The notes beneath the pieces are model-generated. The model worked only from the letters and a program-made list of their open reading frames with translations, did no database searches and had not been told where the DNA came from. Shown in pieces: positions 1 through 64,000 of a DNA stretch of 64,000 nt. Within the stretch, counting starts at the first letter, position 1. Each line of letters opens with the position of its first letter. Where the stretch lies: positions 51,840-115,839 of the forward strand of contig CATINC010000004.1 of assembly GCA_949524905.1 (NCBI GenBank), in the 5' to 3' direction. The position numbers and the translations under genes were made by a program. The DNA comes from Opitutia bacterium UBA7350. GTDB taxonomy: Bacteria; Verrucomicrobiota; Verrucomicrobiia; Opitutales; Coraliomargaritaceae.

Positions 1-1679
1 TCCAATTGGCGCTGGTTGCCACGTGCCTGAACGGATTGTGATTCGCGGCAAAATTGATCCACGTTTTGGTAGACCGAGTCCAATTCACAGGCCGAAAGCG
101 CGGCACGTAGATCATTCAGGATTTTGTGATGATGACGATAGGCAGGAAGGAGAGCATTGCCCTCAGCCTGAAACTGTTCGCAGTTTGCTTCAAGCTCGGG
201 CAGTCCGCCAAAACCAAACTCTGAGACGAAAAGACCCGCATCTGCTTTGATCACGGTGTTGCCTTCATTGGTGTCCTTGTTTCCCAGCGTTTGGTAGAGT
301 TTCCAATGTTTCTCACTCACGGGAGCGCGCACGTAGCTGTGCAGTTCGGTGAGAGATTTACGCTCGCTTGAGTGGGGAAGGTAGAAATGTGCACCTTCTG
401 CCCATCCGCCGGATTCATCCAGTACGAGCCGGGTCGGGTCCAGTTCGCGCGTCATGCGAGACATGGGTGCAATCAGGGCGGCGATTTCCTTGCGGGTGAC
501 TTCGTTGAATATCTCCCACCAAATAATACAAGGATGGTTGCGATCCCGCAGAACCAGTTGGCGGATTTCATGCTTTATGCGCTTGGGGGTCTCTGGTGTG
601 AGGGCGGGCCAACAGCTCATACATTCCACCGCAGGTGAGGCGATAACCAGTAACCCCGCCGCATCGGCTTCTTCGAGAATCATGGGCGGAACCGGTCGCC
701 TCCAGGGGCGTAGCAGGTTCAGACCCGCGGCTTTTGCCAGTTCGATTTCCTTGCGCACAACGGCACGGTCTTCGGGGTAGGATTGATGCTTGGCATAAAC
801 GCCTTCCCAGAACCCTCCGCGCAAATAGATGCGCTCGCCGTTGAGACAAAAGCGTTCGTTTTCATAGGTAAAGGATCGCAAGCCCACGCGCTCACGTCGG
901 AGGGCGCAGGGCGCGCCGTTAATACACAGTCGCACTTCGGCGGTGTAAAGGTGCGGGTTCTCGGGACTCCAAAGGATTGGGTTTTCAATGGGTAAGGTCC
1001 GTGAGCAGTGGTTGGTGCCGTTTTTAAAATGCTGCGCTGACTTTTGAGTGTACACGCATTGACCTGTTTCGCTGAATATAGTGATTTCGATTTCGCCCGC
1101 GATCCTTTCTTTGGATTGCACGGAAAGAGCGAGGTCAAATTGTGATTGCTTAATATTCGGCTGATAAAAGGCAGATTCGATCCACGCATGCGGATTGAAT
1201 TCAAGGCTTACGGACTGCCAGATGCCCGCGGTTAGGCCTCCACGCCAGTGTGGCATTTCGTTCGGTCCTAGGTCGTCGACCTTCAAATCCTTTGTGACGA
1301 TTGGGCTGACGACGCGTGCGATAATAGAGTTTTCGCTGCCGTAATGAAGCAGGTCCTGAATCTCGAAGTGGAAGGGAGTGTAGCCGCCATCGTGTTTACC
1401 CGCAGATTTACCGTTGATCCAAACTTGGGTGCGGTAATTGGAGGCCTGAAAACAGAGTCGGCTGATTTGTCCTTCATGCGCGCTATCAACATCAATGGTG
1501 GTAAAATACCAAGCCACCCCTTCGTAATCCTGAAAGTGTTCCTCCCAGCAACAGGGGACGGCAATATCGATACTATTTCGCTTGAGCTGTTCGGGATGGG
1601 TGAACCATGCATCGCGCAACCCCTTATTCTCCAAATCAAGTTTGATTTTCCAGATTTTATCTAGGTTTAAAGATTCCAT
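1..1679 (-). CDS. Glycoside hydrolase family 2 (beta-galactosidase/beta-glucuronidase-like), N-terminal ~559 aa; C-terminus runs off the left edge
   Basis: Absent from the ORF track because it is open at the window edge. My own translation from the ATG at 1679..1677 reads MESLNLDKIWKIKLDLENKGLRDAWFTHPEQ... with no stop down to position 3. It contains GVAWYFTTIDV (GH2 sugar-binding-domain style), RSFTYENERFCLNGERIYLRGG, and the TIM-barrel acid/base motif RNHPCIIWWEIFNE (checked codon by codon around 500-570). No signal peptide. Confidence 0.8.
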   Translation of the reverse strand, partial: MESLNLDKIWKIKLDLENKGLRDAWFTHPEQLKRNSIDIAVPCCWEEHFQDYEGVAWYFTTIDVDSAHEGQISRLCFQASNYRTQVWINGKSAGKHDGGYTPFHFEIQDLLHYGSENSIIARVVSPIVTKDLKVDDLGPNEMPHWRGGLTAGIWQSVSLEFNPHAWIESAFYQPNIKQSQFDLALSVQSKERIAGEIEITIFSETGQCVYTQKSAQHFKNGTNHCSRTLPIENPILWSPENPHLYTAEVRLCINGAPCALRRERVGLRSFTYENERFCLNGERIYLRGGFWEGVYAKHQSYPEDRAVVRKEIELAKAAGLNLLRPWRRPVPPMILEEADAAGLLVIASPAVECMSCWPALTPETPKRIKHEIRQLVLRDRNHPCIIWWEIFNEVTRKEIAALIAPMSRMTRELDPTRLVLDESGGWAEGAHFYLPHSSERKSLTELHSYVRAPVSEKHWKLYQTLGNKDTNEGNTVIKADAGLFVSEFGFGGLPELEANCEQFQAEGNALLPAYRHHHKILNDLRAALSACELDSVYQNVDQFCRESQSVQARGNQRQL

Positions 1680-1702
1680 GGGCTTCGTTTGCTTTCCTTT
1701 TT

Positions 1703-1773
1703 TTCGTAAGCGGTAAAAAATAGCAGAGATTACCTTTCTTATCTGTTTTCAAAAAAGCAAAACTGTTCGTAAG
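1703..1773. promoter_or_regulatory. Pair of direct repeats TTCGTAAG(N)GGTAAA / TTCGTAAGGGCGTAAA upstream of the GH2 gene; candidate operator
   Basis: The octamer TTCGTAAG occurs at 1703-1710 and 1766-1773 (63 bp apart, about 6 helical turns) in the 164-bp gap between the sulfatase stop (1844) and the GH2 start (1679). The flanks are also similar (GCGGTAAAA vs GGGCGTAAA). Confidence 0.25.
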
Positions 1774-1843
1774 GGCGTAAATACGTATTTGAGGGAAGAT
1801 AGTCGCTCAGGGGGGCGAATGGGTTCCTTTACAGCGGACTCGA

Positions 1844-3367
1844 TCAAAAAGAGCAGACATCCGTAGGGCTGTGTCCTGAGGGCGGGCTGCCGCCATGTAT
1901 GGATTCCAGCAGGGCCTTGAGTTCAGCCACTTTCTCCGGATTCTGGGCAGCAAGGTTTTCCCGCTGACCTATATCTGCATCCATATCATAGAGTTGTGGC
2001 GCGGAGTCATTACCGGTTTCAATCCCCTTGTCGCCAAAGAGTTTGGGTCCGTCATGTGGTGGTATGTAAACCCAGTTACCCTGCCTGACGACGGTTTTGG
2101 ATCCGATACCCTCGGTGACAAGATGGTCGCGTCCAACAGTGTCTTTACCCAGCAGAGTAGCGCTTATTTCAAGACTGTCGGCCTGCTCGCTCTCTGGAAT
2201 GGTTGCACCTGCCATATCAGCAAAACTCATCAGGAAATCGGCATGGCTGAAAAGAGCGGGGGTTTCGCCTGCCTTGATGTAACCCGGTGACCAGGCAATC
2301 ATTGGAACCCGCGAGCCGCCATCAAACATGCTGTATTTTCCACCACGCAGGGGTCCGGCAGGTTTATGCTCGCCGCATTTAACACTGGCATCATCGCGGT
2401 AGCCATCGTCCAAGACCGGACCGTTGTCACTGGAAAAGATTACGACGGTGTTTTTGTCCAGGCCCTCCGCTTTCAAATGTTCGAGGATTTCACCGACGCA
2501 CCCGTCGAGTTCGGCAATGACATCTCCGCGTGGACCCTTGTCCGTGCTGCCCGCAAAGCGTGGATTGGGAATGCGCGGAACGTGCGGCTGATGGAGGGCG
2601 TAGTAAAGGAAGAAGGGTTGCGTCTTGTTTTTGCTGATGAAGTTTTTGGAACGTTTCAGAAAGACATCACTCATAGTTTCATCATCCCAAGTGGCCGCCC
2701 TCCCGCCGCGGCAAAAACCGATACGGCCGACGCCATTGACGATGGTGTCGTAATGCTGTTGGTCGCTGTGACGCATCGATAGAAGCTCAGGGTTGTCTTT
2801 GCCGGTTGCCACTTCGGGGAAGGGATTTACACCGCCGTACACTACCGAGATGGGGTCATCTGGATCGAGTCCATCTACTTTGCGGCCATCGACATAGACG
2901 CAGGGTACGCGGTCATTGGTAGCCGCCATGACATAGGATTCATCAAAACCGACATCGAGCGGGCAGGGGGAAATTTCGCCATTCCAATCGATATTGCCGT
3001 CACCAAGACCGATATGCCATTTGCCGATAACAGCGGTGCGGTAGCCCGAGTCGCGCAGGGTGCCGGGTAGGGTGCGTTCGTCTTCACCAATAATCATGGG
3101 TGCATCCCCTGGCAAAATACGCGCCCGTTTGTTGCGCCAGGGATAGGCGCCTGTGAGGAGGCTGTAGCGCGAGGGCGTGCAGGTGGCCGCAGTAGCGTAA
3201 CTTTGTGTAAACCGAAGCCCCTCGCTCGCCATACGGTCCAAATGAGGTGTTGGTATGCCCGAGGCACCGTAGCAGGAAAGGTCACCGAACCCGAGATCAT
3301 CGGCGTAGATAATAATAAAGTTGGGTGTCAATTTTGGTAAGTTTACGGTCATAAAATTTTGAATCAA
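1844..3367 (-). CDS. Sulfatase (formylglycine-dependent, Cys-type), apparently cytoplasmic
   Basis: 507-aa ORF. Motifs: FIIIYADDLGFGDLSCYG (metal-binding N-terminus), CTPSRYSLLTGAYPWR (C-x-P-x-R FGly motif), VIFSSDNGP, GGKYSMFDGGSRVP. The N-terminus MIQNFMTVNLPKLTPN has no hydrophobic signal peptide. Confidence 0.93.
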   Translation of the reverse strand: MIQNFMTVNLPKLTPNFIIIYADDLGFGDLSCYGASGIPTPHLDRMASEGLRFTQSYATAATCTPSRYSLLTGAYPWRNKRARILPGDAPMIIGEDERTLPGTLRDSGYRTAVIGKWHIGLGDGNIDWNGEISPCPLDVGFDESYVMAATNDRVPCVYVDGRKVDGLDPDDPISVVYGGVNPFPEVATGKDNPELLSMRHSDQQHYDTIVNGVGRIGFCRGGRAATWDDETMSDVFLKRSKNFISKNKTQPFFLYYALHQPHVPRIPNPRFAGSTDKGPRGDVIAELDGCVGEILEHLKAEGLDKNTVVIFSSDNGPVLDDGYRDDASVKCGEHKPAGPLRGGKYSMFDGGSRVPMIAWSPGYIKAGETPALFSHADFLMSFADMAGATIPESEQADSLEISATLLGKDTVGRDHLVTEGIGSKTVVRQGNWVYIPPHDGPKLFGDKGIETGNDSAPQLYDMDADIGQRENLAAQNPEKVAELKALLESIHGGSPPSGHSPTDVCSF

Positions 3368-3642
3368 TAGTTGTGGAAAAAAATTTAAGGCAGTGCTTGG
3401 TCAGATATATAAATCGGCTGAGCTGGATGAAAGTGAATGCCGATATTAACAGTCAAAACAGTTGAGGGTTCAAGTGGAATTCTACGGTTACATGGTCTGC
3501 AAACGCCTTTAAAGCATAGGATAACAAATTTTGATGATGCCTTTAAAATTGCTCTAGTTGCGCATAAAATAACCAAATTTATGGCTAAAAGTTCTCAAAA
3601 TCGTAGAAAATGTTATCTTCAGAGTAATTAGTCGAAAACTAC

Positions 3643-3680
3643 TTGCAATGAATAGGCCACAAGGAAATCTTTGCAATGAA
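3643..3680 (+). promoter_or_regulatory. Two copies of the 10-mer TTGCAATGAA, 28 bp apart, just upstream of the PEP-CTERM gene
   Basis: Exact 10-mers at 3643-3652 and 3671-3680, lying 25-62 bp upstream of the ATG at 3705. Each contains the palindromic core TTGCAA. A second repeated 9-mer, GCCTTTAAA, lies at 3505-3513 and 3539-3547. Confidence 0.3.
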
Positions 3681-3704
3681 CACCTTTTAATCTGTTACTA
3701 GTTT

Positions 3705-4445
3705 ATGAAAAATATACCCTCGATTCTAACTTTCGTTCTTCTTTTTGGATTCAGCCATGTACATGCTGAGAATCTCATAGCCGGCTGGAACGCCTGGGGT
3801 GGTTCTAACGATACAGATTACGTTAACAGTGCTAACGCTGATGAACTACTCACGGGTTTTAGTGGTTCTATGGGCTCGGATTTGATTTCGGCATACCCTA
3901 CATTAGGCGGTGGACATTATGTAGTGAATTGGGGCAGTTCGAGCGTAACGGATTACGGCGGCTTTGCCAGCTCAAACATCTCAGCGAATTCTTTCCGTAT
4001 TGGCGTACGTGAAACAAATAATGCGAAAATGTTGGATTTTCAAATTACAAACAATTCTGGCTCATCCTATGCATTGGATTCGATTTATTTTGACCATTTA
4101 TGGACAGCTGCGGCTGATTCTACCGGGTTTACCATTAAGCATAATTCCTCAATCAGTGATTTGCTCGCAAGCGGTTCTGTCAATTTGGGATCAGTTGCCG
4201 ATCCGGGTGTGAATACGACTTGGTCTGATGGTGTTGTTGATTTCTCATCCAACAATTACGTTTTAGCCGACGGTCAATCATTTGGTTTCCGCTTGGAGCT
4301 CGATCATTCCGGCAACAATAGTAACAATATATTTGTCGACAATGTTGCTATCACAGGTGTTGCCGTAGTTCCAGAACCCGGTACATTTGCCATGGTTTTG
4401 GGTCTATTCTCACTGGCCTTGGTTGTGTCTCGTCGTCGCAAGTAA
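3705..4445 (+). CDS. Secreted PEP-CTERM-anchored protein of unknown function
   Basis: 246 aa. Signal peptide MKNIPSILTFVLLFGFSHVHA. The C-terminus VPEPGTFAMVLGLFSLALVVSRRRK is a PEP motif plus TM helix plus Arg-rich tail (exosortase sorting signal). Body is Ser/Asn/Gly-rich and beta-rich. Confidence 0.85.
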   Translation: MKNIPSILTFVLLFGFSHVHAENLIAGWNAWGGSNDTDYVNSANADELLTGFSGSMGSDLISAYPTLGGGHYVVNWGSSSVTDYGGFASSNISANSFRIGVRETNNAKMLDFQITNNSGSSYALDSIYFDHLWTAAADSTGFTIKHNSSISDLLASGSVNLGSVADPGVNTTWSDGVVDFSSNNYVLADGQSFGFRLELDHSGNNSNNIFVDNVAITGVAVVPEPGTFAMVLGLFSLALVVSRRRK

Positions 4446-4463
4446 AACTTTTTTACTTATTTT

Positions 4464-4494
4464 AAACCTCAGTCTTTGACTGAGGTTTTTTATT
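4464..4494. terminator. Rho-independent terminator between convergent genes, possibly bidirectional
   Basis: 11-bp perfect stem AAACCTCAGTC (4464-4474) / GACTGAGGTTT (4478-4488), 3-nt loop, then a T6 run. An A-rich tract lies on the other side, and the hairpin starts 19 nt after the PEP-CTERM stop. Confidence 0.75.
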
Positions 4495-4801
4495 TGCGGT
4501 ATTCTTTGTTTTAACAGGTATCAGTTTCTTTTAGCGCAAGCTTTTTTGATGCGGGTAACTTATTCATAACTGTTAATATTTCTGCCCCTTATGTTGCATG
4601 AAATGAATCTGAAACCGAATATTCCCAGTTCGATCGCTTGCAGTCGTGCCTCAGTAAGTATGCCCGTTTTCGCCTGAAAGTGATTGGCGCAAGGTTCAGG
4701 TTTAAGAAAATAGTATGCTGTAATGCGAACGGATTGCGTAGCCACGCCAGGTAGGGATCTTTTACTGCTGATAGGATACGATCGCCTTGTGTGCGATGTT
4801 T

Positions 4802-7702
4802 TTAATTACTCAAGGGGATAGCGCGCTTGTTCATCTTGGCAGGGTACTGCATCTGATAGAAGCGCTTGGGAGCAGTGTTGTCGTAGTCTTCGGTACGCGT
4901 GCTGCCGCTCTCGAGCTCAAAGCTGGAGTGGGGGTCCCAATCAATACTTGGATCGGTGCCGAGATCGGTGCTTTTTTCAACGGTGTAGGAAAGGCCGGCA
5001 TCGAGGTTGCTGTATTCCAACTTCTGTAAGGTGGGATTCAGCTGAAGAACCGCGTCTCGGGTTGGAACAGATAGGAGCGTCTTATAGTTGTTGGTAACCA
5101 CCGTTTCTCCGCTGATCTGGTAGAGCTGAATACCCCCGATCGCTACTCCGGCTCCGCTAATATTGGCTAAAGTGAAACTGATGCTGTCAGTAGTCAGCAA
5201 AGCCTCAGCACTGCCAAAGACTGCATATTGTGCTTCAGGGGTTGGGTCAGCAGAAACCGTATCGGTGGTCTGCGCGGGGATGATCGGTGCCGCTGGGCTT
5301 GCCATGGCCTGAAAGTAATAGGTGGTACTGCCATCGGAGATTGAGGCCTTGTTGTTGCCTAGATAGCCGGTCAAGTAGACGACTGCGATGCAGCCATTTG
5401 GAAAAGTGGCATTTAAGTCGCTGAGTGTGACCGTAGTAGGGGCGGCGATTCCCTTTTGCATGGGCGTATCAGCATAGGCTCCGTTATAGTAAGGAAAGGT
5501 GCCGGATGCAGTGAGGTCCACCGTAGTGGCGGTGCCTGCGCCTGAACTTAGATTGTTGGTGCTCGCTGAGAGATTTTCCCAGTTGTCGCTGACCGTTCCG
5601 AGTGCGCTGATCCCGTAGCTCTCTTCGCTGTCAATGCGGGTGGCGTCACTCGTCGCGTCAGTAAAATTGACGCTCACAATGGTGCTGTTACCGCTGATTG
5701 TTTCGCTCACTCCGTTCGCATTAAAATCAACTGCAGGCTGACTGCGGGCATCCAGGGCGGCATCATGGGCGAGATACCAGGTTTCCATGGTTTCCAGTAT
5801 GCTCTTGTAGATATTGCCAGAGGGAATGCTTGCTACCGTGCTATAGCCGTTAATGAGATCCGTTTGTTGGCCCGGATCTGAGGTGAGATTGTAGAGCTGT
5901 AAATCGGAACCGTTGTCATCAAAGATCAGAACCCATTGGTTACCATTTTCATCGTAACGCACTGATTGGTTCAAGGTGTTCTTATTAATGATATAAAAAT
6001 GCTGACTGCGAATGGGGCTGACGTTACTCGGTGTTCCGCTCATTAAAAAGGGTACGAGGCTGATGGAATCCTGATGCTGGTCTGAAGCGATAGATTGACC
6101 GGTCAAGTCGATGAGTGAAGCGGCTGCATCTATTACAGAGACATGGCGGTCGCAAACCGTTCCTGGTACAATCACCGACCCATTTGATGTGCCGTCACCC
6201 CATTTCCAGGCAAAAGGAACGCGGTGCCCGCCTTCATAGATGGAGCTTTTGGAGCCCCGCCAGGGTCCGCTGGGATGCTGACGATCGCTGGTCTCTGTGC
6301 GTGCTTTGGTAACAAGGGTCCCGCCGTTATCACTCGAGAGAATAACTAGGGTGTTGTCCGAAATACCGTTAGCATCAAGCGCATCGAGGATTTTGCCGAT
6401 TTGTTGATCCAGATCGACCACGAAGTCACAGCGAGGTCCGAGCCCGGTGCTTCCACGTGCGTGCAGTGATGGAGTAATAGGGGTGTGCACAGCGGGCGCG
6501 GCATAGAATAGCATAAAGGGTTGGTCCGGGGCCGTTTGCACCCGAGACTCAATGTATTGCACCGCATGGTAGGCAAGGATGGGACCGTGTTCGCTCGTAT
6601 CAAAGCGGGAATCACCAAAGCCTTTGGCAAGGAGTTCGCCGTAGTCGTTGACCATTTCGCTGGTTCCGGCTTCAGTGACAATATTGTTCTTGTCGTCATA
6701 AACGGTGTTAGCCAGATAAGAGCCGGTAATTGGATTGTTCAAGTTGGTGTTACTATAACGAGTTGCTTCAAAATAGCGCAAGGTTGAGCTGGTTCCCAGC
6801 GCGGTCGCATTCATGGAACCCGGCCACCAAGTTTCAACGGCTTGATCAAAATCGCTGATAGGCTTGTAGGTATCGTACTCAAAATACATGTAGAGTTTGC
6901 CCTGAATACCATCGGGGCTGACGAAGGTATAGTCGAAGCCGTGATCCAGCATCCCTTGGTCGAACTGCTGGCTAAAATCGTAGGCGTCGTAACCGTTGGG
7001 GTTGCTGGGGAAAAAGCTGTAACGCAGAACATCACCATCCCAGTCGAAAAAGTCGCCTCCGATATGCATTTTACCGAAGAAAGCGGTGTGGTAGCCCGCC
7101 GTTTTCAAGATGTCACCCAGGGTATCATGGGGGTTGTTTTTGCGGTCGCCGTATCCGTTAATACTACCGCTCGCAACGCTTCCGTTAGAATTCAGCACTT
7201 CGATCGTCTGGCCACCCACGGTATAGCTTAAGGTTTTTGAGTCGATTCCACTGCGACTGGTACTGTAATTAAGACCGGTGCTTTCGGTGTGTCCCCAAGT
7301 GCCGAATTGCCGCGAACGAATCGTAGTATTACCCGTGAGGACGCAAAAACGATTGGGCGCACACAGGGAAGCAGGCAACTGGGCATCGGTAAACAGCATA
7401 CCCTCGTCACAAATACGATCCATATTGGGGGTTGGAATAACGGTTTCCGGAGTGGTGCCATCGTAATTGGTATGGCTGCTATCAATCAATCCCTGATCAA
7501 TGAAATAATCATGATAGGCGCCGACATCACCGATCCCGAGGTCGTCCGCAAATATGAAAACAATATTTGGAAGGGTGGCTCCCGCTTTCTCACCTGCAGA
7601 TAGGAGGGGGATGGTTCCACAAAAAGCGATAAAATTAATAATCAGGATAAGAAATTTCATGAAGTAAAGGGTAAGCATCCTCCTGTTGTGGAGGGGTTGC
7701 AT
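4802..7702 (-). CDS. Large secreted sulfatase (Cys-type) with an internal insertion and a ~330-aa C-terminal domain of unknown function
   Basis: 966 aa. Signal peptide (MKFLILIINFIAFCGTIPLLSAG). Motifs: FIFADDLGIGDVGAY, LCAPNRFCVLTGN (C-x-P-x-R), FFGKMHIGG, ILSSDNGG, KSSIYEGGHRVPF. Alternative in-frame starts at 7678 or 7660. The C-terminal third (from roughly aa 640) has no motif I recognise. Confidence 0.88.
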   Translation of the reverse strand: MQPLHNRRMLTLYFMKFLILIINFIAFCGTIPLLSAGEKAGATLPNIVFIFADDLGIGDVGAYHDYFIDQGLIDSSHTNYDGTTPETVIPTPNMDRICDEGMLFTDAQLPASLCAPNRFCVLTGNTTIRSRQFGTWGHTESTGLNYSTSRSGIDSKTLSYTVGGQTIEVLNSNGSVASGSINGYGDRKNNPHDTLGDILKTAGYHTAFFGKMHIGGDFFDWDGDVLRYSFFPSNPNGYDAYDFSQQFDQGMLDHGFDYTFVSPDGIQGKLYMYFEYDTYKPISDFDQAVETWWPGSMNATALGTSSTLRYFEATRYSNTNLNNPITGSYLANTVYDDKNNIVTEAGTSEMVNDYGELLAKGFGDSRFDTSEHGPILAYHAVQYIESRVQTAPDQPFMLFYAAPAVHTPITPSLHARGSTGLGPRCDFVVDLDQQIGKILDALDANGISDNTLVILSSDNGGTLVTKARTETSDRQHPSGPWRGSKSSIYEGGHRVPFAWKWGDGTSNGSVIVPGTVCDRHVSVIDAAASLIDLTGQSIASDQHQDSISLVPFLMSGTPSNVSPIRSQHFYIINKNTLNQSVRYDENGNQWVLIFDDNGSDLQLYNLTSDPGQQTDLINGYSTVASIPSGNIYKSILETMETWYLAHDAALDARSQPAVDFNANGVSETISGNSTIVSVNFTDATSDATRIDSEESYGISALGTVSDNWENLSASTNNLSSGAGTATTVDLTASGTFPYYNGAYADTPMQKGIAAPTTVTLSDLNATFPNGCIAVVYLTGYLGNNKASISDGSTTYYFQAMASPAAPIIPAQTTDTVSADPTPEAQYAVFGSAEALLTTDSISFTLANISGAGVAIGGIQLYQISGETVVTNNYKTLLSVPTRDAVLQLNPTLQKLEYSNLDAGLSYTVEKSTDLGTDPSIDWDPHSSFELESGSTRTEDYDNTAPKRFYQMQYPAKMNKRAIPLSN

Positions 7703-7706
7703 AAGG

Positions 7707-8018
7707 TTATTTGCTAGCGGCTTCTTTTACCGGTTCGAACTTCCGCATCCAAACAAGGTGGTAGCGCTTGCCGTCTTTGGTAACATTGGCAACCGCGCTA
7801 ATTTTAACTTTTTTGCCGACCTGTGCTTTGAGCTTTTCAACAATTGCTTTTGTCCAGATGTAGTAGGTTTCGCCCTCAGTTGTCTTAAAAGTCAGGCCTT
7901 GCTCCGCCTTCGATACGATACCCGTAGCGTTGATTTGCTTTTTTTGCGTTTCAGCGTGGCCGCTATTCAGGAAGACAGCGGTCAGCATGAGGATGGTGAT
8001 TTTGATTACTTTTTGCAT
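7707..8018 (-). CDS. Small secreted Lys-rich protein, unknown function
   Basis: 103 aa. Signal peptide MQKVIKITILMLTAVFLNSGHA. Sits 4 bp upstream of the 966-aa sulfatase and 30 bp downstream of the 461-aa sulfatase on the same strand, so it is co-operonic. Confidence 0.6.
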   Translation of the reverse strand: MQKVIKITILMLTAVFLNSGHAETQKKQINATGIVSKAEQGLTFKTTEGETYYIWTKAIVEKLKAQVGKKVKISAVANVTKDGKRYHLVWMRKFEPVKEAASK

Positions 8019-8048
8019 GATTTTTTGTGTTTAATAAATAATTATGGC

Positions 8049-9434
8049 TCATCGTTCCCACCAGTTGTCGTTGCCGAGGGTGGGGAAGATGCGATCCTTG
8101 AGTTGGGCATTCCATGTTTCCCAAGTATCCAACAATGACTGGTTCTCTTTGCCGGAAACCTTCCAGCGCAGGTTTATGGTCTCGGCGATATCCTCGCTCA
8201 AGTCATAGCGCGCAAAGTTGTCATTTTGGCGGTTTGCTTTGGCAACCAGCTTTACAGAGCCTTTGCGAATGGCCATGGCGTTTTGTTCCCACTTGCGCCA
8301 AAAGAGGACATCGTGCGGTGAGTCGTCTGATTCGCCGGTTAGGTAGGGCAGCAGATTGACGCCGTCGAGGGGACGTTCCTGTGCGATTTGAACTTCTGTA
8401 ATGGCGGCAATAGTACCAAAAATATCCAGGGAGATGACCGGCTCGCAATAGACTTGCCCGGCGGGGATCGTGCCCTTCCATTGCATCGCAAAGGGCACGC
8501 GAATCCCGCCTTCAAAGAGATCAGATTTCCAGCCTTTCAGGGGGTTGTTGTTGGAAGCGTTTTTACTGGAACCGCCGTTATCGGAAAGAAAGAACACTAT
8601 GGTCTCCTCTTCGATTCCATTGCGACGCAGGGTTTCCATAACGCGTCCCACACCATCATCGACCGAGCTGACCATGGCAGCGTAGGTGCGGCGTTTTTCG
8701 TCCTGAATATGCGTAAAGCGGTCGAGGTATTTTTCGGTTGCCTGCAAGGGTGCATGGGGTGCGTTGTAGGCGAGGTAAAGCAGGAATGGATTCTTTGCTT
8801 TGGCCTGTTGGTCAATAAAGGCCGTCGCGGCATCCGTGAGTGCGTCGGTTAGGTAGGCGTCGATTTCAATGGTTTCACCGTCACGCTCCAGCTTCATGCT
8901 GTACCAATGCCATTTGCGTTTGACCTCAGAGAGATCGTTGAGGGTGAGCATTTCCGGGAAATAATTCAAACCACCGGCAAGGAAGCCGAAGAAATGATCA
9001 AAGCCACGTTGGTGGGGATGGAAGTTTGGGTGCGTTCCCATGTGCCACTTGCCAATGATGGCGTTCTTGTAGCCAACCTTGCGCAAAAGCTGTGCAATGG
9101 TCTCCTCTTCGAGTGGCAGGCCGGATTGGGGATTGCTGGGGTCAATGGATGGATTGGTGGTGAAGCCGAAGCGATCCTGGTAGCGCCCGGTGAGTAGGCC
9201 GGCGCGACTGGGACCGCAGACGGGGAAGGAGACGTAGCCATCTGTGAATTTTACCCCGTCGGCAGCGAGGCCGTCGAGGTGCGGAGTTGGGATGTCGGTG
9301 CAGCCGTTGAAGCCAACATCGTGGTAGCCCTGGTCGTCCGTGAGAACAATTATTAGATTTGGACGATCTGTCGCACGCAGCGAGGTGAGCGCAAAGCATG
9401 TAATGAAGCTAAGGACGAGTCGGTGTAAGTACAT
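8049..9434 (-). CDS. Secreted sulfatase (Cys-type)
   Basis: 461 aa. Signal peptide MYLHRLVLSFITCFALTSLRA. Motifs: LIIVLTDDQGYHDVGFNG, CGPSRAGLLTGRYQ, FFLSDNGG, KSDLFEGGIRVPF. Confidence 0.93.
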   Translation of the reverse strand: MYLHRLVLSFITCFALTSLRATDRPNLIIVLTDDQGYHDVGFNGCTDIPTPHLDGLAADGVKFTDGYVSFPVCGPSRAGLLTGRYQDRFGFTTNPSIDPSNPQSGLPLEEETIAQLLRKVGYKNAIIGKWHMGTHPNFHPHQRGFDHFFGFLAGGLNYFPEMLTLNDLSEVKRKWHWYSMKLERDGETIEIDAYLTDALTDAATAFIDQQAKAKNPFLLYLAYNAPHAPLQATEKYLDRFTHIQDEKRRTYAAMVSSVDDGVGRVMETLRRNGIEEETIVFFLSDNGGSSKNASNNNPLKGWKSDLFEGGIRVPFAMQWKGTIPAGQVYCEPVISLDIFGTIAAITEVQIAQERPLDGVNLLPYLTGESDDSPHDVLFWRKWEQNAMAIRKGSVKLVAKANRQNDNFARYDLSEDIAETINLRWKVSGKENQSLLDTWETWNAQLKDRIFPTLGNDNWWER

Positions 9435-9440
9435 CGTGAA

Positions 9441-10343
9441 TTAAGTTTTATTTTCCTGTAGGAATTCGCGGGGTTCTACTTGTTGGACGGTTCCGTTTTT
9501 GACGTCGCGTGGGGTGGCTTTAAAAGAACGTTTAAAGGCGGTTGCAAAGCTCTGACTGCTCTGAAACCCGACCATCATGGCGATTTGGGTGATATTCATG
9601 GAAGAGGTTACCAACAATTCGTAGCCTTTAATGAGGCGTATCTTCCACAGGCTTGCCATGGGGCTCTCTCCGGTGGTGGTGCGGAAGGCTTTGGTGAGCT
9701 TACTTCCGGAGACCGCGAGACGGTCGGAAAGTTTTTTTAGGTCCCATGCTTCGCTGTATTCACGCTCAAAGAGATCGATGGCAAGCAGGACGGTGGGGTT
9801 TTGAGTAAGGTTAGAGGGAAGTGCTGACTCGCTTGCGGTACCGTGGACGAGATCTTGTATTGCGTATATGAATGAGCGGAAGGCGTTGCGGGCGATTTTT
9901 TCGCTGAAGCGCCCTGGGGAGGCATGCTCGTTGACTATGGTCTTAACGAGGGATTTGTGCTTTGGGAGGAAGGATTGTTTGACATAGGTGAAGTCTTTCC
10001 ATTCCTCCAATAATTCAGCTTCGTCCTGAAGCGCCTGTTGCATGGAGAAGCCTATCCACAAGCAATGGTTGTAAGAGAAGCGCTGCTCGAGGCGTTCCAT
10101 GGTGATGCCGCTGGAAATGAGGAGCAGGTTGCCGTTGGAAAGTTCCTCGCGTTTGCCGTTGATATGGAAGCTACATTCGCCCTCGAGTTGCAAAAGGAAG
10201 GTGTAGTTGCGGAGTTTCTTTGCTCCCTCCTTCAAGCGCGGTGAGGACCAGTGCTCTCCAAGTGAATTCACGCCCGGCACAAAAATATCATCACCATAAA
10301 TGCTGAATCCGGAATAAACGCCTTCGGGTAGATCAATTGCCAT
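9441..10343 (-). CDS. AraC-family transcriptional regulator
   Basis: 300 aa. N-terminal cupin-like sensing half. The C-terminal double HTH reads LSDRLAVSGSKLTKAFRTTTGESPMASLWKIRLIKGYELLVTSSMNITQIAMMVGFQSSQSFATAFKRSFKATPRD. Embedded between two sulfatase genes with 6-bp and 11-bp gaps. Confidence 0.9.
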   Translation of the reverse strand: MAIDLPEGVYSGFSIYGDDIFVPGVNSLGEHWSSPRLKEGAKKLRNYTFLLQLEGECSFHINGKREELSNGNLLLISSGITMERLEQRFSYNHCLWIGFSMQQALQDEAELLEEWKDFTYVKQSFLPKHKSLVKTIVNEHASPGRFSEKIARNAFRSFIYAIQDLVHGTASESALPSNLTQNPTVLLAIDLFEREYSEAWDLKKLSDRLAVSGSKLTKAFRTTTGESPMASLWKIRLIKGYELLVTSSMNITQIAMMVGFQSSQSFATAFKRSFKATPRDVKNGTVQQVEPREFLQENKT

Positions 10344-10354
10344 GTGTTGAGGGG

Positions 10355-11749
10355 TTAGGTTCGTTTGCTCAGTGAGGATGGAAGGGCAACGTTCTCCAAA
10401 GTCGCTTCGTGTCGGTCGATCTCGTTGGCGAGGCGTTTGCAGTCCGATTGATACTCAGGTTCAAAGGCGAGGTTGCGGGTCTCGTAGGGATCATTTGCCA
10501 GATCGAACAGTTGAGTGGTTTTTGATCCGTAATAGCGAACGAATTTGAATCGTTCATCCACCACCATGCGACCACTGGCTTTGCTTTGGGCGTGAAGGTA
10601 GCGGCGCCATTGGGTGGCTTTTCCGTCGAGCAGGGGCTTGAGGCTACGACCGCGTAAACCGCTGGGCGGGACAATGCCGGCGTAATCGCAGAAGGTCGGG
10701 AAGAAATCTAACCCGGAAACGAGATGCTTTGTGTCCTCAACACCTTCGGGCGCATGACCTGGGAAACAAACCATCGTCGGCACCCGCACAGAAGTCTCAT
10801 AGAAGTTATCCTTAAAGAGCATGCGGTGATAACCATTGGCGTCGCCATGATCGGAAGTAAAAATAATGACGGTGTTTGCGTGGTCGGACGACTGCTCGAG
10901 GGTGTCGAGAATGTAGCCGACATTGACGTCCACCATTTCAACCATGCGGTAGTAAAGCCAAGCTTGATGGCCCCAGTTTTCCTCAGTCCACATTTTCGTA
11001 AAATTCATGAGCCCGTTATGCATGCTTTTGAGCTGTTCAGGTTCACGGCGGTCAAAGTCAAAGTTGGGCGGGTAGGGTGGCAACTGGTCGCGCAAATGCT
11101 TAAAGGGAAAGGAATGTTTCGCAGTGCGGGGAGCATTGCCGCAGTCGTGTGGATTCATCAATCCGATTTGGGCAAAGAAGGGGCGCTCGTGGTCACGGTT
11201 TGCGAGGAAAGCTTCGAAGGATAGGGCGATCAGGTTATCGCTGTATTCGCCCTGCGGGTGCGAGTTGTGTGGGACCAGTTGAAAGGATTGATGCAGCTGT
11301 CGACCGGGTACATGCCACTTTCCGATGTGTACGGTTTGATAGCCGTGTTCTCCAAGCCATTGTCCGTAGTCCGGGAGGTCGGTGCGTAACTTCCGGTTAT
11401 TGGCGACGACATTGTTCTCGCTGGGAAAACGCCCCGTGCACCAACTCGCGCGGGCCGGGCAGCAGATGGGGTCGGGCGTGTAGCTTTTTGAGAAATCGAC
11501 ACTGCGGGCGGCGAGGCGGTCGATGTTGGGCGTCTTTAGGTAGGGATTTCCGTGGCAACTGAGCGCCATATGGCTCAGCTGGTCGAGATTCAGAAAGAGC
11601 AAATTGGGCGCATCTTTGGTAGCCCGTACACTCCCTTGCGGAGCGGCGGTGGCTGTATTGAAAAACGCCGCGAGGGAAAGCGCACTTCCAGACCTTAGAA
11701 AGTCACGGCGGGTGAAGGTACTGGATGGGCTTGAGGATGGCGTGCTCAT
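10355..11749 (-). CDS. Tat-exported sulfatase (Cys-type)
   Basis: Twin-arginine signal STFTRRDFLRSGSALSLAAF. Motifs: CCPARASWCTGRFP (C-x-P-x-R), IFTSDHGD. The ORF track starts it at 11827, but that overlaps the upstream ORF. The ATG at 11749 (MSTPSS...) overlaps the upstream stop as ATGA, and an ATG at 11755 is also possible. Confidence 0.9.
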   Translation of the reverse strand: MSTPSSSPSSTFTRRDFLRSGSALSLAAFFNTATAAPQGSVRATKDAPNLLFLNLDQLSHMALSCHGNPYLKTPNIDRLAARSVDFSKSYTPDPICCPARASWCTGRFPSENNVVANNRKLRTDLPDYGQWLGEHGYQTVHIGKWHVPGRQLHQSFQLVPHNSHPQGEYSDNLIALSFEAFLANRDHERPFFAQIGLMNPHDCGNAPRTAKHSFPFKHLRDQLPPYPPNFDFDRREPEQLKSMHNGLMNFTKMWTEENWGHQAWLYYRMVEMVDVNVGYILDTLEQSSDHANTVIIFTSDHGDANGYHRMLFKDNFYETSVRVPTMVCFPGHAPEGVEDTKHLVSGLDFFPTFCDYAGIVPPSGLRGRSLKPLLDGKATQWRRYLHAQSKASGRMVVDERFKFVRYYGSKTTQLFDLANDPYETRNLAFEPEYQSDCKRLANEIDRHEATLENVALPSSLSKRT

Positions 11750-12531
11750 TTGCATTCGATCTCCGTAAGGGTGTACGCCACGTTGCGCCCGATAACTGCC
11801 AACACATGGTTGTTTGAATTTTGCCAAAAATAAAGCGGGAGGAGGGCGGGACCTACGAGGGCGAAGCCATGCAGATCTTCGATCGTTCCCTTGATTTCTA
11901 TGCGTTGATCCGGCAGCGGCGTTATTTCAAGGCCGGGGCGAAACATCGTGAGGTCGTCCAAATAATCGATGGGGCCAGGCTCGACCACGCCCGCCTGCAG
12001 ACGCTCAATCAAGGTGTAGAGGCTCGTCGTAGGATGGTGGGCTTGATATGTGCGATCCTGTCCGCTGTCAGTGGTGCTGATTGTAATGACATTGCCTAAG
12101 CGGTGGCCGGTTTGCCGCATGGGGCCGATTTTTGAATAACGATAGGATTTAACGGGGAAAATAGGGTCGGATTGATAACTCAATTTCCATTTACCCGGAC
12201 TGCCGGTCGCATTGGCGGCGTAATCGATTTTTGCAGCAATCGTTTGTTTAGAGGAATGCTTTTGTCCGGTCCATGTTGACCATGAGCGCGTGTGCGTGAC
12301 TTCCATTGAGCGCAGCGAGTTTATGGTCGGTGGTTTCAGGCATTCCAGTTCCAAGCTCCCTTCTGGACGCACCTGTGGAAAAGGACCCTCCTGACGACCG
12401 TTTTCAGTACGATATGCGTAATTCCGCATTGCATGTATGGCATAGTGCTGACGCGATGCTACGCATTCAAGCGGTGCTATATCGAATGATTGCAAATAAC
12501 TGGGGTATAGGTCAAAAGACAAATGCATCAC
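11746..12531 (-). CDS. Hypothetical cytoplasmic protein, translationally coupled to the Tat-sulfatase
   Basis: 261 aa with no signal peptide and no motif I recognise. First gene of the minus-strand operon. Its TGA overlaps the sulfatase ATG (ATGA at 11746-11749). Confidence 0.55.
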   Translation of the reverse strand: MMHLSFDLYPSYLQSFDIAPLECVASRQHYAIHAMRNYAYRTENGRQEGPFPQVRPEGSLELECLKPPTINSLRSMEVTHTRSWSTWTGQKHSSKQTIAAKIDYAANATGSPGKWKLSYQSDPIFPVKSYRYSKIGPMRQTGHRLGNVITISTTDSGQDRTYQAHHPTTSLYTLIERLQAGVVEPGPIDYLDDLTMFRPGLEITPLPDQRIEIKGTIEDLHGFALVGPALLPLYFWQNSNNHVLAVIGRNVAYTLTEIECK

Positions 12532-13212
12532 AAATTATAATATACTCAACCGGAAATAAAAACATTATTCAAACTGTATATAATGTCTTCTGGGGGCGAT
12601 TTATGGACCGTTTTACGAACGTGAGTCGTTCAATAAATCTGCTGTTGATGTCTCTTAAAAATTGACGCTGGTTCGCAGGGAAAAGCTTCGGCTCTCATTA
12701 AAGACGGCCTTGCAACCTCGAATAAAGAGATCCACAGCGTTTAAAAGATTATCGACTGCAAAGTCTAAATTGAAGGTGGGTCCACTGGGGCCCTTGCAGA
12801 ATAATTTGCCGCGCCAGCCCAAGAAAACCGTGGTGTTAAAATGTACGAATAACTAAACCGGTTGGTAAGTGGGGTCGGTCTTGATGAGCTTGCCATTTGC
12901 GCTGGTCTTGGTGATCAGATCGTTGCGGTCCTCTTCGCCGTTACCGTTGAGTTCGTTAGCCCGGGAAGCGGGAATATTTAGTGCAGTACATTATATTTTG
13001 AAGGGGGACGCCTTAAACGATACTTAATTTTGTCCATTAAATTACTGTATTGGCTGAAATAAAATGTCAGTCCTATGAGCAAATGGGTTATTCGGTTAAT
13101 CTTTTTGGTGTAGCGAACCGCGAATGAATCTTACCTTTGGGCGAACATTGAAGGTCTTGTATACCGTATCCATAACATATTTAATAATGTATTGCTTAAA
13201 TCCTGTTACTTC

Positions 13213-16107
13213 ATGTCTCCATTTATTGCTTTCAATTCTCACCTTAAAAATTCTGTTTTTACATTTCTGACGTTAATCGGTTCTGTGCTGACAGCTTTAC
13301 CGGAGGGGCAACTGCTCGCAGCGGAGCGTGCTTCCGTAGAAATGAGCCAGACAGATGCGCCAAAAGTCCATAACGATGCCTCTATTCGCTGGCTGGATAT
13401 GCACTACCAGGCAAAGCCAGACGGCACCCTGATGTATCTTGTGACGAAACACGGTCTTCTCATTGAGAACAGTTTATTTCATATCGAGCGTTTGAAGGGC
13501 GGAACCCATGCCAATCTCCTGCCATGGGAGATGCGGCAGCAAAGCCTCACAGACGGTTTTTTCTATGATGAGCCCGTTAAAATAGGCGCGGCGGCAGGTC
13601 GTTATCGCTATGCAACACAGTTGCAGGGAGTGCGCAGTTTGCGAACCGAAATTGACTTTACCGCCACCGGGTTTCGCGCCCAGCGACAAACTCTAAATCT
13701 CCCAATCGATACCTATGTCGGTAAGGCCTTTGAGATCAATGGCCGGCGGATTGACTATGGCAGCTTGGCTGATGTGGATAAAGAGCGCCGCCAAGTGATC
13801 GTGGCGCGCCAACCCTTGAAGTTTTTTCGTTCGCTAGCGGGTTCCGATCTCGGATTTACCTTACATGCAGAGTCGGATCTGGAAATCGAATTGCTTTGCG
13901 CAGTGGACTGGAAGGAGCACCGTTCTTTTTGGCTCAATCTTTACTGCGTTGACGGTGAAAGAATTCATCACCGCATTTCATTGCCGACTTCACCGGAAAG
14001 GGCAGATGTGGTTGATCATGAATCCCGACGCAACCGCTTGCTGAATGGCAGTTTTGAATTGGGACGCGAAGAGTGGGGGGTCATTTTTCACAAGTATGAC
14101 GTCAGTTCGGAGTGGGCGCTCGATGCCAGCACCGCCAGTGAGGGCGAACATTCCCTGAAGGTGAGCTTGGTACCGCAGGTCGCTCCTTATGAGGCTGCCA
14201 AAAAACATGCCACCGTTGCGTCAGAATATTTTGAGGCACGACCGCTTGAGAACCTAACGATTGCCGCTGATTTGAAGGCCTCCAAACCGGGACAACGGGT
14301 GAAGTTGCAGTTACGTTTTGTACCTACTGCGCTGGTGCCAAACCGTGGGAGTAATTTGATCGAGAAGAGCTTCACACTGGGAACAGGTTGGCAACGGTGT
14401 ACTTTTGAAGCGCGTCTTCCCCTTGCGGCAAAAGGAGCTTACGCCATTGCGGTAGCCATTCCAGCTACGGACGAAGCCATAGAGATATGGGTCGATGCCG
14501 TTTCGGTTCGTGACGCGGGTGCAGGTTCCGGCGACTATGTAGCCGCCAAGGCTTTAGAGGCGCACAGTGACACTCTGCGCTACCGACGTCTCTACGCTCC
14601 GGGTGAGCCGTTTGATGTGAGCACAACGCTTCGCAATAACAGCGATGCCTCATTTCCGGCATTTGCCAAACTTACTCTGCGTGATCGGATGGGAAGGGTG
14701 CTCCTTGAAGAATTGCGTTCGCTCGGTACCGTCGCCGCGAAAAATAATCTAAGCCTCGACTGGGAACTTCCGGTTCAAAGCGAACAGGGAATGTATCGTG
14801 TGCAGGTTGAAACCGGAACCGCCCCGAATGATTTGCAGTCCAGCCACCAGCTCTCGCTGGCGGTCTTGCGCGAACGTGAGGCAAACGTTGCCAACCCGGA
14901 TAATCGCTTTGGAGTCAATATTACGGATCTGCGTGAATTCTGGGCGCTGGAGCGGATCGGTATTGGTTGGTCGCGTTTCACCTTTGATTGCGGCTTGGGC
15001 AGTCTCATGCGGCAACCCGGTGTTTGGAATGCCGCGCAGGCCGAGAAGCTCGATGCACTGTTGGATTATCAGGCGAGCTTTGGGGTTACGCCCCTGCCGG
15101 TATTGGGGCCCGGAATGCCAAAGTGGGCTTCACGCGCAGCCAAAGGTTCATCCGCCACCCGCGCTTACACCCACAAAGAATCCGCAAATGAATATTTTGA
15201 TGATTACTTGAATCGTTTACTCGATTTGGCAGACGGGCGCATCTACGCCATCGAAACCTGGAACGAGCCGGATATCCCGCTCTTTTATCGAGGTACCATT
15301 GAGGAAATGTCGGATTTCACTACCCGCGTCTATGACTTGATAAAGGCGCATTCGCCTGAAATCGAGGTAGTAGGTCTGGGGCTCGCAACTCCAGCGGAGA
15401 CGCACAATAAATTTCTTCATGAGCTGCTCGGTCATTCCAGCCTGCGTCCCTATGATGCCATTTCATATCATCCCTATACGGAAGGACGACGCCATCCGGC
15501 CCGGGGAGATTTTCGCGAGGTAGTGCAGGGCATTGTCGAGGTTATCTCAGAGTTTGGTACAGTACCGCCTCTGTGGGCTACTGAGTTCGGCTACTTTGGT
15601 TACGCGCATGACGCCAAACCTTTTGTGCCGTTTAAGAATCCATTTGTAGCGCGTGAGATTCTCGATGAAGAGGAAAGTGCGGCCGCATGGATTCAGGCAA
15701 TTTCGACTGCATTTGCCAACGAGGTGTCGAAAGCTTTCTATTTCACCTTGCTGGAGGGGAATCTGCTTGACCGTTGGTTGCAGGGCTGGGTTGGACCCGG
15801 CGGACGCAATGTGGAGTCTGGATTCATCGCGGCGGCGACTGCGTGCGATATAATCAAAGGGGTGGACTGCCTCGGGCAGGAAGAAATTGCGCCGGGTATT
15901 TGGCAGACGCGGTTTAAGGGATCAGGTCGAAGCCTTGTCGTACTCTGGAGCGAGTCCGGTGAGCAAACTTACACCATACGGAGTTCTAAATCGCTTGACG
16001 CACGAGATCTTTACAACAACCCCATCACTTTTGCATCACAGTCTGGAAAAGTTTCTATACCCGTAACGCCATCACCAATTTACCTATTTGTAAAAGATTT
16101 GCGCTAA
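13213..16107 (+). CDS. Secreted multidomain glycoside hydrolase: unknown N-terminal region, CBM-like jelly-roll, clan GH-A (beta/alpha)8 catalytic domain
   Basis: ORF track start is TTG 13192; the first ATG is 13213 (MSPFIAFNSHLKNSVFTFLTLIGSVLTALP, a signal-like sequence). The CBM4/9/22-style module runs from NRLLNGSFELGREEWGV to IEIWVDAVSVRD (about 14038-14511). The catalytic domain has IETWNEPD (Glu codon 15265-15267, acid/base-like) and LWATEFGY (Glu codon 15583-15585, nucleophile-like) 106 aa apart. This is the classical clan GH-A spacing. Confidence 0.75.
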   Translation: MSPFIAFNSHLKNSVFTFLTLIGSVLTALPEGQLLAAERASVEMSQTDAPKVHNDASIRWLDMHYQAKPDGTLMYLVTKHGLLIENSLFHIERLKGGTHANLLPWEMRQQSLTDGFFYDEPVKIGAAAGRYRYATQLQGVRSLRTEIDFTATGFRAQRQTLNLPIDTYVGKAFEINGRRIDYGSLADVDKERRQVIVARQPLKFFRSLAGSDLGFTLHAESDLEIELLCAVDWKEHRSFWLNLYCVDGERIHHRISLPTSPERADVVDHESRRNRLLNGSFELGREEWGVIFHKYDVSSEWALDASTASEGEHSLKVSLVPQVAPYEAAKKHATVASEYFEARPLENLTIAADLKASKPGQRVKLQLRFVPTALVPNRGSNLIEKSFTLGTGWQRCTFEARLPLAAKGAYAIAVAIPATDEAIEIWVDAVSVRDAGAGSGDYVAAKALEAHSDTLRYRRLYAPGEPFDVSTTLRNNSDASFPAFAKLTLRDRMGRVLLEELRSLGTVAAKNNLSLDWELPVQSEQGMYRVQVETGTAPNDLQSSHQLSLAVLREREANVANPDNRFGVNITDLREFWALERIGIGWSRFTFDCGLGSLMRQPGVWNAAQAEKLDALLDYQASFGVTPLPVLGPGMPKWASRAAKGSSATRAYTHKESANEYFDDYLNRLLDLADGRIYAIETWNEPDIPLFYRGTIEEMSDFTTRVYDLIKAHSPEIEVVGLGLATPAETHNKFLHELLGHSSLRPYDAISYHPYTEGRRHPARGDFREVVQGIVEVISEFGTVPPLWATEFGYFGYAHDAKPFVPFKNPFVAREILDEEESAAAWIQAISTAFANEVSKAFYFTLLEGNLLDRWLQGWVGPGGRNVESGFIAAATACDIIKGVDCLGQEEIAPGIWQTRFKGSGRSLVVLWSESGEQTYTIRSSKSLDARDLYNNPITFASQSGKVSIPVTPSPIYLFVKDLR

Positions 16108-16123
16108 CAAATTACCACAAGTC

Positions 16124-17878
16124 ATGATAAATTCAAAACTCCACTTTACTAGTTTCTTGATCCTCCTTGGGAGCATCCTACTTCATGGCGGTGAACGTCC
16201 GAATGTTCTTCTGATTGTTTGCGATGACTTGAATACGGACCTCTCGGGTTATGGCGGACATCCACAGTCCGTAACGCCGAACATTGAGCGACTCATGGAT
16301 CGTTCGGTATCATTCAAGCAGGCGCATTGCACGATCCCGATTTGCGCGCCCTCGCGGTCGAGTTTCCTAACCGGCATCTACCCGCACACCTCCAATAATT
16401 TTGGAATGAGTCATTGGCAGAAAAATGAAATCCTCGCAAATTCAAGCACTATTTCCGGACACTTCAAGCGCAACGGTTACTACACCCTTGGGACGGGGAA
16501 GGTCATGCACAACTACGTACCCGACCAGTGGGACGAGTTTAAATCCGAATCCGACTACGGTCCTTTCGCCTTTAACGGAGAAGAAGACGTTCCACATCCG
16601 ATGACCCCATCGCCTTTCCGGGATGATTTTGGCAAGATCGACGGTTCCTTTGGTCCCTTTATTAACTTGGAGGGGCGCGATTTTGGCGATGGCAAACAAT
16701 ACCGTTGGCGCAGCGGGAATTGGAAAAACACCTATGATATTGAATTCACCAGTGAAGCAGACCGAAGTTTCACCGCCGACGAAAGCAATGCCCAATGGGC
16801 CATCCAACGACTCGCGGAACTTGCATCTAAAAAGCGCGCGCAACCCTTCTTTATGGCGGTCGGATTTATGCGCCCCCACACCCCTCTGATCGTTCCCCAA
16901 CGCTTCTTTGATCGCTACCCCATCGAAAGTCTCGACCTGCCGGTAATCCTTGAGAACGACGCGGACGATACCTTTTTGCTTCAATCACGCGGGGGCAATG
17001 ACCGGGGACGCAAGATTTATAAAAGTCTGGTTGCTTCCTATGGCGGTGATCGTGAGTTGGCGCTCAAACATTTTGTGCAAGCCTACCTCGCTTGCGTCGC
17101 TTCGATTGACGAGCACATCGGGGGTATATTGGAAACTTTGGAGAAAACAGGGCTCATCGATAATACTGTCATTGTTTTTACCAGCGACCACGGATGGGGC
17201 AACGGTCCCAAGGACGTTGTTTATAAAAACACCCTCTGGGAAGAAAGTACCCGCGTTCCGCTTATTATTAGCGCACCGGGGGTTTCAAAACAAGATGTGA
17301 TAGTTGAGCAACCGGTCTCATTAGTGGATCTTTTTCCGACCCTCATAGAACTGTGCGGTTTGCCTGAAGAGACACGACTGGGTGATCAGGGTGTGCCTCT
17401 GGACGGGCATAGCCTCGTACCATTCTTGAGGAAAGCTGACAGCGCAAACTGGTCTGGGCCGGCGGCGGCATTGACAACAATACACAAATGGAATGATCAC
17501 GATCCTGCCAAGCAAAGCTATTCCCTACGTAGTAAGAATTGGCGTTACATTCGCTATCACAACGGCGATGAAGAACTCTATCACAACGCCGCCGATCGCC
17601 ACGAATGGACTAATCTTTCTGCCAAGCCTAAATATGCATCCGTAATGAACGCCTTTAGAAAGGAGATGGACCACAGGGTGTATCAGACATTTGCGCAACA
17701 AGCGTTACCCTCCGTAGTGCCCAAAGCGGAATCAAGGGCAACGGCGACCAAAGATGCTGGGGAAGCGTGGAAGGATAAATATTTTAAAAAGTACCCTGAG
17801 TCTGATTCAAATGGAGACGGCACTTTGTCCTGGCCCGAATACAAAAAGCATAAATCAGCGCTGGATTCTCAAAGCTAA
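16124..17878 (+). CDS. Secreted sulfatase (Cys-type) with a C-terminal EF-hand-like Ca-binding loop
   Basis: 584 aa. Signal peptide MINSKLHFTSFLILLGSILLHG. Motifs: LLIVCDDLNTDLSGYGG, CAPSRSSFLTGIYP, VFTSDHGW. The C-terminal DSNGDGTLSWPE (17804-17839) fits the 12-residue EF-hand loop consensus. Confidence 0.92.
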   Translation: MINSKLHFTSFLILLGSILLHGGERPNVLLIVCDDLNTDLSGYGGHPQSVTPNIERLMDRSVSFKQAHCTIPICAPSRSSFLTGIYPHTSNNFGMSHWQKNEILANSSTISGHFKRNGYYTLGTGKVMHNYVPDQWDEFKSESDYGPFAFNGEEDVPHPMTPSPFRDDFGKIDGSFGPFINLEGRDFGDGKQYRWRSGNWKNTYDIEFTSEADRSFTADESNAQWAIQRLAELASKKRAQPFFMAVGFMRPHTPLIVPQRFFDRYPIESLDLPVILENDADDTFLLQSRGGNDRGRKIYKSLVASYGGDRELALKHFVQAYLACVASIDEHIGGILETLEKTGLIDNTVIVFTSDHGWGNGPKDVVYKNTLWEESTRVPLIISAPGVSKQDVIVEQPVSLVDLFPTLIELCGLPEETRLGDQGVPLDGHSLVPFLRKADSANWSGPAAALTTIHKWNDHDPAKQSYSLRSKNWRYIRYHNGDEELYHNAADRHEWTNLSAKPKYASVMNAFRKEMDHRVYQTFAQQALPSVVPKAESRATATKDAGEAWKDKYFKKYPESDSNGDGTLSWPEYKKHKSALDSQS

Positions 17879-17897
17879 AACACGATAGTATCCCATA

Positions 17898-19310
17898 ATG
17901 AAGCTCTTAAACTATATCGGCGGCGACTGGGTAGACAGCGACGATGCCATTGAAATTTTTAATCCTGCCAACGGCGAGCGCATCGGCTCGGTTGCAGCAG
18001 CTAGTGAAGCAGACGTCGATCGCGCTCTAGAACAGGCTCAAAAAGCAAGCCTAGTCTATGGTGCTTTAACAATTAACGAGCGAAAGACGCTCATCGACTC
18101 TGTGATTACGAAGCTTAAGGAAGCGGAGTCTGAAATTGTCAATCTTCTGGTTGAGGAAACCGGGAAGACGCATGAAATCGCGAGCTACGATTTCAACATG
18201 CTGGTCGATTGCCTTAGTTATTACGTAGAAGAGGTAAAACGACACTATGGGGAGACCATTCCTGACTATGACGGCGGTCATTTGAATTTCCTTTCGTATC
18301 AACCGATTGGTGTAGTGGCAGCTGTGCTCACCTGGAATTTCCCCTTGTTGAACTTGGGCTACAAACTGGGACCCGCTCTTGCAAGTGGTTGCGCCTCGGT
18401 CATTAAAATAAGCGAACGCACGCCGATGGCCTCTATGCGCGTGGCCGAATTGATCCATGAAATCGGTTTTCCTGCGGGCACGGTGAATTTTCTGTGTGGA
18501 GGGGGCAGGGTAGTCATACCGGCTTTGGCAAGAAGTAAGATCCCTCGGATGCTGACCATGATTGGTTCTACGCTAGCCGGTAAAAAAATGATCGAAGCTT
18601 CACCCACCACCGTGAAACGCTTTTCACTTGAGCTGGGTGGCGATGCACCGGTTCTCGTTTTTGATGATGCCGATTTTGATGCCGCTGTTGCCGATGTCGT
18701 CGGCTTGAAACTGGCGAATGCGGGTCAAATCTGCGTCGCGCCCAACCGAGTCTTTGTCCATGAATCCATTTATGAAGCCTTTATTGAAAAAGCAAAAGCG
18801 CTGATGGAGAGCTACCGTTTTCTGGATGATTCCGGTAACGGTCCGGAGTTGAGTCCGCTCTGCACCAAGGCAAGCCTTGAGCAAATGGTGGATTTTTGTC
18901 AGCCCGCAAACCACGGGGGTATTGTGGTGACCGGCGGTAAGCGCGCCGAGCGTCCGGGCTATTTCCTTGAGCCGACCCTTATTCGCGACGTTGATCGCAA
19001 TTCCAAACTTACCTGCGAGGAAATTTTCGGACCCATCATGCCCGTGATGCCATTCAATGATTCAGAAGACATCTTTGCACTCGCTAATGATACGGTCTAC
19101 GGACTTTCTGCCTATGTTTACACAAAGAGCCTGAGTCGCGCCCTTGAAGCGGAGAAACGCCTTCTCTTTGGCAATATTCTCATTAACGAAGCTTTCTATT
19201 CTCTGCAATTGCCACACGGCGGCTTAAAGCAAAGCGGTTTTGGTAAAGACGTCAGTCGTCTTGCCCTGGATGATTACTACGACATCAAGCGCATTTCCAT
19301 CAAACGCTAA
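17898..19310 (+). CDS. NAD(P)-dependent aldehyde dehydrogenase; candidate 3,6-anhydrogalactose dehydrogenase
   Basis: 470 aa. ALDH motifs LELGGDAP (catalytic Glu) and ANAGQICVAPNRVFV (catalytic Cys), plus EEIFGPIMPV. The substrate assignment comes from gene context only. Confidence 0.9.
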   Translation: MKLLNYIGGDWVDSDDAIEIFNPANGERIGSVAAASEADVDRALEQAQKASLVYGALTINERKTLIDSVITKLKEAESEIVNLLVEETGKTHEIASYDFNMLVDCLSYYVEEVKRHYGETIPDYDGGHLNFLSYQPIGVVAAVLTWNFPLLNLGYKLGPALASGCASVIKISERTPMASMRVAELIHEIGFPAGTVNFLCGGGRVVIPALARSKIPRMLTMIGSTLAGKKMIEASPTTVKRFSLELGGDAPVLVFDDADFDAAVADVVGLKLANAGQICVAPNRVFVHESIYEAFIEKAKALMESYRFLDDSGNGPELSPLCTKASLEQMVDFCQPANHGGIVVTGGKRAERPGYFLEPTLIRDVDRNSKLTCEEIFGPIMPVMPFNDSEDIFALANDTVYGLSAYVYTKSLSRALEAEKRLLFGNILINEAFYSLQLPHGGLKQSGFGKDVSRLALDDYYDIKRISIKR

Positions 19311-19314
19311 GACC

Positions 19315-20469
19315 ATGAAGATTGCTGACATTCAATGCTTCCCCTTGCGCTCTGACCTCAATCGGGCGATTGGCTTCTCGCAATGGTATTACACCGCTAA
19401 GAATAATTGCCTGATCAAGATCACCTGTGAGGACGGCACGATCGGCTGGGGCGAATGCTATGGGCCAAGCATGGCGATTGCTTCTTCAGTGGAACATCAT
19501 TTCAAACCTTTGCTCATCGGAAAAAATGCACTTCAGAACGAGCATCTTTGGAGCCACCTTTGGCGCGCTTATCACGATTTCAACCGTAGTGGTATTTTTA
19601 TGGCGGCCATATCGGGACTCGATATCGCGCTGTGGGACATTAAAGGCAAAGCACTTCAGGTGCCGGTTCGCACCTTACTGGGTGGTTCCGATGACCCCAT
19701 CCCTTGTTACGCCACTGGTATGTATTTTCGCAACGACAAAGACGAACCGGAGATGCTCGAAGAGTTGCTCAACGAAGCCACAGGCTATTTGAAACAGGGC
19801 TACGATTTCCTAAAGGTCAAGATCGGTAAGAATATCGAATTTGACCGCGAACTTGTATCTCAATTCCGCGAACGTTTCCCGGGAACGAAAATCGCTGCCG
19901 ATTCGAATCACGCCTACAATTTCAAGGAAGCGCTGGATATGGCGCAACTACTTGAATCACTCGAATACCGTTGGTTCGAAGAGCCGCTTGCTCCCGATAA
20001 TTATGCCGACATGGCGCGTTTGCGTCAATCAACCACCGTGCCAATTGCGGCGGGTGAGTGCGAGCAAACCCGATTCGGCTTCGAACGCCTCGCACGTGCG
20101 GGCAGTCTCGATATTTATCAACCTGACATCGCGTACTGCGGCGGGCTTAGCGAGTTTCAGAAGATTATTGCGATCGCTTCGGCGGCACATGCGGACGTGG
20201 TGCCGCATTGCTGGGGTCTCAAGGTAAACCAAGCCGTTGCTGCCTCAGCGATCAGTATGTTGCCGGACAACCCTGGGCGTTTTGAAGGACGATCCGTTTA
20301 TCTGGAGATGGATCAAACGGAGCATCCAGTGCGCGATTCGATTTTTACCAGGGCACACAGCATCAAAGATGGAATGTTGCATTTCAACGACTCGACTGGA
20401 CTCGGCGTTGAGGTCGATGAGTCGACCTTGCTTGGTTATGTCGTTAAGGTAAACCAGAACGCCCAATAG
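19315..20469 (+). CDS. Enolase-superfamily (mandelate racemase/muconate lactonizing) enzyme; candidate 3,6-anhydrogalactonate cycloisomerase or sugar-acid dehydratase
   Basis: Starts at MKIADIQCFPL (ATG 19315, 4 nt after the ALDH stop); the 19240 start in the ORF track overlaps the ALDH. Shows the MR/MLE pattern: GWGECYG, DIALWDIKGK, KVKIG, DSNHAY, WFEEP, AAGE, IYQPDI, HCWG. Confidence 0.88.
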   Translation: MKIADIQCFPLRSDLNRAIGFSQWYYTAKNNCLIKITCEDGTIGWGECYGPSMAIASSVEHHFKPLLIGKNALQNEHLWSHLWRAYHDFNRSGIFMAAISGLDIALWDIKGKALQVPVRTLLGGSDDPIPCYATGMYFRNDKDEPEMLEELLNEATGYLKQGYDFLKVKIGKNIEFDRELVSQFRERFPGTKIAADSNHAYNFKEALDMAQLLESLEYRWFEEPLAPDNYADMARLRQSTTVPIAAGECEQTRFGFERLARAGSLDIYQPDIAYCGGLSEFQKIIAIASAAHADVVPHCWGLKVNQAVAASAISMLPDNPGRFEGRSVYLEMDQTEHPVRDSIFTRAHSIKDGMLHFNDSTGLGVEVDESTLLGYVVKVNQNAQ

Positions 20470-20485
20470 ATAGAAACGCTCTAAA

Positions 20486-21127
20486 ATGAAAAATCACTTT
20501 TCAGAATCAATACGAAGGGAAATCGCCGCCTCACGTGCAATTGCTACCGTGACGATCGAAAATACCGAAAACGTGAAAACACTTGCGGAAGCGTTACTTG
20601 CCGGCGGGATTCGTTGTATCGAGATCACTCTGCGCACACCTGTCGCGCTTGAGTCGATGCAAATTGTAGCACAGGCTTTTCCGGAGATGCAGGTGATCGC
20701 GGGAACCGTGATTGCGCCGGAACAGATCAAAGCCGTTCAGGATGCGGGCGCCGTTTGTGCGGTCGCCCCGGGGATGAATCGCAAAGTCATCGAAGCGGCG
20801 CTGGATGCCAATCTACCCTTTGCTCCCGGCGTTGCCACCCCCAGTGAAATCGAGACCGCCCTCGAGTACGATTGTGACATCATGAAACTCTTTCCCGCAG
20901 AACCTCTGGGCGGATTGTCATACTTAAAAAATATGCAGACCCCGTATGCCCATCTCGGTATCCAGTTTATTCCGCTCGGCGGGCTGAATGCCAAAAACGC
21001 TGAGGTCTATCTTCAGGAGGCATTTATTCTCGCGGTGGGCGGTTCATGGATCGCCAAAACCGACGCCATTAAGGCGGGCGATTGGGCAGGCATTACCGCA
21101 CGTGCCGCCGCGCTTACTTCCAATTAA
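20486..21127 (+). CDS. 2-keto-3-deoxy-6-phospho-(gluconate/galactonate) aldolase, Eda/DgoA family
   Basis: 213 aa. Motifs: IEITLRTP, IAGTVI, APGVATPSEI, IMKLFPAE, typical of class I KDPG/KDPGal aldolases. Confidence 0.88.
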   Translation: MKNHFSESIRREIAASRAIATVTIENTENVKTLAEALLAGGIRCIEITLRTPVALESMQIVAQAFPEMQVIAGTVIAPEQIKAVQDAGAVCAVAPGMNRKVIEAALDANLPFAPGVATPSEIETALEYDCDIMKLFPAEPLGGLSYLKNMQTPYAHLGIQFIPLGGLNAKNAEVYLQEAFILAVGGSWIAKTDAIKAGDWAGITARAAALTSN

Positions 21128-21141
21128 TTGAAGCATTTATC

Positions 21142-22233
21142 ATGAAAAAAGTCGTAACCTTTGGAGAAGTGATGCTGCGCTTTGCGCCGCGTGAACACTA
21201 CCGATTTGAACAAGTTGCGCCGGGCGAAATGGATCTCACCTTTGGTGGGGCCGAAAGCAACGTGGCGGCTTCTATTGCAATGTTTGGTGGTGCTGCCCGT
21301 TTTGTGACGGCATTGCCCAAGCATGCCATCGCGGATGCCTTTATGCGTCAGATGCGGGGATTTGAAGTGGATATGGATTCGGTGGTACGCCGGGAGGAGG
21401 GCCGTTTCGGCGCTTACTTTGTTGAAACGGGCGCCAACCAGCGTCCAAGTCGTGTAATCTACGACCGTGAACACAGCGCGGTTTCCCTTTGCCCGGGCAA
21501 CGCTTATGATTGGGATAGCGTTTTAGCGGATGCACAGTGGCTTCATATTTCCGGCATAACGCTGGCGATTTCCGAAACAGCTGCACAAACCGCAATCTTC
21601 GCCGCAGAAAAAGCTCAGGCTGCTGGAGTTACGGTTTCCTGTGACTTGAACTTCCGCAAAAACCTCTGGCGCTGGCGTCCGGGAACCGACGCCCAAACAC
21701 TCGCCCGTGAGGTCATGCCGCAATTCCTTGAGCGCGTAAATGTCGTTATCGGCAACGAGGAAGACGCCGCGGACGTTCTGGATATTCACGCAGGTGACAG
21801 CGATGTACATGCCGGATCGCTTCAGATCGAACGCTATCCTGACGTTGCCCGTCAAATTGTCCAACGCTTCGACAAGGTGCAGTCGGTTGCCATCACTTTG
21901 CGCGAAAGTATTTCCGCTAGTCACAACAATTGGGGGGCGATGCTCTATGATGCCGCTTCCGACGCTGCTTCCTTTGCTCCCTTGAACGGCGAGGACTACC
22001 AACCCTACGAGATCCGAAACATCGTCGACCGTGTCGGCGGCGGTGATTCCTTTGCTGCGGGGCTTATTTTTGCCATAACTTGTGGTGATTTGAAATCACC
22101 ACAGGAACAGGTAAGCTTTGCGGTGGCGGCTTCTTGCCTCGCGCATTCCGTAAAGGGCGATTCTAATTACAATAATCGTGCCGAGGTTGAAACGCTCATG
22201 CGAGGTGATGCCTCCGGTCGTGTACAGCGTTAA
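21142..22233 (+). CDS. PfkB-family sugar-acid kinase (2-keto-3-deoxy-gluconate/galactonate kinase-like)
   Basis: Start MKKVVTFGEVMLRFAP at ATG 21142; the 21082 start in the track overlaps the aldolase. Motifs: GGAESNVA, and the C-terminal DRVGGGDSFAAGL (PfkB anion-hole/catalytic Asp motif). Confidence 0.85.
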   Translation: MKKVVTFGEVMLRFAPREHYRFEQVAPGEMDLTFGGAESNVAASIAMFGGAARFVTALPKHAIADAFMRQMRGFEVDMDSVVRREEGRFGAYFVETGANQRPSRVIYDREHSAVSLCPGNAYDWDSVLADAQWLHISGITLAISETAAQTAIFAAEKAQAAGVTVSCDLNFRKNLWRWRPGTDAQTLAREVMPQFLERVNVVIGNEEDAADVLDIHAGDSDVHAGSLQIERYPDVARQIVQRFDKVQSVAITLRESISASHNNWGAMLYDAASDAASFAPLNGEDYQPYEIRNIVDRVGGGDSFAAGLIFAITCGDLKSPQEQVSFAVAASCLAHSVKGDSNYNNRAEVETLMRGDASGRVQR

Positions 22234-22245
22234 CCCCTTATCATT

Positions 22246-23772
22246 ATGAGAGTTAATCTACTGTTCGTTTTTTTATTTGTCACGGTCGCCACGGGGGCAG
22301 ATTACTACCTTAACGCTGAATTCGGCTCTGACGCCGCAAACGGTCTAAGCGAAAGGACGGCTTGGCGCAGTCTTGAACGCTTGAATAAGCAAGCGCTCAA
22401 AGCCGGTGACCGCATCCTGCTCGAGGCGGGGCAGGTTTTTCCCGGGCAATTCCATTCCAAGGATTCCGGAAGCGAGGCTGAGCCCATTCAGATGCTCAGT
22501 TATGGGGAGGGTGCCAAGCCGCGCATCGAGGCTCGAGGCAAATTTCAAACCGCGCTTTTGCTGGAGAATGTTTCCCATTGGATCATCGAAGGCATCGAAA
22601 TTACGAATACCGGGCCGGAACCGCAGGCGAAGCGACGTGGGGTCTTGATAAGAGCGAATGCAGGTGGGGTCCACAGAAATATTGTCCTACGCGGACTAAC
22701 GATTCGCGATGTTAACGGATCGATTTCAAAAAACAAGGGTGGGGGAACCGCTATCCGTTGGGAGGTCAGTAACCAGAAAAAACCGACTCGCATGGAGGGT
22801 CTCCTGATTGAGGACTGCCACGTATTGCGCTGTGACCGCGATGCTATCAAGGGTTGGATGGATCCCTGGGACGATCTTTCAAATTTGAGCACGGGCATTA
22901 TTATTCGGGGCAATTTACTTGAGGATATCGGCGGCGACGGCATTGTACCTATTGGAACCGAGGGTGCCTTGATAGAGTACAATCGTTTGTACGGTGCACG
23001 TCAGCGCATAGAGGGTCTTAATACCAGGGAAGTCACGCACTATGCAGGTCCGAGCGTGGGCATCTGGCCGTGGAGCAGCAAAAATACGCACGTGCGATTC
23101 AATGAGGTTTGGAATTATGCCGGTACGTTTGATGGACAGGGCTTGGACTCCGACTTCAATTGCTCAGGAACCCTTTTTGAATACAACCTGAGTGCGCAGA
23201 ACGCCGGTGGGTTCTTCCTGATTTGCAATTGGTCGAAGCATCAGGACTCCGGGCAATCGATCGGCAACTCCGGCACAATAATCCGCCACAACGTCAGTTT
23301 TAATGACCGCATCCGTGGTTTCGTTCTCAATGGCCCTGTCGAGACCGTAAGCCTTCACGGTAATGTCATTTACAACACCGTGGAGGATATCTTTCAACTT
23401 ATTGTTGATACACCCTGGGAGGGTGGACGTTTCTCGGAGTCGGTCACCGTAACCGACAATCTTTTCTTCACCCGTGGCGAGGCTCAGATTTATCAAGGCA
23501 CCTGGGGCGGCGGCGGCATGGGACTCTGGAAAGCCCAAAAGAAAATCAGCCGTCAAAACTTTGACTTTAAGGGCAACGCCTACACCCGCGTGACTGGATT
23601 TAAGGGGACGGAGCATATCGAGCCGGGAAAGATTCAATTGAAAAATTCCGAGACTCTGGGATCTTTGATCGGTCGTTTTGACGCTGACCTTAAAGTGCGT
23701 GCAAATTTTGACCGCATGCACCGTTTCCTTGAGAAGTCGCGCTATTGGTCGCTGCTTCAAGCTGCACTTTGA
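22246..23772 (+). CDS. Secreted right-handed parallel beta-helix protein; candidate polysaccharide hydrolase or lyase of unknown family
   Basis: 508 aa. Signal peptide MRVNLLFVFLFVTVATGA. The N-terminal cap reads DYYLNAEFGSDAANGLSERTAWRSLERLNKQALKAGDRILLEAGQVF. It is followed by about 10 PbH1-like coils at 22-30 aa spacing: WIIEGIEITNTG, IVLRGLTIRDVNG, LLIEDCHVLRCDRDAIKG, IIIRGNLLEDIGGDGIVP, ALIEYNRLYGA, THVRFNEVWNYAG, TLFEYNLSAQNAGG, TIIRHNVSFND, VSLHGNVIYNT, VTVTDNLFFT. Confidence 0.7.
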   Translation: MRVNLLFVFLFVTVATGADYYLNAEFGSDAANGLSERTAWRSLERLNKQALKAGDRILLEAGQVFPGQFHSKDSGSEAEPIQMLSYGEGAKPRIEARGKFQTALLLENVSHWIIEGIEITNTGPEPQAKRRGVLIRANAGGVHRNIVLRGLTIRDVNGSISKNKGGGTAIRWEVSNQKKPTRMEGLLIEDCHVLRCDRDAIKGWMDPWDDLSNLSTGIIIRGNLLEDIGGDGIVPIGTEGALIEYNRLYGARQRIEGLNTREVTHYAGPSVGIWPWSSKNTHVRFNEVWNYAGTFDGQGLDSDFNCSGTLFEYNLSAQNAGGFFLICNWSKHQDSGQSIGNSGTIIRHNVSFNDRIRGFVLNGPVETVSLHGNVIYNTVEDIFQLIVDTPWEGGRFSESVTVTDNLFFTRGEAQIYQGTWGGGGMGLWKAQKKISRQNFDFKGNAYTRVTGFKGTEHIEPGKIQLKNSETLGSLIGRFDADLKVRANFDRMHRFLEKSRYWSLLQAAL

Positions 23773-23790
23773 AGTAACACAATTAAACCA

Positions 23791-25839
23791 ATGGACTACC
23801 AAAAGAAGGGAATCCCGAAGCAAACCGGACTATTCTATGGTGCGGATTACAACCCCGATCAATGGCAACACGCGCCGGAGATCCTTGAGCGTGACATCGC
23901 GCTCATGAAAGAGGTGGGCGTGACCTCTGCCTCGATTGGTATCTTCGCTTGGACTGCGCTGGAACCGCAGGAGGGACGGTACCAATTTGAATGGCTTGAT
24001 CGTATCATGGACCGTTTCGCCGAGGAAGGAATGTTTGTTTTTTTGGCAACGCCCAGCGGAAGCAAACCGATTTGGCTTTCCGAAAAATACCCGGAAGTGC
24101 GCCGTCTTGGAATTGACGGACTGCGGGAAAATTCGGGTCGACGTCATAATCATTGTTTGAGTTCAAAGGTTTATCGTGAAAAAACCCGCGCGATTAATAC
24201 CGCACTTGCCGAACGTTACGGGCAACATCCCGCACTCGCGCTCTGGCATGTGGGCAACGAATTTAGCGGGGAATGTCATTGTGAGCATTGTCGCCTTGCC
24301 TTTCAGAACTGGCTCAAGGAACGCTACCACACGCTCGACGCCCTCAACGATGCCTGGTGGAGCGCCTTTTGGAATCACACCTACTCCGATTGGGGCGAGA
24401 TCCAAACCCACGACCCAAGTATCGACGCCCTACAGCTCGATTGGATGCGTTTCGTCAATGACCAGCACGTTTTGTTTATGCTCAATGAAATGGAACCCCT
24501 GCGTGAGTTGACCCCGGGGATTCCATGTACCACCAATTTCATGGGAACGCACGAAAGCACCAATTACTGGCAGTGGGCGGAACACGTGGACTGCATTGCC
24601 AATGATTTGTACCCCTTGCCGGATGATCGCAAGGACACCTGGCGCAATGCCATTCGCGCAGATTTCATCCACACTATGATGCGCGGCATGAGTGGCGGTA
24701 AGCCCTGGATGTTGATGGAATGTTCGCCAAGTTCGGTCAACTGGGGAGGCATTAATCAATTAAAGCGTCCGGGCGTGCATCGGCAAGAGGTGCTCCAGGC
24801 GGTCGCCAACGGTGCCAGTACGGTTCATTATTTTCAATGGCGCAAGGGCAGGGGTGGCTTTGAAAAATACCACGGGGCAGTCGTCGATCACGAGGGCAGT
24901 AACCGAAGCCGGGTGTTCCAAGACTGCGCCGCCATCGGTGCGGAACTTAAAAGCCTCGCTCCATTGGGTGAGCACGATTGTCCAACAGCTGAGGTAGCTT
25001 TGCTTTACGACTGGGAAAGCCGTTGGGCGCTCAAGTCCTCAAAAGGCCCCAAGGTCCTCAAAGAGGAGGGCCCATTTGCTTCAGATCTCTACAGCGAGAC
25101 TTGTTTCGACCATTACGAAGCCCTAACGCAAAACGGCTTGTCGGTCGATGTGGTTTCAACGAAATCAGACTTGAGTCATTACAAGGTCCTGGTTCTACCC
25201 GCACTGTATTTTGTGGAGGATGCCCTCGCTTCCCGCATTCGGGCTTTTGTTGAAAAGGGCGGTAACGTGGTGGGTACTTATTTAACGGCCTATGTCGATT
25301 CAAGCAACCGTTGCCACCTCGGCGGTTTCCCCGGTGCTGGGCTTCGAGAAGTCTTTGGCATATGGAACGAAGAACTCGACAACCTTCATGATGAAACACG
25401 GGTAATACTAGAGGGCGAAGTGCAGGGTGTGGCGCGTGACCTCGCCGAGCGGATTCATTTGGAGGGCGCAAGCACGCTAGCGCAAGCGGCATCAGAGTTT
25501 TACGCGGGGCATCCTTTGGTCACGCACATGGATTACGGGGAGGGTTCTGCCTGCTATATTGCCGCGCGTTTGGAAATGCCCGCCTTGTGCGCCTTCTATC
25601 AACATCTGCGGGAAAAAGTCGGTTTGGAGCGTACGGTGGCATGTGATCTTCCGCAGGGCGTTGTTTTTCGGAAGCGCAAGTCCGCTGATGGCACCCTGGG
25701 TTTTCTTTTTAACTATACCCGAGAAACTAAGCGCATTGGATTAGGTGAGGGGAAATGGTTCGCCTTCGGTGAACCGGAGACCATTTATGCTGGCTCGCTG
25801 GAATTAGCGCCCTATGCCACCCTGACTCTAAGGTTGTAG
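23791..25839 (+). CDS. GH42 beta-galactosidase, cytoplasmic
   Basis: 682 aa. Motifs: FYGADYNPDQWQ, WHVGNEFSGECHCEHC (acid/base Glu plus the GH42 Cys-cluster Zn site), PWMLMECSPS (nucleophile Glu). No signal peptide. Confidence 0.92.
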   Translation: MDYQKKGIPKQTGLFYGADYNPDQWQHAPEILERDIALMKEVGVTSASIGIFAWTALEPQEGRYQFEWLDRIMDRFAEEGMFVFLATPSGSKPIWLSEKYPEVRRLGIDGLRENSGRRHNHCLSSKVYREKTRAINTALAERYGQHPALALWHVGNEFSGECHCEHCRLAFQNWLKERYHTLDALNDAWWSAFWNHTYSDWGEIQTHDPSIDALQLDWMRFVNDQHVLFMLNEMEPLRELTPGIPCTTNFMGTHESTNYWQWAEHVDCIANDLYPLPDDRKDTWRNAIRADFIHTMMRGMSGGKPWMLMECSPSSVNWGGINQLKRPGVHRQEVLQAVANGASTVHYFQWRKGRGGFEKYHGAVVDHEGSNRSRVFQDCAAIGAELKSLAPLGEHDCPTAEVALLYDWESRWALKSSKGPKVLKEEGPFASDLYSETCFDHYEALTQNGLSVDVVSTKSDLSHYKVLVLPALYFVEDALASRIRAFVEKGGNVVGTYLTAYVDSSNRCHLGGFPGAGLREVFGIWNEELDNLHDETRVILEGEVQGVARDLAERIHLEGASTLAQAASEFYAGHPLVTHMDYGEGSACYIAARLEMPALCAFYQHLREKVGLERTVACDLPQGVVFRKRKSADGTLGFLFNYTRETKRIGLGEGKWFAFGEPETIYAGSLELAPYATLTLRL

Positions 25840-25885
25840 GGGCGGGGCTTTTGGGTCTTGCTGTGGAAGACTACCCAATATTCCC

Positions 25886-27298
25886 ATGAAGCTTTTTAAA
25901 AAAACCAAGACCTCGCGTTTTCAAACCCTCGTTATTGGTATCGCCCTGACTGCCGCCGCAACGCTGGTCAACGCCAAGCCAAACATCATTGTCATTTTTG
26001 CCGACGATATGGGTTACGGCGACATGAGCAATAACGGCCACCCAACCATCCGCACGCCCCATTTGGATCAAATGACTGCAGAGGGGCAGAAATGGACAAG
26101 TTTCTATTCGGCTTCTTCGGTCTGTACTCCCAGTCGTGCGGCGCTTCTGACGGGTCGTTACGCTGTTCGGAGCGGTATGGAGTCAAAGGCTTACGGGGTA
26201 CTCTTTCCGGATTCAAAGGGCGGACTGCCAGCCTCGGAAGTCACCCTCCCTGAAATGCTCAAAGAGGTGGGTTATGCCACGGGTATGGTGGGGAAGTGGC
26301 ACCTCGGGCACCTGCCGGAGTTTCTCCCGACCCGCCACGGATTTGATTCCTGGTACGGCATCCCCTATAGCAATGACATGGAACTCGATCGACCAAAGGT
26401 CACGGAACTCAATGGCGGGAGTCTGGGTCAATGGCATACGGGTGTTCATTGGGATGAGCCGAAGTCGGAATATTGGCAAGTACCGCTCATGGAAGGGGAG
26501 ACTATTCTCAAGCTTGCTCCGGATCAGACCCAGCTCACAAAATCCTACACTACAAAAGCCATCGATTTTATCGAGTCCCACAAAAAAAAGCCCTTCTTCC
26601 TCTATCTTGCACACAGCATGCCTCACGTCCCGCTCTTTCGCTCAAAGGACTTTGAGGACTTCAGCGCCGCAGGACTTTACGGCGATGTCATTGAAGAGAT
26701 CGACCATTCGGTCGGTCAAATCCTAGGAGCTTTGCGTGAGAACGGGCTCGCGAAAAACACCCTCGTGGTCTTCACTTCCGATAATGGCCCCTGGTTAGAG
26801 TTCAAGACGAAGGGCGGTATCGCTGGTCCCTTGCGCGGCGGGAAGTTTGATACTTACGAGGGCGGTATGCGTGAGCCGGGGATTTTCTGGTGGCCGGGCA
26901 AAATAAAGCCGGCAATCATTCACGATATCGGTTCCACGCTGGATTTTATGGCAACCTTTGCCGCCATTGCAGGACTCGATGCGCCCGAAGCCGCAGTCGA
27001 TAGCTACGATCTCTCGGGCACTTTGTTGCAGGGCGAGGCAAGTCCACGCAAGGAACTCTTTTACTACAAGAGTACTCACGTCGAGGCACTTCGTGTCGGT
27101 AGCTTCAAAGTCCACTTTGACCGCGATGCTAGGTCCGCCAAGCCGGCAATCACGGCTTGCTATAACCTTGACCACGATCCCGGGGAAAACTACGACCTAC
27201 GCGAATCCCAAGCGCACTTATTGTCGGACTTCATCCAGCGCCTGCAACAACACCGCGCAACCATCGAACCCGTAGAGGATCAACTCGCAAGGCGATAG
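25886..27298 (+). CDS. Secreted sulfatase (Cys-type, arylsulfatase A/GalNAc-6-sulfatase-like)
   Basis: 470 aa. Signal peptide MKLFKKTKTSRFQTLVIGIALTAAATLVNA. Motifs: IIVIFADDMGYGDMSNNG, CTPSRAALLTGRYAVRSG, VFTSDNGPW, GGKFDTYEGGMREP. Confidence 0.93.
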   Translation: MKLFKKTKTSRFQTLVIGIALTAAATLVNAKPNIIVIFADDMGYGDMSNNGHPTIRTPHLDQMTAEGQKWTSFYSASSVCTPSRAALLTGRYAVRSGMESKAYGVLFPDSKGGLPASEVTLPEMLKEVGYATGMVGKWHLGHLPEFLPTRHGFDSWYGIPYSNDMELDRPKVTELNGGSLGQWHTGVHWDEPKSEYWQVPLMEGETILKLAPDQTQLTKSYTTKAIDFIESHKKKPFFLYLAHSMPHVPLFRSKDFEDFSAAGLYGDVIEEIDHSVGQILGALRENGLAKNTLVVFTSDNGPWLEFKTKGGIAGPLRGGKFDTYEGGMREPGIFWWPGKIKPAIIHDIGSTLDFMATFAAIAGLDAPEAAVDSYDLSGTLLQGEASPRKELFYYKSTHVEALRVGSFKVHFDRDARSAKPAITACYNLDHDPGENYDLRESQAHLLSDFIQRLQQHRATIEPVEDQLARR

Positions 27299-27322
27299 GC
27301 GGATTGGGTTGAATCTTGAGCC

Positions 27323-28132
27323 TTACTTTGCTTCTGCCTTTGAACTCAGGGCGTGCAGATTGAAGAGGTCGTAATTGGCTTCTTCGACTACAGCGCCGGA
27401 GCTGACATAAGCGTATAGGTCTTCGTCGTATAAATGAGGCACTTTTAGGTCGCCGCTCAGAGTCGCCAACGTGCTTCGCTTGTCCATATTTCTCAATGCT
27501 GCTTCAAAGCTCAATACTCCTGCTTTGGATGATTTTGTAAGGGTAAATTCAATTTCCAGCTTGTCGCTCAAGTCATCGGCGTCGGATGTGTCATCGCCAA
27601 TTGACGCGTAATTGACGTTCTTTGAAAAAAATCCTCCGCCGCTTTTGCCGAAGACGTAGAACTGATAGCTTTCACTATGTTGTGGGGTCTTTTGAATGCC
27701 CGCATAAACGATCTCGATGGCCTCGTTTTTAGCATTCGAGAACCCAACACCACCGAGCATGGTGGGTACCTTGCCGCCCATAACCATCGCAGGCAGCCCT
27801 TCAAAAGTGTAGACGATCCGCGCGGACCATGTACTGCCCACATCAAACCCTTCACCTGCTCCCTTCTGAAGCAGTGCCCGTGCTCCCCGACTATTCGGGT
27901 CGCGTCGCAAAATCCCCATTTCGTAATTCCTAGAACGAGGAAAATACAGTCCGCCTCGGACAGACGCACCCTCGACAAAATATGGAGCCGCTTGCTGAAT
28001 TTGTTTATCAATACCACCGCTTACATAACCTTCCGCAGCGCTGAAGCTCGTGGAAAAATCCAGATCGGCAAAAGCGGTAGTCGCGAAAGTGAACAGGAGA
28101 CTTAGGAAAATGAAAGTGTTTCTTTGATACAT
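27323..28132 (-). CDS. Secreted protein of unknown function
   Basis: 269 aa. Signal peptide MYQRNTFIFLSLLFTFATTAFA. Gly/Ser-rich, beta-rich body with no recognisable motif. Lies downstream of the anSME gene on the same strand (193-bp gap) and convergent with the plus-strand operon. Confidence 0.6.
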   Translation of the reverse strand: MYQRNTFIFLSLLFTFATTAFADLDFSTSFSAAEGYVSGGIDKQIQQAAPYFVEGASVRGGLYFPRSRNYEMGILRRDPNSRGARALLQKGAGEGFDVGSTWSARIVYTFEGLPAMVMGGKVPTMLGGVGFSNAKNEAIEIVYAGIQKTPQHSESYQFYVFGKSGGGFFSKNVNYASIGDDTSDADDLSDKLEIEFTLTKSSKAGVLSFEAALRNMDKRSTLATLSGDLKVPHLYDEDLYAYVSSGAVVEEANYDLFNLHALSSKAEAK

Positions 28133-28325
28133 AGTTTTGAATGAGTGGATTTAAGGCGCTACACGTGTAATTCAATGTTCGGCGGCACACTAGTCAAAAG
28201 AATTAAGCAGACTTCAAAGCAGGAAGCATAGATGGACACGAATTCATAGGATGAAGACAATGTTCGATACTTGTCCGCTGACGCCTTGGCGTAGGTGGAA
28301 GACGCGATGGGTCAAAGCTCTATGC

Positions 28326-29597
28326 TCAGCCCCGGGTTTGTCGTTGTTGGGCGAGGATGTCCATGACGGCGGCGGGGGCTTGTTGGCGGCGGTATAGGTC
28401 GGCCATGATTTTCATGGCAGGGTCAATATGTTTGAAAAATTGTTTGTAGGCGGGGCAGAGGTAGTTGAGGCCCCATTCGCCGTCAGGGGTGTAGGTGAAG
28501 CGGTGTTTAGGGCATTCGCCGTTGCAGGCAAAGCGGACGCTGCAGTCGCGACAATATTGGGGGAGGCGGTCGCGTTTGGCCTCGCCGAAGGCTTTGGCCT
28601 TGGGGCTGTCGGCGAGTTCGCCGAGGCTGTTGTTCATTAAATTCCCGAGTTTGAATTTGGGGTAAACGTAGTGGTCGCAGGTGTAAAGTTCGCCGTCGTG
28701 TTCCATAGCAAGGGCGCGTCCGCAGGTCTCGGAGAAATAACAAAGGCCGCCGGTGACGCCAAGCCATTTACTGAGGGCGACGTCGAAGAGTTGGATATAG
28801 ATTTTACCGACGTCGCGTTTGATCCAGGCATCGAATATTTTGCAGAGAAAGTCGCCGTATGCCTGTGCGGGAACGGCGTGGGCGGACATGCGGGGGGCTT
28901 CGCCGTCGAGGGGTGGGTTTTTGAGATCCGGCGGGGCGGCGAAATCCAGCCCAAGTTTTGCGGCAGCAGTATCGACTTCGCGTTCGACGATGGGGATGAA
29001 TTGAATGTATTTGGAGCCGATGCTCTTTAGGAATTTGTAGATCTTTACAGGGTGCTGTACAGTGTCGCTGTTGATGCAGGTGAGGGTGTTGAACTCGACT
29101 TCGTATTTGCGGAGGATGTGGAGTCCGCGCATGACGTCCTTATAGGAATCGCGTCCTTTTTTATCGACGCGATTGGCGTTGTGAACTTCTTCGGGACCGT
29201 CTATGGAGAGCCCTACAAGGAAGTTGTTTTCAGCAAGGAAGGCGCCCCATTGGTCGTCAAGGAGGGTGCCGTTGGTTTGGAAAGCGTTGGCAATGGTTTT
29301 TCCTTGGGCGTATTGTTTTTGAAAAGCGACGACCTTGCGGAAGTAATCGACTCCGAGGAGGGTGGGTTCACCTCCCTGGAAAGCGAAGGTGACCTCCAGT
29401 CCCGGTTGGGCGGCGATGTAGTCACGGACGAAGACTTCGAGTCGTTCGTCTGACATTTTCCACTTCTCGTTCTCGGGGTAAAATTGCTCTTTTTCGAGAT
29501 AGAAGCAATATTTGCAGTCGAGATTACAGATAGGTCCAATTGCCTTGGCCATGACATGAAAGCTGTCGCTGGCAGGCTTGGAGATTTTGGGGAGCAT
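28326..29597 (-). CDS. Anaerobic sulfatase-maturating enzyme (radical SAM / SPASM)
   Basis: Radical-SAM cluster CNLDCKYCFY near the N-terminus. C-terminal Cys-rich SPASM region: CYFSETCGRALAMEHDGELYTCDH and CRDCSVRFACNGECPKHRF. The true start is most likely MLPKISKP at 29597; the 29735 start in the track overlaps serC. Confidence 0.88.
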   Translation of the reverse strand: MLPKISKPASDSFHVMAKAIGPICNLDCKYCFYLEKEQFYPENEKWKMSDERLEVFVRDYIAAQPGLEVTFAFQGGEPTLLGVDYFRKVVAFQKQYAQGKTIANAFQTNGTLLDDQWGAFLAENNFLVGLSIDGPEEVHNANRVDKKGRDSYKDVMRGLHILRKYEVEFNTLTCINSDTVQHPVKIYKFLKSIGSKYIQFIPIVEREVDTAAAKLGLDFAAPPDLKNPPLDGEAPRMSAHAVPAQAYGDFLCKIFDAWIKRDVGKIYIQLFDVALSKWLGVTGGLCYFSETCGRALAMEHDGELYTCDHYVYPKFKLGNLMNNSLGELADSPKAKAFGEAKRDRLPQYCRDCSVRFACNGECPKHRFTYTPDGEWGLNYLCPAYKQFFKHIDPAMKIMADLYRRQQAPAAVMDILAQQRQTRG

Positions 29598-29607
29598 ATA
29601 GCGCGGC

Positions 29608-30753
29608 TTAGTCTTTGATTTGGCCAAAGCCCCATTCGAGCCAAGGGAGGAGGGCTTCGATATCTGAAGTGTCGACCGTAGCACCTCCCCAGATGCGAAT
29701 TCCCGCCGGAGCGTCGCGATAACTCCCAAAGTCAAAGCCGACGCCTTCTTCGTCGAGGAGCTTGACCCATTTTTTGGCTTTGGCAGCTTGTTCCTCTGGA
29801 GGAAGGGCTTGGTACCACTCTGCGGTGATCTTTAAACAAATGGAAGTATTCGATCGGGTATCGGGATCTTCTGCCAGAAAGTCGATCCATTCCGTTTGCT
29901 CAACCCAATTAACGACTGCTTTGAGGTTATCGTCAGAACGCTTTAACAAGCTTGGCAAACCGCCGATTGATTCTGCCCAACATAAGCCGTCGAGGGCATC
30001 CTCAATACAAAGCATCGAAATGGTGTTAATGGTTGCGCCCTCAAAGATGCCTTTGATGAGCTTTCCGCCTTTGGTAAGGCGAAAGATTTTAGGTAGTGGC
30101 CAAGCAGGGGTGTAAGATTCCAGTCGCGCAACTGCACGTGGACTCAGCACAATCATACCATGCGCCCCTTCTCCGCCCATGACTTTTTGCCAAGACCAAG
30201 TAACGACATCGAGTTTGGAATAATCAAGATCCATGGCAAAAACGGCGGAGGTCGCATCGCAAATGGTCAATCCTTCTCGGTCATCAGAAATCCAATCAAG
30301 ATTAGGTACACGTACACCAGATGTAGTGCCGTTGTAGGTAAAAACTACGTCGTTTGAAAAATTGATTTTACTGAGGTCGGGGAGCTTTCCATAGTCAGCT
30401 TGGTAAAGCGTCGCATTATCCAGTTTTAATTGTTTGAGAGCGTCTGTAACCCATCCAGATCCAAAAGATTCCCAAGCACATAGATCGACACCACGCTGGC
30501 CCAGAAGCGTCCACATTGCCATTTCATATGCCCCAGTATCTGAAGCTGGGACAATGCCGCAGATATAGTCTTCTGGAATATCGAGTATAGATTTTGATTT
30601 TTCAATTACAGCTTGTATACGCTCTTTAGCAGGTTTTGCGCGGTGAGACCGTCCTACGAGAGCATTGTTAAGAGCATCATGCGACCAACCTGGGCGCTTA
30701 GCACAGGGACCAGATGAGAAGAATGGACGATTCGGTTTTTTTTCAGGTTTCAT
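29608..30753 (-). CDS. serC: Phosphoserine aminotransferase (long actinobacterial-type SerC)
   Basis: 381 aa. The N-terminus [16 protein letters not shown] and the segment [15 protein letters not shown] are typical of the ~375-aa SerC subfamily. Confidence 0.75.
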
Positions 30754-30811
30754 TATCGAAAATATAGATAGCTAAAAGAGGCGCTGAATCAACCCGAAGC
30801 GAAAGCAGAAA

Positions 30812-33364
30812 TTACTTTTTCTTGGGAGACTTCTTTTTGATAGCTTTTTTCTTGGGTATTCGAGGGGCAAATTCGAAGCCAATCTCACCGTTTTCATAGT
30901 CAAGGGTTAGATGAGCCTTAAAGGGACGTTTCGTGCGGCGAGAGATAAAGCCGTCGAGTAAGTCGGTCTTACCTTTGGTGAAAAGTGGTTCGATTTCCTC
31001 TACTTGGAGTTCTTTCTGTAGTATCATTTTACCAAGTCGGAAGCCTTCGGGTGCATCTTTGGTTTTAAGTGCTGGAAGGTGGTAAGCCTTTTCAGTGACA
31101 TGTAGTTCTGCAATAGTACCGTTGGGTAGGGCGACTGACTTTAAAAGTGTTTTTTCATCTAGAGGAATATCGAGTTCCAATTCATCTTCAAAAACAAATT
31201 CGGTTTTCCATTTTCCAACCTTACCAGTTTTGCTGATTGATTGTCCCAATTTAAGGCCAGCTGAAAATGGCCGATTAAAGCGTGAAAGAAAGCCTTCCAT
31301 TTCTGGGAGATTTTTATCTGTAAAGAGCGTGATGGCTTCACTTTCGCATAATTGACGCCCTGCGATGTATTTTGAAATCTTAAAACTGCAGTCAACATCA
31401 CGGCATTCATAAGTTGCGTCCGTTTGTTTTAAGCGCGGAGCACCGCATTCAGGGCATGAACATTCTAGGTCTGGGAAAACACGATTGACTGCAGTTTGCA
31501 TGTGGGCACGTGCTTTATCGACAACTTCAACAGTGAAATCGTTAATTTCCTGCATGAACTGAGTGCGCCCGATATCACCCTTTTGCATTTTATTTAGCTT
31601 TGCTTCCCAGTCGCCAGTCATGGAGGGCGATGTTAGTGCATCAAGTTGCATCTCGTCGCAAAGTTCGATTAAACGCATCCCTTTACCGCTTACGTTGAGT
31701 TCACGACCATCACGGGCAATATATTTTTGGCGAAGTAAGCCTTCGATCGTAGCTGCCCGAGTGGCGGGAGTGCCAAGACCTCGCTCGAGCATCGCTTCGC
31801 GCATTTCCTCATCATCAATTAACTTTCCAGCACCCTCCATCGCGGAAAGGAGGGTAGACTCAGTATACCGTGCGGGTGGTTGGGTTTCTTTACCCAATGC
31901 ATCCACAGCATCAGCGATGGCATTTTCCCCTAATTGCACTGCCACAAGGTCGTCCTTGTCGCTTGCTACGCCTGGTTTACGTCCATAAACCGCAAGCCAG
32001 CCGGGGACAACGAGCGTCTTGCCTCGCGTTAAAAAGTGATCCTTAGCTTCACCATGATCGATCGTGGTGATACGCGTGGTATTTTCAAATTCTGCGTAAG
32101 GATAAAAGGCCGCTACAAAACGTTTAAGGATCATATCGTATAGTTTGGCTTCAACATCACTTAATTTCACCTGACGACCCGTAGGGATGATGGCAAAGTG
32201 ATCGGATACCTTAGTGTTGTTAAAAATTCTTTTACTGAATTGTATGAGCCCTTTCTCGATGGAATGCATTGCCCACTGAGCGGTTGGATGACTGGAAGCA
32301 GCGAGCTCACGAGTAGTCTCGTGTACCTTCGAAAGGTAATCTTCCGGCAGGTATCTTGAATCCGTCCGCGGATACGTGATCATTTTGTGGCGCTCATAGA
32401 GCGACTGCGCGATCGCCAGGGTATTTTTGGCAGTAAACGGGGCTTCACGTTGAAGAGTGGTGAGGTCGTAAAGTTGCGGTGCGATCTGTTTGGCGGGTTT
32501 TTTCTCCTCATTGAGCGTCCCTTCTTTCCCATTGCAACGCGCTTCGATCATGTTTGCGGTCGCCTCATCCCAGATGCGTTCGGCACGTTCATGGGGCTGA
32601 GCGAGATTCTTTTTAAACTCAGGATCAAACCATCGACCGGAGTAACTGCCATTGCTCACGGAAAAGTCTGCATGTACTTCCCAGTAATTTTCTGGTTTAA
32701 AGGCCTGTATTTCTTTTTCGCGACGAGCTAAAATTGCCAGCGTAGGTGTCTGTACTCGGCCGGCCGCTGTAATGTTAAATCCGCCGTGGCGCGAACGGAA
32801 GCAGGTGAGGGCGCGTGTAGAATTAAGACCGACCAACCAGTCGGACTCAGATCGACATTTGGCTGCATCCGCTAGAGAGGACATTTTATCGCCATCAATC
32901 AAATTTTCCCATGCCTCTTGAATAGCACCCGAGGTCATAGACTGCATCCAAAGCCGCTTAACTGGTTTATTAATTTTACCAATATCCATGATGTATTGAA
33001 AAATTAATTCACCTTCACGTCCGGCATCACAGGCGTTTACAATTACGTCAAACTCAGATTTTTTAGCCAGAGAGAGCACATGCTTTAAGCGTGCGGCGGT
33101 TTTTTCTATCGGTTGAAGCTCAAAGTTTTTTGGAATGGCGGGTAAAACATCAAACTTCCAGGGAAGGTTTTTGCCATTTGGCCCGGTTGGCATTTTTAAT
33201 TCTACTAGGTGGCCCACTGCAGACGTTATAGCAGCATTTTTGTTTAGAAAATACTGAGCCTCTCTTGACTTGCCCTTCTTCTCAAATTTACCGAGCTCTT
33301 TGGACAAGGCCGATGATAAATCTGCTGCAACAGATGGTTTTTCGGCTATAATAAGAAACTTCAT
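30812..33364 (-). CDS. topB: Type IA DNA topoisomerase, topoisomerase III-like, with C-terminal zinc ribbon and Lys-rich tail
   Basis: 850 aa. TOPRIM start [13 protein letters not shown], active-site [11 protein letters not shown], Zn-ribbon [10 protein letters not shown]...[10 protein letters not shown], tail [13 protein letters not shown]. Confidence 0.85.
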
Positions 33365-33608
33365 TTCGATCTTTTGTTTTAAAAACGTTGGTTTTAAGAG
33401 GAATTCTAGGTCTGGAAATATCCTAAATGTATTGAGAAAGTTTCAGGCAGGTCCTAAACAGTGACTTCATGTTCCTAGGGACACTTGGGCGCACTTGTCA
33501 AGGCACGGTCAATAATTAAGGTCGTGCAATTTGCAAAATATAAATCCTTAATTGCCTAAAATTTTCTCAAATATAGTACAATTGAAACTGGCAACGCTTC
33601 ACAATGTT

Positions 33609-34883
33609 ATGCAAATAATTGTACGCTTAAGCAACCCTGTGAATGCTATAAAAGAAAAGTTTAACCAATTTCGTGAAATTCTTTCCGACCGATGGAATGC
33701 CTTTGCGCAATTTATGGTAGATGTAGTGTACGATCGCTGTCGCTCGAGTAGAGCTGCCGAAATGACCGCATCAATCCTTTTTTTGCTTTCACATATTTTC
33801 CATGGCTTGGTTCGTTTTCGTTGGTATCTGTACGAAAACCGCTTTCTTCGAAATACGCCGCTTGGCTGCCTGGTCGTCGTCGTAGGCAATTTGACGGTCG
33901 GAGGCACAGGAAAAACACCAGTTGTTGAAAAGTTTGCCCGTACCCTAAGGGATCGAGGGCGTAAGGTGGCTATTCTCAGTCGTGGCTATAAAAGTAAAAA
34001 CGAAGGCTTGGCTAGAAAGTTGTGGCGTAAATTTACACACGGTGATGAATCCCCACCAAAAATAGTCAGCGATGGCAAAACCGTTCTACTGGACTCAGAA
34101 GTAGCGGGAGATGAGCCCTACATGCTGGCACGCAATCTACCGGGTGTGGTTGTTTTATGTGACAAGAATCGAGTCAAAGCTGGTTCCTATGCGATTCGTG
34201 AGTTCGGTTGTGACACCTTGATACTTGACGACGGCTTTCAATACCTACCACTCAAAGGGAGACTGAACCTACTGTTGGTAGACAAAACAAATCCCTTTGG
34301 CAACCAACACCTCCTACCTCGCGGCATTCTGCGTGAACCTATCCAGCACCTATCTCGAGCCAGTTACATCCTACTGACCAAATCAGACGGTAAACGTGAT
34401 GAAAACCTCCTTGAGTTAATTCGAGAGTACAACTCCACGGCTGAAATTATTGAATGTGCCCACAAACCACAGTTTCTGCAGGCTTTGTGGACGGAAGTAC
34501 AAAAACCCCTTGATGCGATTAAGGGAACTAAAATCGCTGTCTTCAGCGGTATAGCTACCCCCGAAAGTTTTGAGCGTATGCTAGAGCAACACGGAGCTGA
34601 AATTTGCTACAACAGACGTTTCTTGGATCATCATCGCTTTACGGATCACGAAATATCTCAAATATTTCAGGAAGTGGGGCAGTTGGAAGATGTTACCATG
34701 ATTGTGACCACCGAAAAAGACGCAGTCCGATTATCTGAAAATATAAAATCACCCGTCCCCATTTACTATCTAAGACTTGAAATTGATATTTTATCCGGGC
34801 AAGAGGATTTTGAAGCTGCAGTTGGGAGAATTTGTTTTCCGCGTCAGGGTATTGAAGATAGTGAAACTAGTACAACTAAGTGA
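33609..34883 (+). CDS. lpxK: Tetraacyldisaccharide 4'-kinase
   Basis: P-loop [17 protein letters not shown], plus ILSRGY and LDDGFQ. The start is uncertain: TTG 33552 (ORF track), ATG 33609, or ATG 33714. The last would place the P-loop at the same distance from the N-terminus as in E. coli LpxK. Confidence 0.85.
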
Positions 34884-34940
34884 TAATGCTCTACTTTAGG
34901 ATTTACCTCTACCGCAAAGACCTTAGGCTTTTAAAATTAA

Positions 34941-36158
34941 ATGAAAAAGCTAGTTAAGACTCAAACTCAAACTAAAACACTTCCCCAAAGCCAGGACCTC
35001 GAAGTCAAGGATGGGCAGATCATTTTCAACGTAGTTTGGGGCAAATTAGTCGGTGAATTCGGCGAAGAAAATCTACGTTTTCCTAAAGAAATCTTTTGGT
35101 TAAATGGAGCACCTGGAGCCGGTAAGGGCACCAATACAAATTTCATTATGCGGTATCGGGATTTAACTGCACCGCCCTTAGTGGTAAGTTCAGAACTTCA
35201 AAGCCCTGAAGCGCGCGCTCGCATTGATGCCGGTCAATTGGTTGGCGATCGCGAGGTTGCTGAAATCATTTTTCGCCGATTACTCGATCCCGACTTTGAA
35301 TTTGGCGCAGTAGTCGATGGCTTTCCTCGCACAAAAGTACAGGTAGAATGCTTGAAGCATTTGCACAACAAATTATCGGAATTACACTTGAAGTATCGTG
35401 AATCGCTGCACAGTGATCATTTCAAGAAACCGCATTTCCATATTGTTGTACTTTTCGTTGATGAAAATGAAAGTGTGCGTCGTCAGCTTTACCGCGGAGA
35501 GCATGCCTTAGCCCACAACGTTGAGGTTAAGGAATCTGGGGTAGGGGAATTCATGGAAGTAAGACCTACGGACCTGAGTGCAGAGGCAGCTCATAATCGA
35601 TATCGTACTTTTAAGGAAAAGACTTATGATGCGCTTCAAGAACTGCGACAAATCTTTTTCTATCACTTTATTAATGCACATGGTAGTATTGATGATGTCC
35701 GCACACGAATATTCGACGAATTGCGCTACCAAGGATCCTTGGAATTAGATGAGTCGACCTACGAACGTCTTTCTTCGTTACCAGTAGCCAGTAGCCTTTC
35801 AATACATGCTCGGCAGGACTTAGTGGATCGCCTTGACGCTTACGAAAAACGTGAGACCGATTTATTTAAGGAGGTCGTAGAAGTGATTCTCAAAGAATTT
35901 ATGCCGATCGTCAAACTACATGCAATTACAGGTACGGCAGTTATTAATTCTGAGAATATGGTCTTCGCAAAACCCAAAGCACTAGAAATGTTGATCGATA
36001 TATTTTCGGAGCGTGGCTATCATGCTATTGTCGATGTTAACAAAATCGAGCTCGCTGCAAGTATTGACCCAAAGTCCTTTAAAATTAATAATATTGTTAA
36101 GCGAGTTTTTCGAGTGCGTATTCGATTTGAGGGTTCTGAAATACGTCGCGGTCGCTGA
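34941..36158 (+). CDS. Adenylate-kinase-fold protein with a ~150-aa C-terminal extension
   Basis: 405 aa. The AK P-loop GAPGAGKGT and NMP-binding VDGFPRT motifs are present. The rest, especially aa ~250-405, has no recognisable motif. Confidence 0.7.
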
Positions 36159-36162
36159 ATTT

Positions 36163-36987
36163 ATGTCCTCAATTTGCCTTGTATGTCATGTAGATTCCCT
36201 TGCCTCGGAAGCACAGATTTTAGCGCACTCCTTAGGGTTAGATTTCCATCGAGGGGACGCCATTGAGCCGGATGCTAATGTGCGGGCTCACCGTCGATTA
36301 CAAAAAAAATTATTAAAGGGAAGAACCGCAGTGCTCCTCCTAGATCATGAGGGATTGAGCCTTATGGCTGAACCAGAAGGTTTTCCTTTGATTGTGCGTG
36401 CCGACTTTTGCGACTCGACGACGCAATACCGCCATAATAACGGAAGCAATACGAGAGAGATAATTGCAAAAGCAGTCGGTCTAAAAAGTCACTCAAAACC
36501 GAGTGTACTTGATTGCACAGCAGGCATGGGTGCAGATGCTTATGTTTTAGCAGCGCTTGGTTGCGAGCTAACCCTACTGGAAAGAAATCCGATTGTGCAC
36601 GCTTTATTAAAGGATGCCTTTGCTCGAGCAAACAAATCAGAAAATCCTAAAATAATTGAAACGATCAAACGCATGCGACTAGTGCCTCCAGTTCAGGCAT
36701 CTTTATTTATGAAGCAAATGGCATATGGCGATCGCACTTCGGTGGTATATCTCGACCCCATGTTTCCTCCAAGAGAGAAATCTGCGCGGGTAAAGAAAGG
36801 TATGCAGGTTTTTCATTCCCTTGTTGGAAAAGATTTAGATTCGGATGAACTTTTGCCGCTTGCTTGGGATAGAGCTTCAGATCGTGTTGTCGTAAAGCGT
36901 CCTCGTTATGCACAGCCGATGAATAATCAAAAACCAAGTTATACTTTAGAGGGTCAGCGTAATCGTTATGATATTTATCTTAAATAA
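36163..36987 (+). CDS. rsmJ: 16S rRNA (guanine1516-N2)-methyltransferase
   Basis: VLDCTAGMGADAYVLAALGCELTLLERNPIVHALLKDAFARA and VVYLDPMFP match the RsmJ/YhiQ pattern. The ATG at 36163 lies 4 nt after the upstream stop; the 36013 start in the track overlaps the previous gene. Confidence 0.8.
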   Translation: MSSICLVCHVDSLASEAQILAHSLGLDFHRGDAIEPDANVRAHRRLQKKLLKGRTAVLLLDHEGLSLMAEPEGFPLIVRADFCDSTTQYRHNNGSNTREIIAKAVGLKSHSKPSVLDCTAGMGADAYVLAALGCELTLLERNPIVHALLKDAFARANKSENPKIIETIKRMRLVPPVQASLFMKQMAYGDRTSVVYLDPMFPPREKSARVKKGMQVFHSLVGKDLDSDELLPLAWDRASDRVVVKRPRYAQPMNNQKPSYTLEGQRNRYDIYLK

Positions 36988-37040
36988 GGATACGCTTCTG
37001 TGGGTTGACCTATGCCCCAAAATAGTACGCTGTAAAGATA

Positions 37041-38159
37041 ATGGATCCTAACTATACAAAATTAGCAGCGCTTTTAACCAGGTTTTCGACCAATTTGAAG
37101 AAGGATGAACGAGTTTTGATTGACGCCTTCGATATTCCGCAGGCGATGACGATCGCTCTTGTACGTGCAGTACGTGAGTGTGGAGCAATTCCCTTTGTTC
37201 AGTTACAAAATGCGAAAATCGGACGTGAATTAGTAGAAGGGATTGGATCAGGTCAATACGAAGCCCAAGCAGAATGGGAACTGGCTCGTATGGAAAAAAT
37301 GGACGCATACATTGCGGTCCGTGGGGCGGACAATATTTTTGAAATGTCGGGGGTTGCTCCTGATAAACTATCTAGGGCTATGCGTGCAATGAAACCGGTC
37401 CTGGACTATCGGGTAAACCAAACCAAATGGGTCATTCTTCGTTGGCCAACCCCTGCAATGGCACAACAGGCTCTAATGAGCACAGAGTCCTTTGAGGAGT
37501 TTTTCTTTAGAGTGTGTACACAGGATTATTCACGGATGGAATCAGGCATGAAGGCGCTTCAAAAACGAATGTCTGCGGCAGATCAGGTAAAGCTGTGCGG
37601 CCCTAGTTGCGATTTGAGTTTTTCAATCAAAGATATCGGTGCAGTTGCCTGCGGTGGTACCCATAACATCCCTGATGGCGAAGTCTTTTCCTGCCCAGTT
37701 CGTGATTCCGTCGAGGGTGAAATAACATTTAATGCTCCCACAGTTTACCAAGGTGCATCTTTTGATCGGGTGCATTTAAAATTTGAACGCGGAAAAATTG
37801 CACACGCTGAAGGCACAAATAATGTTCATTTGAACGCAATCCTTGATTCGGATGCAGGTGCGCGTTACATCGGTGAATTTGCAATTGGATTTAATCCGCT
37901 GATCCTCGAACCCATGCGCGACATTCTTTTTGATGAGAAAATAGCAGGCTCTTTTCATTTTACCCCCGGTCAGGCTTACGAAGAGGCCGACAACGGCAAT
38001 CGCTCCCAGGTTCATTGGGACATGGTCCACATTCAACGCCCAGAGTATGGGGGAGGAGAAATTTACTTTGATGGCGAACTCATCCGTAAGGATGGCCTGT
38101 TTGTCACCAAAGATTTGCAGACGCTCAATCCCGATTTCCTCTTAAAGGGAGACAAATGA
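37041..38159 (+). CDS. M29-family aminopeptidase (AmpS/PepS-like)
   Basis: 372 aa. The N-terminal [48 protein letters not shown] and the C-terminal FHFTPGQAY...HWDMV resemble thermophilic metalloaminopeptidase M29. Confidence 0.75.
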
Positions 38160-38162
38160 ATT

Positions 38163-38369
38163 ATGCTAGAAGGTGATCTTATTATCGAGTTGCAACAGAA
38201 ACTCACACATCTTGAGCGCCACGTAGAAGCACAAGACGCTGAACAATTCCACCTTGTTCAAAAGGTCAATCAGTTGAGTCAATTGGTTCAACATCAGATC
38301 GAAAAAATTAAAGCGCTCGAAGGATCCGATGATTCAATTCCGATGGATGAAAAGCCGCCTCATTATTAA
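38163..38369 (+). CDS. slyX: SlyX-family coiled-coil protein
   Basis: 68 aa. IELQQKLTHLERHVEAQDAEQFHLVQKVNQLSQLVQHQIEKIKAL is the typical SlyX heptad pattern. Confidence 0.65.
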   Translation: MLEGDLIIELQQKLTHLERHVEAQDAEQFHLVQKVNQLSQLVQHQIEKIKALEGSDDSIPMDEKPPHY

Positions 38370-38382
38370 AAGAAATTAGGTC

Positions 38383-39027
38383 GTGAAAATTGAAACTGCT
38401 GAATTTCGCTATGGTTGTTCCCATTTTGAGGACATACCTGTGGCAAGCTTGCCTGAGTTCGCCTTTGTTGGGCGTTCAAATGTGGGAAAATCATCCTTGA
38501 TCAATATGCTAGCAGGCCGTAAAGAGCTGGCGCATACTTCACGAAAACCTGGGAAAACACAGTGCATCAATTTCTTCGAAATCAATCATGCTTGGCATTT
38601 AGTTGATTTACCGGGCTACGGTTACGCTAAAGTATCTAAAGCTAAACAGCTTGATTTTAATCAAGATGTCAGTTCCTACCTTACTCAGCGCTCCAGTCTA
38701 GGTCAGGTTTTTCTTTTAGTGGACTCCCAACTAAAACCACTTGAACAAGATTTATACTTCGCCCAATGGCTCCAACAAAGCCAGCTTTCGTATTCTTTAA
38801 TTCTCACAAAAACAGATCGTATTTCACATTCAACAGCAGGTAGTCATGAGGTTTTATTTGAGCAGACCCTTAAGGATTGGAAACTCAAGCCAAACGAGAT
38901 TTTTAAATGCTCTGCCAAAACCAGAAAGGGACGTAATGATATCCTACAATGGATTGATGGCCGTTTACCTCGTAAATCTAAAAAGAAACAAAAAACTCCT
39001 ACTATTAATTTAAATTGGATGAAGTAA
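38383..39027 (+). CDS. engB: Ribosome-biogenesis GTPase EngB/YihA
   Basis: GTG start. G1 GRSNVGKSSLIN, G3 DLPGYGYAKVS, G4 TKTD. Confidence 0.88.
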   Translation: MKIETAEFRYGCSHFEDIPVASLPEFAFVGRSNVGKSSLINMLAGRKELAHTSRKPGKTQCINFFEINHAWHLVDLPGYGYAKVSKAKQLDFNQDVSSYLTQRSSLGQVFLLVDSQLKPLEQDLYFAQWLQQSQLSYSLILTKTDRISHSTAGSHEVLFEQTLKDWKLKPNEIFKCSAKTRKGRNDILQWIDGRLPRKSKKKQKTPTINLNWMK

Positions 39028-39080
39028 ATATTACGACGATATGACTGGATATTCCAAAAATTCCACCTAGCTTACCCATT

Positions 39081-39335
39081 GTGCAACAGCCTGAAAAAAC
39101 CACCACCTCTGCCGATCGCGTTTACAGCATCCTGGGTGCAATCTTTCCGAATTGCGGAGATGCGCTTCGGTTAGTAGAACTAGGGCAAGAGCGGCCTTTA
39201 AAATTACATGAACGCTTTGTATTGGTTTATAATTCACCCTTATGCCTGCACTGTAATTGTAAGCGCGAGAAATTCGACAAAGAGCGAGAAAAATATCGCA
39301 ACGCAAAGCTAGCTCGTAAGCTAAATTCGCCCTAA
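39081..39335 (+). CDS. Hypothetical small basic protein
   Basis: 84-aa GTG-start ORF in the 360-bp gap between engB and the purL 3' end. It has a Cys cluster (CLHCNC) and a Lys/Arg-rich tail. An equally long antisense ORF exists, so coding status is uncertain. Confidence 0.3.
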   Translation: MQQPEKTTTSADRVYSILGAIFPNCGDALRLVELGQERPLKLHERFVLVYNSPLCLHCNCKREKFDKEREKYRNAKLARKLNSP

Positions 39336-39386
39336 GCTGATAGCCTGTATTTTACAAAAGCATCAGCGCGGTCTTTGTATGCGTCC

Positions 39387-42300
39387 CTAAACTAAATAAG
39401 ACCGGGCGTTTTCAAAGAGCTTCAACCACGGACCCGCTTCTCCTTCAAAGGATCCTTGTGGACGAAAACTCATTTGAACCGAGCGAAAACAACGTTCAGG
39501 GTGAGGCATCATGACCGTTACCCGACCATCCAAGGTAGTAAACGCAGTTGCTCCTTCGGGTGAGCCATTCGGGTTTGCTGGGTATTTCATGGTGGGTTGA
39601 CCATCTGCGCCAATATAGCGTAAGCCGATGAGCTCTTCTTGGCAGCATTGTTCAAAATCACCAGTCGTCTGAAAATCGGCACGACCTTCACCATGTGCCA
39701 CTGGAATCGGAAGTAAGGATCCCGTCATCCCTGACAAAAATAGACTTGGAGATTTCAATACTTCAACATTTGCATAACGGGCCTCAAATTGCTCAGAAAG
39801 ATTTCTCACAAAATGTGGCCAAGCCTCTGCGCCTGGAATAATATCTTTTAGTTGCGCCAACATTTGACAGCCATTGCAAACACCCAGACTGAAGCTGTCA
39901 GAACGAGCAAAGAAAGCAGAAAATTGATCCTTTAGTGCGGTATTGTAGAGAATAGATCTAGCCCAACCCGATCCTGCGCCCAGAACATCACCATAGGAAA
40001 AACCACCGCAGGCTGCCAAACCAGAAAAGCCGTCTAATCGAGTGGTTCCTAACAGAAGATCCGTCATATGAACATCCACTGCTTCGAAACCAGCACGGCC
40101 AAAGGCGAAAGCCATTTCATTTTGGCCATTGGTTCCTTGTTCACGCAAGACCGCAATACGAGGTCGTACGCCGCCGATGCTAAATCGCTCAGCATGTACG
40201 ATACGCTCAGCCTCTGCATCATATTTGGGTTGTATCAAAATACCGGCGTTTTCGGCCTGAGTTTGTGCCTCGTATTCCTCCTTTGCGCAAACTGGGTTGT
40301 CGCGTTTTGCCTGCATTTGATAGGTCATTTCAGACCATTGCGCATTTAGTAGGGATAGGGTAGATTCATAGATCAATCGGCCCTGTAGGTTTATCACAAA
40401 CGATTGGTTTTCAACAGTTTCACCAATATTATGGCATATTTTAGACAATCCGTGTGCCTTTAAAACCGCAGTAACTGATTCTAGATTAGAAGGATCAACT
40501 TCAAGAACTGCGCCTAATTCTTCGGTAAAAAGTGCTGCCAGAATAGCATCTTGATTCGCATCTAAAACGAGCGAATCCAAAGATAACCTCATGCCCGTTC
40601 GACCCGCTATTGCCATCTCACTGATAGTTGCAAGTAAGCCTCCGTCTGATCGGTCGTGATAAGACAACAGGGTCTTTTCTTTTAAAAACACCTGCATAGT
40701 ATCAAAGAAAGCTCTAAATAGGTCAGGGTCGTCTAAGTCAGGGACGGTATCACCCAACTGGTTATAAACCTGTGCCAACGTGCTTCCACCTAGACGATTT
40801 TGTCCTTTGCCAAGATCAATGAGTATTAACTGACTTTTCTTTGATTTTAAATCTGGAGTTAAGGTACGACGTACATCTCTCACCGGCGAAAATCCCGTAA
40901 CCATCAAACTGAGCGGAGACACTTGTTTATGCAAAATGCCTTCGCTATCTTGCCATGAACTGCGCATAGACATGGAGTCTTTACCAACTGGTATACAAAT
41001 ACCTAAAGCGGGGCATAATTCCATCCCAACGGCCTTGACGGTATCGTAAAGGTTAGCGTCTTCTCCGTCTTCACCAGCAGCGACCATCCAATTGGCGGAA
41101 AGTTTAATGTTTTCAATAGCTCCAGTATTCGCGGCGGCTAAATTTGTTAGGCATTCACCGATGGCAATTCGACCGGAAGCAGGAGCATTCAGTACAGCAA
41201 TAGGGGTACGTTCACCCATTGCCATAGCTTCACCTTGATAGCTATCCATTGAAGTAGTGGTAACCGCCACATCGGAAACTGGAGTTTGCCAAGGACCTAC
41301 CATTTGATCGCGGCTGACCATTCCAGTGATGGTTCGGTCGGTAATGGTAATGAGAAAGGTTTTATTAGCGACGGCGGGGAAGCGCAGCACACGATCAACG
41401 GCATCTTGCAGCGTGACTTCTTCCAATTGAAGATTTTTGGAAATATGGGGTTTTCGTTTTACTTCGCGCAATAGCTTAGGCGTTTTACCCAGCAAGACAT
41501 CCATCGGTAAATCAATAGGGGCATTCTTAAAATGAGAATCATGCAAAGTAAGCCGCCCGTTATCCGTAGCCATGCCGACCATCGCAAATGGGCAGCGTTC
41601 GCGTTTACAGATTTTTTCAAATATCTCGAGTTGTGCCTTATCGACGGCGAGGACATAGCGTTCTTGGGATTCATTACACCATATTTCCATAGGACTCATA
41701 CTGCGATCTTCATTATGGATATTACGTAGGTGAAAGATCCCCCCAGTGGCTTCGACAAGCTCAGGTAAGCCATTTGATAGTCCTCCCGCACCGATGTCGT
41801 GAATAGACAGCATGGGGTTGTTCACCCCCAATGCGATGCAAGCGTCAATGACCTGCTGGCAGCGACGCTGCATTTCGGGATTACCTCGTTGAACTGAATC
41901 AAAATCAAGTGCCTCTGATTGGTTTCCAGCTGCTAATGAGGAGGCCGCTCCGCCTCCGAGTCCGATTTTCATCGCAGGACCACCTAGTTGAATAATAGCG
42001 GTGTTTGGAGGTATATCTTTTTTAGCAACGTGTTCACGTTTTAAATTACCCATACCGCCTGCAGCCATAATGGGTTTATGGTATCCGCGGTGTTGCTGAT
42101 CGTGTTGAATCTGAAAAGTGCGGAAAAGCCCACATATCTGGGGTCTGCCGAATTCATTACCAAATGCCGCACCTCCAATGGGACCTTCTTGCATAATTTG
42201 AAATGGCGTAGCCATGCGGGTAGGGTGTTCCGGGAAGTCGTTTTCCCAAGGAAGCGGATAGCCTGGAATTTGAAGATGCGAGGTCACAAAAGCTGAAAGC

Positions 42301-43310
42301 CCAGCTTTAGAACGACCTCCGATACCAGTAGCTCCTTCGTCTCTAATTTCACCACCTACGCCTGTAGCAGCTCCCGGGAAAGGGGAAATAGCGGTAGGGT
42401 GATTATGAGTCTCAACCTTACAAAGGATATCAAGGGTTGTTTTAGTTTTACGGTATTGGTGATTTCCCTGTGGATCGACTTCCCACCACTCACCGGGTAC
42501 GCCTTCCAGAACGCCTGAATTATCGGAATACGCCACTAACACACCCTCAGGATGTGTTGCATGGGTGTTGCGGATCATTTTAAATAAAGATTCTTGGCTC
42601 CGTACGCCGTCAACAATCCAGTCAGCGTTAAAAATTTTATGACGACAGTGCTCAGAGTTTACCTGTGAAAACATTACTAATTCAACATCTGTGGGGTCGC
42701 GACCAATTCCCTGATAAGCCTTAGCTAAGTAATCAACTTCCGTTTCACTCATTGCCAGTCCCCAATCTACATTTGCCTGATGGAGCGCTTGAGCCCCCTC
42801 CTTGAGTAAAGGAACGGTTTCGTGAGGAGCTGGCTCATGATCCACAAAGAAATCACTGAGGTCTTCGTAAACTGCTTCAGTCATACGATCGTGAAGCGCA
42901 TGGAGAGCAGATCCGACTTCAAGAGCCGTTACTTCTTTGCCTTCCTTGTCCTTTAGATAATAGTGGATGCCGCGCTCTACGCTCGTGATGCCTTCTAGAG
43001 AGCAGTTGCGGAAAATATCGCTGGCCTTGGTAGACCATGGGGAGATCGTCCCTTTTCTGGGAGTTACAAAAAAACCACCGGGTCTGTCGAACTCTCCCAT
43101 GGCATTCAAAAGTGCCAAGGCGCGTAATCGAGTTTCCGTATCCAATACAGCCTGCGCTTTTACGACATAAATCGCAACGGCATCTATTGTATCAACTCGA
43201 GCTACTCCGGTTTCGTTCGATGCTTTTACCTGCTCTGCGAAGGCAGCGAGCAGCGCTTTTAGTCGGAATTCCGAAAGGATGGGCTGTCCCTTAAAAATGA
43301 ATGCTTGCAT
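39387..43310 (-). CDS. purL: Phosphoribosylformylglycinamidine synthase, single-chain large form
   Basis: About 1307 aa from [21 protein letters not shown] (ATG 43310; the track start 43367 adds 19 aa). FGAM synthetase domains plus a C-terminal glutaminase with [12 protein letters not shown]. Confidence 0.95.
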
Positions 43311-43389
43311 AGAGATTGTATCCAGAAAATGACAGCTTGGTAGCCTGTCGCTTTTAGAACAACTCAAATTCCACTCGAAGTGGATATTT

Positions 43390-44331
43390 TCAGACTTTAT
43401 TTAATTTCGTTAGTTGAGCGAGGATAGCCTTTTGCGTATGCAGACGGTTTTCAGCCTGATCAAAAATGATACTCTGGGGGGCATCGAGTACATCTTGGCT
43501 CACTTCTTTACCAGGGTGCGCAGGCAGGCAGTGCATAAAGTAGGCCTCTTTTTTAGCCGCATTCATCAGGTTTGAATTCACTTGATAGGGCGCCATTTGT
43601 TTCAATCGGGTCTCTGCTTCAGCCTCGTCGCCCATCGAGACCCAAACATCTGTATAAACAACATCTGCTCCTTCAACTGCTTGGTACGCATCGGTTGTCC
43701 ATTTGTATTTAATCGGCAAACCATTTGCCTCTAGAGCTGCATCAAGTTCGGCTGAAGGTGCAAAACCCTCTGGACCCGCAAGAGCGATCTCCATGCCAAA
43801 ATAAGCGGCGCAGATGATCCAAGAATTTGCCATATTGCAGGCAGTATCCCCTAGGAAAGTGACCTTTTTCCCTTTGAGGCTATCAATGTTCATATCCCCT
43901 GGTGCAAAGCGTTCCAGAAGGGTAAAAAGATCCGAGTACAATTGGCATGGATGATTAAAGTCTGTGAGTCCGTTCACAATCGGCATGGTCGCATCTACGG
44001 TGAAACCTTCGATGATTGAATGATCGAAGGTACGAATAACTAGGCCCTGCAAATATCGGGATAAAACTTTAGCCGAGTCCGCCACCGATTCACCTCTCCC
44101 AATTTGTGTGTTTTGAGCATTAAGAACGATGGGAAAACCGCCCAGTTCATGGATGCCCACCTCAAAGGATACCCGTGTGCGGGTACTGCTCTTATAAAAA
44201 AGCAAACCCCAAGATTGTTGGTCTAAGATTGCAGGATTATTGGGACGGGCTTCTTTGTAAGACTTGGCGGTTTGAAAAACCGACTGCGCTTCTTCAAGGG
44301 TGAAGTCTGTTTCTTTTAAGAAATGTTGCAT
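43390..44331 (-). CDS. argF: Ornithine carbamoyltransferase
   Basis: 313 aa. Motifs: STRTRVSFE (carbamoyl-P site), DVWVSMGDE (SMG ornithine loop), [11 protein letters not shown]. Confidence 0.9.
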
Positions 44332-44367
44332 GATCTATGGATTATATAAAAGCGTTTATAATTGTAT

Positions 44368-45552
44368 TTAGCTGAGTTCAGACAAAGCAGCCTTAAGAAT
44401 TTGAACGGATTCACTGAGTTGTTCCGAAGTCGCAATGAGCGGTGGTAAAAGCCTTAAGGTCTGATGTCCTGCTGGAACTACTAGGAGACTCTTTTCGCGG
44501 ACCGAAGCAACCACTTCGTTTAAGTGACACTTCAATGCCAGGCCGACCATGAAGCCTTGACCCCTTACTTCGGCAACGATTTCAGGAAAATCGTTTACCA
44601 GTTGATTCAATTCAATATGCCAATTTTTCGAAACGGCTCGTACGTGCTTGAGCAGATCTTCCCTTTCTATCACATCTAAAACCGAATGAGCGGCAGCACA
44701 GGCAAGGGGATTACCTCCAAAGGTTGTCCCATGTGAACCAGGCTGATAAAGTTCCGCATAGGGCTCTGACATCCAGATTGCACCGATTGGAAATCCGCCA
44801 CCCAAACCTTTAGCCATTCCAATAGCATCTGGAAGGACTCCACTTTTTTCAAAGGCAAAGAAATGCCCAGTCCGACCAATACCACACTGCACTTCATCTA
44901 GCATGAGCAATACACCACGCTCGGTGCAGAGTGCCCGCAGTTCCCTAAGAAATCCTGAATCTGCTGGGAAAACCCCACCTTCGCCTTGTATGGATTCTAA
45001 GAAGACCGCCGCCGTCGAGTTATCAATGGCAGTATCAAAACTTTTAATATCATTGAGCACAGCATGGCTAAAGCCATCCAACATCGGGCGAAATCCACCT
45101 TGAATTTTCTCCTGAGGAGTCGCTGCCATACCGCCAAAGGTGCGTCCATGAAAAGCATTTTCCGCACAGACGATACCAAAACATACCCCTTCTTTTCTTC
45201 CGACGCGTTTCGCTCCGTGTAGACGTGCTAGCTTGATGAGAGCTTCATTTGATTCTGCTCCACTGTTACAAAACAGGATCCGACCCGGTCCAGCATATTT
45301 TACCAAACGATCGGCTAGTCTTTGTTGGCTAGGAATACCGAATAGATTACTACAATGCACCAGCTCAGCAGCCTGTTCCTGTACTGCTTTGACCCAAGTT
45401 GGATGACTGTGTCCTAAAGCGTTAACGGCAATTCCGCTGCTGAAATCTAAGTAGCGCCTCTCTTCTTGATCGTACAAATATACACCTTCGCCTCGTTTGG
45501 CATCAAACGGAGTGGGACCGTAGTTTTTTGCAAGGTTTTGATAATGTGACAT
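44368..45552 (-). CDS. argD: Acetylornithine aminotransferase
   Basis: 394 aa class-III aminotransferase. Motifs: FCNSGAESNE, LLMLDEVQCGIGRTGHFFAFE. Lies within the arg cluster. Confidence 0.9.
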   Translation of the reverse strand: MSHYQNLAKNYGPTPFDAKRGEGVYLYDQEERRYLDFSSGIAVNALGHSHPTWVKAVQEQAAELVHCSNLFGIPSQQRLADRLVKYAGPGRILFCNSGAESNEALIKLARLHGAKRVGRKEGVCFGIVCAENAFHGRTFGGMAATPQEKIQGGFRPMLDGFSHAVLNDIKSFDTAIDNSTAAVFLESIQGEGGVFPADSGFLRELRALCTERGVLLMLDEVQCGIGRTGHFFAFEKSGVLPDAIGMAKGLGGGFPIGAIWMSEPYAELYQPGSHGTTFGGNPLACAAAHSVLDVIEREDLLKHVRAVSKNWHIELNQLVNDFPEIVAEVRGQGFMVGLALKCHLNEVVASVREKSLLVVPAGHQTLRLLPPLIATSEQLSESVQILKAALSELS

Positions 45553-45563
45553 GACTGAAAGAC

Positions 45564-46454
45564 TTAGATGTTTACGATTTCAGTGCCGACACCCTTGTCG
45601 GTGAAGATTTCTAGCAATAGGCTGTGGCTCTGGAGGCCATCTATAAAGTGAACACGATGAACCCCATTACGCAATGCTTTCACAGCACTTTCGGTTTTTG
45701 GGATCATCCCACTCCTGATGGTTCCATTCGCGACCAAGTTTTCGAGGTCATCTGAAGAGACAGTTGAAATAAGGGAACTTGGATCGTTGATGTCCTGCAT
45801 TAATCCTGGGACGTCACAAAGATAAACTAGGCGACGAGCCCTCAAAGCACTTGCGACTCGAGCAGCTGCGGCATCGGCATTGGTATTGTATATTTGCCCG
45901 TCCTCATCGCATGCGATAGGGGAGATAACTGGAATATAACCATCATCAAGTGCTTTCCGGATGATTTTTGTTTTAACCGTATGCGTTTCGCCAACATATC
46001 CTAAATCGAGTTTCTTTCCATCGAGAATAATCTCCTTTTTCTCGCAAACTAGAAGATTGTTTCCAGGTATTCCCAAAACACGCGTATTCTTAAACGTCAG
46101 CAATTCGCAGATGTCTCGATTGACCTCTTTATTCAGCGTTGACTCAACCACTTTGATGCTTGCGGCATCTGTGACCCTAAGCCCGTGCTCAAAACGATTT
46201 TCAACCTGTGCACGCTCAAGAGCCCGCGAAATGGCCTTACCTCCACCATGTACCACAACCACTTTAATCCCGGCAGCGTGCAGGAAGGCTATGTCCGTCG
46301 CAACCCGAGAACGAACCTCTGGGTCGGCATCATCCATAAATGCACCGCCATATTTAACTACAAAAATTGCACCCCTAAAGCGTTGTAGATAGGGAAGTGC
46401 CTCAAGTAAAACCGCGGCTTTAGTTGTGATGTCGAGTTGTTGTAAATTGCTCAT
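45564..46454 (-). CDS. argB: Acetylglutamate kinase
   Basis: 296 aa. Motifs: FVVKYGGAFM, VVVHGGGKAI, NTNADAAAA. Confidence 0.93.
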   Translation of the reverse strand: MSNLQQLDITTKAAVLLEALPYLQRFRGAIFVVKYGGAFMDDADPEVRSRVATDIAFLHAAGIKVVVVHGGGKAISRALERAQVENRFEHGLRVTDAASIKVVESTLNKEVNRDICELLTFKNTRVLGIPGNNLLVCEKKEIILDGKKLDLGYVGETHTVKTKIIRKALDDGYIPVISPIACDEDGQIYNTNADAAAARVASALRARRLVYLCDVPGLMQDINDPSSLISTVSSDDLENLVANGTIRSGMIPKTESAVKALRNGVHRVHFIDGLQSHSLLLEIFTDKGVGTEIVNI

Positions 46455-46480
46455 TGTCGACTGAAAAATAGATCTTTTAT

Positions 46481-47722
46481 TTATTCGCTCTTATTAAAAT
46501 CGACGTATGCTTCGCTGAGATCAGTCGTTAGAAGTCGATAATGCCCCGCACCCAGATTTAGATTCATAGTGACGGTGAAACGAGGTTCGGAAACCACGGA
46601 CTGCCATTCCTGTATTTTATCATCTTGCGGAACACCCTTAACAAGAGCCGGGCAATCATTATACCTGATATCTAATGAATCAGCCTTTAGGCCTACCCGC
46701 GCATAACCAGCTGCATCCGCAAGTCGACCCCAATTGGGATCATTTCCGTACCATGAAGTTTTGACTAACAATGAATTACCAACGGCCCGGGCTACTTTTT
46801 CCGCATCTGCATTACTCAGGCAACCTTCGACCTTTAATTCTACTAGCTTGGTTATCTTCTCGCCATCGCCTACAATCTTTTCTGCCAGTTGAGCGCATAC
46901 TTCCAATACTGCCGAGGCAAACGCCTTGTATATCAGATTTTCAGTTGAGTTATTGAGCGTAACCCCACTGTGCCCATTTGCCATCAAAAGGACGCTATCA
47001 TTTGTGCTCATATCGCCGTCGATAGAAATACAATTAAAACTCTGGTCACAGGCATTTTTAAGAATCGTTTTTAAAAGAGCCGCCTCTGCTTGGATATCCG
47101 TCACGAGAAAAGCTAACATGGTAGCCATATTTGGCTCAATCATTCCAGCACCCTTGGCGATTCCCGCTACGGTTATTTTTTTGCCTTCTATTTCAAATTG
47201 TGCAGTTGCGCATTTATTACGGGTATCCGAAGTCAAAATTGCATCCGCTACTTGCTGGGATGCTGTGGTGCCTGAAGAGAGCTTCTGAGCAGCGTCGCTG
47301 ATCCCAGCGTCGATCCGCATCATGGGTAATTTCCGACCAATTCTGCCTGTAGAGCAAACCAAGAATGGGGAGCCGATACCTGTTTGTGACTGTGCGAAAG
47401 TTGACATTTGCTTGGCATCCAATAGACCTTGCTCTCCCGTTGCGGCATTGGCGTTTCCGCTATTAACCACAATACCCGCTATACATTCGGCGCTGTTTTC
47501 TAAGATTATTTTGCAAAGCTGGACGGGTGCAGCGCAAAGGTCATTGAGGGTAAAAACGCCAGCGGCAGGGCAGGGAGTATCCGCCACGATGAGCGCAAGA
47601 TCCAACCGATTCCGATCTCCGGTTTCCCGTATATCAGCAGCTATCCCAGAAACTTTAAAACCAGGACAATCTACCAAGCCTGTTGGGGTAGCTAAAATTT
47701 CAACTGTTGGCGTTGTGCTCAC
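46481..47722 (-). CDS. argJ: Bifunctional ornithine acetyltransferase / N-acetylglutamate synthase
   Basis: 413 aa. The autoproteolysis-site region is GAGMIEPNMATMLAF. Confidence 0.93.
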   Translation of the reverse strand: MSTTPTVEILATPTGLVDCPGFKVSGIAADIRETGDRNRLDLALIVADTPCPAAGVFTLNDLCAAPVQLCKIILENSAECIAGIVVNSGNANAATGEQGLLDAKQMSTFAQSQTGIGSPFLVCSTGRIGRKLPMMRIDAGISDAAQKLSSGTTASQQVADAILTSDTRNKCATAQFEIEGKKITVAGIAKGAGMIEPNMATMLAFLVTDIQAEAALLKTILKNACDQSFNCISIDGDMSTNDSVLLMANGHSGVTLNNSTENLIYKAFASAVLEVCAQLAEKIVGDGEKITKLVELKVEGCLSNADAEKVARAVGNSLLVKTSWYGNDPNWGRLADAAGYARVGLKADSLDIRYNDCPALVKGVPQDDKIQEWQSVVSEPRFTVTMNLNLGAGHYRLLTTDLSEAYVDFNKSE

Positions 47723-47723
47723 T

Positions 47724-48749
47724 TTAAAACATCAACCCCTCTGCTTGATTGAACCCGTATTTGAGGTTCATGATTTGAACTGCTTGTCCACTCGCACCTT
47801 TTAAAAGATTATCAATTACCGAATGGATAATAAAATTACCAGTGCGTTCGTCATAGGTAGCAGCAAGGTCAGCCCGATTGGTGCCTTTCACGTTTTTGGT
47901 ATCCGGGAAAGTACCCCTTGGCAAAAGCCCGATAAACGGTTGATCTCGATAGGCGTCATCCCAGCAGGCTTCAAGTGCCTCTATGGAACCCTTTGCCTTT
48001 GCTACGATCGTTGTTGAAATCCCCCGATTCATAGGCGCGAGGTGCGGATTAAACTGCACTACGCAATCTTTGTTGGTGAATATTGCAAGTTGTTCTTCGA
48101 TTTCAGAAAGATGCCGATGGTAGGGCGTACCATAGGCAACCATACTCTCGCTTCGCTCAACATACATAAAGTTTTCTGCAAGTTTTTTACCAGCTCCGCT
48201 CACACCGCTATAACTGTTAATAACGATACCTGCAGGATCGATCAGTCCATCCTTAAGTAGCGGAACTATCGGCAACTGAATGCTAGTAGGATAACAGCCA
48301 GGGCATGCAATTAAATCGGCATTTTCCCATGCACCGGTAGCCAGTTCTGGTAAAACATAAGGTGCCGCTTCGAGTAATTCTGGTGCTGGGTGTGCTTTGC
48401 CGTAGTAGCTTTCGTATAGCGCTGGGGAATTAAGCCGAAAGTCTGCACTCAGGTCGATGACCACCTTACCCGCCGCAAGCAGAGGTTTCGCGAAATCGCA
48501 GGCTACCCCGTGTGGTAGAGCTAAAAAGAACAAATCCAAATCATCCCGCGCAGAGAGTGCGGTGAGGTCCGAGGATTCAAACTCCATCTCCCCGAGCAAA
48601 TGCCGAAGTCCTGGCATAGCATCCGCAACAGATTCACCAACCAGCGTGCGTGAAGTGACTGCCCCGAGTTCAACCTGTGGGTGCGTGGCCAATATTTTGA
48701 CTAATTCGACTCCCGAATAACCGGAAGCGCCTATTACTGCTACTTTCAT
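47724..48749 (-). CDS. argC: N-acetyl-gamma-glutamyl-phosphate reductase
   Basis: 341 aa. Motifs: MKVAVIGASGYSG, and the catalytic Cys in ACPGCYPTS. Confidence 0.93.
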   Translation of the reverse strand: MKVAVIGASGYSGVELVKILATHPQVELGAVTSRTLVGESVADAMPGLRHLLGEMEFESSDLTALSARDDLDLFFLALPHGVACDFAKPLLAAGKVVIDLSADFRLNSPALYESYYGKAHPAPELLEAAPYVLPELATGAWENADLIACPGCYPTSIQLPIVPLLKDGLIDPAGIVINSYSGVSGAGKKLAENFMYVERSESMVAYGTPYHRHLSEIEEQLAIFTNKDCVVQFNPHLAPMNRGISTTIVAKAKGSIEALEACWDDAYRDQPFIGLLPRGTFPDTKNVKGTNRADLAATYDERTGNFIIHSVIDNLLKGASGQAVQIMNLKYGFNQAEGLMF

Positions 48750-48790
48750 GATTTTTGAAATAATGGAACGAGTATCTTAAAATGGAAAAC

Positions 48791-48835
48791 AAAAAACCCT
48801 CCACCAGCGCGTAGTGATACGGCCGTGGAGGGTTT
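48791..48835 (-). terminator. Rho-independent terminator after rpsI
   Basis: On the minus strand, ACCCTCCAC ... GTGGAGGGT form a 9-bp stem (48796-48804 with 48825-48833) followed by TTTTTTGTTTT, about 30 nt after the rpsI stop. The loop is long (20 nt). Confidence 0.6.
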
Positions 48836-48865
48836 GCAAAGTTGCGTCCTTGAACCGCGGCGTGA

Positions 48866-49267
48866 TTAACGCTTAGAGAATTGGAAATTTTTGCGAGCGC
48901 CAGGCTGCCCTGACTTCTTTCGTTCGCGACCACGTGGATCACGTTTCATGTGACCTTCTTGTTTAAGAGGAACTCGTAGAGTGTCGTTCATCTTTTCAAG
49001 TGCCCGAGAGATTCCGAGGCGAACCGCGCCCGCCTGCCCATTGAGTCCACCCCCTTGAGCACGAATGACAATGTCAACGGCATCAGTCATTTCAACGGTC
49101 GTTAAAGGCGATAGGGCGGCCCGCGTGAAATCTTCTGCCTTAAAATAATCGGCAGGCGTTTTTCCGTTGACGGTGATCTTGCCGGAGCCGCTGGTCAGAC
49201 GCACGCGGGCGGTAGCGGTCTTGCGACGGCCTACACTTATAAATATATTTTCTGCGGTTTTAGTCAT
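48866..49267 (-). CDS. rpsI: 30S ribosomal protein S9
   Basis: 133 aa. Contains GGGLNGQAGAVRLGISRAL and the C-terminal ...RKKSGQPGARKNFQFSKR. Confidence 0.97.
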   Translation of the reverse strand: MTKTAENIFISVGRRKTATARVRLTSGSGKITVNGKTPADYFKAEDFTRAALSPLTTVEMTDAVDIVIRAQGGGLNGQAGAVRLGISRALEKMNDTLRVPLKQEGHMKRDPRGRERKKSGQPGARKNFQFSKR

Positions 49268-49284
49268 GGATTTAAATAAAGGTT

Positions 49285-49710
49285 TTAAACAAGCGGTTTG
49301 GGTTGTTGTGCTTGGTAAGGATGCTCAGGACCCGCGTGAATTTTAAGCTTCTTCAGCATTTGTCGACCAAGCTTGTTGCGGGGAAGCATGCCCTTAACCG
49401 CGTGCTCGATAATAAATTCAGGTTTGTTTTCACGCATTGTTTCCATGCTGATGTGTTTATCGCCACCCATCCAGCCAGAATAAAACATGTAACGCTTGTC
49501 CGTGTTTTTATTGCCACTGACCTTAATCTTCTCGGCATTGACAACAACAACGAAGTCACCGGTATCAGTGTGGGGAGTATAGGTAGGTTTGTGGCGACCA
49601 CGTAGTACATTAGCGATCTTTACGGAGATACGACCTAATGTTTCATTAGCAGCGTCAACGACAAACCATGCCTTCTCTTGGTCAGTTGATTTTGAAAGTG
49701 TAGTTTTCAT
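49285..49710 (-). CDS. rplM: 50S ribosomal protein L13
   Basis: 141 aa. [33 protein letters not shown] is the L13 signature region. Directly upstream of rpsI. Confidence 0.97.
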
Positions 49711-49973
49711 TAAAGTTTCTGGAAAAGCGGTAGAGCAAACTTCCCGTTAGAGGCTCTGTCAATTCGAATTTAAAGCCTTCACACAAACATTTACGCTACA
49801 ATTTAACAGATATCTCAATAATAAATGCTAGATATAGAAGGCCTAATGATTCAGACAATCAAAAGGGCACAATTAAAATACTATTAGACATAATATATAT
49901 TGTGCATAAATATCGTCCAGCCTAGGATTGACAATGGGTCAGGAACTACTGAGAACGTTAACTTGATTGAAAC

Positions 49974-50060
<87 letters not shown>

Positions 50061-50171
50061 ATGGAATCGGTCTTAAGGCTTAATGTTTCGCTGTTTTCCA
50101 GGATTTTTTACGCTCAGCCTAATTTAAAGAGGCATAATATTTTGAAAAGAATCGGTGGGCTATAATTTCAC

Positions 50172-51101
50172 TTAGTGCTTATCTCTTGGATGATGCAGAG
50201 CATGGGTGTCTGCTAATTGTTCCGATTTTAATGCAGTATATATTTGAGTCGTGGTAATGTCCGCATGACCCAGCATTTCTTGAATGGCACGCAAATCAGC
50301 CCCACCTTCCAATAAATGAGTCGCAAAGGAGTGGCGCAATAAGTGCGGTTTTACGGTTTTTTGGATACCGGCAGTCAGAGCATGTTTCTTAATAAGCACC
50401 CAGATCATCTTTCGGGAAAGTGCCCTGCCCCGATTACTTAAGAAAAATGTGCTATGTGTAATTTTTTTAACTAAGGCTGGACGCGCGCGGGTCAAATAAT
50501 CCTTGAGTGAATGAATGGCTTTGCTGCCGATGGGGGCAAGGCGCTCCTTACTACCTTTACCAATAACGCGTAAATAACCTTCATTAAGTTGAACATTTTG
50601 TAATTCAAGGGTGCAAAGTTCGGACACTCGTAGCCCACTGCTGTAAAAAAGTTCTAATATAGCTCGGTCACGAATACCTAGGGAGCTATGCCTAGAGGGA
50701 GCATCGAGGAGTACCTCAACTTCGCTTCGCGTAAGCACTTCCGGTAGTTTACGTTTACTCTTGGGACTTTCTAAGAGTTCAGCAAAATTGTCTGGGCGTA
50801 GGTTTTCTCGAACTAAGTGTTTTGCCAAAACACGTAAGGCGCTTAGTTTTCGTAATTGGCTACTCCGCGCATAATCCCCCTTTGCTATTTTAGCGGAAAA
50901 ATCAGCGAGCATGGAAGGCGTCACCTCTTTCCATGCAGAAATACCAGCCTGATGGATGAAGTTGGCACATTGACGTAAATCGCGCCCGTATCCATCAATA
51001 GTATGGGGTGATAGTCCTCGCTCAAGGTCGAGCCAAGCGAGTAAGCTTTCGACTGGCTCGATTAAGTCTTCCGGTAATGCCTGACTGCTTTCGGATTGCA
51101 T
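50172..51101 (-). CDS. xerD: Tyrosine recombinase XerD (chromosome dimer resolution)
   Basis: 309 aa, close to E. coli XerD along its whole length: LRVIGKGSKERLAPIG, HLLRHSFATHLLEGGADLRAIQEMLGHADITTTQIYT, and the C-terminal HHPR. Confidence 0.8.
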   Translation of the reverse strand: MQSESSQALPEDLIEPVESLLAWLDLERGLSPHTIDGYGRDLRQCANFIHQAGISAWKEVTPSMLADFSAKIAKGDYARSSQLRKLSALRVLAKHLVRENLRPDNFAELLESPKSKRKLPEVLTRSEVEVLLDAPSRHSSLGIRDRAILELFYSSGLRVSELCTLELQNVQLNEGYLRVIGKGSKERLAPIGSKAIHSLKDYLTRARPALVKKITHSTFFLSNRGRALSRKMIWVLIKKHALTAGIQKTVKPHLLRHSFATHLLEGGADLRAIQEMLGHADITTTQIYTALKSEQLADTHALHHPRDKH

Positions 51102-51173
51102 TGTTATAAAATGGTCGGTCTAACATGCGCCTTGCAAGCCCAGCCTTTGCATACATTTATTTAAGTTTCTTTT

Positions 51174-52481
51174 ATGAATCCTGAGTTTCCAGCCATAACA
51201 GCAATAAAGCCAACCGACTTGCGTGGTATTTTGAAATACGTGTCTATGTTTCGTGAACACGTTTTTATAATTGCACTCGATGGCAGCTTGGTTGCCCATG
51301 AAAACTTTAAGAATGTACTATTAGACATCGCCGTCCTTCGCTCGCTTCACATTCGAGTGGTGCTGGTATATGGAATCGGTCAACAACTCAAGGAGACTGC
51401 TGAGGCACGTTCGCTAGCAATAACCAATCCCCACGGTGAAAGCCGAACAGATGCAGTTACCTTAGCATTGGCGAGAGATACCTCTGCTTTAGTCAATCAA
51501 GAAATCATGCAGGGTCTCAGTCGAATCGGACTGAGATGCGCTAATAGCAATGCACTCCGCGCCAAAGCCACCGGTATTGTAGGAGGTGTTGATCAACTAC
51601 TGAGCGGTGAAGTTGATAAACTCGACTTATCTATGCTTAAGCAATTATTTGAAGCTGGTACCATGCCGATCATTGCACCGATGGCCCCCGATCGAAACGG
51701 GGAAATGTTGCGTCTTAATTCTGATGCCATCGCCTCAAAACTCGCTGAAGATTTGGAAGCATCAAAATTAATATATCTCACCACCCACGATGCATTTAAA
51801 TTAGGTGATGATGCTATTAAAAATCTTTCACTAGAAGAATTAGACCACCTATTAGAATCACAGACGGAAGCTCTTCCAGATCGTCTGCTGAGTAAATTAA
51901 AAAGCTCAGCTCAAACAATTCGAAACGGAACACCTCGTGCTCATATTTTGGATGGTCGCCTATTTGGAGCGCTTTTAAATGAAGTTTTCGACAAGGTCGG
52001 CATCGGAACAATGATCTACGGAAATGAGTATCAATCCATTCGCCCTGCCAATCCCGAAGAAGCCTACTCTATCTATAACATTACAAGAAATGCAGTCAGA
52101 GCAGAGCGCTTGCGCGAACGTGACCAGCAGGAAATTGAAGCCAATATCCAAGATTATCATGTCTATGAAATCGACGGTAGCATTGTGGCATGCTTATACC
52201 TGAAATATTGGAAAGATAACCGGCATGCAGAACTCGGGAGCGTTTATGTACTTCCTTTTTATCAGGGAAAAGGCGTCGGGCGCCGAATGGTTCAATATGC
52301 AATCAATCATGCCCGCAAAATCGGCATTCATCGCTTGACTGCACTCAGCACACAGGCAGCACCTTTCTTTACAGAAGTCTGCAGCTTTGTTGAAGGTCAG
52401 ATTGAAGATCTCCATGAAGAACAACGTTGCGACTATTTAAAAAGTGGTCGCAATTCTAAGATTTTTTATATCAAGCTATGA
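51174..52481 (+). CDS. argA: Amino-acid N-acetyltransferase (N-acetylglutamate synthase): AAK domain plus GNAT domain
   Basis: 435 aa. An N-terminal amino-acid-kinase fold (FIIALDGSLV, VVLVYGIG) is joined to a C-terminal GNAT with YVLPFYQGKGVGRRMVQYA. Confidence 0.85.
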   Translation: MNPEFPAITAIKPTDLRGILKYVSMFREHVFIIALDGSLVAHENFKNVLLDIAVLRSLHIRVVLVYGIGQQLKETAEARSLAITNPHGESRTDAVTLALARDTSALVNQEIMQGLSRIGLRCANSNALRAKATGIVGGVDQLLSGEVDKLDLSMLKQLFEAGTMPIIAPMAPDRNGEMLRLNSDAIASKLAEDLEASKLIYLTTHDAFKLGDDAIKNLSLEELDHLLESQTEALPDRLLSKLKSSAQTIRNGTPRAHILDGRLFGALLNEVFDKVGIGTMIYGNEYQSIRPANPEEAYSIYNITRNAVRAERLRERDQQEIEANIQDYHVYEIDGSIVACLYLKYWKDNRHAELGSVYVLPFYQGKGVGRRMVQYAINHARKIGIHRLTALSTQAAPFFTEVCSFVEGQIEDLHEEQRCDYLKSGRNSKIFYIKL

Positions 52482-52813
52482 GCGAGCTCTACCACACAAC
52501 TGACCTCGATGGTATTACCGAGCTTAAGCCAGACAAGCAGCGCTTGCGTGAGATTCTCACTACCTTAGATCAAGGAAATGCTGATAGCGCCAGCCACCCG
52601 GATGTTAGTCTCATTAATGATGAAAACGGTTGGAGTCTTTCAGTTTTTGCAAGTGGGGTTGTTGCTTTTGAACAATTAGATCAAGAGGAGGATGCTCCCT
52701 TTTACATGAAAGATGTAAGCCGTGATACTGCCCTCGGCTTATGGCTAAATTTAGCTGCGGGTAAAATTGAAACCCTCTTGGCTCTACCCTGGCTTAAAGA
52801 TCCTTCAAGTTAG
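52478..52813 (+). CDS. Hypothetical acidic protein, translationally coupled to argA
   Basis: 111 aa. Its ATG overlaps the argA TGA (ATGA at 52478-52481). No recognisable motif. Confidence 0.5.
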   Translation: MSELYHTTDLDGITELKPDKQRLREILTTLDQGNADSASHPDVSLINDENGWSLSVFASGVVAFEQLDQEEDAPFYMKDVSRDTALGLWLNLAAGKIETLLALPWLKDPSS

Positions 52814-52815
52814 GA

Positions 52816-53490
52816 CTAGTTTGGTAGGCAGCAAATTGAGCAAACTCGCTCATTATTGTGCGTAAAGGAAAATTTAAATTTAGACACGGCATCTACAATA
52901 TCTGAAACAAATGCATCATTGAGGTAAATTATCTCGGCCGTGCCTGATTTAAAATCTAAAGATAAGGCAATGTCTTGAAAATTTGCCCGCTGCTGCCATT
53001 TCGGGAACTGTGCTTTATAAAAAGCTTCCTTGAGGCTAAATAATAAGGTCGGGCTATGAACATTTGATTTAAGCAATGGTTCTTCAAGTGAATGCACAAC
53101 TCGCTTAGAAGCGGTTCCACTGAGCCGTCCAATTTTTTCATAATCTAATCCCAAACAAAAGTAATTCTTTTCCCTTGCTGCGATAGCGCCGCAGAGACCC
53201 TTCGAGTGCGAGATGCTCCCTACGAAACCGCTTGGCCATTGAGGCACCCCCAAGGGATCTGCTGACAACAGAGCATCCTCTGAACCTATTTCTGCCAAAG
53301 CTGTGCGAGCACAAAGGCGGCCGTTCAAAAATTCAATCCGCCGTGATTCTTGGAAATTTGCACATGATGCAGCCTCAGCCGGATGCTCCGGTAAAACATC
53401 AGGGTCTCCGAAGCAAACCGCTGATACAACACCACTTGGGCACAGCTCCCTCAGATCTTCACTTTCATTGACTGCAAGACCAACTGACAT
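52816..53490 (-). CDS. 4'-phosphopantetheinyl transferase (EntD/Sfp type)
   Basis: 224 aa. GVPQWPSGFVGSISHSKGLCGAIAA and FSLKEAFYKA are the PPTase motifs 2 and 3. Confidence 0.8.
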   Translation of the reverse strand: MSVGLAVNESEDLRELCPSGVVSAVCFGDPDVLPEHPAEAASCANFQESRRIEFLNGRLCARTALAEIGSEDALLSADPLGVPQWPSGFVGSISHSKGLCGAIAAREKNYFCLGLDYEKIGRLSGTASKRVVHSLEEPLLKSNVHSPTLLFSLKEAFYKAQFPKWQQRANFQDIALSLDFKSGTAEIIYLNDAFVSDIVDAVSKFKFSFTHNNERVCSICCLPN

Positions 53491-53595
53491 GAGCGAAGTA
53501 AAGCAGATTGATCTTCTTTGACAATAATCAAGGTGAAAGCCATTATTCCGATAAATTCATTGCCCTTGCTTAATTATGCATGAAAGTGACTTTAA

Positions 53596-54414
53596 ATGGA
53601 CTTAAAGGATTTTAACCATTATCTCATAACTCCCAAGCAGAATAACGAGCTCGCCAAAGTCGACTCACACCCTTGGGAGGACATTCCATCTTGCAAACTA
53701 GAAGCTGGCGAGGAACTCGATCGCCTACGCAAACAAATTGCGGATCTTCAGCAGCGCTTCTTCATCGATCGACGCAAGAAATTCTTAATCGTCCTTCAAG
53801 GCATGGATACCAGCGGCAAAAATAGCACGATACGCCATGTATTTAAAGGCGTAAACCCCCAAGGGGTTCATGTTTCCAGTTTCGACAAACCAACCAATCA
53901 TGAACTTGCGCATGATTATCTATGGCGCGTACATCAGTGCGCCCCACGCGATGGTGAAATTATGATTTTTGACCGCAGTCATTACGAAGATGTCCTTGCA
54001 GTACGCGTCAACAAATTGAAGCCAGAATCGGTTTGGCGTAAACGCTTTCGCCATATAAATGACTTTGAACAACTATTAGCCGATGAAGATACCCTGATTC
54101 TTAAGTTATTTCTTCACATTGACAGCGAGACACAACGTGAACGTCTACAGAATCGACTGGATGTTCCGATGAAAAACTGGAAATTCGATCCCTCAGACCT
54201 CACCGCTCGAAAGTTTTGGAATCGCTATGAGGTGGCGTACGAGGAAGTTTTTGAAAAAACCTCTACACCGCATGCGCCTTGGTATTTGATTCCATCGAGT
54301 AAAAAATGGGCGCGTAATCTTTTAGTGGCTCGTTTAGTGGTAGCTTATCTCAATGAATTACGACTGAGTTACCCCAAGGTTGACTTTGATCCCGCTACAA
54401 TCGAAATCACATAA
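53596..54414 (+). CDS. ppk2: Polyphosphate kinase 2 family (single PPK2 domain)
   Basis: 272 aa. Motifs: Walker-A-like LQGMDTSGKNSTIRHV, then DYLWRVHQCAPRDGEIMIFDRSHYEDV. Confidence 0.88.
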   Translation: MDLKDFNHYLITPKQNNELAKVDSHPWEDIPSCKLEAGEELDRLRKQIADLQQRFFIDRRKKFLIVLQGMDTSGKNSTIRHVFKGVNPQGVHVSSFDKPTNHELAHDYLWRVHQCAPRDGEIMIFDRSHYEDVLAVRVNKLKPESVWRKRFRHINDFEQLLADEDTLILKLFLHIDSETQRERLQNRLDVPMKNWKFDPSDLTARKFWNRYEVAYEEVFEKTSTPHAPWYLIPSSKKWARNLLVARLVVAYLNELRLSYPKVDFDPATIEIT

Positions 54415-54428
54415 AGGTCTTTCTCTCA

Positions 54429-55094
54429 ATGCTGCGCTCACCCCACTCTACTGTACTATCGCCTTCACTTTTAGCAGGCGACCATGCTGCCCTTGGAAAA
54501 AGTTTGCGAGTTGTTGAGGAAACCGGACTTTCTTGGATACACCTTGATATCATGGATGGCCACTTTGTGCCAAACCTTACCTTTGGTCCGCAAACCATTG
54601 CAGCACTCCGTCCCCAATCCTCACTATTTTTTGACGTGCACCTCATGCTGGATAATCCGCATGTTCATCTTGAAGCCTTTCTTCAGTCTGGTGCCGATCA
54701 AGTTACCATCCATGTTGAGCCGGATTACCCCGTTGCAGAGACCTTAAAACGTATCAAAGATGCAGGCAAGAAATGTGGACTTGCCTTAAATCCAGATACC
54801 CCTGCAGAGATCGCTATGCCTTTCATTTCAGATTGCGATATTGTTGTAATAATGAGCGTCATGCCAGGATTTGGAGGGCAATCTTTCCGTGAAGACATAC
54901 TCCCTAAAATAGAATTATTTTCCCAATGGCGCAAAGAGAAAGGTCACTCTTACAGAATTCAAATAGATGGCGGTATCACGATCAAGACTGCTCCTGGTTG
55001 CCTAAATCGCGGTGCAGATACCTTAGTTGCAGGCACTGCCTTCTATCGTGCAGATAACCGCAATTCCTTCTCAAAAGAGATTGTCGCTCAATAA
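54429..55094 (+). CDS. rpe: Ribulose-phosphate 3-epimerase
   Basis: 221 aa. Motifs: SPSLLAGD, IHLDIMDGHFVPNLTFG, MSVMPGFGGQSF, IQIDGGI. Confidence 0.93.
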   Translation: MLRSPHSTVLSPSLLAGDHAALGKSLRVVEETGLSWIHLDIMDGHFVPNLTFGPQTIAALRPQSSLFFDVHLMLDNPHVHLEAFLQSGADQVTIHVEPDYPVAETLKRIKDAGKKCGLALNPDTPAEIAMPFISDCDIVVIMSVMPGFGGQSFREDILPKIELFSQWRKEKGHSYRIQIDGGITIKTAPGCLNRGADTLVAGTAFYRADNRNSFSKEIVAQ

Positions 55095-55873
55095 AGTTCG
55101 CTTCGTAAATCCCTCAGGCAATCCATATCGTTGCGCACATCTTGGATGTCGCTTAGTTTAATATCAAAGCAGAAGAACTCAGGTACTTCACCTGCCTCAT
55201 AAAGAATTTCTCCAGAGGGATGGACTATCATTGAGTGTCCGCAGAAATCAGTTTCTTCTGAAACGACACAAGCATGGCCACATTGATTTGTAGCAATTAT
55301 GAAATTCTGGTTTTCCATAGCCCTTGCTTTAAGCAGAGTTCGCCAATGCGACAGTCGAGGGAAAGGAAAGGCCGCTGCCAAAATTTGAAGCTGGGCGCCA
55401 GCGGATGCACACTTACGAAATAACTCGGGAAACCTTAAATCATAACAAATTGAGCAGCCAATATGAGTGTTTCCATCACGAAAAGTTATGATATCGTTAC
55501 CCGCTTCAAAATAACGATCCTCGCCCATTGGTTTAAAAAGATGAATCTTATTATAACGTCCTATGATATAACCATTAGCATCAAAATATAAAAAAGTATT
55601 AGTAAAATTCCCGTGTTTATTGTTACATAAAAATGAACCACAAATCGCAATATTATATTGTTTGGATATTTTTTTAATTGTCTCAAGACTGCTTACAATC
55701 ATTGTTTTTAAGCATTCTATTTTATCATAAGAAAAACCTGTAGTACACAATTCAGGTAAGCAGAGTAGCTCAGCATTAGCCTCTTTTGCATTTTGAGCGA
55801 AATCGTAAATTGTTTTCAAATTCGATTCAACGTTGCCCAAAACTGGAGAAAATTGTGAAAGCGCAATTCGCAT
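55088..55873 (-). CDS. Carbon-nitrogen hydrolase (nitrilase superfamily, omega-amidase/YafV-like)
   Basis: 261 aa. Motifs: LPELCTTGF (catalytic Glu), RYNKIHLF (Lys), GCSICYDLRFPELFR (catalytic Cys). Confidence 0.85.
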   Translation of the reverse strand: MRIALSQFSPVLGNVESNLKTIYDFAQNAKEANAELLCLPELCTTGFSYDKIECLKTMIVSSLETIKKISKQYNIAICGSFLCNNKHGNFTNTFLYFDANGYIIGRYNKIHLFKPMGEDRYFEAGNDIITFRDGNTHIGCSICYDLRFPELFRKCASAGAQLQILAAAFPFPRLSHWRTLLKARAMENQNFIIATNQCGHACVVSEETDFCGHSMIVHPSGEILYEAGEVPEFFCFDIKLSDIQDVRNDMDCLRDLRSELY

Positions 55874-55966
55874 ATTAGAAAATTAAAACAATATAAAAAT
55901 AATTAAACTTGTTTATTTGACTGTTACAAAATACTCAACGTTCAACACGTACATTAAGACTTCATT

Positions 55967-56382
55967 ATGACCAAAAGAACAATTAAATTAAACATCAAAT
56001 TACCTAAGGGTATATTGGCTACACCAGAGTTAGACGCAATAGCTTTAGCTGCAGCTCATGCCACGGTACAATCCGCTGTAAAAGATCTGCAGACTTTACA
56101 AAAAAATTGCCGAGGATCTTTCTAATATGGGTTTTAAAATTACAGCTCAGGAATTGCTGGCTCGTAAAAAATCACCCGTCGGCAATAAAGCACTCCTCGG
56201 CGGATACAAGAAATCCACTACGCGTAAACGTGTTGTGCTGACGTCTGCGCAAAAAATCACTCGTTGCTGACCTAAAGAAAGGGGCAAAAATAGCTCAGGT
56301 AGCAAACAAATACGGCGTCTCTTCGGCGACCGTAATGAACTTAAAGTCGGCCGCTAAACTCACTCGAAGGCACACAAAATAG
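55967..56382 (+). pseudogene. Small HTH-domain gene interrupted by two +1 frameshifts at poly-A runs
   Basis: I translated it codon by codon. Frame A runs from ATG 55967 to TAA 56123-56125 (MTKRTIKLNIKLPKGILATPELDAIALAAAHATVQSAVKDLQTLQK...). Frame B continues through 56103-56270 (KIAEDLSNMGFKITAQELLARKKSPVGNKALLGGYKKSTTRKRVVLTSAQK...). Frame C runs 56257-56382 (SLVADLKKGAKIAQVANKYGVSSATVMNLKSAAKLTRRHTK*) and has no start codon of its own. The frame switches coincide with A7 (56100-56106) and A6 (56251-56256). A good terminator follows at 56410. Confidence 0.6.
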
Positions 56383-56409
56383 TAACGATATATCAAGCTT
56401 ACTTTTATC

Positions 56410-56432
56410 AAGCCCGATTTTTCGGGTTTTTT
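56410..56432 (+). terminator. Rho-independent terminator
   Basis: AGCCCGA (56411-56417), loop TTTT, TCGGGTT (56422-28), running into a T-tract up to 56432. Starts 28 nt after the TAG at 56380-56382. Confidence 0.7.
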
Positions 56433-56621
56433 GCATGAAAGGAGCTGAGCCAAGTAAGGAGCTCTGGTGTCATTTCTAGCAGACAATGTGTGCGTTCAAT
56501 TACACAAGCAACTTAGTAGAAAAATTAATAATGCGCGCGCGCTTTTTCCTTCAAAACAAGGAGATTGTGAAATTTGACTTGAACTCATGGCAACAGCAGG
56601 CTTTTTTCAACGTTTTCAAAA

Positions 56622-56701
<80 letters not shown>

Positions 56702-56737
56702 ATCCTCAGGACTAAACGCTATACCCAAAAATTTATC

Positions 56738-57211
56738 ATGCGCCACATCATTTCAATTTTGGTTGAGAATAAGTTCGGTGTGCTCGCACGTATTGCAGGC
56801 ATGTTCAGCGGACGCGGATTCAATATCGAAACACTGAACGTAGGCCCCATGCTTGATAGTCGCTTATCTCGCATAACAGCTACGATTATTGGCGACAGCG
56901 AAGCCCTTGATCAGGCAATCAAGCAAGTTTACAAACTTGTTAATGTCCTCGAAGTGACCGACTTCTCAAGCTCCCAGGCGACCGAGCGCGAACTGGTCAT
57001 GGTAAAGCTTACCGTAAAACCTGACCAACGCTCTGAAGTCATGCAAGTCTGCGATATCTTTAGAGCTAAAATTATAGATGTCGCCCCTGAGTCGCTCAAC
57101 ATTGAGATGACAGGTAACTCAAACAAGGTACGGGCTTTTTTAAACCTCATCGAACCATACAATGTCATCGAAATGGCTCGAACCGGTAACCTTGCACTCA
57201 AAAGAGGCTAA
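56738..57211 (+). CDS. ilvH: Acetolactate synthase small (regulatory) subunit
   Basis: 157 aa. The ACT-domain start is [36 protein letters not shown]. Confidence 0.93.
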
Positions 57212-57260
57212 TTTTAACCACCAAGACAATCGGGCATTTGCCCAAACGAACATAATACCT

Positions 57261-58289
57261 ATGCCAGCTAAAGTCTATACCAACAAAGACGCCGATCTTA
57301 AAATCCTCAAGAAGAAGACCCTTGCCATTATAGGGTACGGTTCTCAGGGACACGCTCACGCTCAGAATCTTAAAGATAGCGGTCTCAATGTTATCATCGG
57401 TCTGTACGCAAAGAGCAAGTCTGTCGCAGTTGCGAAAAAACAAGGCTTTAAAGTTTACGAAACCGCTGAAGCCGTCAAAAAAGCAGATATTATCATGTTA
57501 GCGGTGCCTGACATGAAACAGCCCGAAGTTTACAAAAATGATGTTGAGCCAAATCTATGCAAAGGCAAGACCCTCGCCTTCACACACGGACTCGCTATCC
57601 ACTACGGATTAATTGAAGCACCTCGAGGTGTTGATGTGATTATGGTAGCCCCCAAAGGCCCTGGACACGTTGTACGTAGCCAATTTGTAGAAGGAAAAGG
57701 TGTACCTGCTTTAATTGCGGTAAACAAAGGATCTTCACGTAATGCTCAAGCAGTCGCTTTAGCCTGGGCAAAAGGCGTAGGTGGTACACGCGCTGGAGTC
57801 ATCAAGACGACCTTTAAAGAGGAATGCGAAACAGACCTCTTTGGCGAACAAGCCGTTTTATGCGGCGGAGCCTCTGCGCTTGTAATGGCGGGCTTCGAAA
57901 CACTTGTAGATGCAGGATACCAACCAGAAATGGCATATTTTGAATGCCTACACGAGCTGAAGCTTATTGTGGATCTTATGGTTGAATCAGGCATTTCCGG
58001 AATGCGATTTTCTATTTCTGAGACCGCTGAATGGGGTGACTACATTAGCGGTCCACGGGTCATCAATGCAGGTTCCAAACGTGCGATGAAAGCCATCTTA
58101 AAGGATATTCAATCAGGCAGATTCACCAAAAATTGGGTTAAAGAATACCAGGAGGGCCTCCCGAATTATAAGCAATTTATCGAAGATGGTCAGAACCACC
58201 CGATTGAGAAAACCGGGCAACGCCTGCGCGCGCTCATGCCGTGGGTTAAGAAACGCAATATTAAAGGCGCGCAGGCTGCCTATAACTAA
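57261..58289 (+). CDS. ilvC: Ketol-acid reductoisomerase (class I)
   Basis: Start [13 protein letters not shown] at ATG 57261; the track start 57162 overlaps ilvH. Motifs: [29 protein letters not shown]. Confidence 0.95.
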
Positions 58290-58311
58290 GCAGTACACTA
58301 GAATCTTTCTA

Positions 58312-58347
58312 GCGGTCGGCGGGATGCTCCCTCGGCCGCTTTTCATT
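58312..58347 (+). terminator. Rho-independent terminator after ilvC
   Basis: GCGGTCGG (58312-58319) pairs with TCGGCCGC (58332-58339). An inner helix GGGA/TCCC surrounds the loop TGC. TTTTCATTT follows. Confidence 0.7.
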
Positions 58348-58386
58348 TGCACCAGCACGCGTTTCCTTTTGAATACAGCACCTTAG

Positions 58387-59253
58387 ATGCTTATTACTGT
58401 AGCCACTCGTAAAAGTCCCCTAGCCCGCAAGCAAACAGAACTTGCAGTCGAGTGGATCGTCGAACGTCTTCCAAGGTGTGAAGTCACCACACTTCCACTG
58501 AGCACCCAAGTAGATGAGCGTTTGAGTTGGTCACTCGAAAAGCGAGGTAGCTTAGGGCTTTTTACCAAAGAATTAGAAGAAGCACTCCTTGAAGGAACAG
58601 CAGAAATTGCGATCCACAGCGCAAAAGATCTTCCTACTACTTTACCCGAAGGTCTATCGATTGCGGGCTACCTTCCTCGCGGTAATCCACATGATACAAT
58701 GATCCTGCGCCATGATGTTAATGGCGAACCTAGAACCATTGCCAGCGCCAGCCCCAGAAGGCGGCATCAATTAATGCAACGTCTTCCTGATGCTTGTTGG
58801 ACCAGCATTCGAGGCAATGTAGAAACCCGCTTAAATAAAATACAAGCAGGAGCCGCCGATGCCAGTATTCTAGCCAGCGTTGGTTTAGAACGCCTCAGCA
58901 TTGCATCCCATCAGGGACTCAAATTTGAAACTTTATCGATTGAATCAATGGTGCCAGCGCCAGGACAGGCTGCTATCGCAATTGAATGCAAAACCTCCGA
59001 CCTTCCGTACTACCAAGGTCTATTCTGCGAAAAAACCTTTGAGGCCGTCGAACTCGAACGGGCTTTTCTACGACGAATCGGTGGCGGTTGCCAAACACCA
59101 GTCGGGGCTTATTACGATCAGTCTGCCTTGCATATTTACCATCCCACTTGTGGCTATCAAAAACGTGCACTTGATTTGCCAGATCACAAGAACCTCGATC
59201 CATTCATAGATACACTTATAAATGAATTAAATCTTAAGAACCGGGATGTCTAA
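58387..59253 (+). CDS. hemC: Hydroxymethylbilane synthase (porphobilinogen deaminase)
   Basis: 288 aa. Motifs: ITVATRKSPLARKQTE, IAIHSAKDLP, RGNVETRL, and GGGCQTPVGA (dipyrromethane Cys). Confidence 0.92.
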   Translation: MLITVATRKSPLARKQTELAVEWIVERLPRCEVTTLPLSTQVDERLSWSLEKRGSLGLFTKELEEALLEGTAEIAIHSAKDLPTTLPEGLSIAGYLPRGNPHDTMILRHDVNGEPRTIASASPRRRHQLMQRLPDACWTSIRGNVETRLNKIQAGAADASILASVGLERLSIASHQGLKFETLSIESMVPAPGQAAIAIECKTSDLPYYQGLFCEKTFEAVELERAFLRRIGGGCQTPVGAYYDQSALHIYHPTCGYQKRALDLPDHKNLDPFIDTLINELNLKNRDV

Positions 59254-60823
59254 AAAATCAAACAGTATCGTTTATTTAGTCGGAGCGGGACCTGGAGATC
59301 TCGGACTTTTAACCGTGCGAGCGCAAGAGCGTATTGCAGAAGCTGATGCTATTGTATATGATAAGCTTGCAAACCCTGCCCTTCTTGAATGGGCACGACC
59401 GGATGCAGAGTGCATTTATGTTGGTAAATGTGCAGGGCAGCACTCCATTCCACAAAGTGAAATCCAAGCAATCCTTTTAAAGCTAGCAGAAAGTGGTAAA
59501 AAAGTTGTGCGACTTAAAGGAGGAGATCCATTCATTTTTGGTCGAGGTGGAGAAGAAATAGAATTTCTTCATCAAAACGAAGTTACCTACGAAATCGTTC
59601 CGGGGGTAACGGCGGCGTTAGGTGCAGCTGCCTATGCTGGAATTCCTCTGTCTCACCGTGAATTTAGCTCTGCAATCACTTTCCTCACAGGTCACGAGGA
59701 TCCCGAAAAGCAGACCCTTCAGCTAGATTTTCGCAAATACGCACAAGACGGATCCACCTTATGTATTTATATGGGAGTCGGGCAGTTGCCGCGTATTGTA
59801 ACTGAATTACTGGAAGGTGGCTTAAACAAAGATACGCCGGCAACTATTATTCAATGGGCAACCTTGCCGAATCAGGCATTTCTAGATAGCTCCTTGGGTA
59901 ATTTAATTAAAGACCATCAAGCCAGTGAAATCGGCGCTCCCGCTATTATTTTCATCGGCCAAGCAGTACGATACTCTGCACGTAATAATTGGTTTACAGC
60001 ACGCCCGCTATTTGGAAAACGGATTGTCGTTACACGAACCCGAGATCAAGCAGGACGATTATCACATTTGCTGACCGCCCAAGGTGCAGATGTCATTGAG
60101 CTTCCTTTTATAAAGGTCGAAACTGAATTTGATCCACAAGTAGTTGCAGAAGTCTTTGCAGAAATGGCCGTATATGAATGGATAATTTTTACCAGTGCTA
60201 ATGGGGTACGCATATTCTTTGACTTACTCCTAAAAGCCTATCCGGATATCCGCTGCTTGGGACCGATGCGGATTGCTGCGGTTGGACGCGCCACCGCTGA
60301 AGCGATCGAGGCCTTTAATCTAAAAGTCGACCTAGTTCCCCAAAAAGCCAATGGCGATACGCTCGTCAATGAGTTGATTCAAAATGAAGGCATCGAAAGT
60401 ATAAAAGTGCTGGTCGTAACGGGTAACCTTAACCGCAAAACCATAGTGAGTCGCCTTGAAGAGGAAGGTTGTGCCATTGTCGACACTTTACCACTCTACG
60501 CTACTCGCCAGAACGATCTAAAAAATAGCCCTGAGGCACAGCGATACCGCAAAAAAGGCGCCCATGCCATCTTGTTTACGAGTGCTTCAACCGTGCAGTC
60601 ATTTTCAGAACAGAGCGAAGCACTCAAGCTCAAAGATGGGGCCATTCGTCCCGCCCTTGGGAGCATTGGACCCATGACTTCTGCCGCACTTAAAAAGCGT
60701 GGAATGGAGGTCGCTTACCAAGCACCCGAGTCCAACTTAGAGCACTACGTTGTCGAAACTATTTCCTATCTAAATCAAAATAAAACCAATAAATCAAAAA
60801 GTATATGTCCAACGTCACTATAG
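59246..60823 (+). CDS. cobA-hemD: Fused uroporphyrinogen-III C-methyltransferase / uroporphyrinogen-III synthase
   Basis: 525 aa. The N-terminal half has VYLVGAGPGDLGLLTVRA and VVRLKGGDPFIFGRGGEE (SUMT). The C-terminal half from about aa 250 (GKRIVVTRTRDQAG...FTSANGV...FTSASTV) is HemD-like. There is an 8-nt overlap with hemC. Confidence 0.88.
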   Translation: MSKKSNSIVYLVGAGPGDLGLLTVRAQERIAEADAIVYDKLANPALLEWARPDAECIYVGKCAGQHSIPQSEIQAILLKLAESGKKVVRLKGGDPFIFGRGGEEIEFLHQNEVTYEIVPGVTAALGAAAYAGIPLSHREFSSAITFLTGHEDPEKQTLQLDFRKYAQDGSTLCIYMGVGQLPRIVTELLEGGLNKDTPATIIQWATLPNQAFLDSSLGNLIKDHQASEIGAPAIIFIGQAVRYSARNNWFTARPLFGKRIVVTRTRDQAGRLSHLLTAQGADVIELPFIKVETEFDPQVVAEVFAEMAVYEWIIFTSANGVRIFFDLLLKAYPDIRCLGPMRIAAVGRATAEAIEAFNLKVDLVPQKANGDTLVNELIQNEGIESIKVLVVTGNLNRKTIVSRLEEEGCAIVDTLPLYATRQNDLKNSPEAQRYRKKGAHAILFTSASTVQSFSEQSEALKLKDGAIRPALGSIGPMTSAALKKRGMEVAYQAPESNLEHYVVETISYLNQNKTNKSKSICPTSL

Positions 60824-61275
60824 AAACCACTCAAGGCTTCATTGAATTCAAATTATTTGAGGACCGTGCTCCTAAAGCTTGCGAAAACTTCATTACCCAT
60901 ATGAAAAATGGATATTATAACGGGATTATCTTTCACCGGATAATTGCGGATTTTATGATTCAAGGGGGCGATCCAAGCGGAACTGGAACACAAGGAGAAT
61001 CCATTTGGGGAAAATGCTTTGAAGATGAGTGTCATCCAGATTTGACCTTCGATCGCGCAGGTATACTTGCTATGGCCAATGCAGGTCCAGGCACAAACGG
61101 TAGCCAGTTCTTTATCACAGCGAACGCAACTCCTTGGCTTAACATGAAACATACTATTTTCGGAGAAGTGGTAGACGGCATGGATGTCGTTAAAAAATTA
61201 GAAGCTGTGGAAAAAGGACCTGGTGATCGCCCTATTGAGGAACAGAAAATGAAATTCGTTAAGGTCGTTGAGTAA
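60805..61275 (+). CDS. Cyclophilin-type peptidyl-prolyl cis-trans isomerase
   Basis: 156 aa. Motifs: FHRIIADFMIQGGDP, LAMANAGPGTNGSQFFI, HTIFGEV. Confidence 0.93.
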   Translation: MSNVTIETTQGFIEFKLFEDRAPKACENFITHMKNGYYNGIIFHRIIADFMIQGGDPSGTGTQGESIWGKCFEDECHPDLTFDRAGILAMANAGPGTNGSQFFITANATPWLNMKHTIFGEVVDGMDVVKKLEAVEKGPGDRPIEEQKMKFVKVVE

Positions 61276-62038
61276 AATCAGTACCATATGCGCCCTTCAT
61301 GGCTTTACCGGCGGGGGCGCCGATTTTTCCGGTTTTTCGCGTCTTTCTTTACCTGAATGGCGATGGATTTGCCCAGACTTACCTGGGCATGGCGAAAATG
61401 CTTCTCCATCGTGCGATGCCAATGCCTTTGTTAATACAATAGAGGACCAGTGTTCGGACATAAACAGAGCCCGACTAGACGGTTTAAAAATTCTATTGGG
61501 TTATTCGATGGGCGGTCGCGCTGCCCTACTTCATGCCTGCGGTTTTAAGAATAAATGGGATGCTTTAGTATTAATAAGTACCCATCCTGGGATTGAGCCT
61601 GAAAATGAGCGAAGTGCACGACGTGAGGCAGATCGCAAGCTTGCCTCCGAGGCCCTAAAGCTAGGCGCCGGAGCCTTCATACAGCGATGGCAAGAACATC
61701 CGCTCATCCAAAGCCAGAAAACCATACGCCCTGATTGGCATACCGCCATGCAGGCTACACGAAAAAAGCATTCTACCAACGGTCTTGCCACTAGCTTGTT
61801 AGAATTTGGACAAGGATCTACTCCGAACCTATGGCCGAAACTGAAGCAGCTAAGATTACCCGTACTGCTCCTCAGCGGCTCACTGGATAAAACATACCGG
61901 AACTACGCTGAACGTATGCAAATAAAACTTCCAAACGCGACGCACCAAAGCGTCGAAGGCGCCGGACATATGCCCCACTTAGAAAAACCTGAGGTGACCG
62001 CAGAAATACTCAAAAATTTCGTGAAGGGTCTCGAGTAG
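61268..62038 (+). CDS. menH: Alpha/beta hydrolase, MenH (SHCHC synthase)-like
   Basis: 256 aa. Motifs: ALHGFTGGGADF, nucleophile elbow GYSMGGR, C-terminal GAGHMPHLEKP. The MenH assignment rests on overall pattern only, and no other men genes are in the window. Confidence 0.6.
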   Translation: MSKISTICALHGFTGGGADFSGFSRLSLPEWRWICPDLPGHGENASPSCDANAFVNTIEDQCSDINRARLDGLKILLGYSMGGRAALLHACGFKNKWDALVLISTHPGIEPENERSARREADRKLASEALKLGAGAFIQRWQEHPLIQSQKTIRPDWHTAMQATRKKHSTNGLATSLLEFGQGSTPNLWPKLKQLRLPVLLLSGSLDKTYRNYAERMQIKLPNATHQSVEGAGHMPHLEKPEVTAEILKNFVKGLE

Positions 62039-62040
62039 AG

Positions 62041-62613
62041 TTATTGAATATTGGGCAAACTTCGGTCTAGCTCAATCCTCGCCGGGAAAGCTCTCAATGA
62101 ATACTCGATAGCTTTAAAAATAACATCCTCACGAAGTTCTAACACATCTACGCAGTTCGGCATATGTGCGCGCCAAAAAATTTGATCCTTCTTCGGATCA
62201 TATAACTCGATCGTAAGACTACACATAACTCTTGGCCGTGTGTCCTTCTCGTCATGACCATGTAATTCTGGAACGTTACCAAAGGGGCTGACCGCTTTCA
62301 GGCTTACCCTAAGTGCTTTATTCCATTCAGCGCGAACGATGAAGTCTGCGTTGTTTTCGGAGAACGTAAATCCACGTCCTTCAATTTCATGATCCAATCT
62401 ATAAGCAGTATACTCTAAGATATCTCCTGAGGATTGTTCAATCCACCGCATGCCAGTTAAATTAATTTCCCCTACCCTGTAGCTTTGCAGAAGATGAAAT
62501 TCTGTATTTTGAACAAAATTACCCGCATGACGTTCAGTATTCAAACACCCGGTCACAAATACGAAAAGCATCAGGCAAGTGAGGATCGTATAGACTTTCT
62601 TAAATTGTAGCAT
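62041..62613 (-). CDS. Lipoprotein of unknown function
   Basis: 190 aa. Signal peptide with lipobox LFVFVTGC. Confidence 0.65.
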   Translation of the reverse strand: MLQFKKVYTILTCLMLFVFVTGCLNTERHAGNFVQNTEFHLLQSYRVGEINLTGMRWIEQSSGDILEYTAYRLDHEIEGRGFTFSENNADFIVRAEWNKALRVSLKAVSPFGNVPELHGHDEKDTRPRVMCSLTIELYDPKKDQIFWRAHMPNCVDVLELREDVIFKAIEYSLRAFPARIELDRSLPNIQ

Positions 62614-62766
62614 CTCTAATTAGGGTAAGGGTTTGCAAGTAGTACCTAATAAAGACTGAATAGACTATTATGCGCCTGACAACTCAAGAACGCTTCGTTT
62701 TAAGCATTCTGCTGCTTATTTTTGCATTGGCACTATTAGGGTGGTGGCTTTTCTGATACTAGAGGA

Positions 62767-63885
62767 CTAACGAATATTTAATGATGGTATCAACTCTATC
62801 AGGGTCAATTCAGTTGGACAATTGAAACGAAGACGTGGCAAACCACCAAAACGATTGGATCCTGCCCCGGCGGATACATTAAGTAATGGTACTCCGATTC
62901 GGGTAGTGCCACGCGACCATGCTTTCGGAACAGCACTGTCTATCACCAAAGGGCCCCAAAAAGGTAAACGAATTTGCCCGCCATGCGTGTGCCCAGCTAA
63001 ACATAAATCGATAGGATATTTACCCACCGCTAAAGCAAAATCAGGTGCGTGGCCTATTAGTATTTTGAATGCTTGTATATCCGCTTCTTTGCACCATTGC
63101 TCGATGCTTCGAAGCGCCCAATCTCCTTCTTTAGATTGATACAGACTAAGCCCGTGTAAACTGATCAAGCCTCCATTGGTCTGGATAGTCTGAGAGCGGG
63201 ATGAAAGCATCTTAATCGGTTCTAGTTCGCTCATTTGAAGGCTATAAAGATTTAAATCGGTATCGCCAAAAACAGCGAAGCTACCGTACCTAGCTTCAAC
63301 ATTCCGCATAAGTTTCATTAATTTTGGAAATTCATCCTCAAACTTCGCAGGCGACGCAACCTGCAGAAAATCTCCTGTATTAATTAGCATATCTGGTTTT
63401 AACGATTGTACTCGCTCAAATATTGCATGCTCATATTCAGTTACGGATGCTGCTTGAATGTCTGAAAGGTGAACAATTCGTATAGGTTCAGTCAACTTAG
63501 GGGTTAGGATCTGGATTGTCCTCACTTCAAGACGAAATGGCTCAATCTTTGTCATATAAAAACGCAAAACGATAAGATCGAGTGTCAAAAATAAAATCCA
63601 GAAAGCAGCCCATCCGCAGCGTGCACCCGTAGGTAATTTAAATACAAAACATAAGAATGCGAAACTTGCCATCAGTAGCGGCATCAATCCGAAATTGAAA
63701 TCAAAAGCCTCATGTATGATGCTGAAATTTGGATTAAAGAGGCCCGCTTGGTAAAATTTTAAATTCTTAAAAAATGCAAAAATGAGTAAGGCCATAACGG
63801 CAACCCAAAACCATGCAGCCTTTTTATTTTTTTTCCCGAGGGGGCTACTTACCTTTCCAGCAACTCGATAAGGCAAAAAAGTCAT
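62767..63885 (-). CDS. Membrane-anchored metallophosphoesterase
   Basis: 372 aa. About four N-terminal TM helices, then calcineurin-like motifs: VHLSDIQ, INTGDF, GHAPD, AGHTHGGQIR. Confidence 0.85.
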   Translation of the reverse strand: MTFLPYRVAGKVSSPLGKKNKKAAWFWVAVMALLIFAFFKNLKFYQAGLFNPNFSIIHEAFDFNFGLMPLLMASFAFLCFVFKLPTGARCGWAAFWILFLTLDLIVLRFYMTKIEPFRLEVRTIQILTPKLTEPIRIVHLSDIQAASVTEYEHAIFERVQSLKPDMLINTGDFLQVASPAKFEDEFPKLMKLMRNVEARYGSFAVFGDTDLNLYSLQMSELEPIKMLSSRSQTIQTNGGLISLHGLSLYQSKEGDWALRSIEQWCKEADIQAFKILIGHAPDFALAVGKYPIDLCLAGHTHGGQIRLPFWGPLVIDSAVPKAWSRGTTRIGVPLLNVSAGAGSNRFGGLPRLRFNCPTELTLIELIPSLNIR

Positions 63886-63902
63886 TCTACATTTAGGTAA
63901 AA

Positions 63903-64000
63903 TTAACCGGAGACAGATAATCGACGATAAGCTTCTACATAGCGTTCGAGTGTCCCCTTTAGGACCATATCGGGCAATGGTGGCGGTGGGGGAGATTTAT
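63903..64000 (-). CDS. 3' end of an unidentified gene whose N-terminus lies beyond the right edge
   Basis: The minus-strand frame is open from the window edge to the TAA at 63905-63903 and reads ...KSPPPPPLPDMVLKGTLERYVEAYRRLSVSG*. It is too short to identify. Confidence 0.3.
   Translation of the reverse strand, partial: KSPPPPPLPDMVLKGTLERYVEAYRRLSVSG

Follow-up and report, generated by a model that had tools for sequence, protein, structure and literature searches.

A sulfatase-rich sugar-degrading island of a marine Verrucomicrobium includes two uncharacterised enzymes

RESULTS

Gene content and organization of the island

The DNA analyzed here, called the window throughout, is a 64,000-nucleotide stretch of a metagenome-assembled genome (MAG) of Opitutia bacterium UBA7350, a member of the Verrucomicrobiota. 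Pfam and NCBIfam profile matches confirmed the gene inventory that an earlier note had read in positions 1-29597, i.e., six Cys-type sulfatases, a sulfatase maturase, GH2, GH42, a clan GH-A enzyme (964 aa in the present gene call), a beta-helix protein, an AraC regulator and a four-gene sugar-acid module. The features are as follows.

3..1679, minus: GH2 beta-galactosidase-like, N-terminal 559 codons only (six-frame translation; NCBIfam GH2 models below cut-offs)
1844..3367, minus: cytoplasmic S1_15-type sulfatase, CTPSR (Pfam Sulfatase E 2.9e-52; no signal peptide)
3705..4445, plus: secreted 246-aa protein ending in a PEP-CTERM sorting tail, VPEPGTF...RRRK (weak PEP-CTERM matches)
4802..7678, minus: secreted 958-aa sulfatase, CAPNR (Pfam Sulfatase E 5e-31, residues 45-535)
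7707..8018, minus: 103-aa ORF (gene calls in L018, L023, L026, L027)
8049..9434, minus: secreted S1_19-like sulfatase, CGPSR (PDB matches 322-333 bits)
9441..10343, minus: AraC-family regulator (Pfam HTH_18, HTH_AraC)
10355..11755, minus: Tat-exported 466-aa sulfatase, CCPAR, RRDFLRSG signal (Pfam Sulfatase and SGSH_C)
11746..12528, minus: conserved 260-aa all-beta protein, no signal peptide; first gene of the left operon
12529..13212, no strand: divergent intergenic region between left and right operons, 681-684 bp, presumed promoter and regulator-binding region
13213..16107, plus: secreted 964-aa GH39-like clan GH-A enzyme (alignment of 31 homologues)
16124..17878, plus: secreted 584-aa sulfatase, CAPSR (Pfam)
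17898..19310, plus: DauA-like aldehyde dehydrogenase (Pfam Aldedh E 1.9e-132)
19315..20469, plus: DauB-like enolase-superfamily enzyme (top PDB match 5OLC, Zobellia DauB, 329 bits, E 5e-97)
20486..21127, plus: KDPG/KDPGal-type class I aldolase, DauD-like step (Pfam Aldolase E 8e-56; TIGR01182 eda 201 bits, cut-off 156)
21142..22233, plus: PfkB-family 2-keto-3-deoxy-gluconate/galactonate kinase, DauC-like step (Pfam PfkB; NCBIfam KDG/KDGal kinase E 2.4e-53)
22246..23772, plus: secreted right-handed beta-helix enzyme (PDB 6KQS, E 1e-29, and 5GQC, both lacto-N-biosidases; NCBIfam LnbX E 2.3e-21)
23791..25839, plus: cytoplasmic GH42 beta-galactosidase (Pfam Glyco_hydro_42 E 1.7e-137 plus trimerisation domain; PDB 5E9A, 635 bits)
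25886..27298, plus: secreted sulfatase, CTPSR (Pfam)
27323..28132, minus: secreted 269-aa protein (signal peptide by eye; present in same-population contig L001)
28326..29597, minus: anaerobic sulfatase maturase, radical SAM/SPASM (TIGR03942 500 bits, cut-off 349)

The arrangement had been described as two divergent operons. A divergent left and right operon are indeed present, but the total is more than two: the minus-strand side is interrupted by the plus-strand PEP-CTERM gene (3705-4445), and the maturase gene is grouped with serC and topA in one minus-strand run. Within operons the gaps range from -14 to 46 bp, and those at the boundaries are 164, 334, 359, 681 and 193 bp. A search of the divergent intergenic region for repeats and promoters gave no match above chance. 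The N-termini bore out the proposed localisation, with four Sec-exported, one Tat-exported and one cytoplasmic sulfatase and with GH2 and GH42 cytoplasmic, and this split between secreted and cytoplasmic enzymes supports stepwise degradation from outside to inside.

A symporter gene flanks the window on its left

No transporter gene was found in 1-29597 or in the rest of the window, and the locus had been read as one without a transporter and with no known import route. The island is, however, truncated at the left edge, where the GH2 gene leaves the window, and extends at least 7 kb further left, which brings its total length to 37 kb or more; its right-hand 30 kb fall inside the window. The left flank was read from the same-population contig L025 rather than from the source contig; L025 matches window positions 1-2618 at 99.96% nucleotide identity and continues leftwards with the remainder of GH2, a 469-aa MFS_2/GPH sugar:cation symporter and two sulfatases. 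The symporter gene lies 26 bp past the GH2 stop, with its start 1231 bp to the left of position 1, in the flank where the earlier note had advised looking for transporters, and the order GH2-then-MFS_2 recurs in all related Opitutia loci that reach past GH2 (GTDB relatives; L026, L027, L029). The apparent absence of a transporter is thus a window-edge artefact and, the outer-membrane step apart, the import claim fails for the locus. The complete GH2 is 960 aa long; Pfam recognised GH2_N, GH2 and GH2_C in full-length P0032, whose sequence agrees with all 559 aa encoded here (100% identity), and the enzyme is predicted to be cytoplasmic, having no signal peptide. That the island is a polysaccharide-utilisation island outside the Bacteroidota held up, the source MAG being verrucomicrobial; for the same reason the lack of a SusC/D pair is expected rather than odd, and the carrageenan cluster of Zobellia is likewise without a SusC/D pair in cis (PMC5698469).

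Sulfatases and their maturase

All six sulfatases (6/6) carry the C-x-[PA]-x-R motif (CTPSR, CAPNR, CGPSR, CCPAR, CAPSR and CTPSR in order of position). The maturase, which matched Pfam Radical_SAM and SPASM and has the CxxxCxxC motif, is predicted to act in the cytoplasm, turning the cysteine of C-x-P-x-R into formylglycine. Two of the sulfatases point to galactose sulfates. The cytoplasmic enzyme (1844..3367) matched 7OZC, 6S20 (GalNAc-6-O-sulfatase) and 9BAS/9BAU (S1_15A/B Gal-6-sulfatases) at 457-509 bits and is a predicted exo-Gal/GalNAc-6-O-sulfatase. The S1_19-like enzyme (8049..9434), a predicted carrageenan-type galactose-4-O-sulfatase, matched 6BIA, 9HH3 (S1-19), 6B0J (iota-carrageenan sulfatase) and 6PRM (exo-4S-kappa-carrageenan sulfatase), and is 41% identical to a sulfatase on the Pseudoalteromonas carrageenovora carrageenan plasmid. 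An insertion interrupts the catalytic domain of the 958-aa sulfatase, and no Pfam model matched the ~430 aa that extend its C-terminus. Top PDB matches of the Tat-exported sulfatase reached only 159 bits (3B5Q; 5G2T, a 2-O GAG sulfatase), while those of the 584-aa sulfatase were 6HHM, 6HR5 and iduronate-2-sulfatase at 131-145 bits. The latter, which we take to be distantly S1_7-like, is invariably paired with the GH39-like gene. The sulfatase at 25886..27298 is nearest to human arylsulfatase A and GALNS (PDB 1E2S, 311 bits; 4FDI, 295 bits).

A Dau-like module for a sugar acid

The DauB-like enzyme retains the catalytic residues K-x-K, D, E, E and H-x-W, and its match to Zobellia DauB is followed by galactarolactone cycloisomerase (4GGB, 234 bits), with L-AHGA cycloisomerase 5XD7 at 138 bits. 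It is predicted to be a 3,6-anhydro-D-galactonate cycloisomerase yielding 2-keto-3-deoxy-D-galactonate. Its top plasmid matches are DauB of the canonical Persicobacter and Flammeovirga carrageenan clusters, where GH127, GH2 and sulfatases are encoded as well. The dehydrogenase is predicted to oxidize 3,6-anhydro-D-galactose to 3,6-anhydro-D-galactonate; its highest-scoring match among 3673 plasmid records is DauA, the dehydrogenase encoded in dauABCD on the carrageenan plasmid of P. carrageenovora (40.5%), followed by DauA-like genes of Flammeovirga and Persicobacter, although generic succinate-semialdehyde dehydrogenases score equally well against it. Since the kinase and the Eda-type aldolase need a 6-hydroxy 2-keto-3-deoxy-hexonate, pathway chemistry would exclude deoxyhexose routes.

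Glycoside hydrolases and synteny across relatives

The GH39-like enzyme, whose gene heads the right operon, has N-terminal beta-sandwich domains followed by a (beta/alpha)8 catalytic domain and belongs to a small tight family. With its AlphaFold2 model (pLDDT 80.8), Foldseek gave GH39 5JVK (E 3e-21, TMt 0.70) and PslG (TMt 0.72) as top matches, and phmmer also matched the sequence to PslG (E 2e-5). The NEP and TEFG motifs are invariant in the 31-homologue alignment, and we propose E692 (NEP) as acid/base and E798 (TEFG) as nucleophile. The beta-helix enzyme is distantly homologous to GH136, and the motif F-D296-G-Q-G-L-D301-S-D303 is invariant in its alignment. A carrageenase-like reading of this protein was rejected, as it is not GH82-like and is homologous to GH136 lacto-N-biosidases.

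Related loci come from Coraliomargaritaceae and Puniceicoccaceae MAGs. A block of GH39-like, sulfatase, dauA, dauB, dauD, dauC and beta-helix genes is conserved in at least 11 loci and persists down to 58-63% identity of the GH39-like and beta-helix proteins. In these loci, at least 11 in number, the dau-like module is directly followed by the beta-helix gene, and we propose that the beta-helix enzyme liberates an anhydrogalactose-containing product feeding that module. In a dau-less variant, two GH112 phosphorylases follow the beta-helix gene in place of GH42. GH112 enzymes, which are structurally related to GH42, split beta-galactosyl disaccharides (PMC8106489), and this replacement supports a small beta-galactoside being released, imported and cut intracellularly.

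Regulator and small proteins

In relatives, as here, the AraC gene lies between two flanking sulfatases (76-81% identity in L009, L012, L013 and L016; likewise placed in L023, L029 and L031). Paralogues of the PEP-CTERM protein, which is possibly located at the cell surface, fill the equivalent slot in relatives, with as many as three in L010. The 103-aa ORF gave no significant Pfam match; two close relatives, L023 and L026, keep it, and in L027 its slot is taken by a 93-aa ORF; the 269-aa protein had no Pfam match even at E<=1. The 260-aa protein has 72 homologues, none of them named and every one from marine Opitutae/Puniceicoccaceae, and its AlphaFold2 model (pLDDT 86.8) found a sole fold match in the DUF1849 beta-barrel-like 6NTR (TM 0.53-0.57).

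DISCUSSION

The proposal that the island targets a sulfated galactan and carries an anhydrogalactose-type module is supported by the DauB-like enolase, the DauA-like dehydrogenase and the S1_19-like and S1_15 sulfatases. The substrate most likely carries Gal-4-sulfate, Gal-6-sulfate and 3,6-anhydro-D-galactose. Several observations weigh against this reading. Characterised Dau enzymes share only ~33-42% identity with the proteins encoded here, and the substrates of S1_15 members include GalNAc-6-sulfate of host glycans. To our knowledge, GH136 and GH112 are known from lacto-N-biose/galacto-N-biose metabolism and not from galactans. Neither carrageenases (GH16, GH82, GH150, GH167) nor 3,6-anhydro-D-galactosidases (GH127, GH129) were found in the window, the left extension or the Pfam-annotated relatives. 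The lineage is pelagic, recovered from TARA and other seawater metagenomes, and carrageenan from red macroalgae would not be an obvious substrate there. On balance, we give somewhat better than even odds (about 0.55) to a SusC/D-independent system for a sulfated beta-galactoside glycan, most likely a carrageenan-family galactan, working by the following route.

The maturase, identified by its profile matches as the sulfatases are by theirs, would install formylglycine on every Cys-type sulfatase in the cytoplasm ahead of Sec/Tat export. The five sulfatases that are exported, the S1_19-like enzyme among them, would then desulfate the glycan in the periplasm or at the surface, and the GH39-like and GH136-like beta-helix enzymes would depolymerise the chain, all with putative specificities. 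The GH136 lacto-N-biosidases suggest, by analogy, an exo mode of action for the beta-helix enzyme, which may release a small product ending in or containing anhydrogalactose. The GPH/MFS_2 symporter, whose gene and family are evident from the left flank, would presumably import small, possibly 6-sulfated, galacto-oligosaccharides. In the cytoplasm the S1_15 sulfatase would remove the 6-sulfate, and GH2 and GH42 would cut the beta-galactosyl linkages. Freed 3,6-anhydro-D-galactose would undergo DauA-like oxidation and DauB-like ring opening, and the product would be phosphorylated and cleaved to pyruvate and glyceraldehyde-3-phosphate. The AraC regulator between the two sulfatases may control the divergent operons. 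The locus is a genuine sulfatase-rich sugar-degrading island of a marine Verrucomicrobium, and it includes two uncharacterised enzymes.

Gene Organization of the Island

The ORF listing and profile searches bore out the gene inventory that the earlier note had drawn from the sequence alone. The genes lie in two arms separated by a 681-bp divergent region and are as follows (source of the assignment in parentheses):

Genes of the island, the left arm from its innermost gene outward and then the right arm
11746-12528, minus strand: 260-aa conserved protein with no assigned function, innermost gene of the left arm (ORF listing)
10355-11755, minus strand: Tat-signal sulfatase (ORF listing, profile search)
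9441-10343, minus strand: AraC-family regulator (Pfam)
8049-9434, minus strand: secreted sulfatase Sulf461 (profile search)
7707-8018, minus strand: 103-aa ORF (ORF listing)
4802-7678, minus strand: 958-aa sulfatase (profile search)
3705-4445, plus strand: secreted PEP-CTERM protein, breaking up the minus-strand run of the left arm
1844-3367, minus strand: sulfatase without signal peptide, S1_15 (profile search)
1679 down to 3, minus strand: GH2, first 559 codons inside the window (translation)
13213-16107, plus strand: 964-aa secreted GH39-like protein, head gene of the right arm
16124-17878, plus strand: sulfatase Sulf584
17898-22233, plus strand: aldehyde dehydrogenase, enolase-superfamily protein, KDPG-type aldolase and PfkB kinase, in this order (dau-like module)
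22246-23772, plus strand: secreted beta-helix protein
next in order, plus strand: GH42
25886-27298, plus strand: sulfatase Sulf470
after the right arm, minus strand: secreted 269-aa protein, then anaerobic sulfatase maturase

The plus-strand genes of the right arm are spaced -14 to 46 bp apart. The 269-aa and maturase genes that come after it belong to a single minus-strand run that also contains topA and serC (phosphoserine transaminase, 663 bits); with these two genes housekeeping DNA begins to the right of the island. Between 30 and 64 kb the window carries two tRNAs and a tyrosine recombinase gene along with lpxK, purL, arg, ilvC and hem genes. The recombinase gene (Phage_integrase family, 50172-51101, minus strand) adjoins tRNA-Leu (49976-50060) and may be XerC/D or mark the border of an integrated element. 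Scans of the island for tRNAs and Rfam families found nothing, and the 681-bp divergent region yielded no regulatory repeats or promoters above chance. The PEP-CTERM gene lies on the opposite strand between two sulfatase operons, with one to three paralogs occupying the same slot in relatives (L010:1794-4998), and its product may be a candidate for surface glycan binding.

The G+C content is 51.3% in the island (1-29600) and 51.7% in its off-window extension (2619-9696 of contig L025), versus 45.1% for 29601-64000. In addition, a transposase (rve_3 or DDE_Tnp_1) directly follows the beta-helix gene in four metagenome loci (L040, L041, L043, and L044). Given this shift in G+C and these transposases, the block from the GH39-like gene to the beta-helix gene may move horizontally among Opitutia.

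A Symporter Gene Follows GH2 Beyond the Left Edge of the Window

The earlier note had held that the island lacks a transporter, and had advised inspection of the flank left of position 1. No sugar transporter gene was found across window positions 1-64000, and neither a TonB-dependent receptor nor SusD was found in the window or in its Pfam-annotated relatives. The flank was then read from L025, a Logan contig of the same population, so that what is known of it comes from this contig and not from the UBA7350 contig itself; L025 is 99.96% identical in nucleotides to window 1-2618 and reaches 7078 bp further left. In L025 the complete GH2 gene encodes 960 aa and is followed, after a gap of 26 bp, by the gene for a 469-aa MFS_2/GPH symporter, which starts 1231 bp left of window position 1; beyond it come two sulfatase genes and the beginning of a further gene. 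This refutes the claim of a missing transporter. The symporter is MelB-like (TIGR00792 195 bits, under the cut-off of 231; precomputed MFS_2 and MFS_1 matches), and its ortholog in the related locus L002 matches PF13347 with an E-value of 1.6e-64. A protein of ~480 aa follows GH2 in every GTDB locus that reaches past GH2, and the GH2-then-MFS_2 order is also found in TARA scaffold_36 and in a Puniceicoccaceae MAG. TARA scaffold_36 has the same two-arm layout as the window, with proteins 76-88% identical, and its island extends further, to three additional sulfatases and another GH2. It is therefore most improbable that the locus is truly without a transporter, its import route being distant or not known, as the earlier note had read it: the 64 kb indeed hold no transporter gene, and no annotated relative has a TonB-dependent receptor, but the symporter stands next to GH2 in L025 and likewise in every relative extending that far. 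Judging from gene order, the apparent absence is an artifact of the window edge; the inner-membrane step can be provisionally assigned to the symporter, and the outer-membrane step is without a candidate. In a Lentimonas relative (L004), a SulP/STAS sulfate permease (18056-19843) lies two genes past the GH2-MFS_2 pair, with an unnamed sulfatase and a Sulf584-like sulfatase in between; this permease would fit export of sulfate freed in the cytoplasm.

Adjacent SusC-like and SusD-like genes, the feature of Bacteroidota-type PULs, are absent from the window, and the host belongs to Verrucomicrobiota. The GH2 fragment has its relatives in Coraliomargaritaceae, Puniceicoccaceae and Opitutia MAGs (best 89% identity), which agrees with the non-Bacteroidota, PVC-type origin put forward in the earlier note, and more distant matches lie in a Bryobacteraceae MAG and, as proteins, in Planctomycetota and Kiritimatiellota. 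With such an origin, the absence of SusC/D is expected. The source organism is uncultured and represented by a MAG, and no mention of UBA7350 was found in the literature.

Sulfatases and Their Maturase

All six sulfatases carry the C-x-[PA]-x-R motif, and their N-termini agree with the Sec, Tat and cytoplasmic calls made earlier from the sequence. Sulf461 is nearest to S1_19 carrageenan Gal-4-sulfatases (322-333 bits against PDB sequences) and shares 41% identity with the P. carrageenovora cluster sulfatase, while the cytoplasmic sulfatase (1844-3367) is a clear S1_15 member (457-509 bits), with the GalNAc-6-O-sulfatase 6S20 among its best S1_15 matches. Sulf470 is nearest to human ARSA and GALNS, and Sulf584 is weakly similar to 6HHM and to iduronate-2-sulfatase, both of which we take to be S1_7; no S1_17-like enzyme was recognized among the six. 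Family S1_15 includes the exo-galactose-6-sulfatases of the lambda-carrageenan cascade as well as a Bacteroides GalNAc-6-sulfatase, BT3333 of Bacteroides thetaiotaomicron being a named S1_15 GalNAc-6-sulfatase (PMC12549532). The catalytic domain of the 958-aa sulfatase (4802-7678) is interrupted by a large insertion, and ~430 aa at the C-terminus form an extension without Pfam match; the slot of this gene is variable, since TARA scaffold_36 has there a different sulfatase, of 867 aa and encoded on the opposite strand. The anaerobic sulfatase maturase (anSME; TIGR03942 500 bits, cut-off 349) lies 10 bp past serC in the run that also includes topA (28326-33364, minus strand), outside both CAZyme operons, and is of the oxygen-sensitive radical-SAM type; the lineage comes from surface-ocean metagenomes.

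The dau-Like Module

The best solved relative of the enolase-family protein is 5OLC (329 bits, E 5e-97), as against 234 bits to the galactarolactone cycloisomerase 4GGB and 138 bits to the 3,6-anhydro-L-galactonate cycloisomerase 5XD7. 5OLC is Zobellia DauB, a 3,6-anhydro-D-galactonate cycloisomerase (PMC5698469). In the enolase-family protein the catalytic residues (K-x-K, D, E, E, and H-x-W) are all kept, and its best plasmid matches come from Persicobacter and Flammeovirga. The Flammeovirga match belongs to a canonical carrageenan cluster that encodes two GH127 enzymes along with GH2, sulfatases, a RhaT-type permease, DauB, DauA, kinase and aldolase. The aldehyde dehydrogenase is generic by profile; the best of its 3673 matching plasmid records is the dehydrogenase of the P. 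carrageenovora dauABCD cluster (40.5%), with DauA-like genes of Flammeovirga and Persicobacter ranking among the next-best plasmid matches. With an aldehyde-dehydrogenase-type step first, then a cycloisomerase, and with a 6-kinase and an aldolase of the Eda type, the module points to the logic of an anhydrogalactose pathway. A non-phosphorylative deoxyhexose (rhamnose or fucose) pathway for the enolase and dehydrogenase was ruled out on chemistry, since the module has a 6-kinase and an Eda-type aldolase. Likewise, the oxidative uronate route (galactarolactone cycloisomerase and ketoglutarate-semialdehyde dehydrogenase) was rejected, since neither a uronate dehydrogenase nor KdgD is encoded, this route would leave the kinase and aldolase without a role, and the enolase is nearer to DauB than to 4GGB. 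The GH42 gene encodes a bona fide GH42 beta-galactosidase. GH127/GH129 (dagA/dagB) gave no Pfam or NCBIfam match in the window and are absent from the L025 and L026 extensions and from L020-L031.

Secreted Glycosidase Candidates and a Small All-Beta Protein

The solved and curated relatives of the beta-helix protein are GH136 lacto-N-biosidases only, and its candidacy as a GH82 iota-carrageenase was therefore rejected. It matches 6KQS at E 1e-29 and 5GQC at E 4.6e-24 (phmmer), and NCBIfam LnbX at E 2.3e-21, far under the equivalog cut-off. Some 90 residues precede the beta-helix and match the N-terminus of 7V6M, and there is no neighboring GH136-I/LnbY candidate gene. The motif F-D-G-Q-G-L-D-S-D is invariant across five family members, as are D296 and D303, which lie seven residues apart inside the GH136-matched segment. 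In ErLnb136, the acid/base D568 and the nucleophile D575 are also seven residues apart (PMC7335108), and the D296/D303 spacing, which would be that of the GH136 acid/base and nucleophile, is suggestive only. No link between GH136 and marine sulfated glycans was found in the literature. The neighbors of a Sphingobium homolog are fatty-acid and aromatic catabolism genes, a context that is uninformative.

The 964-aa protein is without a Pfam domain, including any Pfam GH39 match, and PF01229 (GH39) is carried by one of its 31 close homologs; these all come from marine Opitutia-like sources and keep NEP and TEFG (E692, E798) invariant. Its AlphaFold2 model (pLDDT 80.8) combines beta-sandwich domains at the N-terminus with a (beta/alpha)8 domain, and the best Foldseek matches of the model are the GH39 enzymes 5JVK and PslG (TMt 0.70-0.72). 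On this model the protein fits clan GH-A by its (beta/alpha)8 fold, with E692 of the NEP motif as the proposed acid/base and E798 as the proposed nucleophile. A profile search of 1.84 billion representatives returned only 24 proteins at E<=1e-30 and 869 at E<=1e-10; the distant relatives carry CBM_4_9 with a clan GH-A domain not claimed by any single Pfam GH family, and give marginal GH39, GH5, GH10, and GH42 matches.

The 260-aa protein (11746-12528, minus strand) is all-beta and has 72 homologs, found in marine Opitutae/Puniceicoccaceae only. It was considered as a missing glycosidase and rejected: its model is confident, yet the sole fold match is the DUF1849 beta-barrel-like 6NTR, and for this reason no function is assignable to it.

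A Conserved Block and Its Variants

The right arm contains a block with the order GH39-like, sulfatase, dehydrogenase, cycloisomerase, aldolase, kinase and beta-helix, which is present in the window, in L020-L022 (from the MAG GCA_002323955.1), in L023 and in seven of 12 metagenome loci, and is kept even where its GH39-like and beta-helix proteins are only 58-63% identical. An eighth metagenome locus, L039, has the block without its GH39-like and sulfatase genes. In at least 11 loci the beta-helix gene comes directly after the dau-like module, and in six GH42 comes after the block. In a second variant (L029:9773-14969, L031:8625-19061, and L047:1-9471) the dau genes are absent and the beta-helix gene comes straight after the sulfatase; in L031 and L047 two GH112 phosphorylase genes (Pfam E 1.5e-169) then follow, replacing GH42, while the L029 contig stops within the beta-helix gene. 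This replacement looks like a natural phosphorylase/hydrolase swap. GH112 and GH42 have a shared architecture and both cut beta-galactosyl disaccharides (PMC8106489). Based on this swap and the GH136 precedent, we suggest that the beta-helix enzyme may release a small beta-galactoside that would be imported and then cleaved in the cytoplasm, and that in the window variant the aglycone sugar may then be consumed by the dau-like module.

In L020-L022 (1-9864) a different CAZyme set stands before the conserved right-arm block, and comprises a GH86-like gene (Porphyrn_cat_1), a sulfatase with Big_2, an 844-aa GH2, a GH43-like 379-aa protein, LacI, a GDSL esterase and a SASA esterase. The 379-aa ORF was considered as a candidate GH117 (neoagarobiose hydrolase), a finding that would have spoken for agar; this was unsupported, since its best annotated homolog lies in a rhamnogalacturonan-type PUL.

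Proposed Substrate and Comparison With Known Systems

The model best supported by these genes is a SusC/D-independent system predicted to act on a carrageenan-family sulfated galactan. In this model sulfatases would be matured in the cytoplasm, desulfation and depolymerization would take place in the periplasm, and the products would be imported via the GPH symporter, whose transported substrate is a prediction; inside the cytoplasm, 6-O-desulfation would be followed by beta-galactoside hydrolysis, and anhydrogalactose would be converted to pyruvate and glyceraldehyde-3-phosphate. The searches give the gene identities and neighborhoods; the substrate specificities, the order of the steps and the role of the regulator are what we infer.

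The carrageenan system of Zobellia galactanivorans, ZGAL_3145-3159, has a core of dauA-D, dagA, cgsB, cgrA, and cgtA/B, and the four phyla listed with homologous PULs do not include Verrucomicrobiota (Ficko-Blean et al., 2017, PMC5698469). Like the cluster of Zobellia and the plasmid clusters of P. carrageenovora and Flammeovirga kamogawensis, the island has a four-step dehydrogenase, cycloisomerase, kinase and aldolase module (17898-22233) of predicted specificity, an S1_19-like sulfatase, a GH2 beta-galactosidase, an inner-membrane permease of MFS type and an AraC-family regulator, with no SusC/D pair inside the cluster. Its AraC protein (9441-10343), at most a putative CgrA counterpart, shows only 29% identity over 101 aa with that of the P. 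carrageenovora cluster. Unlike these clusters, the island is without a GH127/GH129 anhydrogalactosidase and a GH16/GH82 carrageenase, and has the GH39-like and GH136-like beta-helix proteins, GH42, a cytoplasmic S1_15 sulfatase, a radical-SAM type maturase, and a PfkB-type kinase where the two plasmid clusters have a DgoK-type one. As far as the genes tell, the island works like the Zobellia/Pseudoalteromonas carrageenan systems but departs from their core, with no GH127/GH129 and with S1_7 unconfirmed. The main weaknesses of the carrageenan model are that every known carrageenase and anhydrogalactosidase family is absent, that the island enzymes are only 33-42% identical to characterized Dau enzymes, and that GH136, GH112, and S1_15 have a host-glycan flavor and the habitat is pelagic.

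In the lambda-carrageenan cascade of Pseudoalteromonas distincta U2A, S1_15 exo-galactose-6-sulfatases act with GH2 (Vickers et al., 2025, PMC12549532). These S1_15 enzymes score 457-467 bits to the cytoplasmic sulfatase of the window, and both systems have GH2; in contrast, no GH150, GH110, or S1_8 was recognized in the island, and lambda-carrageenan is without anhydrogalactose, so that the cascade needs no dau module. The island also resembles the lacto-N-biose/galacto-N-biose pathway (LnbX) of Bifidobacterium longum and colonic Clostridiales in its extracellular GH136-type exo-enzyme, import and cytoplasmic GH112/GH42 cleavage. However, the homology is only distant (E 1e-29), no LnbY/GH136-I partner was recognized, N-acetylhexosamine catabolic genes are absent from the island, and the beta-helix gene stands among sulfatases, coupled to the dau-like module. 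Import would use an MFS symporter here, whereas the bifidobacterial transporter is of the ABC type, with a solute-binding protein. The architecture of the island is like that of other sulfatase-rich islands in PVC bacteria: dense sulfatase/GH clusters and no SusC/D pair are reported for the fucoidan loci of 'Lentimonas' sp. CC4 and of bloom-associated Verrucomicrobiota, and islands of this type are said to combine, as here, exported enzymes with cytoplasmic finishing steps and PEP-CTERM proteins. Unlike the fucoidan loci, the predicted substrate here is a galactan and not a fucan, and there are no fucosidases and no fucose/rhamnose microcompartment genes.

A sulfated animal- or host-type glycan of Gal-beta-1,3-HexNAc units (mucin-, keratan-, or glycoprotein-like) is an unlikely substrate. 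The GH136-like enzyme would free lacto-N-biose or galacto-N-biose, followed by import and, after S1_15 6-O-desulfation, cleavage by GH42 (GH112 in relatives), which would be in keeping with the homology of the beta-helix protein to lacto-N-biosidases, with the two GH112 lacto-N-biose phosphorylase genes right after its gene in relatives, with GalNAc-6-sulfatases (6S20 among the best matches, BT3333 by name) in S1_15, and with Sulf470 being nearest to ARSA and GALNS. However, genes for hexosaminidases, sialidases, fucosidases or N-acetylhexosamine catabolism were not found in the window or annotated relatives, the dau-like module would have no role despite its place directly before the beta-helix gene in so many loci, and one sulfatase is nearest to carrageenan Gal-4-sulfatases. 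We regard as quite improbable an agar- or porphyran-type galactan, with the dehydrogenase and cycloisomerase acting on 3,6-anhydro-L-galactose (L-AHG). The L-AHG pathway uses the same two-enzyme logic, 5XD7 is a detectable homolog of the enolase, the GH86-like gene lies ~10 kb upstream of the block in L020-L022, and galactose 6-sulfate could in principle be removed by the S1_15 sulfatase. That pathway nevertheless needs two oxidoreductases turning 2-keto-3-deoxy-L-galactonate into KDG, which are absent by Pfam; the enolase scores far higher to DauB than to the L-AHGA cycloisomerase (329 versus 138 bits), the window has no gene of family GH16, GH50, GH86, GH96, or GH117, and the suspected GH117 of L020 has its best match in the rhamnogalacturonan-type PUL. 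Both alternatives are less consistent than the carrageenan model with the tight dau/beta-helix linkage and with an enolase that is nearer to DauB than to the L-AHGA cycloisomerase.

As a tentative proposal, possible though doubtful, pelagic Opitutia would degrade an anhydrogalactose-containing sulfated galactan by means of enzyme families that have so far no link to such glycans. The product of the beta-helix gene, for which the tight coupling to the dau-like module suggests this role, would be a new kind of 3,6-anhydro-D-galactosidase or a carrabiose-releasing exo-enzyme replacing GH127/GH129, and the 964-aa protein would be the depolymerase. If true, carrageenan-like galactans or an unknown anhydro-sugar glycan feed open-ocean Opitutia.

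Sulfated algal glycans are a large, slowly recycled carbon pool, of which Verrucomicrobiota are thought to be specialist consumers, and the locus is kept in many seawater metagenomes. With the transporter puzzle resolved and ordinary, the remaining interest lies in the conserved dau-like, GH136-like and GH39-like pairing in abundant marine Verrucomicrobiota, in which a predicted carrageenan-type anhydrogalactose pathway is paired with two uncharacterized secreted glycosidase candidates that would replace the textbook carrageenases and anhydrogalactosidases. If these roles hold, the locus would provide new enzyme activities on red-algal-type galactans and a marker set to trace such substrates in the open ocean.

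Follow-up and report, generated by a model that had tools for sequence, protein, structure and literature searches.

A four-gene module in a sulfatase-rich locus

We analysed a window of 64,000 nucleotides (the whole stretch of DNA considered here) from Opitutia bacterium UBA7350, a Coraliomargaritaceae-like marine Verrucomicrobium. Its sequence contains four co-directional + strand genes: an aldehyde dehydrogenase (ALDH; 17898..19310, ATG 17898, TAA 19310; 470 aa), an MR/MLE enzyme (19315..20469, ATG 19315, TAG 20469; 384 aa), an Eda-type aldolase (20486..21127, ATG 20486, TAA 21127; 213 aa) and a PfkB kinase (21142..22233, ATG 21142, TAA 22233; 363 aa). The original prediction had related this module to the dau route for 3,6-anhydro-D-galactose (D-AHG), an unusual sugar specific to red-algal carrageenan. 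The coordinates bear out the layout that it described (gaps: 4, 16 and 14 bp), and Pfam matches far over the gathering scores confirm all the enzyme families that it named. In the ORF listing, in-frame TTG codons extend the MR/MLE gene upstream to 19240 and the kinase gene to 21082; we favour the ATG starts for both, because the alignments with homologues and Pfam models start at residue 1-2.

The module lies within nine successive + strand genes (13192-27298; intergenic distances 4-46 bp), a run that is probably an operon. The first gene (13192..16107, +) encodes an exported 971-aa protein for which a Pfam search found nothing over cutoff, with a weak sequence match to PslG. Its AF2 model (pLDDT 77) suggests N-terminal beta-sandwich domains and a C-terminal GH39-like (beta/alpha)8 domain of clan GH-A, with GH39 5JVK (E 3e-18) and PslG as best Foldseek matches; the motifs WNEPD (690) and ATEFGY (796) are invariant. 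The family has 31 members in total, each with at least 51% identity, and the gene is kept upstream of dauA in loci L002 and L007-L011. Directly upstream of dauA is sulf5 (16124..17878, +), an S1 formylglycine sulfatase with a signal peptide (Pfam Sulfatase, CAPSR; best PDB matches 6HHM and 6HR5), which is 60-80% identical at the equivalent position across the Opitutia clade and has homologues (41-53% identity) in nine canonical dau loci.

Downstream of the kinase lies a gene for a secreted right-handed beta-helix protein (22246..23772, +; 508 aa, PF13229), a predicted GH136-like glycosidase found in 10 of the 11 Opitutia-clade loci. Its PDB sequence matches are exclusively GH136 lacto-N-biosidases (LnbX, ErLnb136, TnX; E 1e-29), its AF2 model (pLDDT 94) fits the best six Foldseek matches, all GH136, at a TM of about 0.7, and in its aligned core three Asp residues (D296, D301, D303) form an invariant cluster. 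However, identity is only 21-26%, no LnbY-like partner gene was seen, and those enzymes act on milk or mucin glycans, whereas the setting here is one of marine sulfatases. A GH82 identity was considered for this protein and rejected, with no GH82 among the best 50 Foldseek matches. The next gene encodes a canonical GH42 beta-galactosidase, cytoplasmic and without a signal peptide (23791..25839, +; 682 aa; Glyco_hydro_42 459 bits plus trimerisation domain; 635 bits against PDB 5E9A); a GH167 identity was rejected for it, GH167 being less than 20% identical to GH42 (PMC6923384). The run ends with sulf6 (25886..27298, +), an S1 sulfatase with a signal peptide (Pfam Sulfatase 220 bits, CTPSR), matching human arylsulfatase A (311 bits) and GalNAc-6-sulfatase (295 bits) best in the PDB.

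The divergent - strand run begins with a conserved 261-aa protein (11746..12531, -; 61-66% identity at the equivalent position in L002-L004) without a match in Pfam and NCBIfam searches. It is followed by sulf4 (10355..11827, -; Pfam Sulfatase and SGSH_C, CCPAR, Tat-type signal RRDFLR), whose true start is probably an internal Met, and by an AraC-family regulator (9441..10343, -; HTH_18, HTH_AraC, AraC_binding; 74-81% identity in L002-L004). A CgrA-like role for this regulator is plausible, though it is not a close CgrA homologue; AraC regulators also occur in canonical dau loci (loci examined here; PMC5698469). Three further S1 sulfatases are the secreted sulf3 (8049..9434, -; Pfam Sulfatase 219 bits), with homologues of 36-43% identity common among canonical dau loci, the large sulf2 (4802..7702, -; 966 aa, Pfam Sulfatase, CAPNR), and sulf1 (1844..3367, -; Pfam Sulfatase), which lacks a recognisable signal peptide and has homologues of 51-53% identity in dau loci L032 and L053. 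A GH2 glycosidase (3..1748, -; Glyco_hydro_2_N, Glyco_hydro_2, Glyco_hydro_2_C) is represented by its N-terminal 559+ aa and continues past the window start. It is 34-38% identical to a GH2 subtype found a few kb from dauB/dauA in L012, L013, L016, L070, L030, L048 and L051, and directly adjoining them in L013, L016 and L070. All six sulfatases are of the Cys type (CxPxR), and a radical-SAM/SPASM anaerobic sulfatase-maturating enzyme of the anSME type is encoded nearby (28326..29735, -; Radical_SAM and SPASM).

Together, the nine-gene run and the divergent run comprise at least six Cys-type sulfatases, the maturase, the AraC regulator and four glycosidases (GH39-like, GH136-like, GH42, GH2), and this combination suggests a locus for the utilisation of a carrageenan-type sulfated galactan; the sulfatases, beta-galactosidases and AraC regulator resemble those of known carrageenan loci. 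Opitutia relatives share the order GH39-like 971-aa protein, sulfatase, dauA, dauB, aldolase, kinase, GH136-like beta-helix and GH42. These relatives of the window are MAGs of pelagic origin (Tara, Mediterranean, North Sea), for which red-algal carrageenan is no obvious substrate, a point that we counted against the D-AHG reading.

Placement of the dehydrogenase and the MR/MLE enzyme

The ALDH (Pfam Aldedh 442 bits) has as its closest solved structure 6PNU (374 bits, 41.6% identity), the DauA of Pseudoalteromonas fuliginea (PMC6923384), ahead of an SSADH (341 bits) and lactaldehyde dehydrogenase (279 bits). The catalytic Cys and Glu reported earlier are present as Cys279 (GQICVAPNR) and Glu245 (LELGG). 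In a neighbour-joining (NJ) tree of 80 sequences, with SSADHs as the only outgroups, the DauA-like proteins, including the window clade, split from the SSADHs in 60/60 bootstraps; a clade of canonical DauAs alone was recovered in just 13/60, and the window clade nests inside the DauA radiation. The protein retains 16 of 19 DauA-specific residues, the other positions being altered throughout the window clade (H130N, M318L, C452V). We therefore predict, from homology, tree and residues, a dauA-like NAD(P)+-dependent 3,6-anhydro-D-galactose dehydrogenase.

The MR/MLE protein (MR_MLE_N 66 bits, MR_MLE_C 185 bits) is closest to 5OLC (328 bits, 42% identity), the DauB of Zobellia galactanivorans (PMC5698469), and scores at most 130 bits against named galactonate, rhamnonate and mannonate dehydratases. 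Its catalytic set (K167-x-K169; metal ligands D196/E222/E248; H298) aligns with those of DauB and AtGci. In an NJ tree of 91 sequences the window clade joined DauB-like proteins of Planctomycetota, Gammaproteobacteria and other Verrucomicrobiota (96/100 bootstraps), a canonical-only DauB clade appeared in 0/100, and the topology agreed with that of the ALDH tree. Identity to canonical DauBs is 42-47%; canonical DauBs from different phyla diverge from one another at least as much (43-46%). Nine of 11 DauB-specific residues are retained, including the lid loop F21-S22-Q23-W24-x-Y26 (the FSQW motif is 100% conserved in the canonical set partly by construction, as it was one of the two locus-retrieval patterns), and V170I and S226A occur throughout the window clade. 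The same kinds of evidence point to a dauB-like 3,6-anhydro-D-galactonate cycloisomerase. The placement against DauA and DauB suggested with the original prediction thus puts both proteins within the Dau radiations, not with galactonate, fuconate or rhamnonate dehydratases and not with lactaldehyde or KGSA dehydrogenases. Against the D-AHG reading we counted that identity to the characterised DauA and DauB is about 42%, when DauB and AtGci are 41% identical although their substrates differ.

Comparison with known dau systems

The dauABCD genes of Z. galactanivorans (ZGAL_3153-3156; Ficko-Blean et al. 2017, PMC5698469) encode the same dehydrogenase, cycloisomerase, kinase and aldolase chemistry as predicted here. 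Their DauB shares all catalytic residues and the lid loop with the window protein, the window ALDH falls in the DauA clade, and both loci have an AraC regulator and S1 sulfatases. They differ in gene order (B-A-C-D versus A-B-D-C in the window) and host phylum (Bacteroidota versus Verrucomicrobiota), and the window has no GH127/GH129-like anhydrogalactosidase, SusC/D or adjoining RhaT/GntP transporter. The kinase does belong to the PfkB family, as had been proposed, but is not homologous to Zobellia DauC, a DGOK (PF05035); it would take the DauC role as a 2-keto-3-deoxy-hexonate kinase (PfkB 95 bits; 432 bits against the NCBIfam kinase half of an aldolase/kinase fusion, 182 bits against the haloarchaeal KDG/KDGal kinase). 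The aldolase (PF01081, KDPG/KHG aldolase, 189 bits; TIGR01182 eda 201 bits, cutoff 156), a class I enzyme predicted to cleave 2-keto-3-deoxy-6-phospho-D-galactonate in the DauD role, is merely 26-34% identical to Zobellia-type DauD, and 46-53% to the dauBA-associated aldolase of Planctomycetota and some Flavobacteriia.

The nearest phylogenetic neighbours (43-47% identity) are loci of Planctomycetota (Novipirellula sp. SH528, L017) and of Verrucomicrobiota (Puniceicoccaceae L012, L014). Kinases adjoining dauBA in 14 of 54 canonical loci are 56-62% identical to that of the window, and the Planctomycetota and other Verrucomicrobiota loci use this type of kinase and the Eda aldolase, a pair that some Flavobacteriia also have with dauBA; L012 and L013 also have the GH2 subtype of the left window edge (37-38% identity). 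Unlike the window, these loci have dauB before dauA and none has GH39-like, GH136-like or GH42 genes. The Novipirellula locus, where a related PfkB kinase and Eda aldolase adjoin dauBA, contains GH16, GH127 and an MFS transporter, and L012 a RhaT-like transporter together with a GH78-like enzyme of the six-hairpin type.

The CarPUL of P. fuliginea PS47 (Hettle et al. 2019, PMC6923384), the source of 6PNU, is similarly rich in exo-sulfatases and includes an exo-enzyme of clan GH-A. It has GH16 carrageenases and GH167, whereas the window has GH42, the GH136-like beta-helix and the GH39-like protein, and its DauA groups with Bacteroidota enzymes, apart from the window clade. This CarPUL, too, is without GH127/129, and the enzyme by which it releases D-AHG is not known (PMC6923384). 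The 64-kb window and the 11 related loci contain no GH127, GH129, GH16 or GH82, in agreement with the original prediction for the window; the cluster exceeds the left edge at GH2. The absence of GH127/129 is a further point against the D-AHG reading. That prediction had left the releasing step to unassigned neighbours, of which several are now assigned (GH136-like, GH39-like, GH42, GH2).

A candidate D-AHG route and its alternatives

Homology and context, including an ALDH-MR/MLE adjacency that is kept in 72 of 80 loci, make it likely that the four genes encode a full cytoplasmic D-AHG route. The DauA-like ALDH would oxidise the open-chain D-AHG aldehyde with NAD(P)+ to 3,6-anhydro-D-galactonate, whose anhydro ring the DauB-like enzyme would open to give 2-keto-3-deoxy-D-galactonate, with D196/E222/E248 as Mg2+ site, Lys167/169 as base and His298 as acid. 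The PfkB kinase would phosphorylate this product at C6, and the Eda-type aldolase would cleave it to pyruvate and glyceraldehyde-3-phosphate.

It is also conceivable, though unlikely, that these are Dau paralogues for another aldehyde sugar (an anhydro-, deoxy- or modified hexose) from a planktonic, non-carrageenan sulfated galactan, a route still ending in a phosphorylated and cleaved 2-keto-3-deoxy-hexonate. Three observations counted against the D-AHG reading fit here: the dauA-then-dauB order is the opposite of all 69 other loci; by NCBIfam score the aldolase is of the KDPG (gluco) type, not the DgoA-type KDPGal; and the partner glycosidases are unlike any characterised carrageenan system, the GH39-like, GH136-like and GH42 genes being private to 11 Opitutia loci and found almost nowhere else. 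The pelagic origin of the MAGs, acetyl- or GDSL-esterases in sister loci, identities of about 42-47% at most to canonical Dau proteins on a long stem branch, and the clade-wide changes at two DauB-specific and three DauA-specific positions point the same way. However, the clade is nested within the Dau radiation, not beside it, the lid loop and most signature residues are kept, and canonical dau loci, too, have sulfatases like sulf5, sulf3 and sulf1, the GH2 subtype and the pair of kinase and aldolase. To our knowledge, no further natural sugar requires an ALDH plus a ring-opening cycloisomerase.

We regard the L-AHG (agar/porphyran) pathway, in which a KDG kinase and KDPG aldolase act after an AHG dehydrogenase and an AHGA cycloisomerase, as very unlikely. 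The Vibrio sp. EJY3 version, with VejAHGD and VejACI, shares superfamilies and logic with the module (an ALDH, then an enolase-superfamily cycloisomerase on an anhydro-sugar), its final two enzymes match the KdgK/Eda-like pair here, and a Flammeovirga homologue of the beta-helix protein lies close to a porphyranase. However, it acts on the opposite enantiomer from a different polysaccharide (agar), and the MR/MLE protein aligns with VejACI of that strain (PDB 5XD7) over partial length only (138 bits, against 328 for DauB). The two extra oxidoreductases needed for L-KDGal -> KDG are absent from the cluster, as originally stated, a domain search of the window found no GH117, GH50, GH86 or GH16 agarase, and both proteins are placed in Dau clades; the earlier preference for D- over L-AHG is thus upheld. 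An oxidative uronate/aldarate route (a Gci-like galactarolactone cycloisomerase with a KGSA dehydrogenase), or an ordinary acid-sugar dehydratase in a De Ley-Doudoroff variant, is highly improbable: AtGci ranks second among the structural relatives of the MR/MLE protein (234 bits, 33% identity), and arabinonate and galactonate dehydratase models are among its weak NCBIfam matches (221 and 162 bits, far under cutoffs), but all these scores lie below that of DauB, AtGci falls outside all DauB-like sequences in 78/100 bootstraps, the ALDH scores 292 bits with the KGSA-dehydrogenase model, whose cutoff is 770, the cluster lacks uronate dehydrogenase, KdgD and lactonase, and an aldarate route has no need of a kinase and KDPG(al) aldolase.

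Under the D-AHG reading, this is a known pathway in a new host and a new gene neighbourhood, in which a release of D-AHG independent of GH127 is possible, a lead that we consider worth pursuing.

The dau-like module and its surroundings

The four-gene module probably encodes dau-type catabolism of 3,6-anhydro-D-galactose (D-AHG) within a marine verrucomicrobial locus for the use of a sulfated galactan, as judged by sequence comparison with the characterised enzymes of Zobellia galactanivorans (DauA, dehydrogenase; DauB, cycloisomerase; DauC, kinase; DauD, aldolase) and of Pseudoalteromonas fuliginea (DauA). Its genes, all on the forward strand, code for an aldehyde dehydrogenase (ALDH, dauA-like; 17898-19310), an MR/MLE-type protein (dauB-like; 19315-20469), a KDPG/KHG-type aldolase (20486-21127) and a PfkB kinase (21142-22233). 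The original prediction had placed four consecutive genes here with gaps of 4, 16 and 14 bp, and the sequence of 17850-22300 bears this out. Two of the four ORFs were extended upstream to TTG codons in the mechanical ORF list; their ATG starts match the Pfam and homologue alignments, which begin at residue 1-2. All four proteins scored far above the Pfam threshold; in NCBIfam, the ALDH, the MR/MLE protein and the kinase all remained without a name at equivalog level.

The module forms the middle of nine forward-strand genes (13192-27298) separated by gaps of 4-46 bp, in the order 971-aa protein, sulfatase, dauA-like, dauB-like, aldolase, kinase, beta-helix protein, GH42 and sulfatase. On the basis of their spacing these nine genes are a probable operon; a promoter and terminator scan of 12000-28500 returned fewer sites than shuffled sequence, none of them between genes. 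The divergent reverse-strand genes encode a conserved 261-aa protein, a Tat-signal sulfatase, an AraC regulator and three further sulfatases. All six sulfatases of the locus carry the CxPxR motif, and one of them, an S1 sulfatase with the variant CTPSR (1844-3367, reverse strand; N-terminus MIQNFMTVNLPKLTPNFIIIYADD), has no recognisable signal peptide, unlike the other five, and may be cytoplasmic, desulfating imported oligosaccharides alongside the cytoplasmic GH42. A radical-SAM/SPASM sulfatase maturase is encoded at 28326-29735 (reverse strand) and probably starts at a later Met; the start of its annotated ORF is overlapped by 128 bp by a 381-aa ORF with no Pfam match (29608-30753, reverse strand). 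Neither the 261-aa protein (11746-12531, reverse strand), which has counterparts of 61-66% identity at the same position in three related loci (L002-L004), nor a 269-aa protein with a signal peptide (27323-28132, reverse strand) had a Pfam or NCBIfam match. A small secreted, PEP-CTERM-anchored protein is encoded amid the sulfatases (3705-4445, forward strand), and a PEP-CTERM protein with 32% identity to it comes after GH42 in two other loci (L010 and L011). From 30.8 kb on, the window carries housekeeping genes (topA, lpxK, purL, arg genes, ilvC and hem genes), among which lies a tyrosine recombinase (Phage_integrase with an N-terminal SAM-like domain; 50172-51101, reverse strand) that is most likely an enzyme of the XerC/XerD type, not evidence for a mobile element. 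Mean G+C is about 51.3% in the sulfatase/dau cluster (1-30000) and about 45.0% in the housekeeping half (30000-64000), a step that could reflect horizontal acquisition of the polysaccharide locus.

Relationship to DauB and DauA

The MR/MLE protein has the two-domain fold of the enolase superfamily (MR_MLE_N and MR_MLE_C in Pfam), and its best match among all PDB sequences is 5OLC (328 bits, E 6e-97, full length), followed by 4GGB/4HPN (234 bits) and 3BJS (173 bits). 5OLC is DauB (ZGAL_3156), the 3,6-anhydro-D-galactonate cycloisomerase, and 4GGB is the galactarolactone cycloisomerase AtGci (PMC5698469); BLASTP identity is 42% to the former and 33% to the latter. Catalytic residues of both enzymes have been listed (a KxK base, a His acid and D/E/E metal ligands; PMC5698469), and in our alignment K167-x-K169, D196, E222, E248 and H298 of the window protein are invariant with DauB and AtGci. 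We defined signature residues as columns at least 90% conserved in the canonical sequences (70 for DauB) and absent from all outgroups; the MR/MLE protein keeps 9 of the 11 DauB positions (F21, S22, Q23, Y26, Y137, F138, C249, E250, L259), a count that has to be read with the FSQW lid motif in mind, as this was one of the two patterns by which the compared loci were retrieved. By these sequence comparisons characterised DauB is the nearest relative of the MR/MLE protein among enzymes of known function, and the predicted role of the window protein is the conversion of 3,6-anhydro-D-galactonate to 2-keto-3-deoxy-D-galactonate.

The ALDH (Aldedh, 442 bits in Pfam) has the catalytic Cys279 and Glu245, and its best PDB match is 6PNU/6POP (374 bits), ahead of the E. 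coli succinate semialdehyde dehydrogenase (SSADH) 3JZ4 (341 bits). The study that deposited 6PNU and 6POP has no aldehyde dehydrogenase structures other than those of DauA, apo and with bound NADP+, and describes DauA of P. fuliginea PS47 as an NADP+-dependent D-AHG dehydrogenase (PMC6923384). The window protein retains 16/19 DauA-specific residues, and DauA is its closest characterised relative by sequence; the predicted reaction is oxidation of D-AHG, not of D-galactose. The ALDH gene adjoins the dauB-like gene with a 4-bp gap, an adjacency found in 72/80 of the loci compared. For the window locus we infer the chemistry of the individual steps from what the characterised enzymes of Zobellia and Pseudoalteromonas do.

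Our scan, which took one genome per species, gave 523 relatives; we retained 80 loci, the sequence set being retrieved by motif. The closest relative is a Coraliomargaritaceae MAG (92% identity), and a clade of Opitutia loci (L001-L011; 63-92% identity) consists entirely of Opitutia, Coraliomargaritaceae or 'Opitutae' MAGs from sea water. All loci outside this clade, the canonical dau loci among them, show 41-47% identity and represent Bacteroidota, Planctomycetota, Gammaproteobacteria and other Puniceicoccaceae. We reconstructed neighbour-joining trees with Kimura distances for the MR/MLE and ALDH proteins of all loci, with PDB sequences as references or outgroups; these are distance trees with one characterised DauB (Zobellia) and one characterised DauA. 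The MR/MLE tree (100 bootstraps) recovered the Opitutia clade as monophyletic (100/100) and grouped it with DauB-like proteins of Planctomycetota, Gammaproteobacteria and other Verrucomicrobiota in 96/100 neighbour-joining replicates that include a single characterised DauB. Their sister group is the Bacteroidota DauB, Zobellia DauB included (100/100), and AtGci fell outside all DauB-like proteins in 78/100 replicates of the neighbour-joining tree of this motif-retrieved set. The ALDH tree (60 bootstraps) mirrors this topology, with the DauA-like proteins, window clade included, set apart in 60/60 replicates from an outgroup made up of four SSADHs and no L-AHG dehydrogenase.

The main alternative, which we consider rather unlikely, is that the module has a paralogous specificity for a different sugar of a non-carrageenan galactan: its partner enzymes are private to the Opitutia clade, the dau gene order is reversed, a few signature residues are changed clade-wide and the host habitat is pelagic. 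A paralogue of this kind might be expected to stand apart from the canonical proteins in the trees; a canonical DauB clade excluding the window clade was obtained in 0/100 bootstraps, a canonical-only DauA clade in 13/60, and identity to Zobellia DauB is about equal for the window protein (42%) and for planctomycete (46%) and gammaproteobacterial (44%) proteins. The pathway for L-AHG is highly improbable, because the L-AHG cycloisomerase of Vibrio sp. EJY3 (VejACI, 5XD7) aligns with the MR/MLE protein only partially (138 bits) and a search of 1-30 kb for the L-KDGal conversion step of that pathway found no SDR or other oxidoreductase. A role on uronates or aldarates, or as a dehydratase, is equally improbable, named galactonate, rhamnonate and mannonate dehydratases reaching no more than 130 bits against the MR/MLE protein and other dehydratases no more than 173.

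Kinase and aldolase as a variable back-end

The Zobellia-type dau locus used for comparison is that of Z. barbeyronii (L041), in which AraC, GntP, a RhaT-like gene, dauB, dauA, a DGOK-family kinase and a PF01081 aldolase are followed by a GH129-like DagB, a sulfatase and GH127, an order that agrees with ZGAL_3150-3159. The window kinase does not share the DGOK fold: it belongs to the PfkB family, whereas the Z. barbeyronii DauC orthologue is PF05035, and it is therefore not homologous to Zobellia-type DauC. The window aldolase and Zobellia-type DauD are both PF01081 proteins (189 bits for the window aldolase), with only 26-34% identity between them. However, a PfkB kinase (56-62% identity) and an aldolase (46-53% identity) like those of the window stand beside dauBA in 14/54 full-length canonical loci, and because this PfkB/Eda pair recurs there, the window represents a known alternative back-end of the pathway. 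One of these 14, with the window's aldolase subtype, is a GH16/GH127 dau locus of Novipirellula sp. SH528, ordered GH16, dauB, dauA, aldolase, kinase, sulfatase, MFS and GH127. The PfkB kinases of these 14 loci are functionally equivalent to the DGOK-type DauC, which accompanies dauBA in 28/54 loci; in 7/54 an HpcH/HpaI aldolase is present with no kinase. The eda models of NCBIfam scored 201-212 bits on the window aldolase and the DgoA-type PRK09140 97 bits; by these models the protein is closer to Eda (KDPG) than to the DgoA (KDPGal) type, so that its galacto-stereospecificity is something we infer. In three loci of pelagic Bacteroidota (L049, L036 and L045) dauA is directly followed by an HpcH/HpaI class II aldolase, with no kinase, which fits the non-phosphorylative variant suggested previously (PMC5698469); these loci also carry a T9SS-tagged beta-helix protein with 25% identity to the GH136-like gene of the window.

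Glycosidases and the release of D-AHG

The core carrageenan system comprises dagA (GH127), dauA, dauB and dauD (Ficko-Blean 2017), and the window differs from it in the first of these, since no window protein matched GH127 (PF07944) or GH129 in a profile search of a cluster that continues past the left edge. A GH127 could simply lie elsewhere in the UBA7350 genome. Within ±10 kb of dauB, GH127 or a GH129-like DagB was found in 29/54 full-length canonical loci and in 0/11 loci of the Opitutia clade. In this clade the order 971-aa protein, sulfatase, dauA, dauB, aldolase, kinase, beta-helix protein and GH42 is kept down to 51-63% identity. Some sister loci have extra genes: L008-L010 a TonB-dependent receptor upstream, L005 an MFS_2 transporter as well as a second GH39-like gene, and L009 and L007 SASA or GDSL esterases.

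The family of the 971-aa protein (13192-16107, forward strand) is small, with 31 members in all and none of them below 51% identity. A protein of 'Opitutia bacterium UBA7350' matches it at 100% identity, which, together with the Coraliomargaritaceae MAG as closest relative, places the window in a marine Verrucomicrobium. Its structural model (pLDDT 77) matches GH39 5JVK and PslG, and the WNEPD and ATEFGY motifs are invariant; it is therefore a predicted clan GH-A retaining glycosidase outside the established families. Assignment of this protein to GH127/129 was rejected because of its GH39-like, clan GH-A fold. The beta-helix protein (22246-23772, forward strand) has an invariant Asp cluster; its sole PDB sequence matches are GH136 lacto-N-biosidases (E 1e-29), and its model (pLDDT 94) matched all six GH136 structures at a TM of about 0.7 in Foldseek. 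We also considered a GH82 iota-carrageenase for this gene and rejected it, as no GH82 appeared among its PDB sequence matches or in the Foldseek top 50. Homologues elsewhere have sulfatases, GH2 and a porphyranase as neighbours (Flammeovirga) or adjoin GH16. The GH42 (23791-25839, forward strand) is canonical (PF02449 459 bits; 5E9A 635 bits, full length) and has no signal peptide, so that a GH167 exo-beta-carrageenase was rejected; GH167, the 'GH42-like' exo-carrageenase family, shares less than 20% identity with GH42 and has an additional helical domain at the N-terminus (PMC6923384). A GH2 gene runs off the left edge of the window (3-1748, reverse strand), and its fragment is 34-38% identical to a GH2 subtype that seven other loci, of Verrucomicrobiota, Planctomycetota and Bacteroidota, carry no more than a few kb from dauB/dauA, directly adjoining dauB/dauA in three (L013, L016 and L070); of the seven, four are full-length loci that lack a GH127 nearby.

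The beta-helix family is present in 10/11 Opitutia-clade loci and in 3/54 others, the latter from pelagic Bacteroidota with GH16, the beta-helix protein (25% identity), a LacZ-type GH2, dauB, dauA and an HpcH aldolase. Beta-helix and GH127 never co-occur near dauB (Fisher p = 0.002, resting on about two independent lineages); with so few lineages, and with 25/54 canonical loci having no GH127 within ±10 kb, this mutual exclusion is not strong evidence and is suggestive only. In a verrucomicrobial locus from a Puniceicoccaceae MAG with the order dauB-dauA-aldolase-kinase (L012; 14709-17150), the kinase gene is followed by genes for a six-hairpin GH78-like protein and the dau-linked GH2, with no GH127 within 10 kb; here lies another candidate replacement for the anhydrogalactosidase.

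The D-AHG-releasing enzyme of Pseudoalteromonas loci with neither GH127 nor GH129 is still unidentified (PMC6923384). Because eleven related loci retain the same three uncharacterised or atypical Opitutia glycosidases beside dauAB, in no case with a GH127/129, and the release step is an acknowledged gap in Pseudoalteromonas, they are testable candidates for it. We tentatively raise the idea, which we think has perhaps one chance in a few of being right, that the Opitutia-specific set of the GH39-like 971-aa protein, the GH136-like beta-helix protein, the cytoplasmic GH42 and the dau-linked GH2 subtype encodes a route to free D-AHG independent of GH127/GH129. In such a scheme, the exported beta-helix or GH39-like enzyme would free disaccharides of the (neo)carrabiose type, and Gal-beta-1,4-D-AHG would then be split by a cytoplasmic beta-galactosidase. 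If this idea is right, carrageenan biochemistry would gain new glycoside-hydrolase families, there would be candidates for the 'missing' anhydrogalactosidase step of loci that lack GH127, e.g., the Pseudoalteromonas CarPUL, and D-AHG-containing galactans would be eaten by pelagic Verrucomicrobiota in open water.

Bacteroidota and Gammaproteobacteria are established hosts of the dau pathway. An earlier study predicted it in Planctomycetes, Proteobacteria and Firmicutes, and remarked that the kinase can be missing or replaced (PMC5698469); in the literature we found no account of it in Verrucomicrobiota, nor with GH136-like, GH39-like and GH42 partners. The pathway itself is thus already known, and the host group and gene neighbourhood are new. 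The locus also shows dauA and dauB moving together as a co-evolving pair, around which the kinase and aldolase, and most of all the glycosidases, are exchanged; taken alone, this is an incremental point. Besides raising the question of which D-AHG-bearing polymer pelagic bacteria meet, the window locus widens the range of the pathway to free-living marine Verrucomicrobiota (Opitutia).
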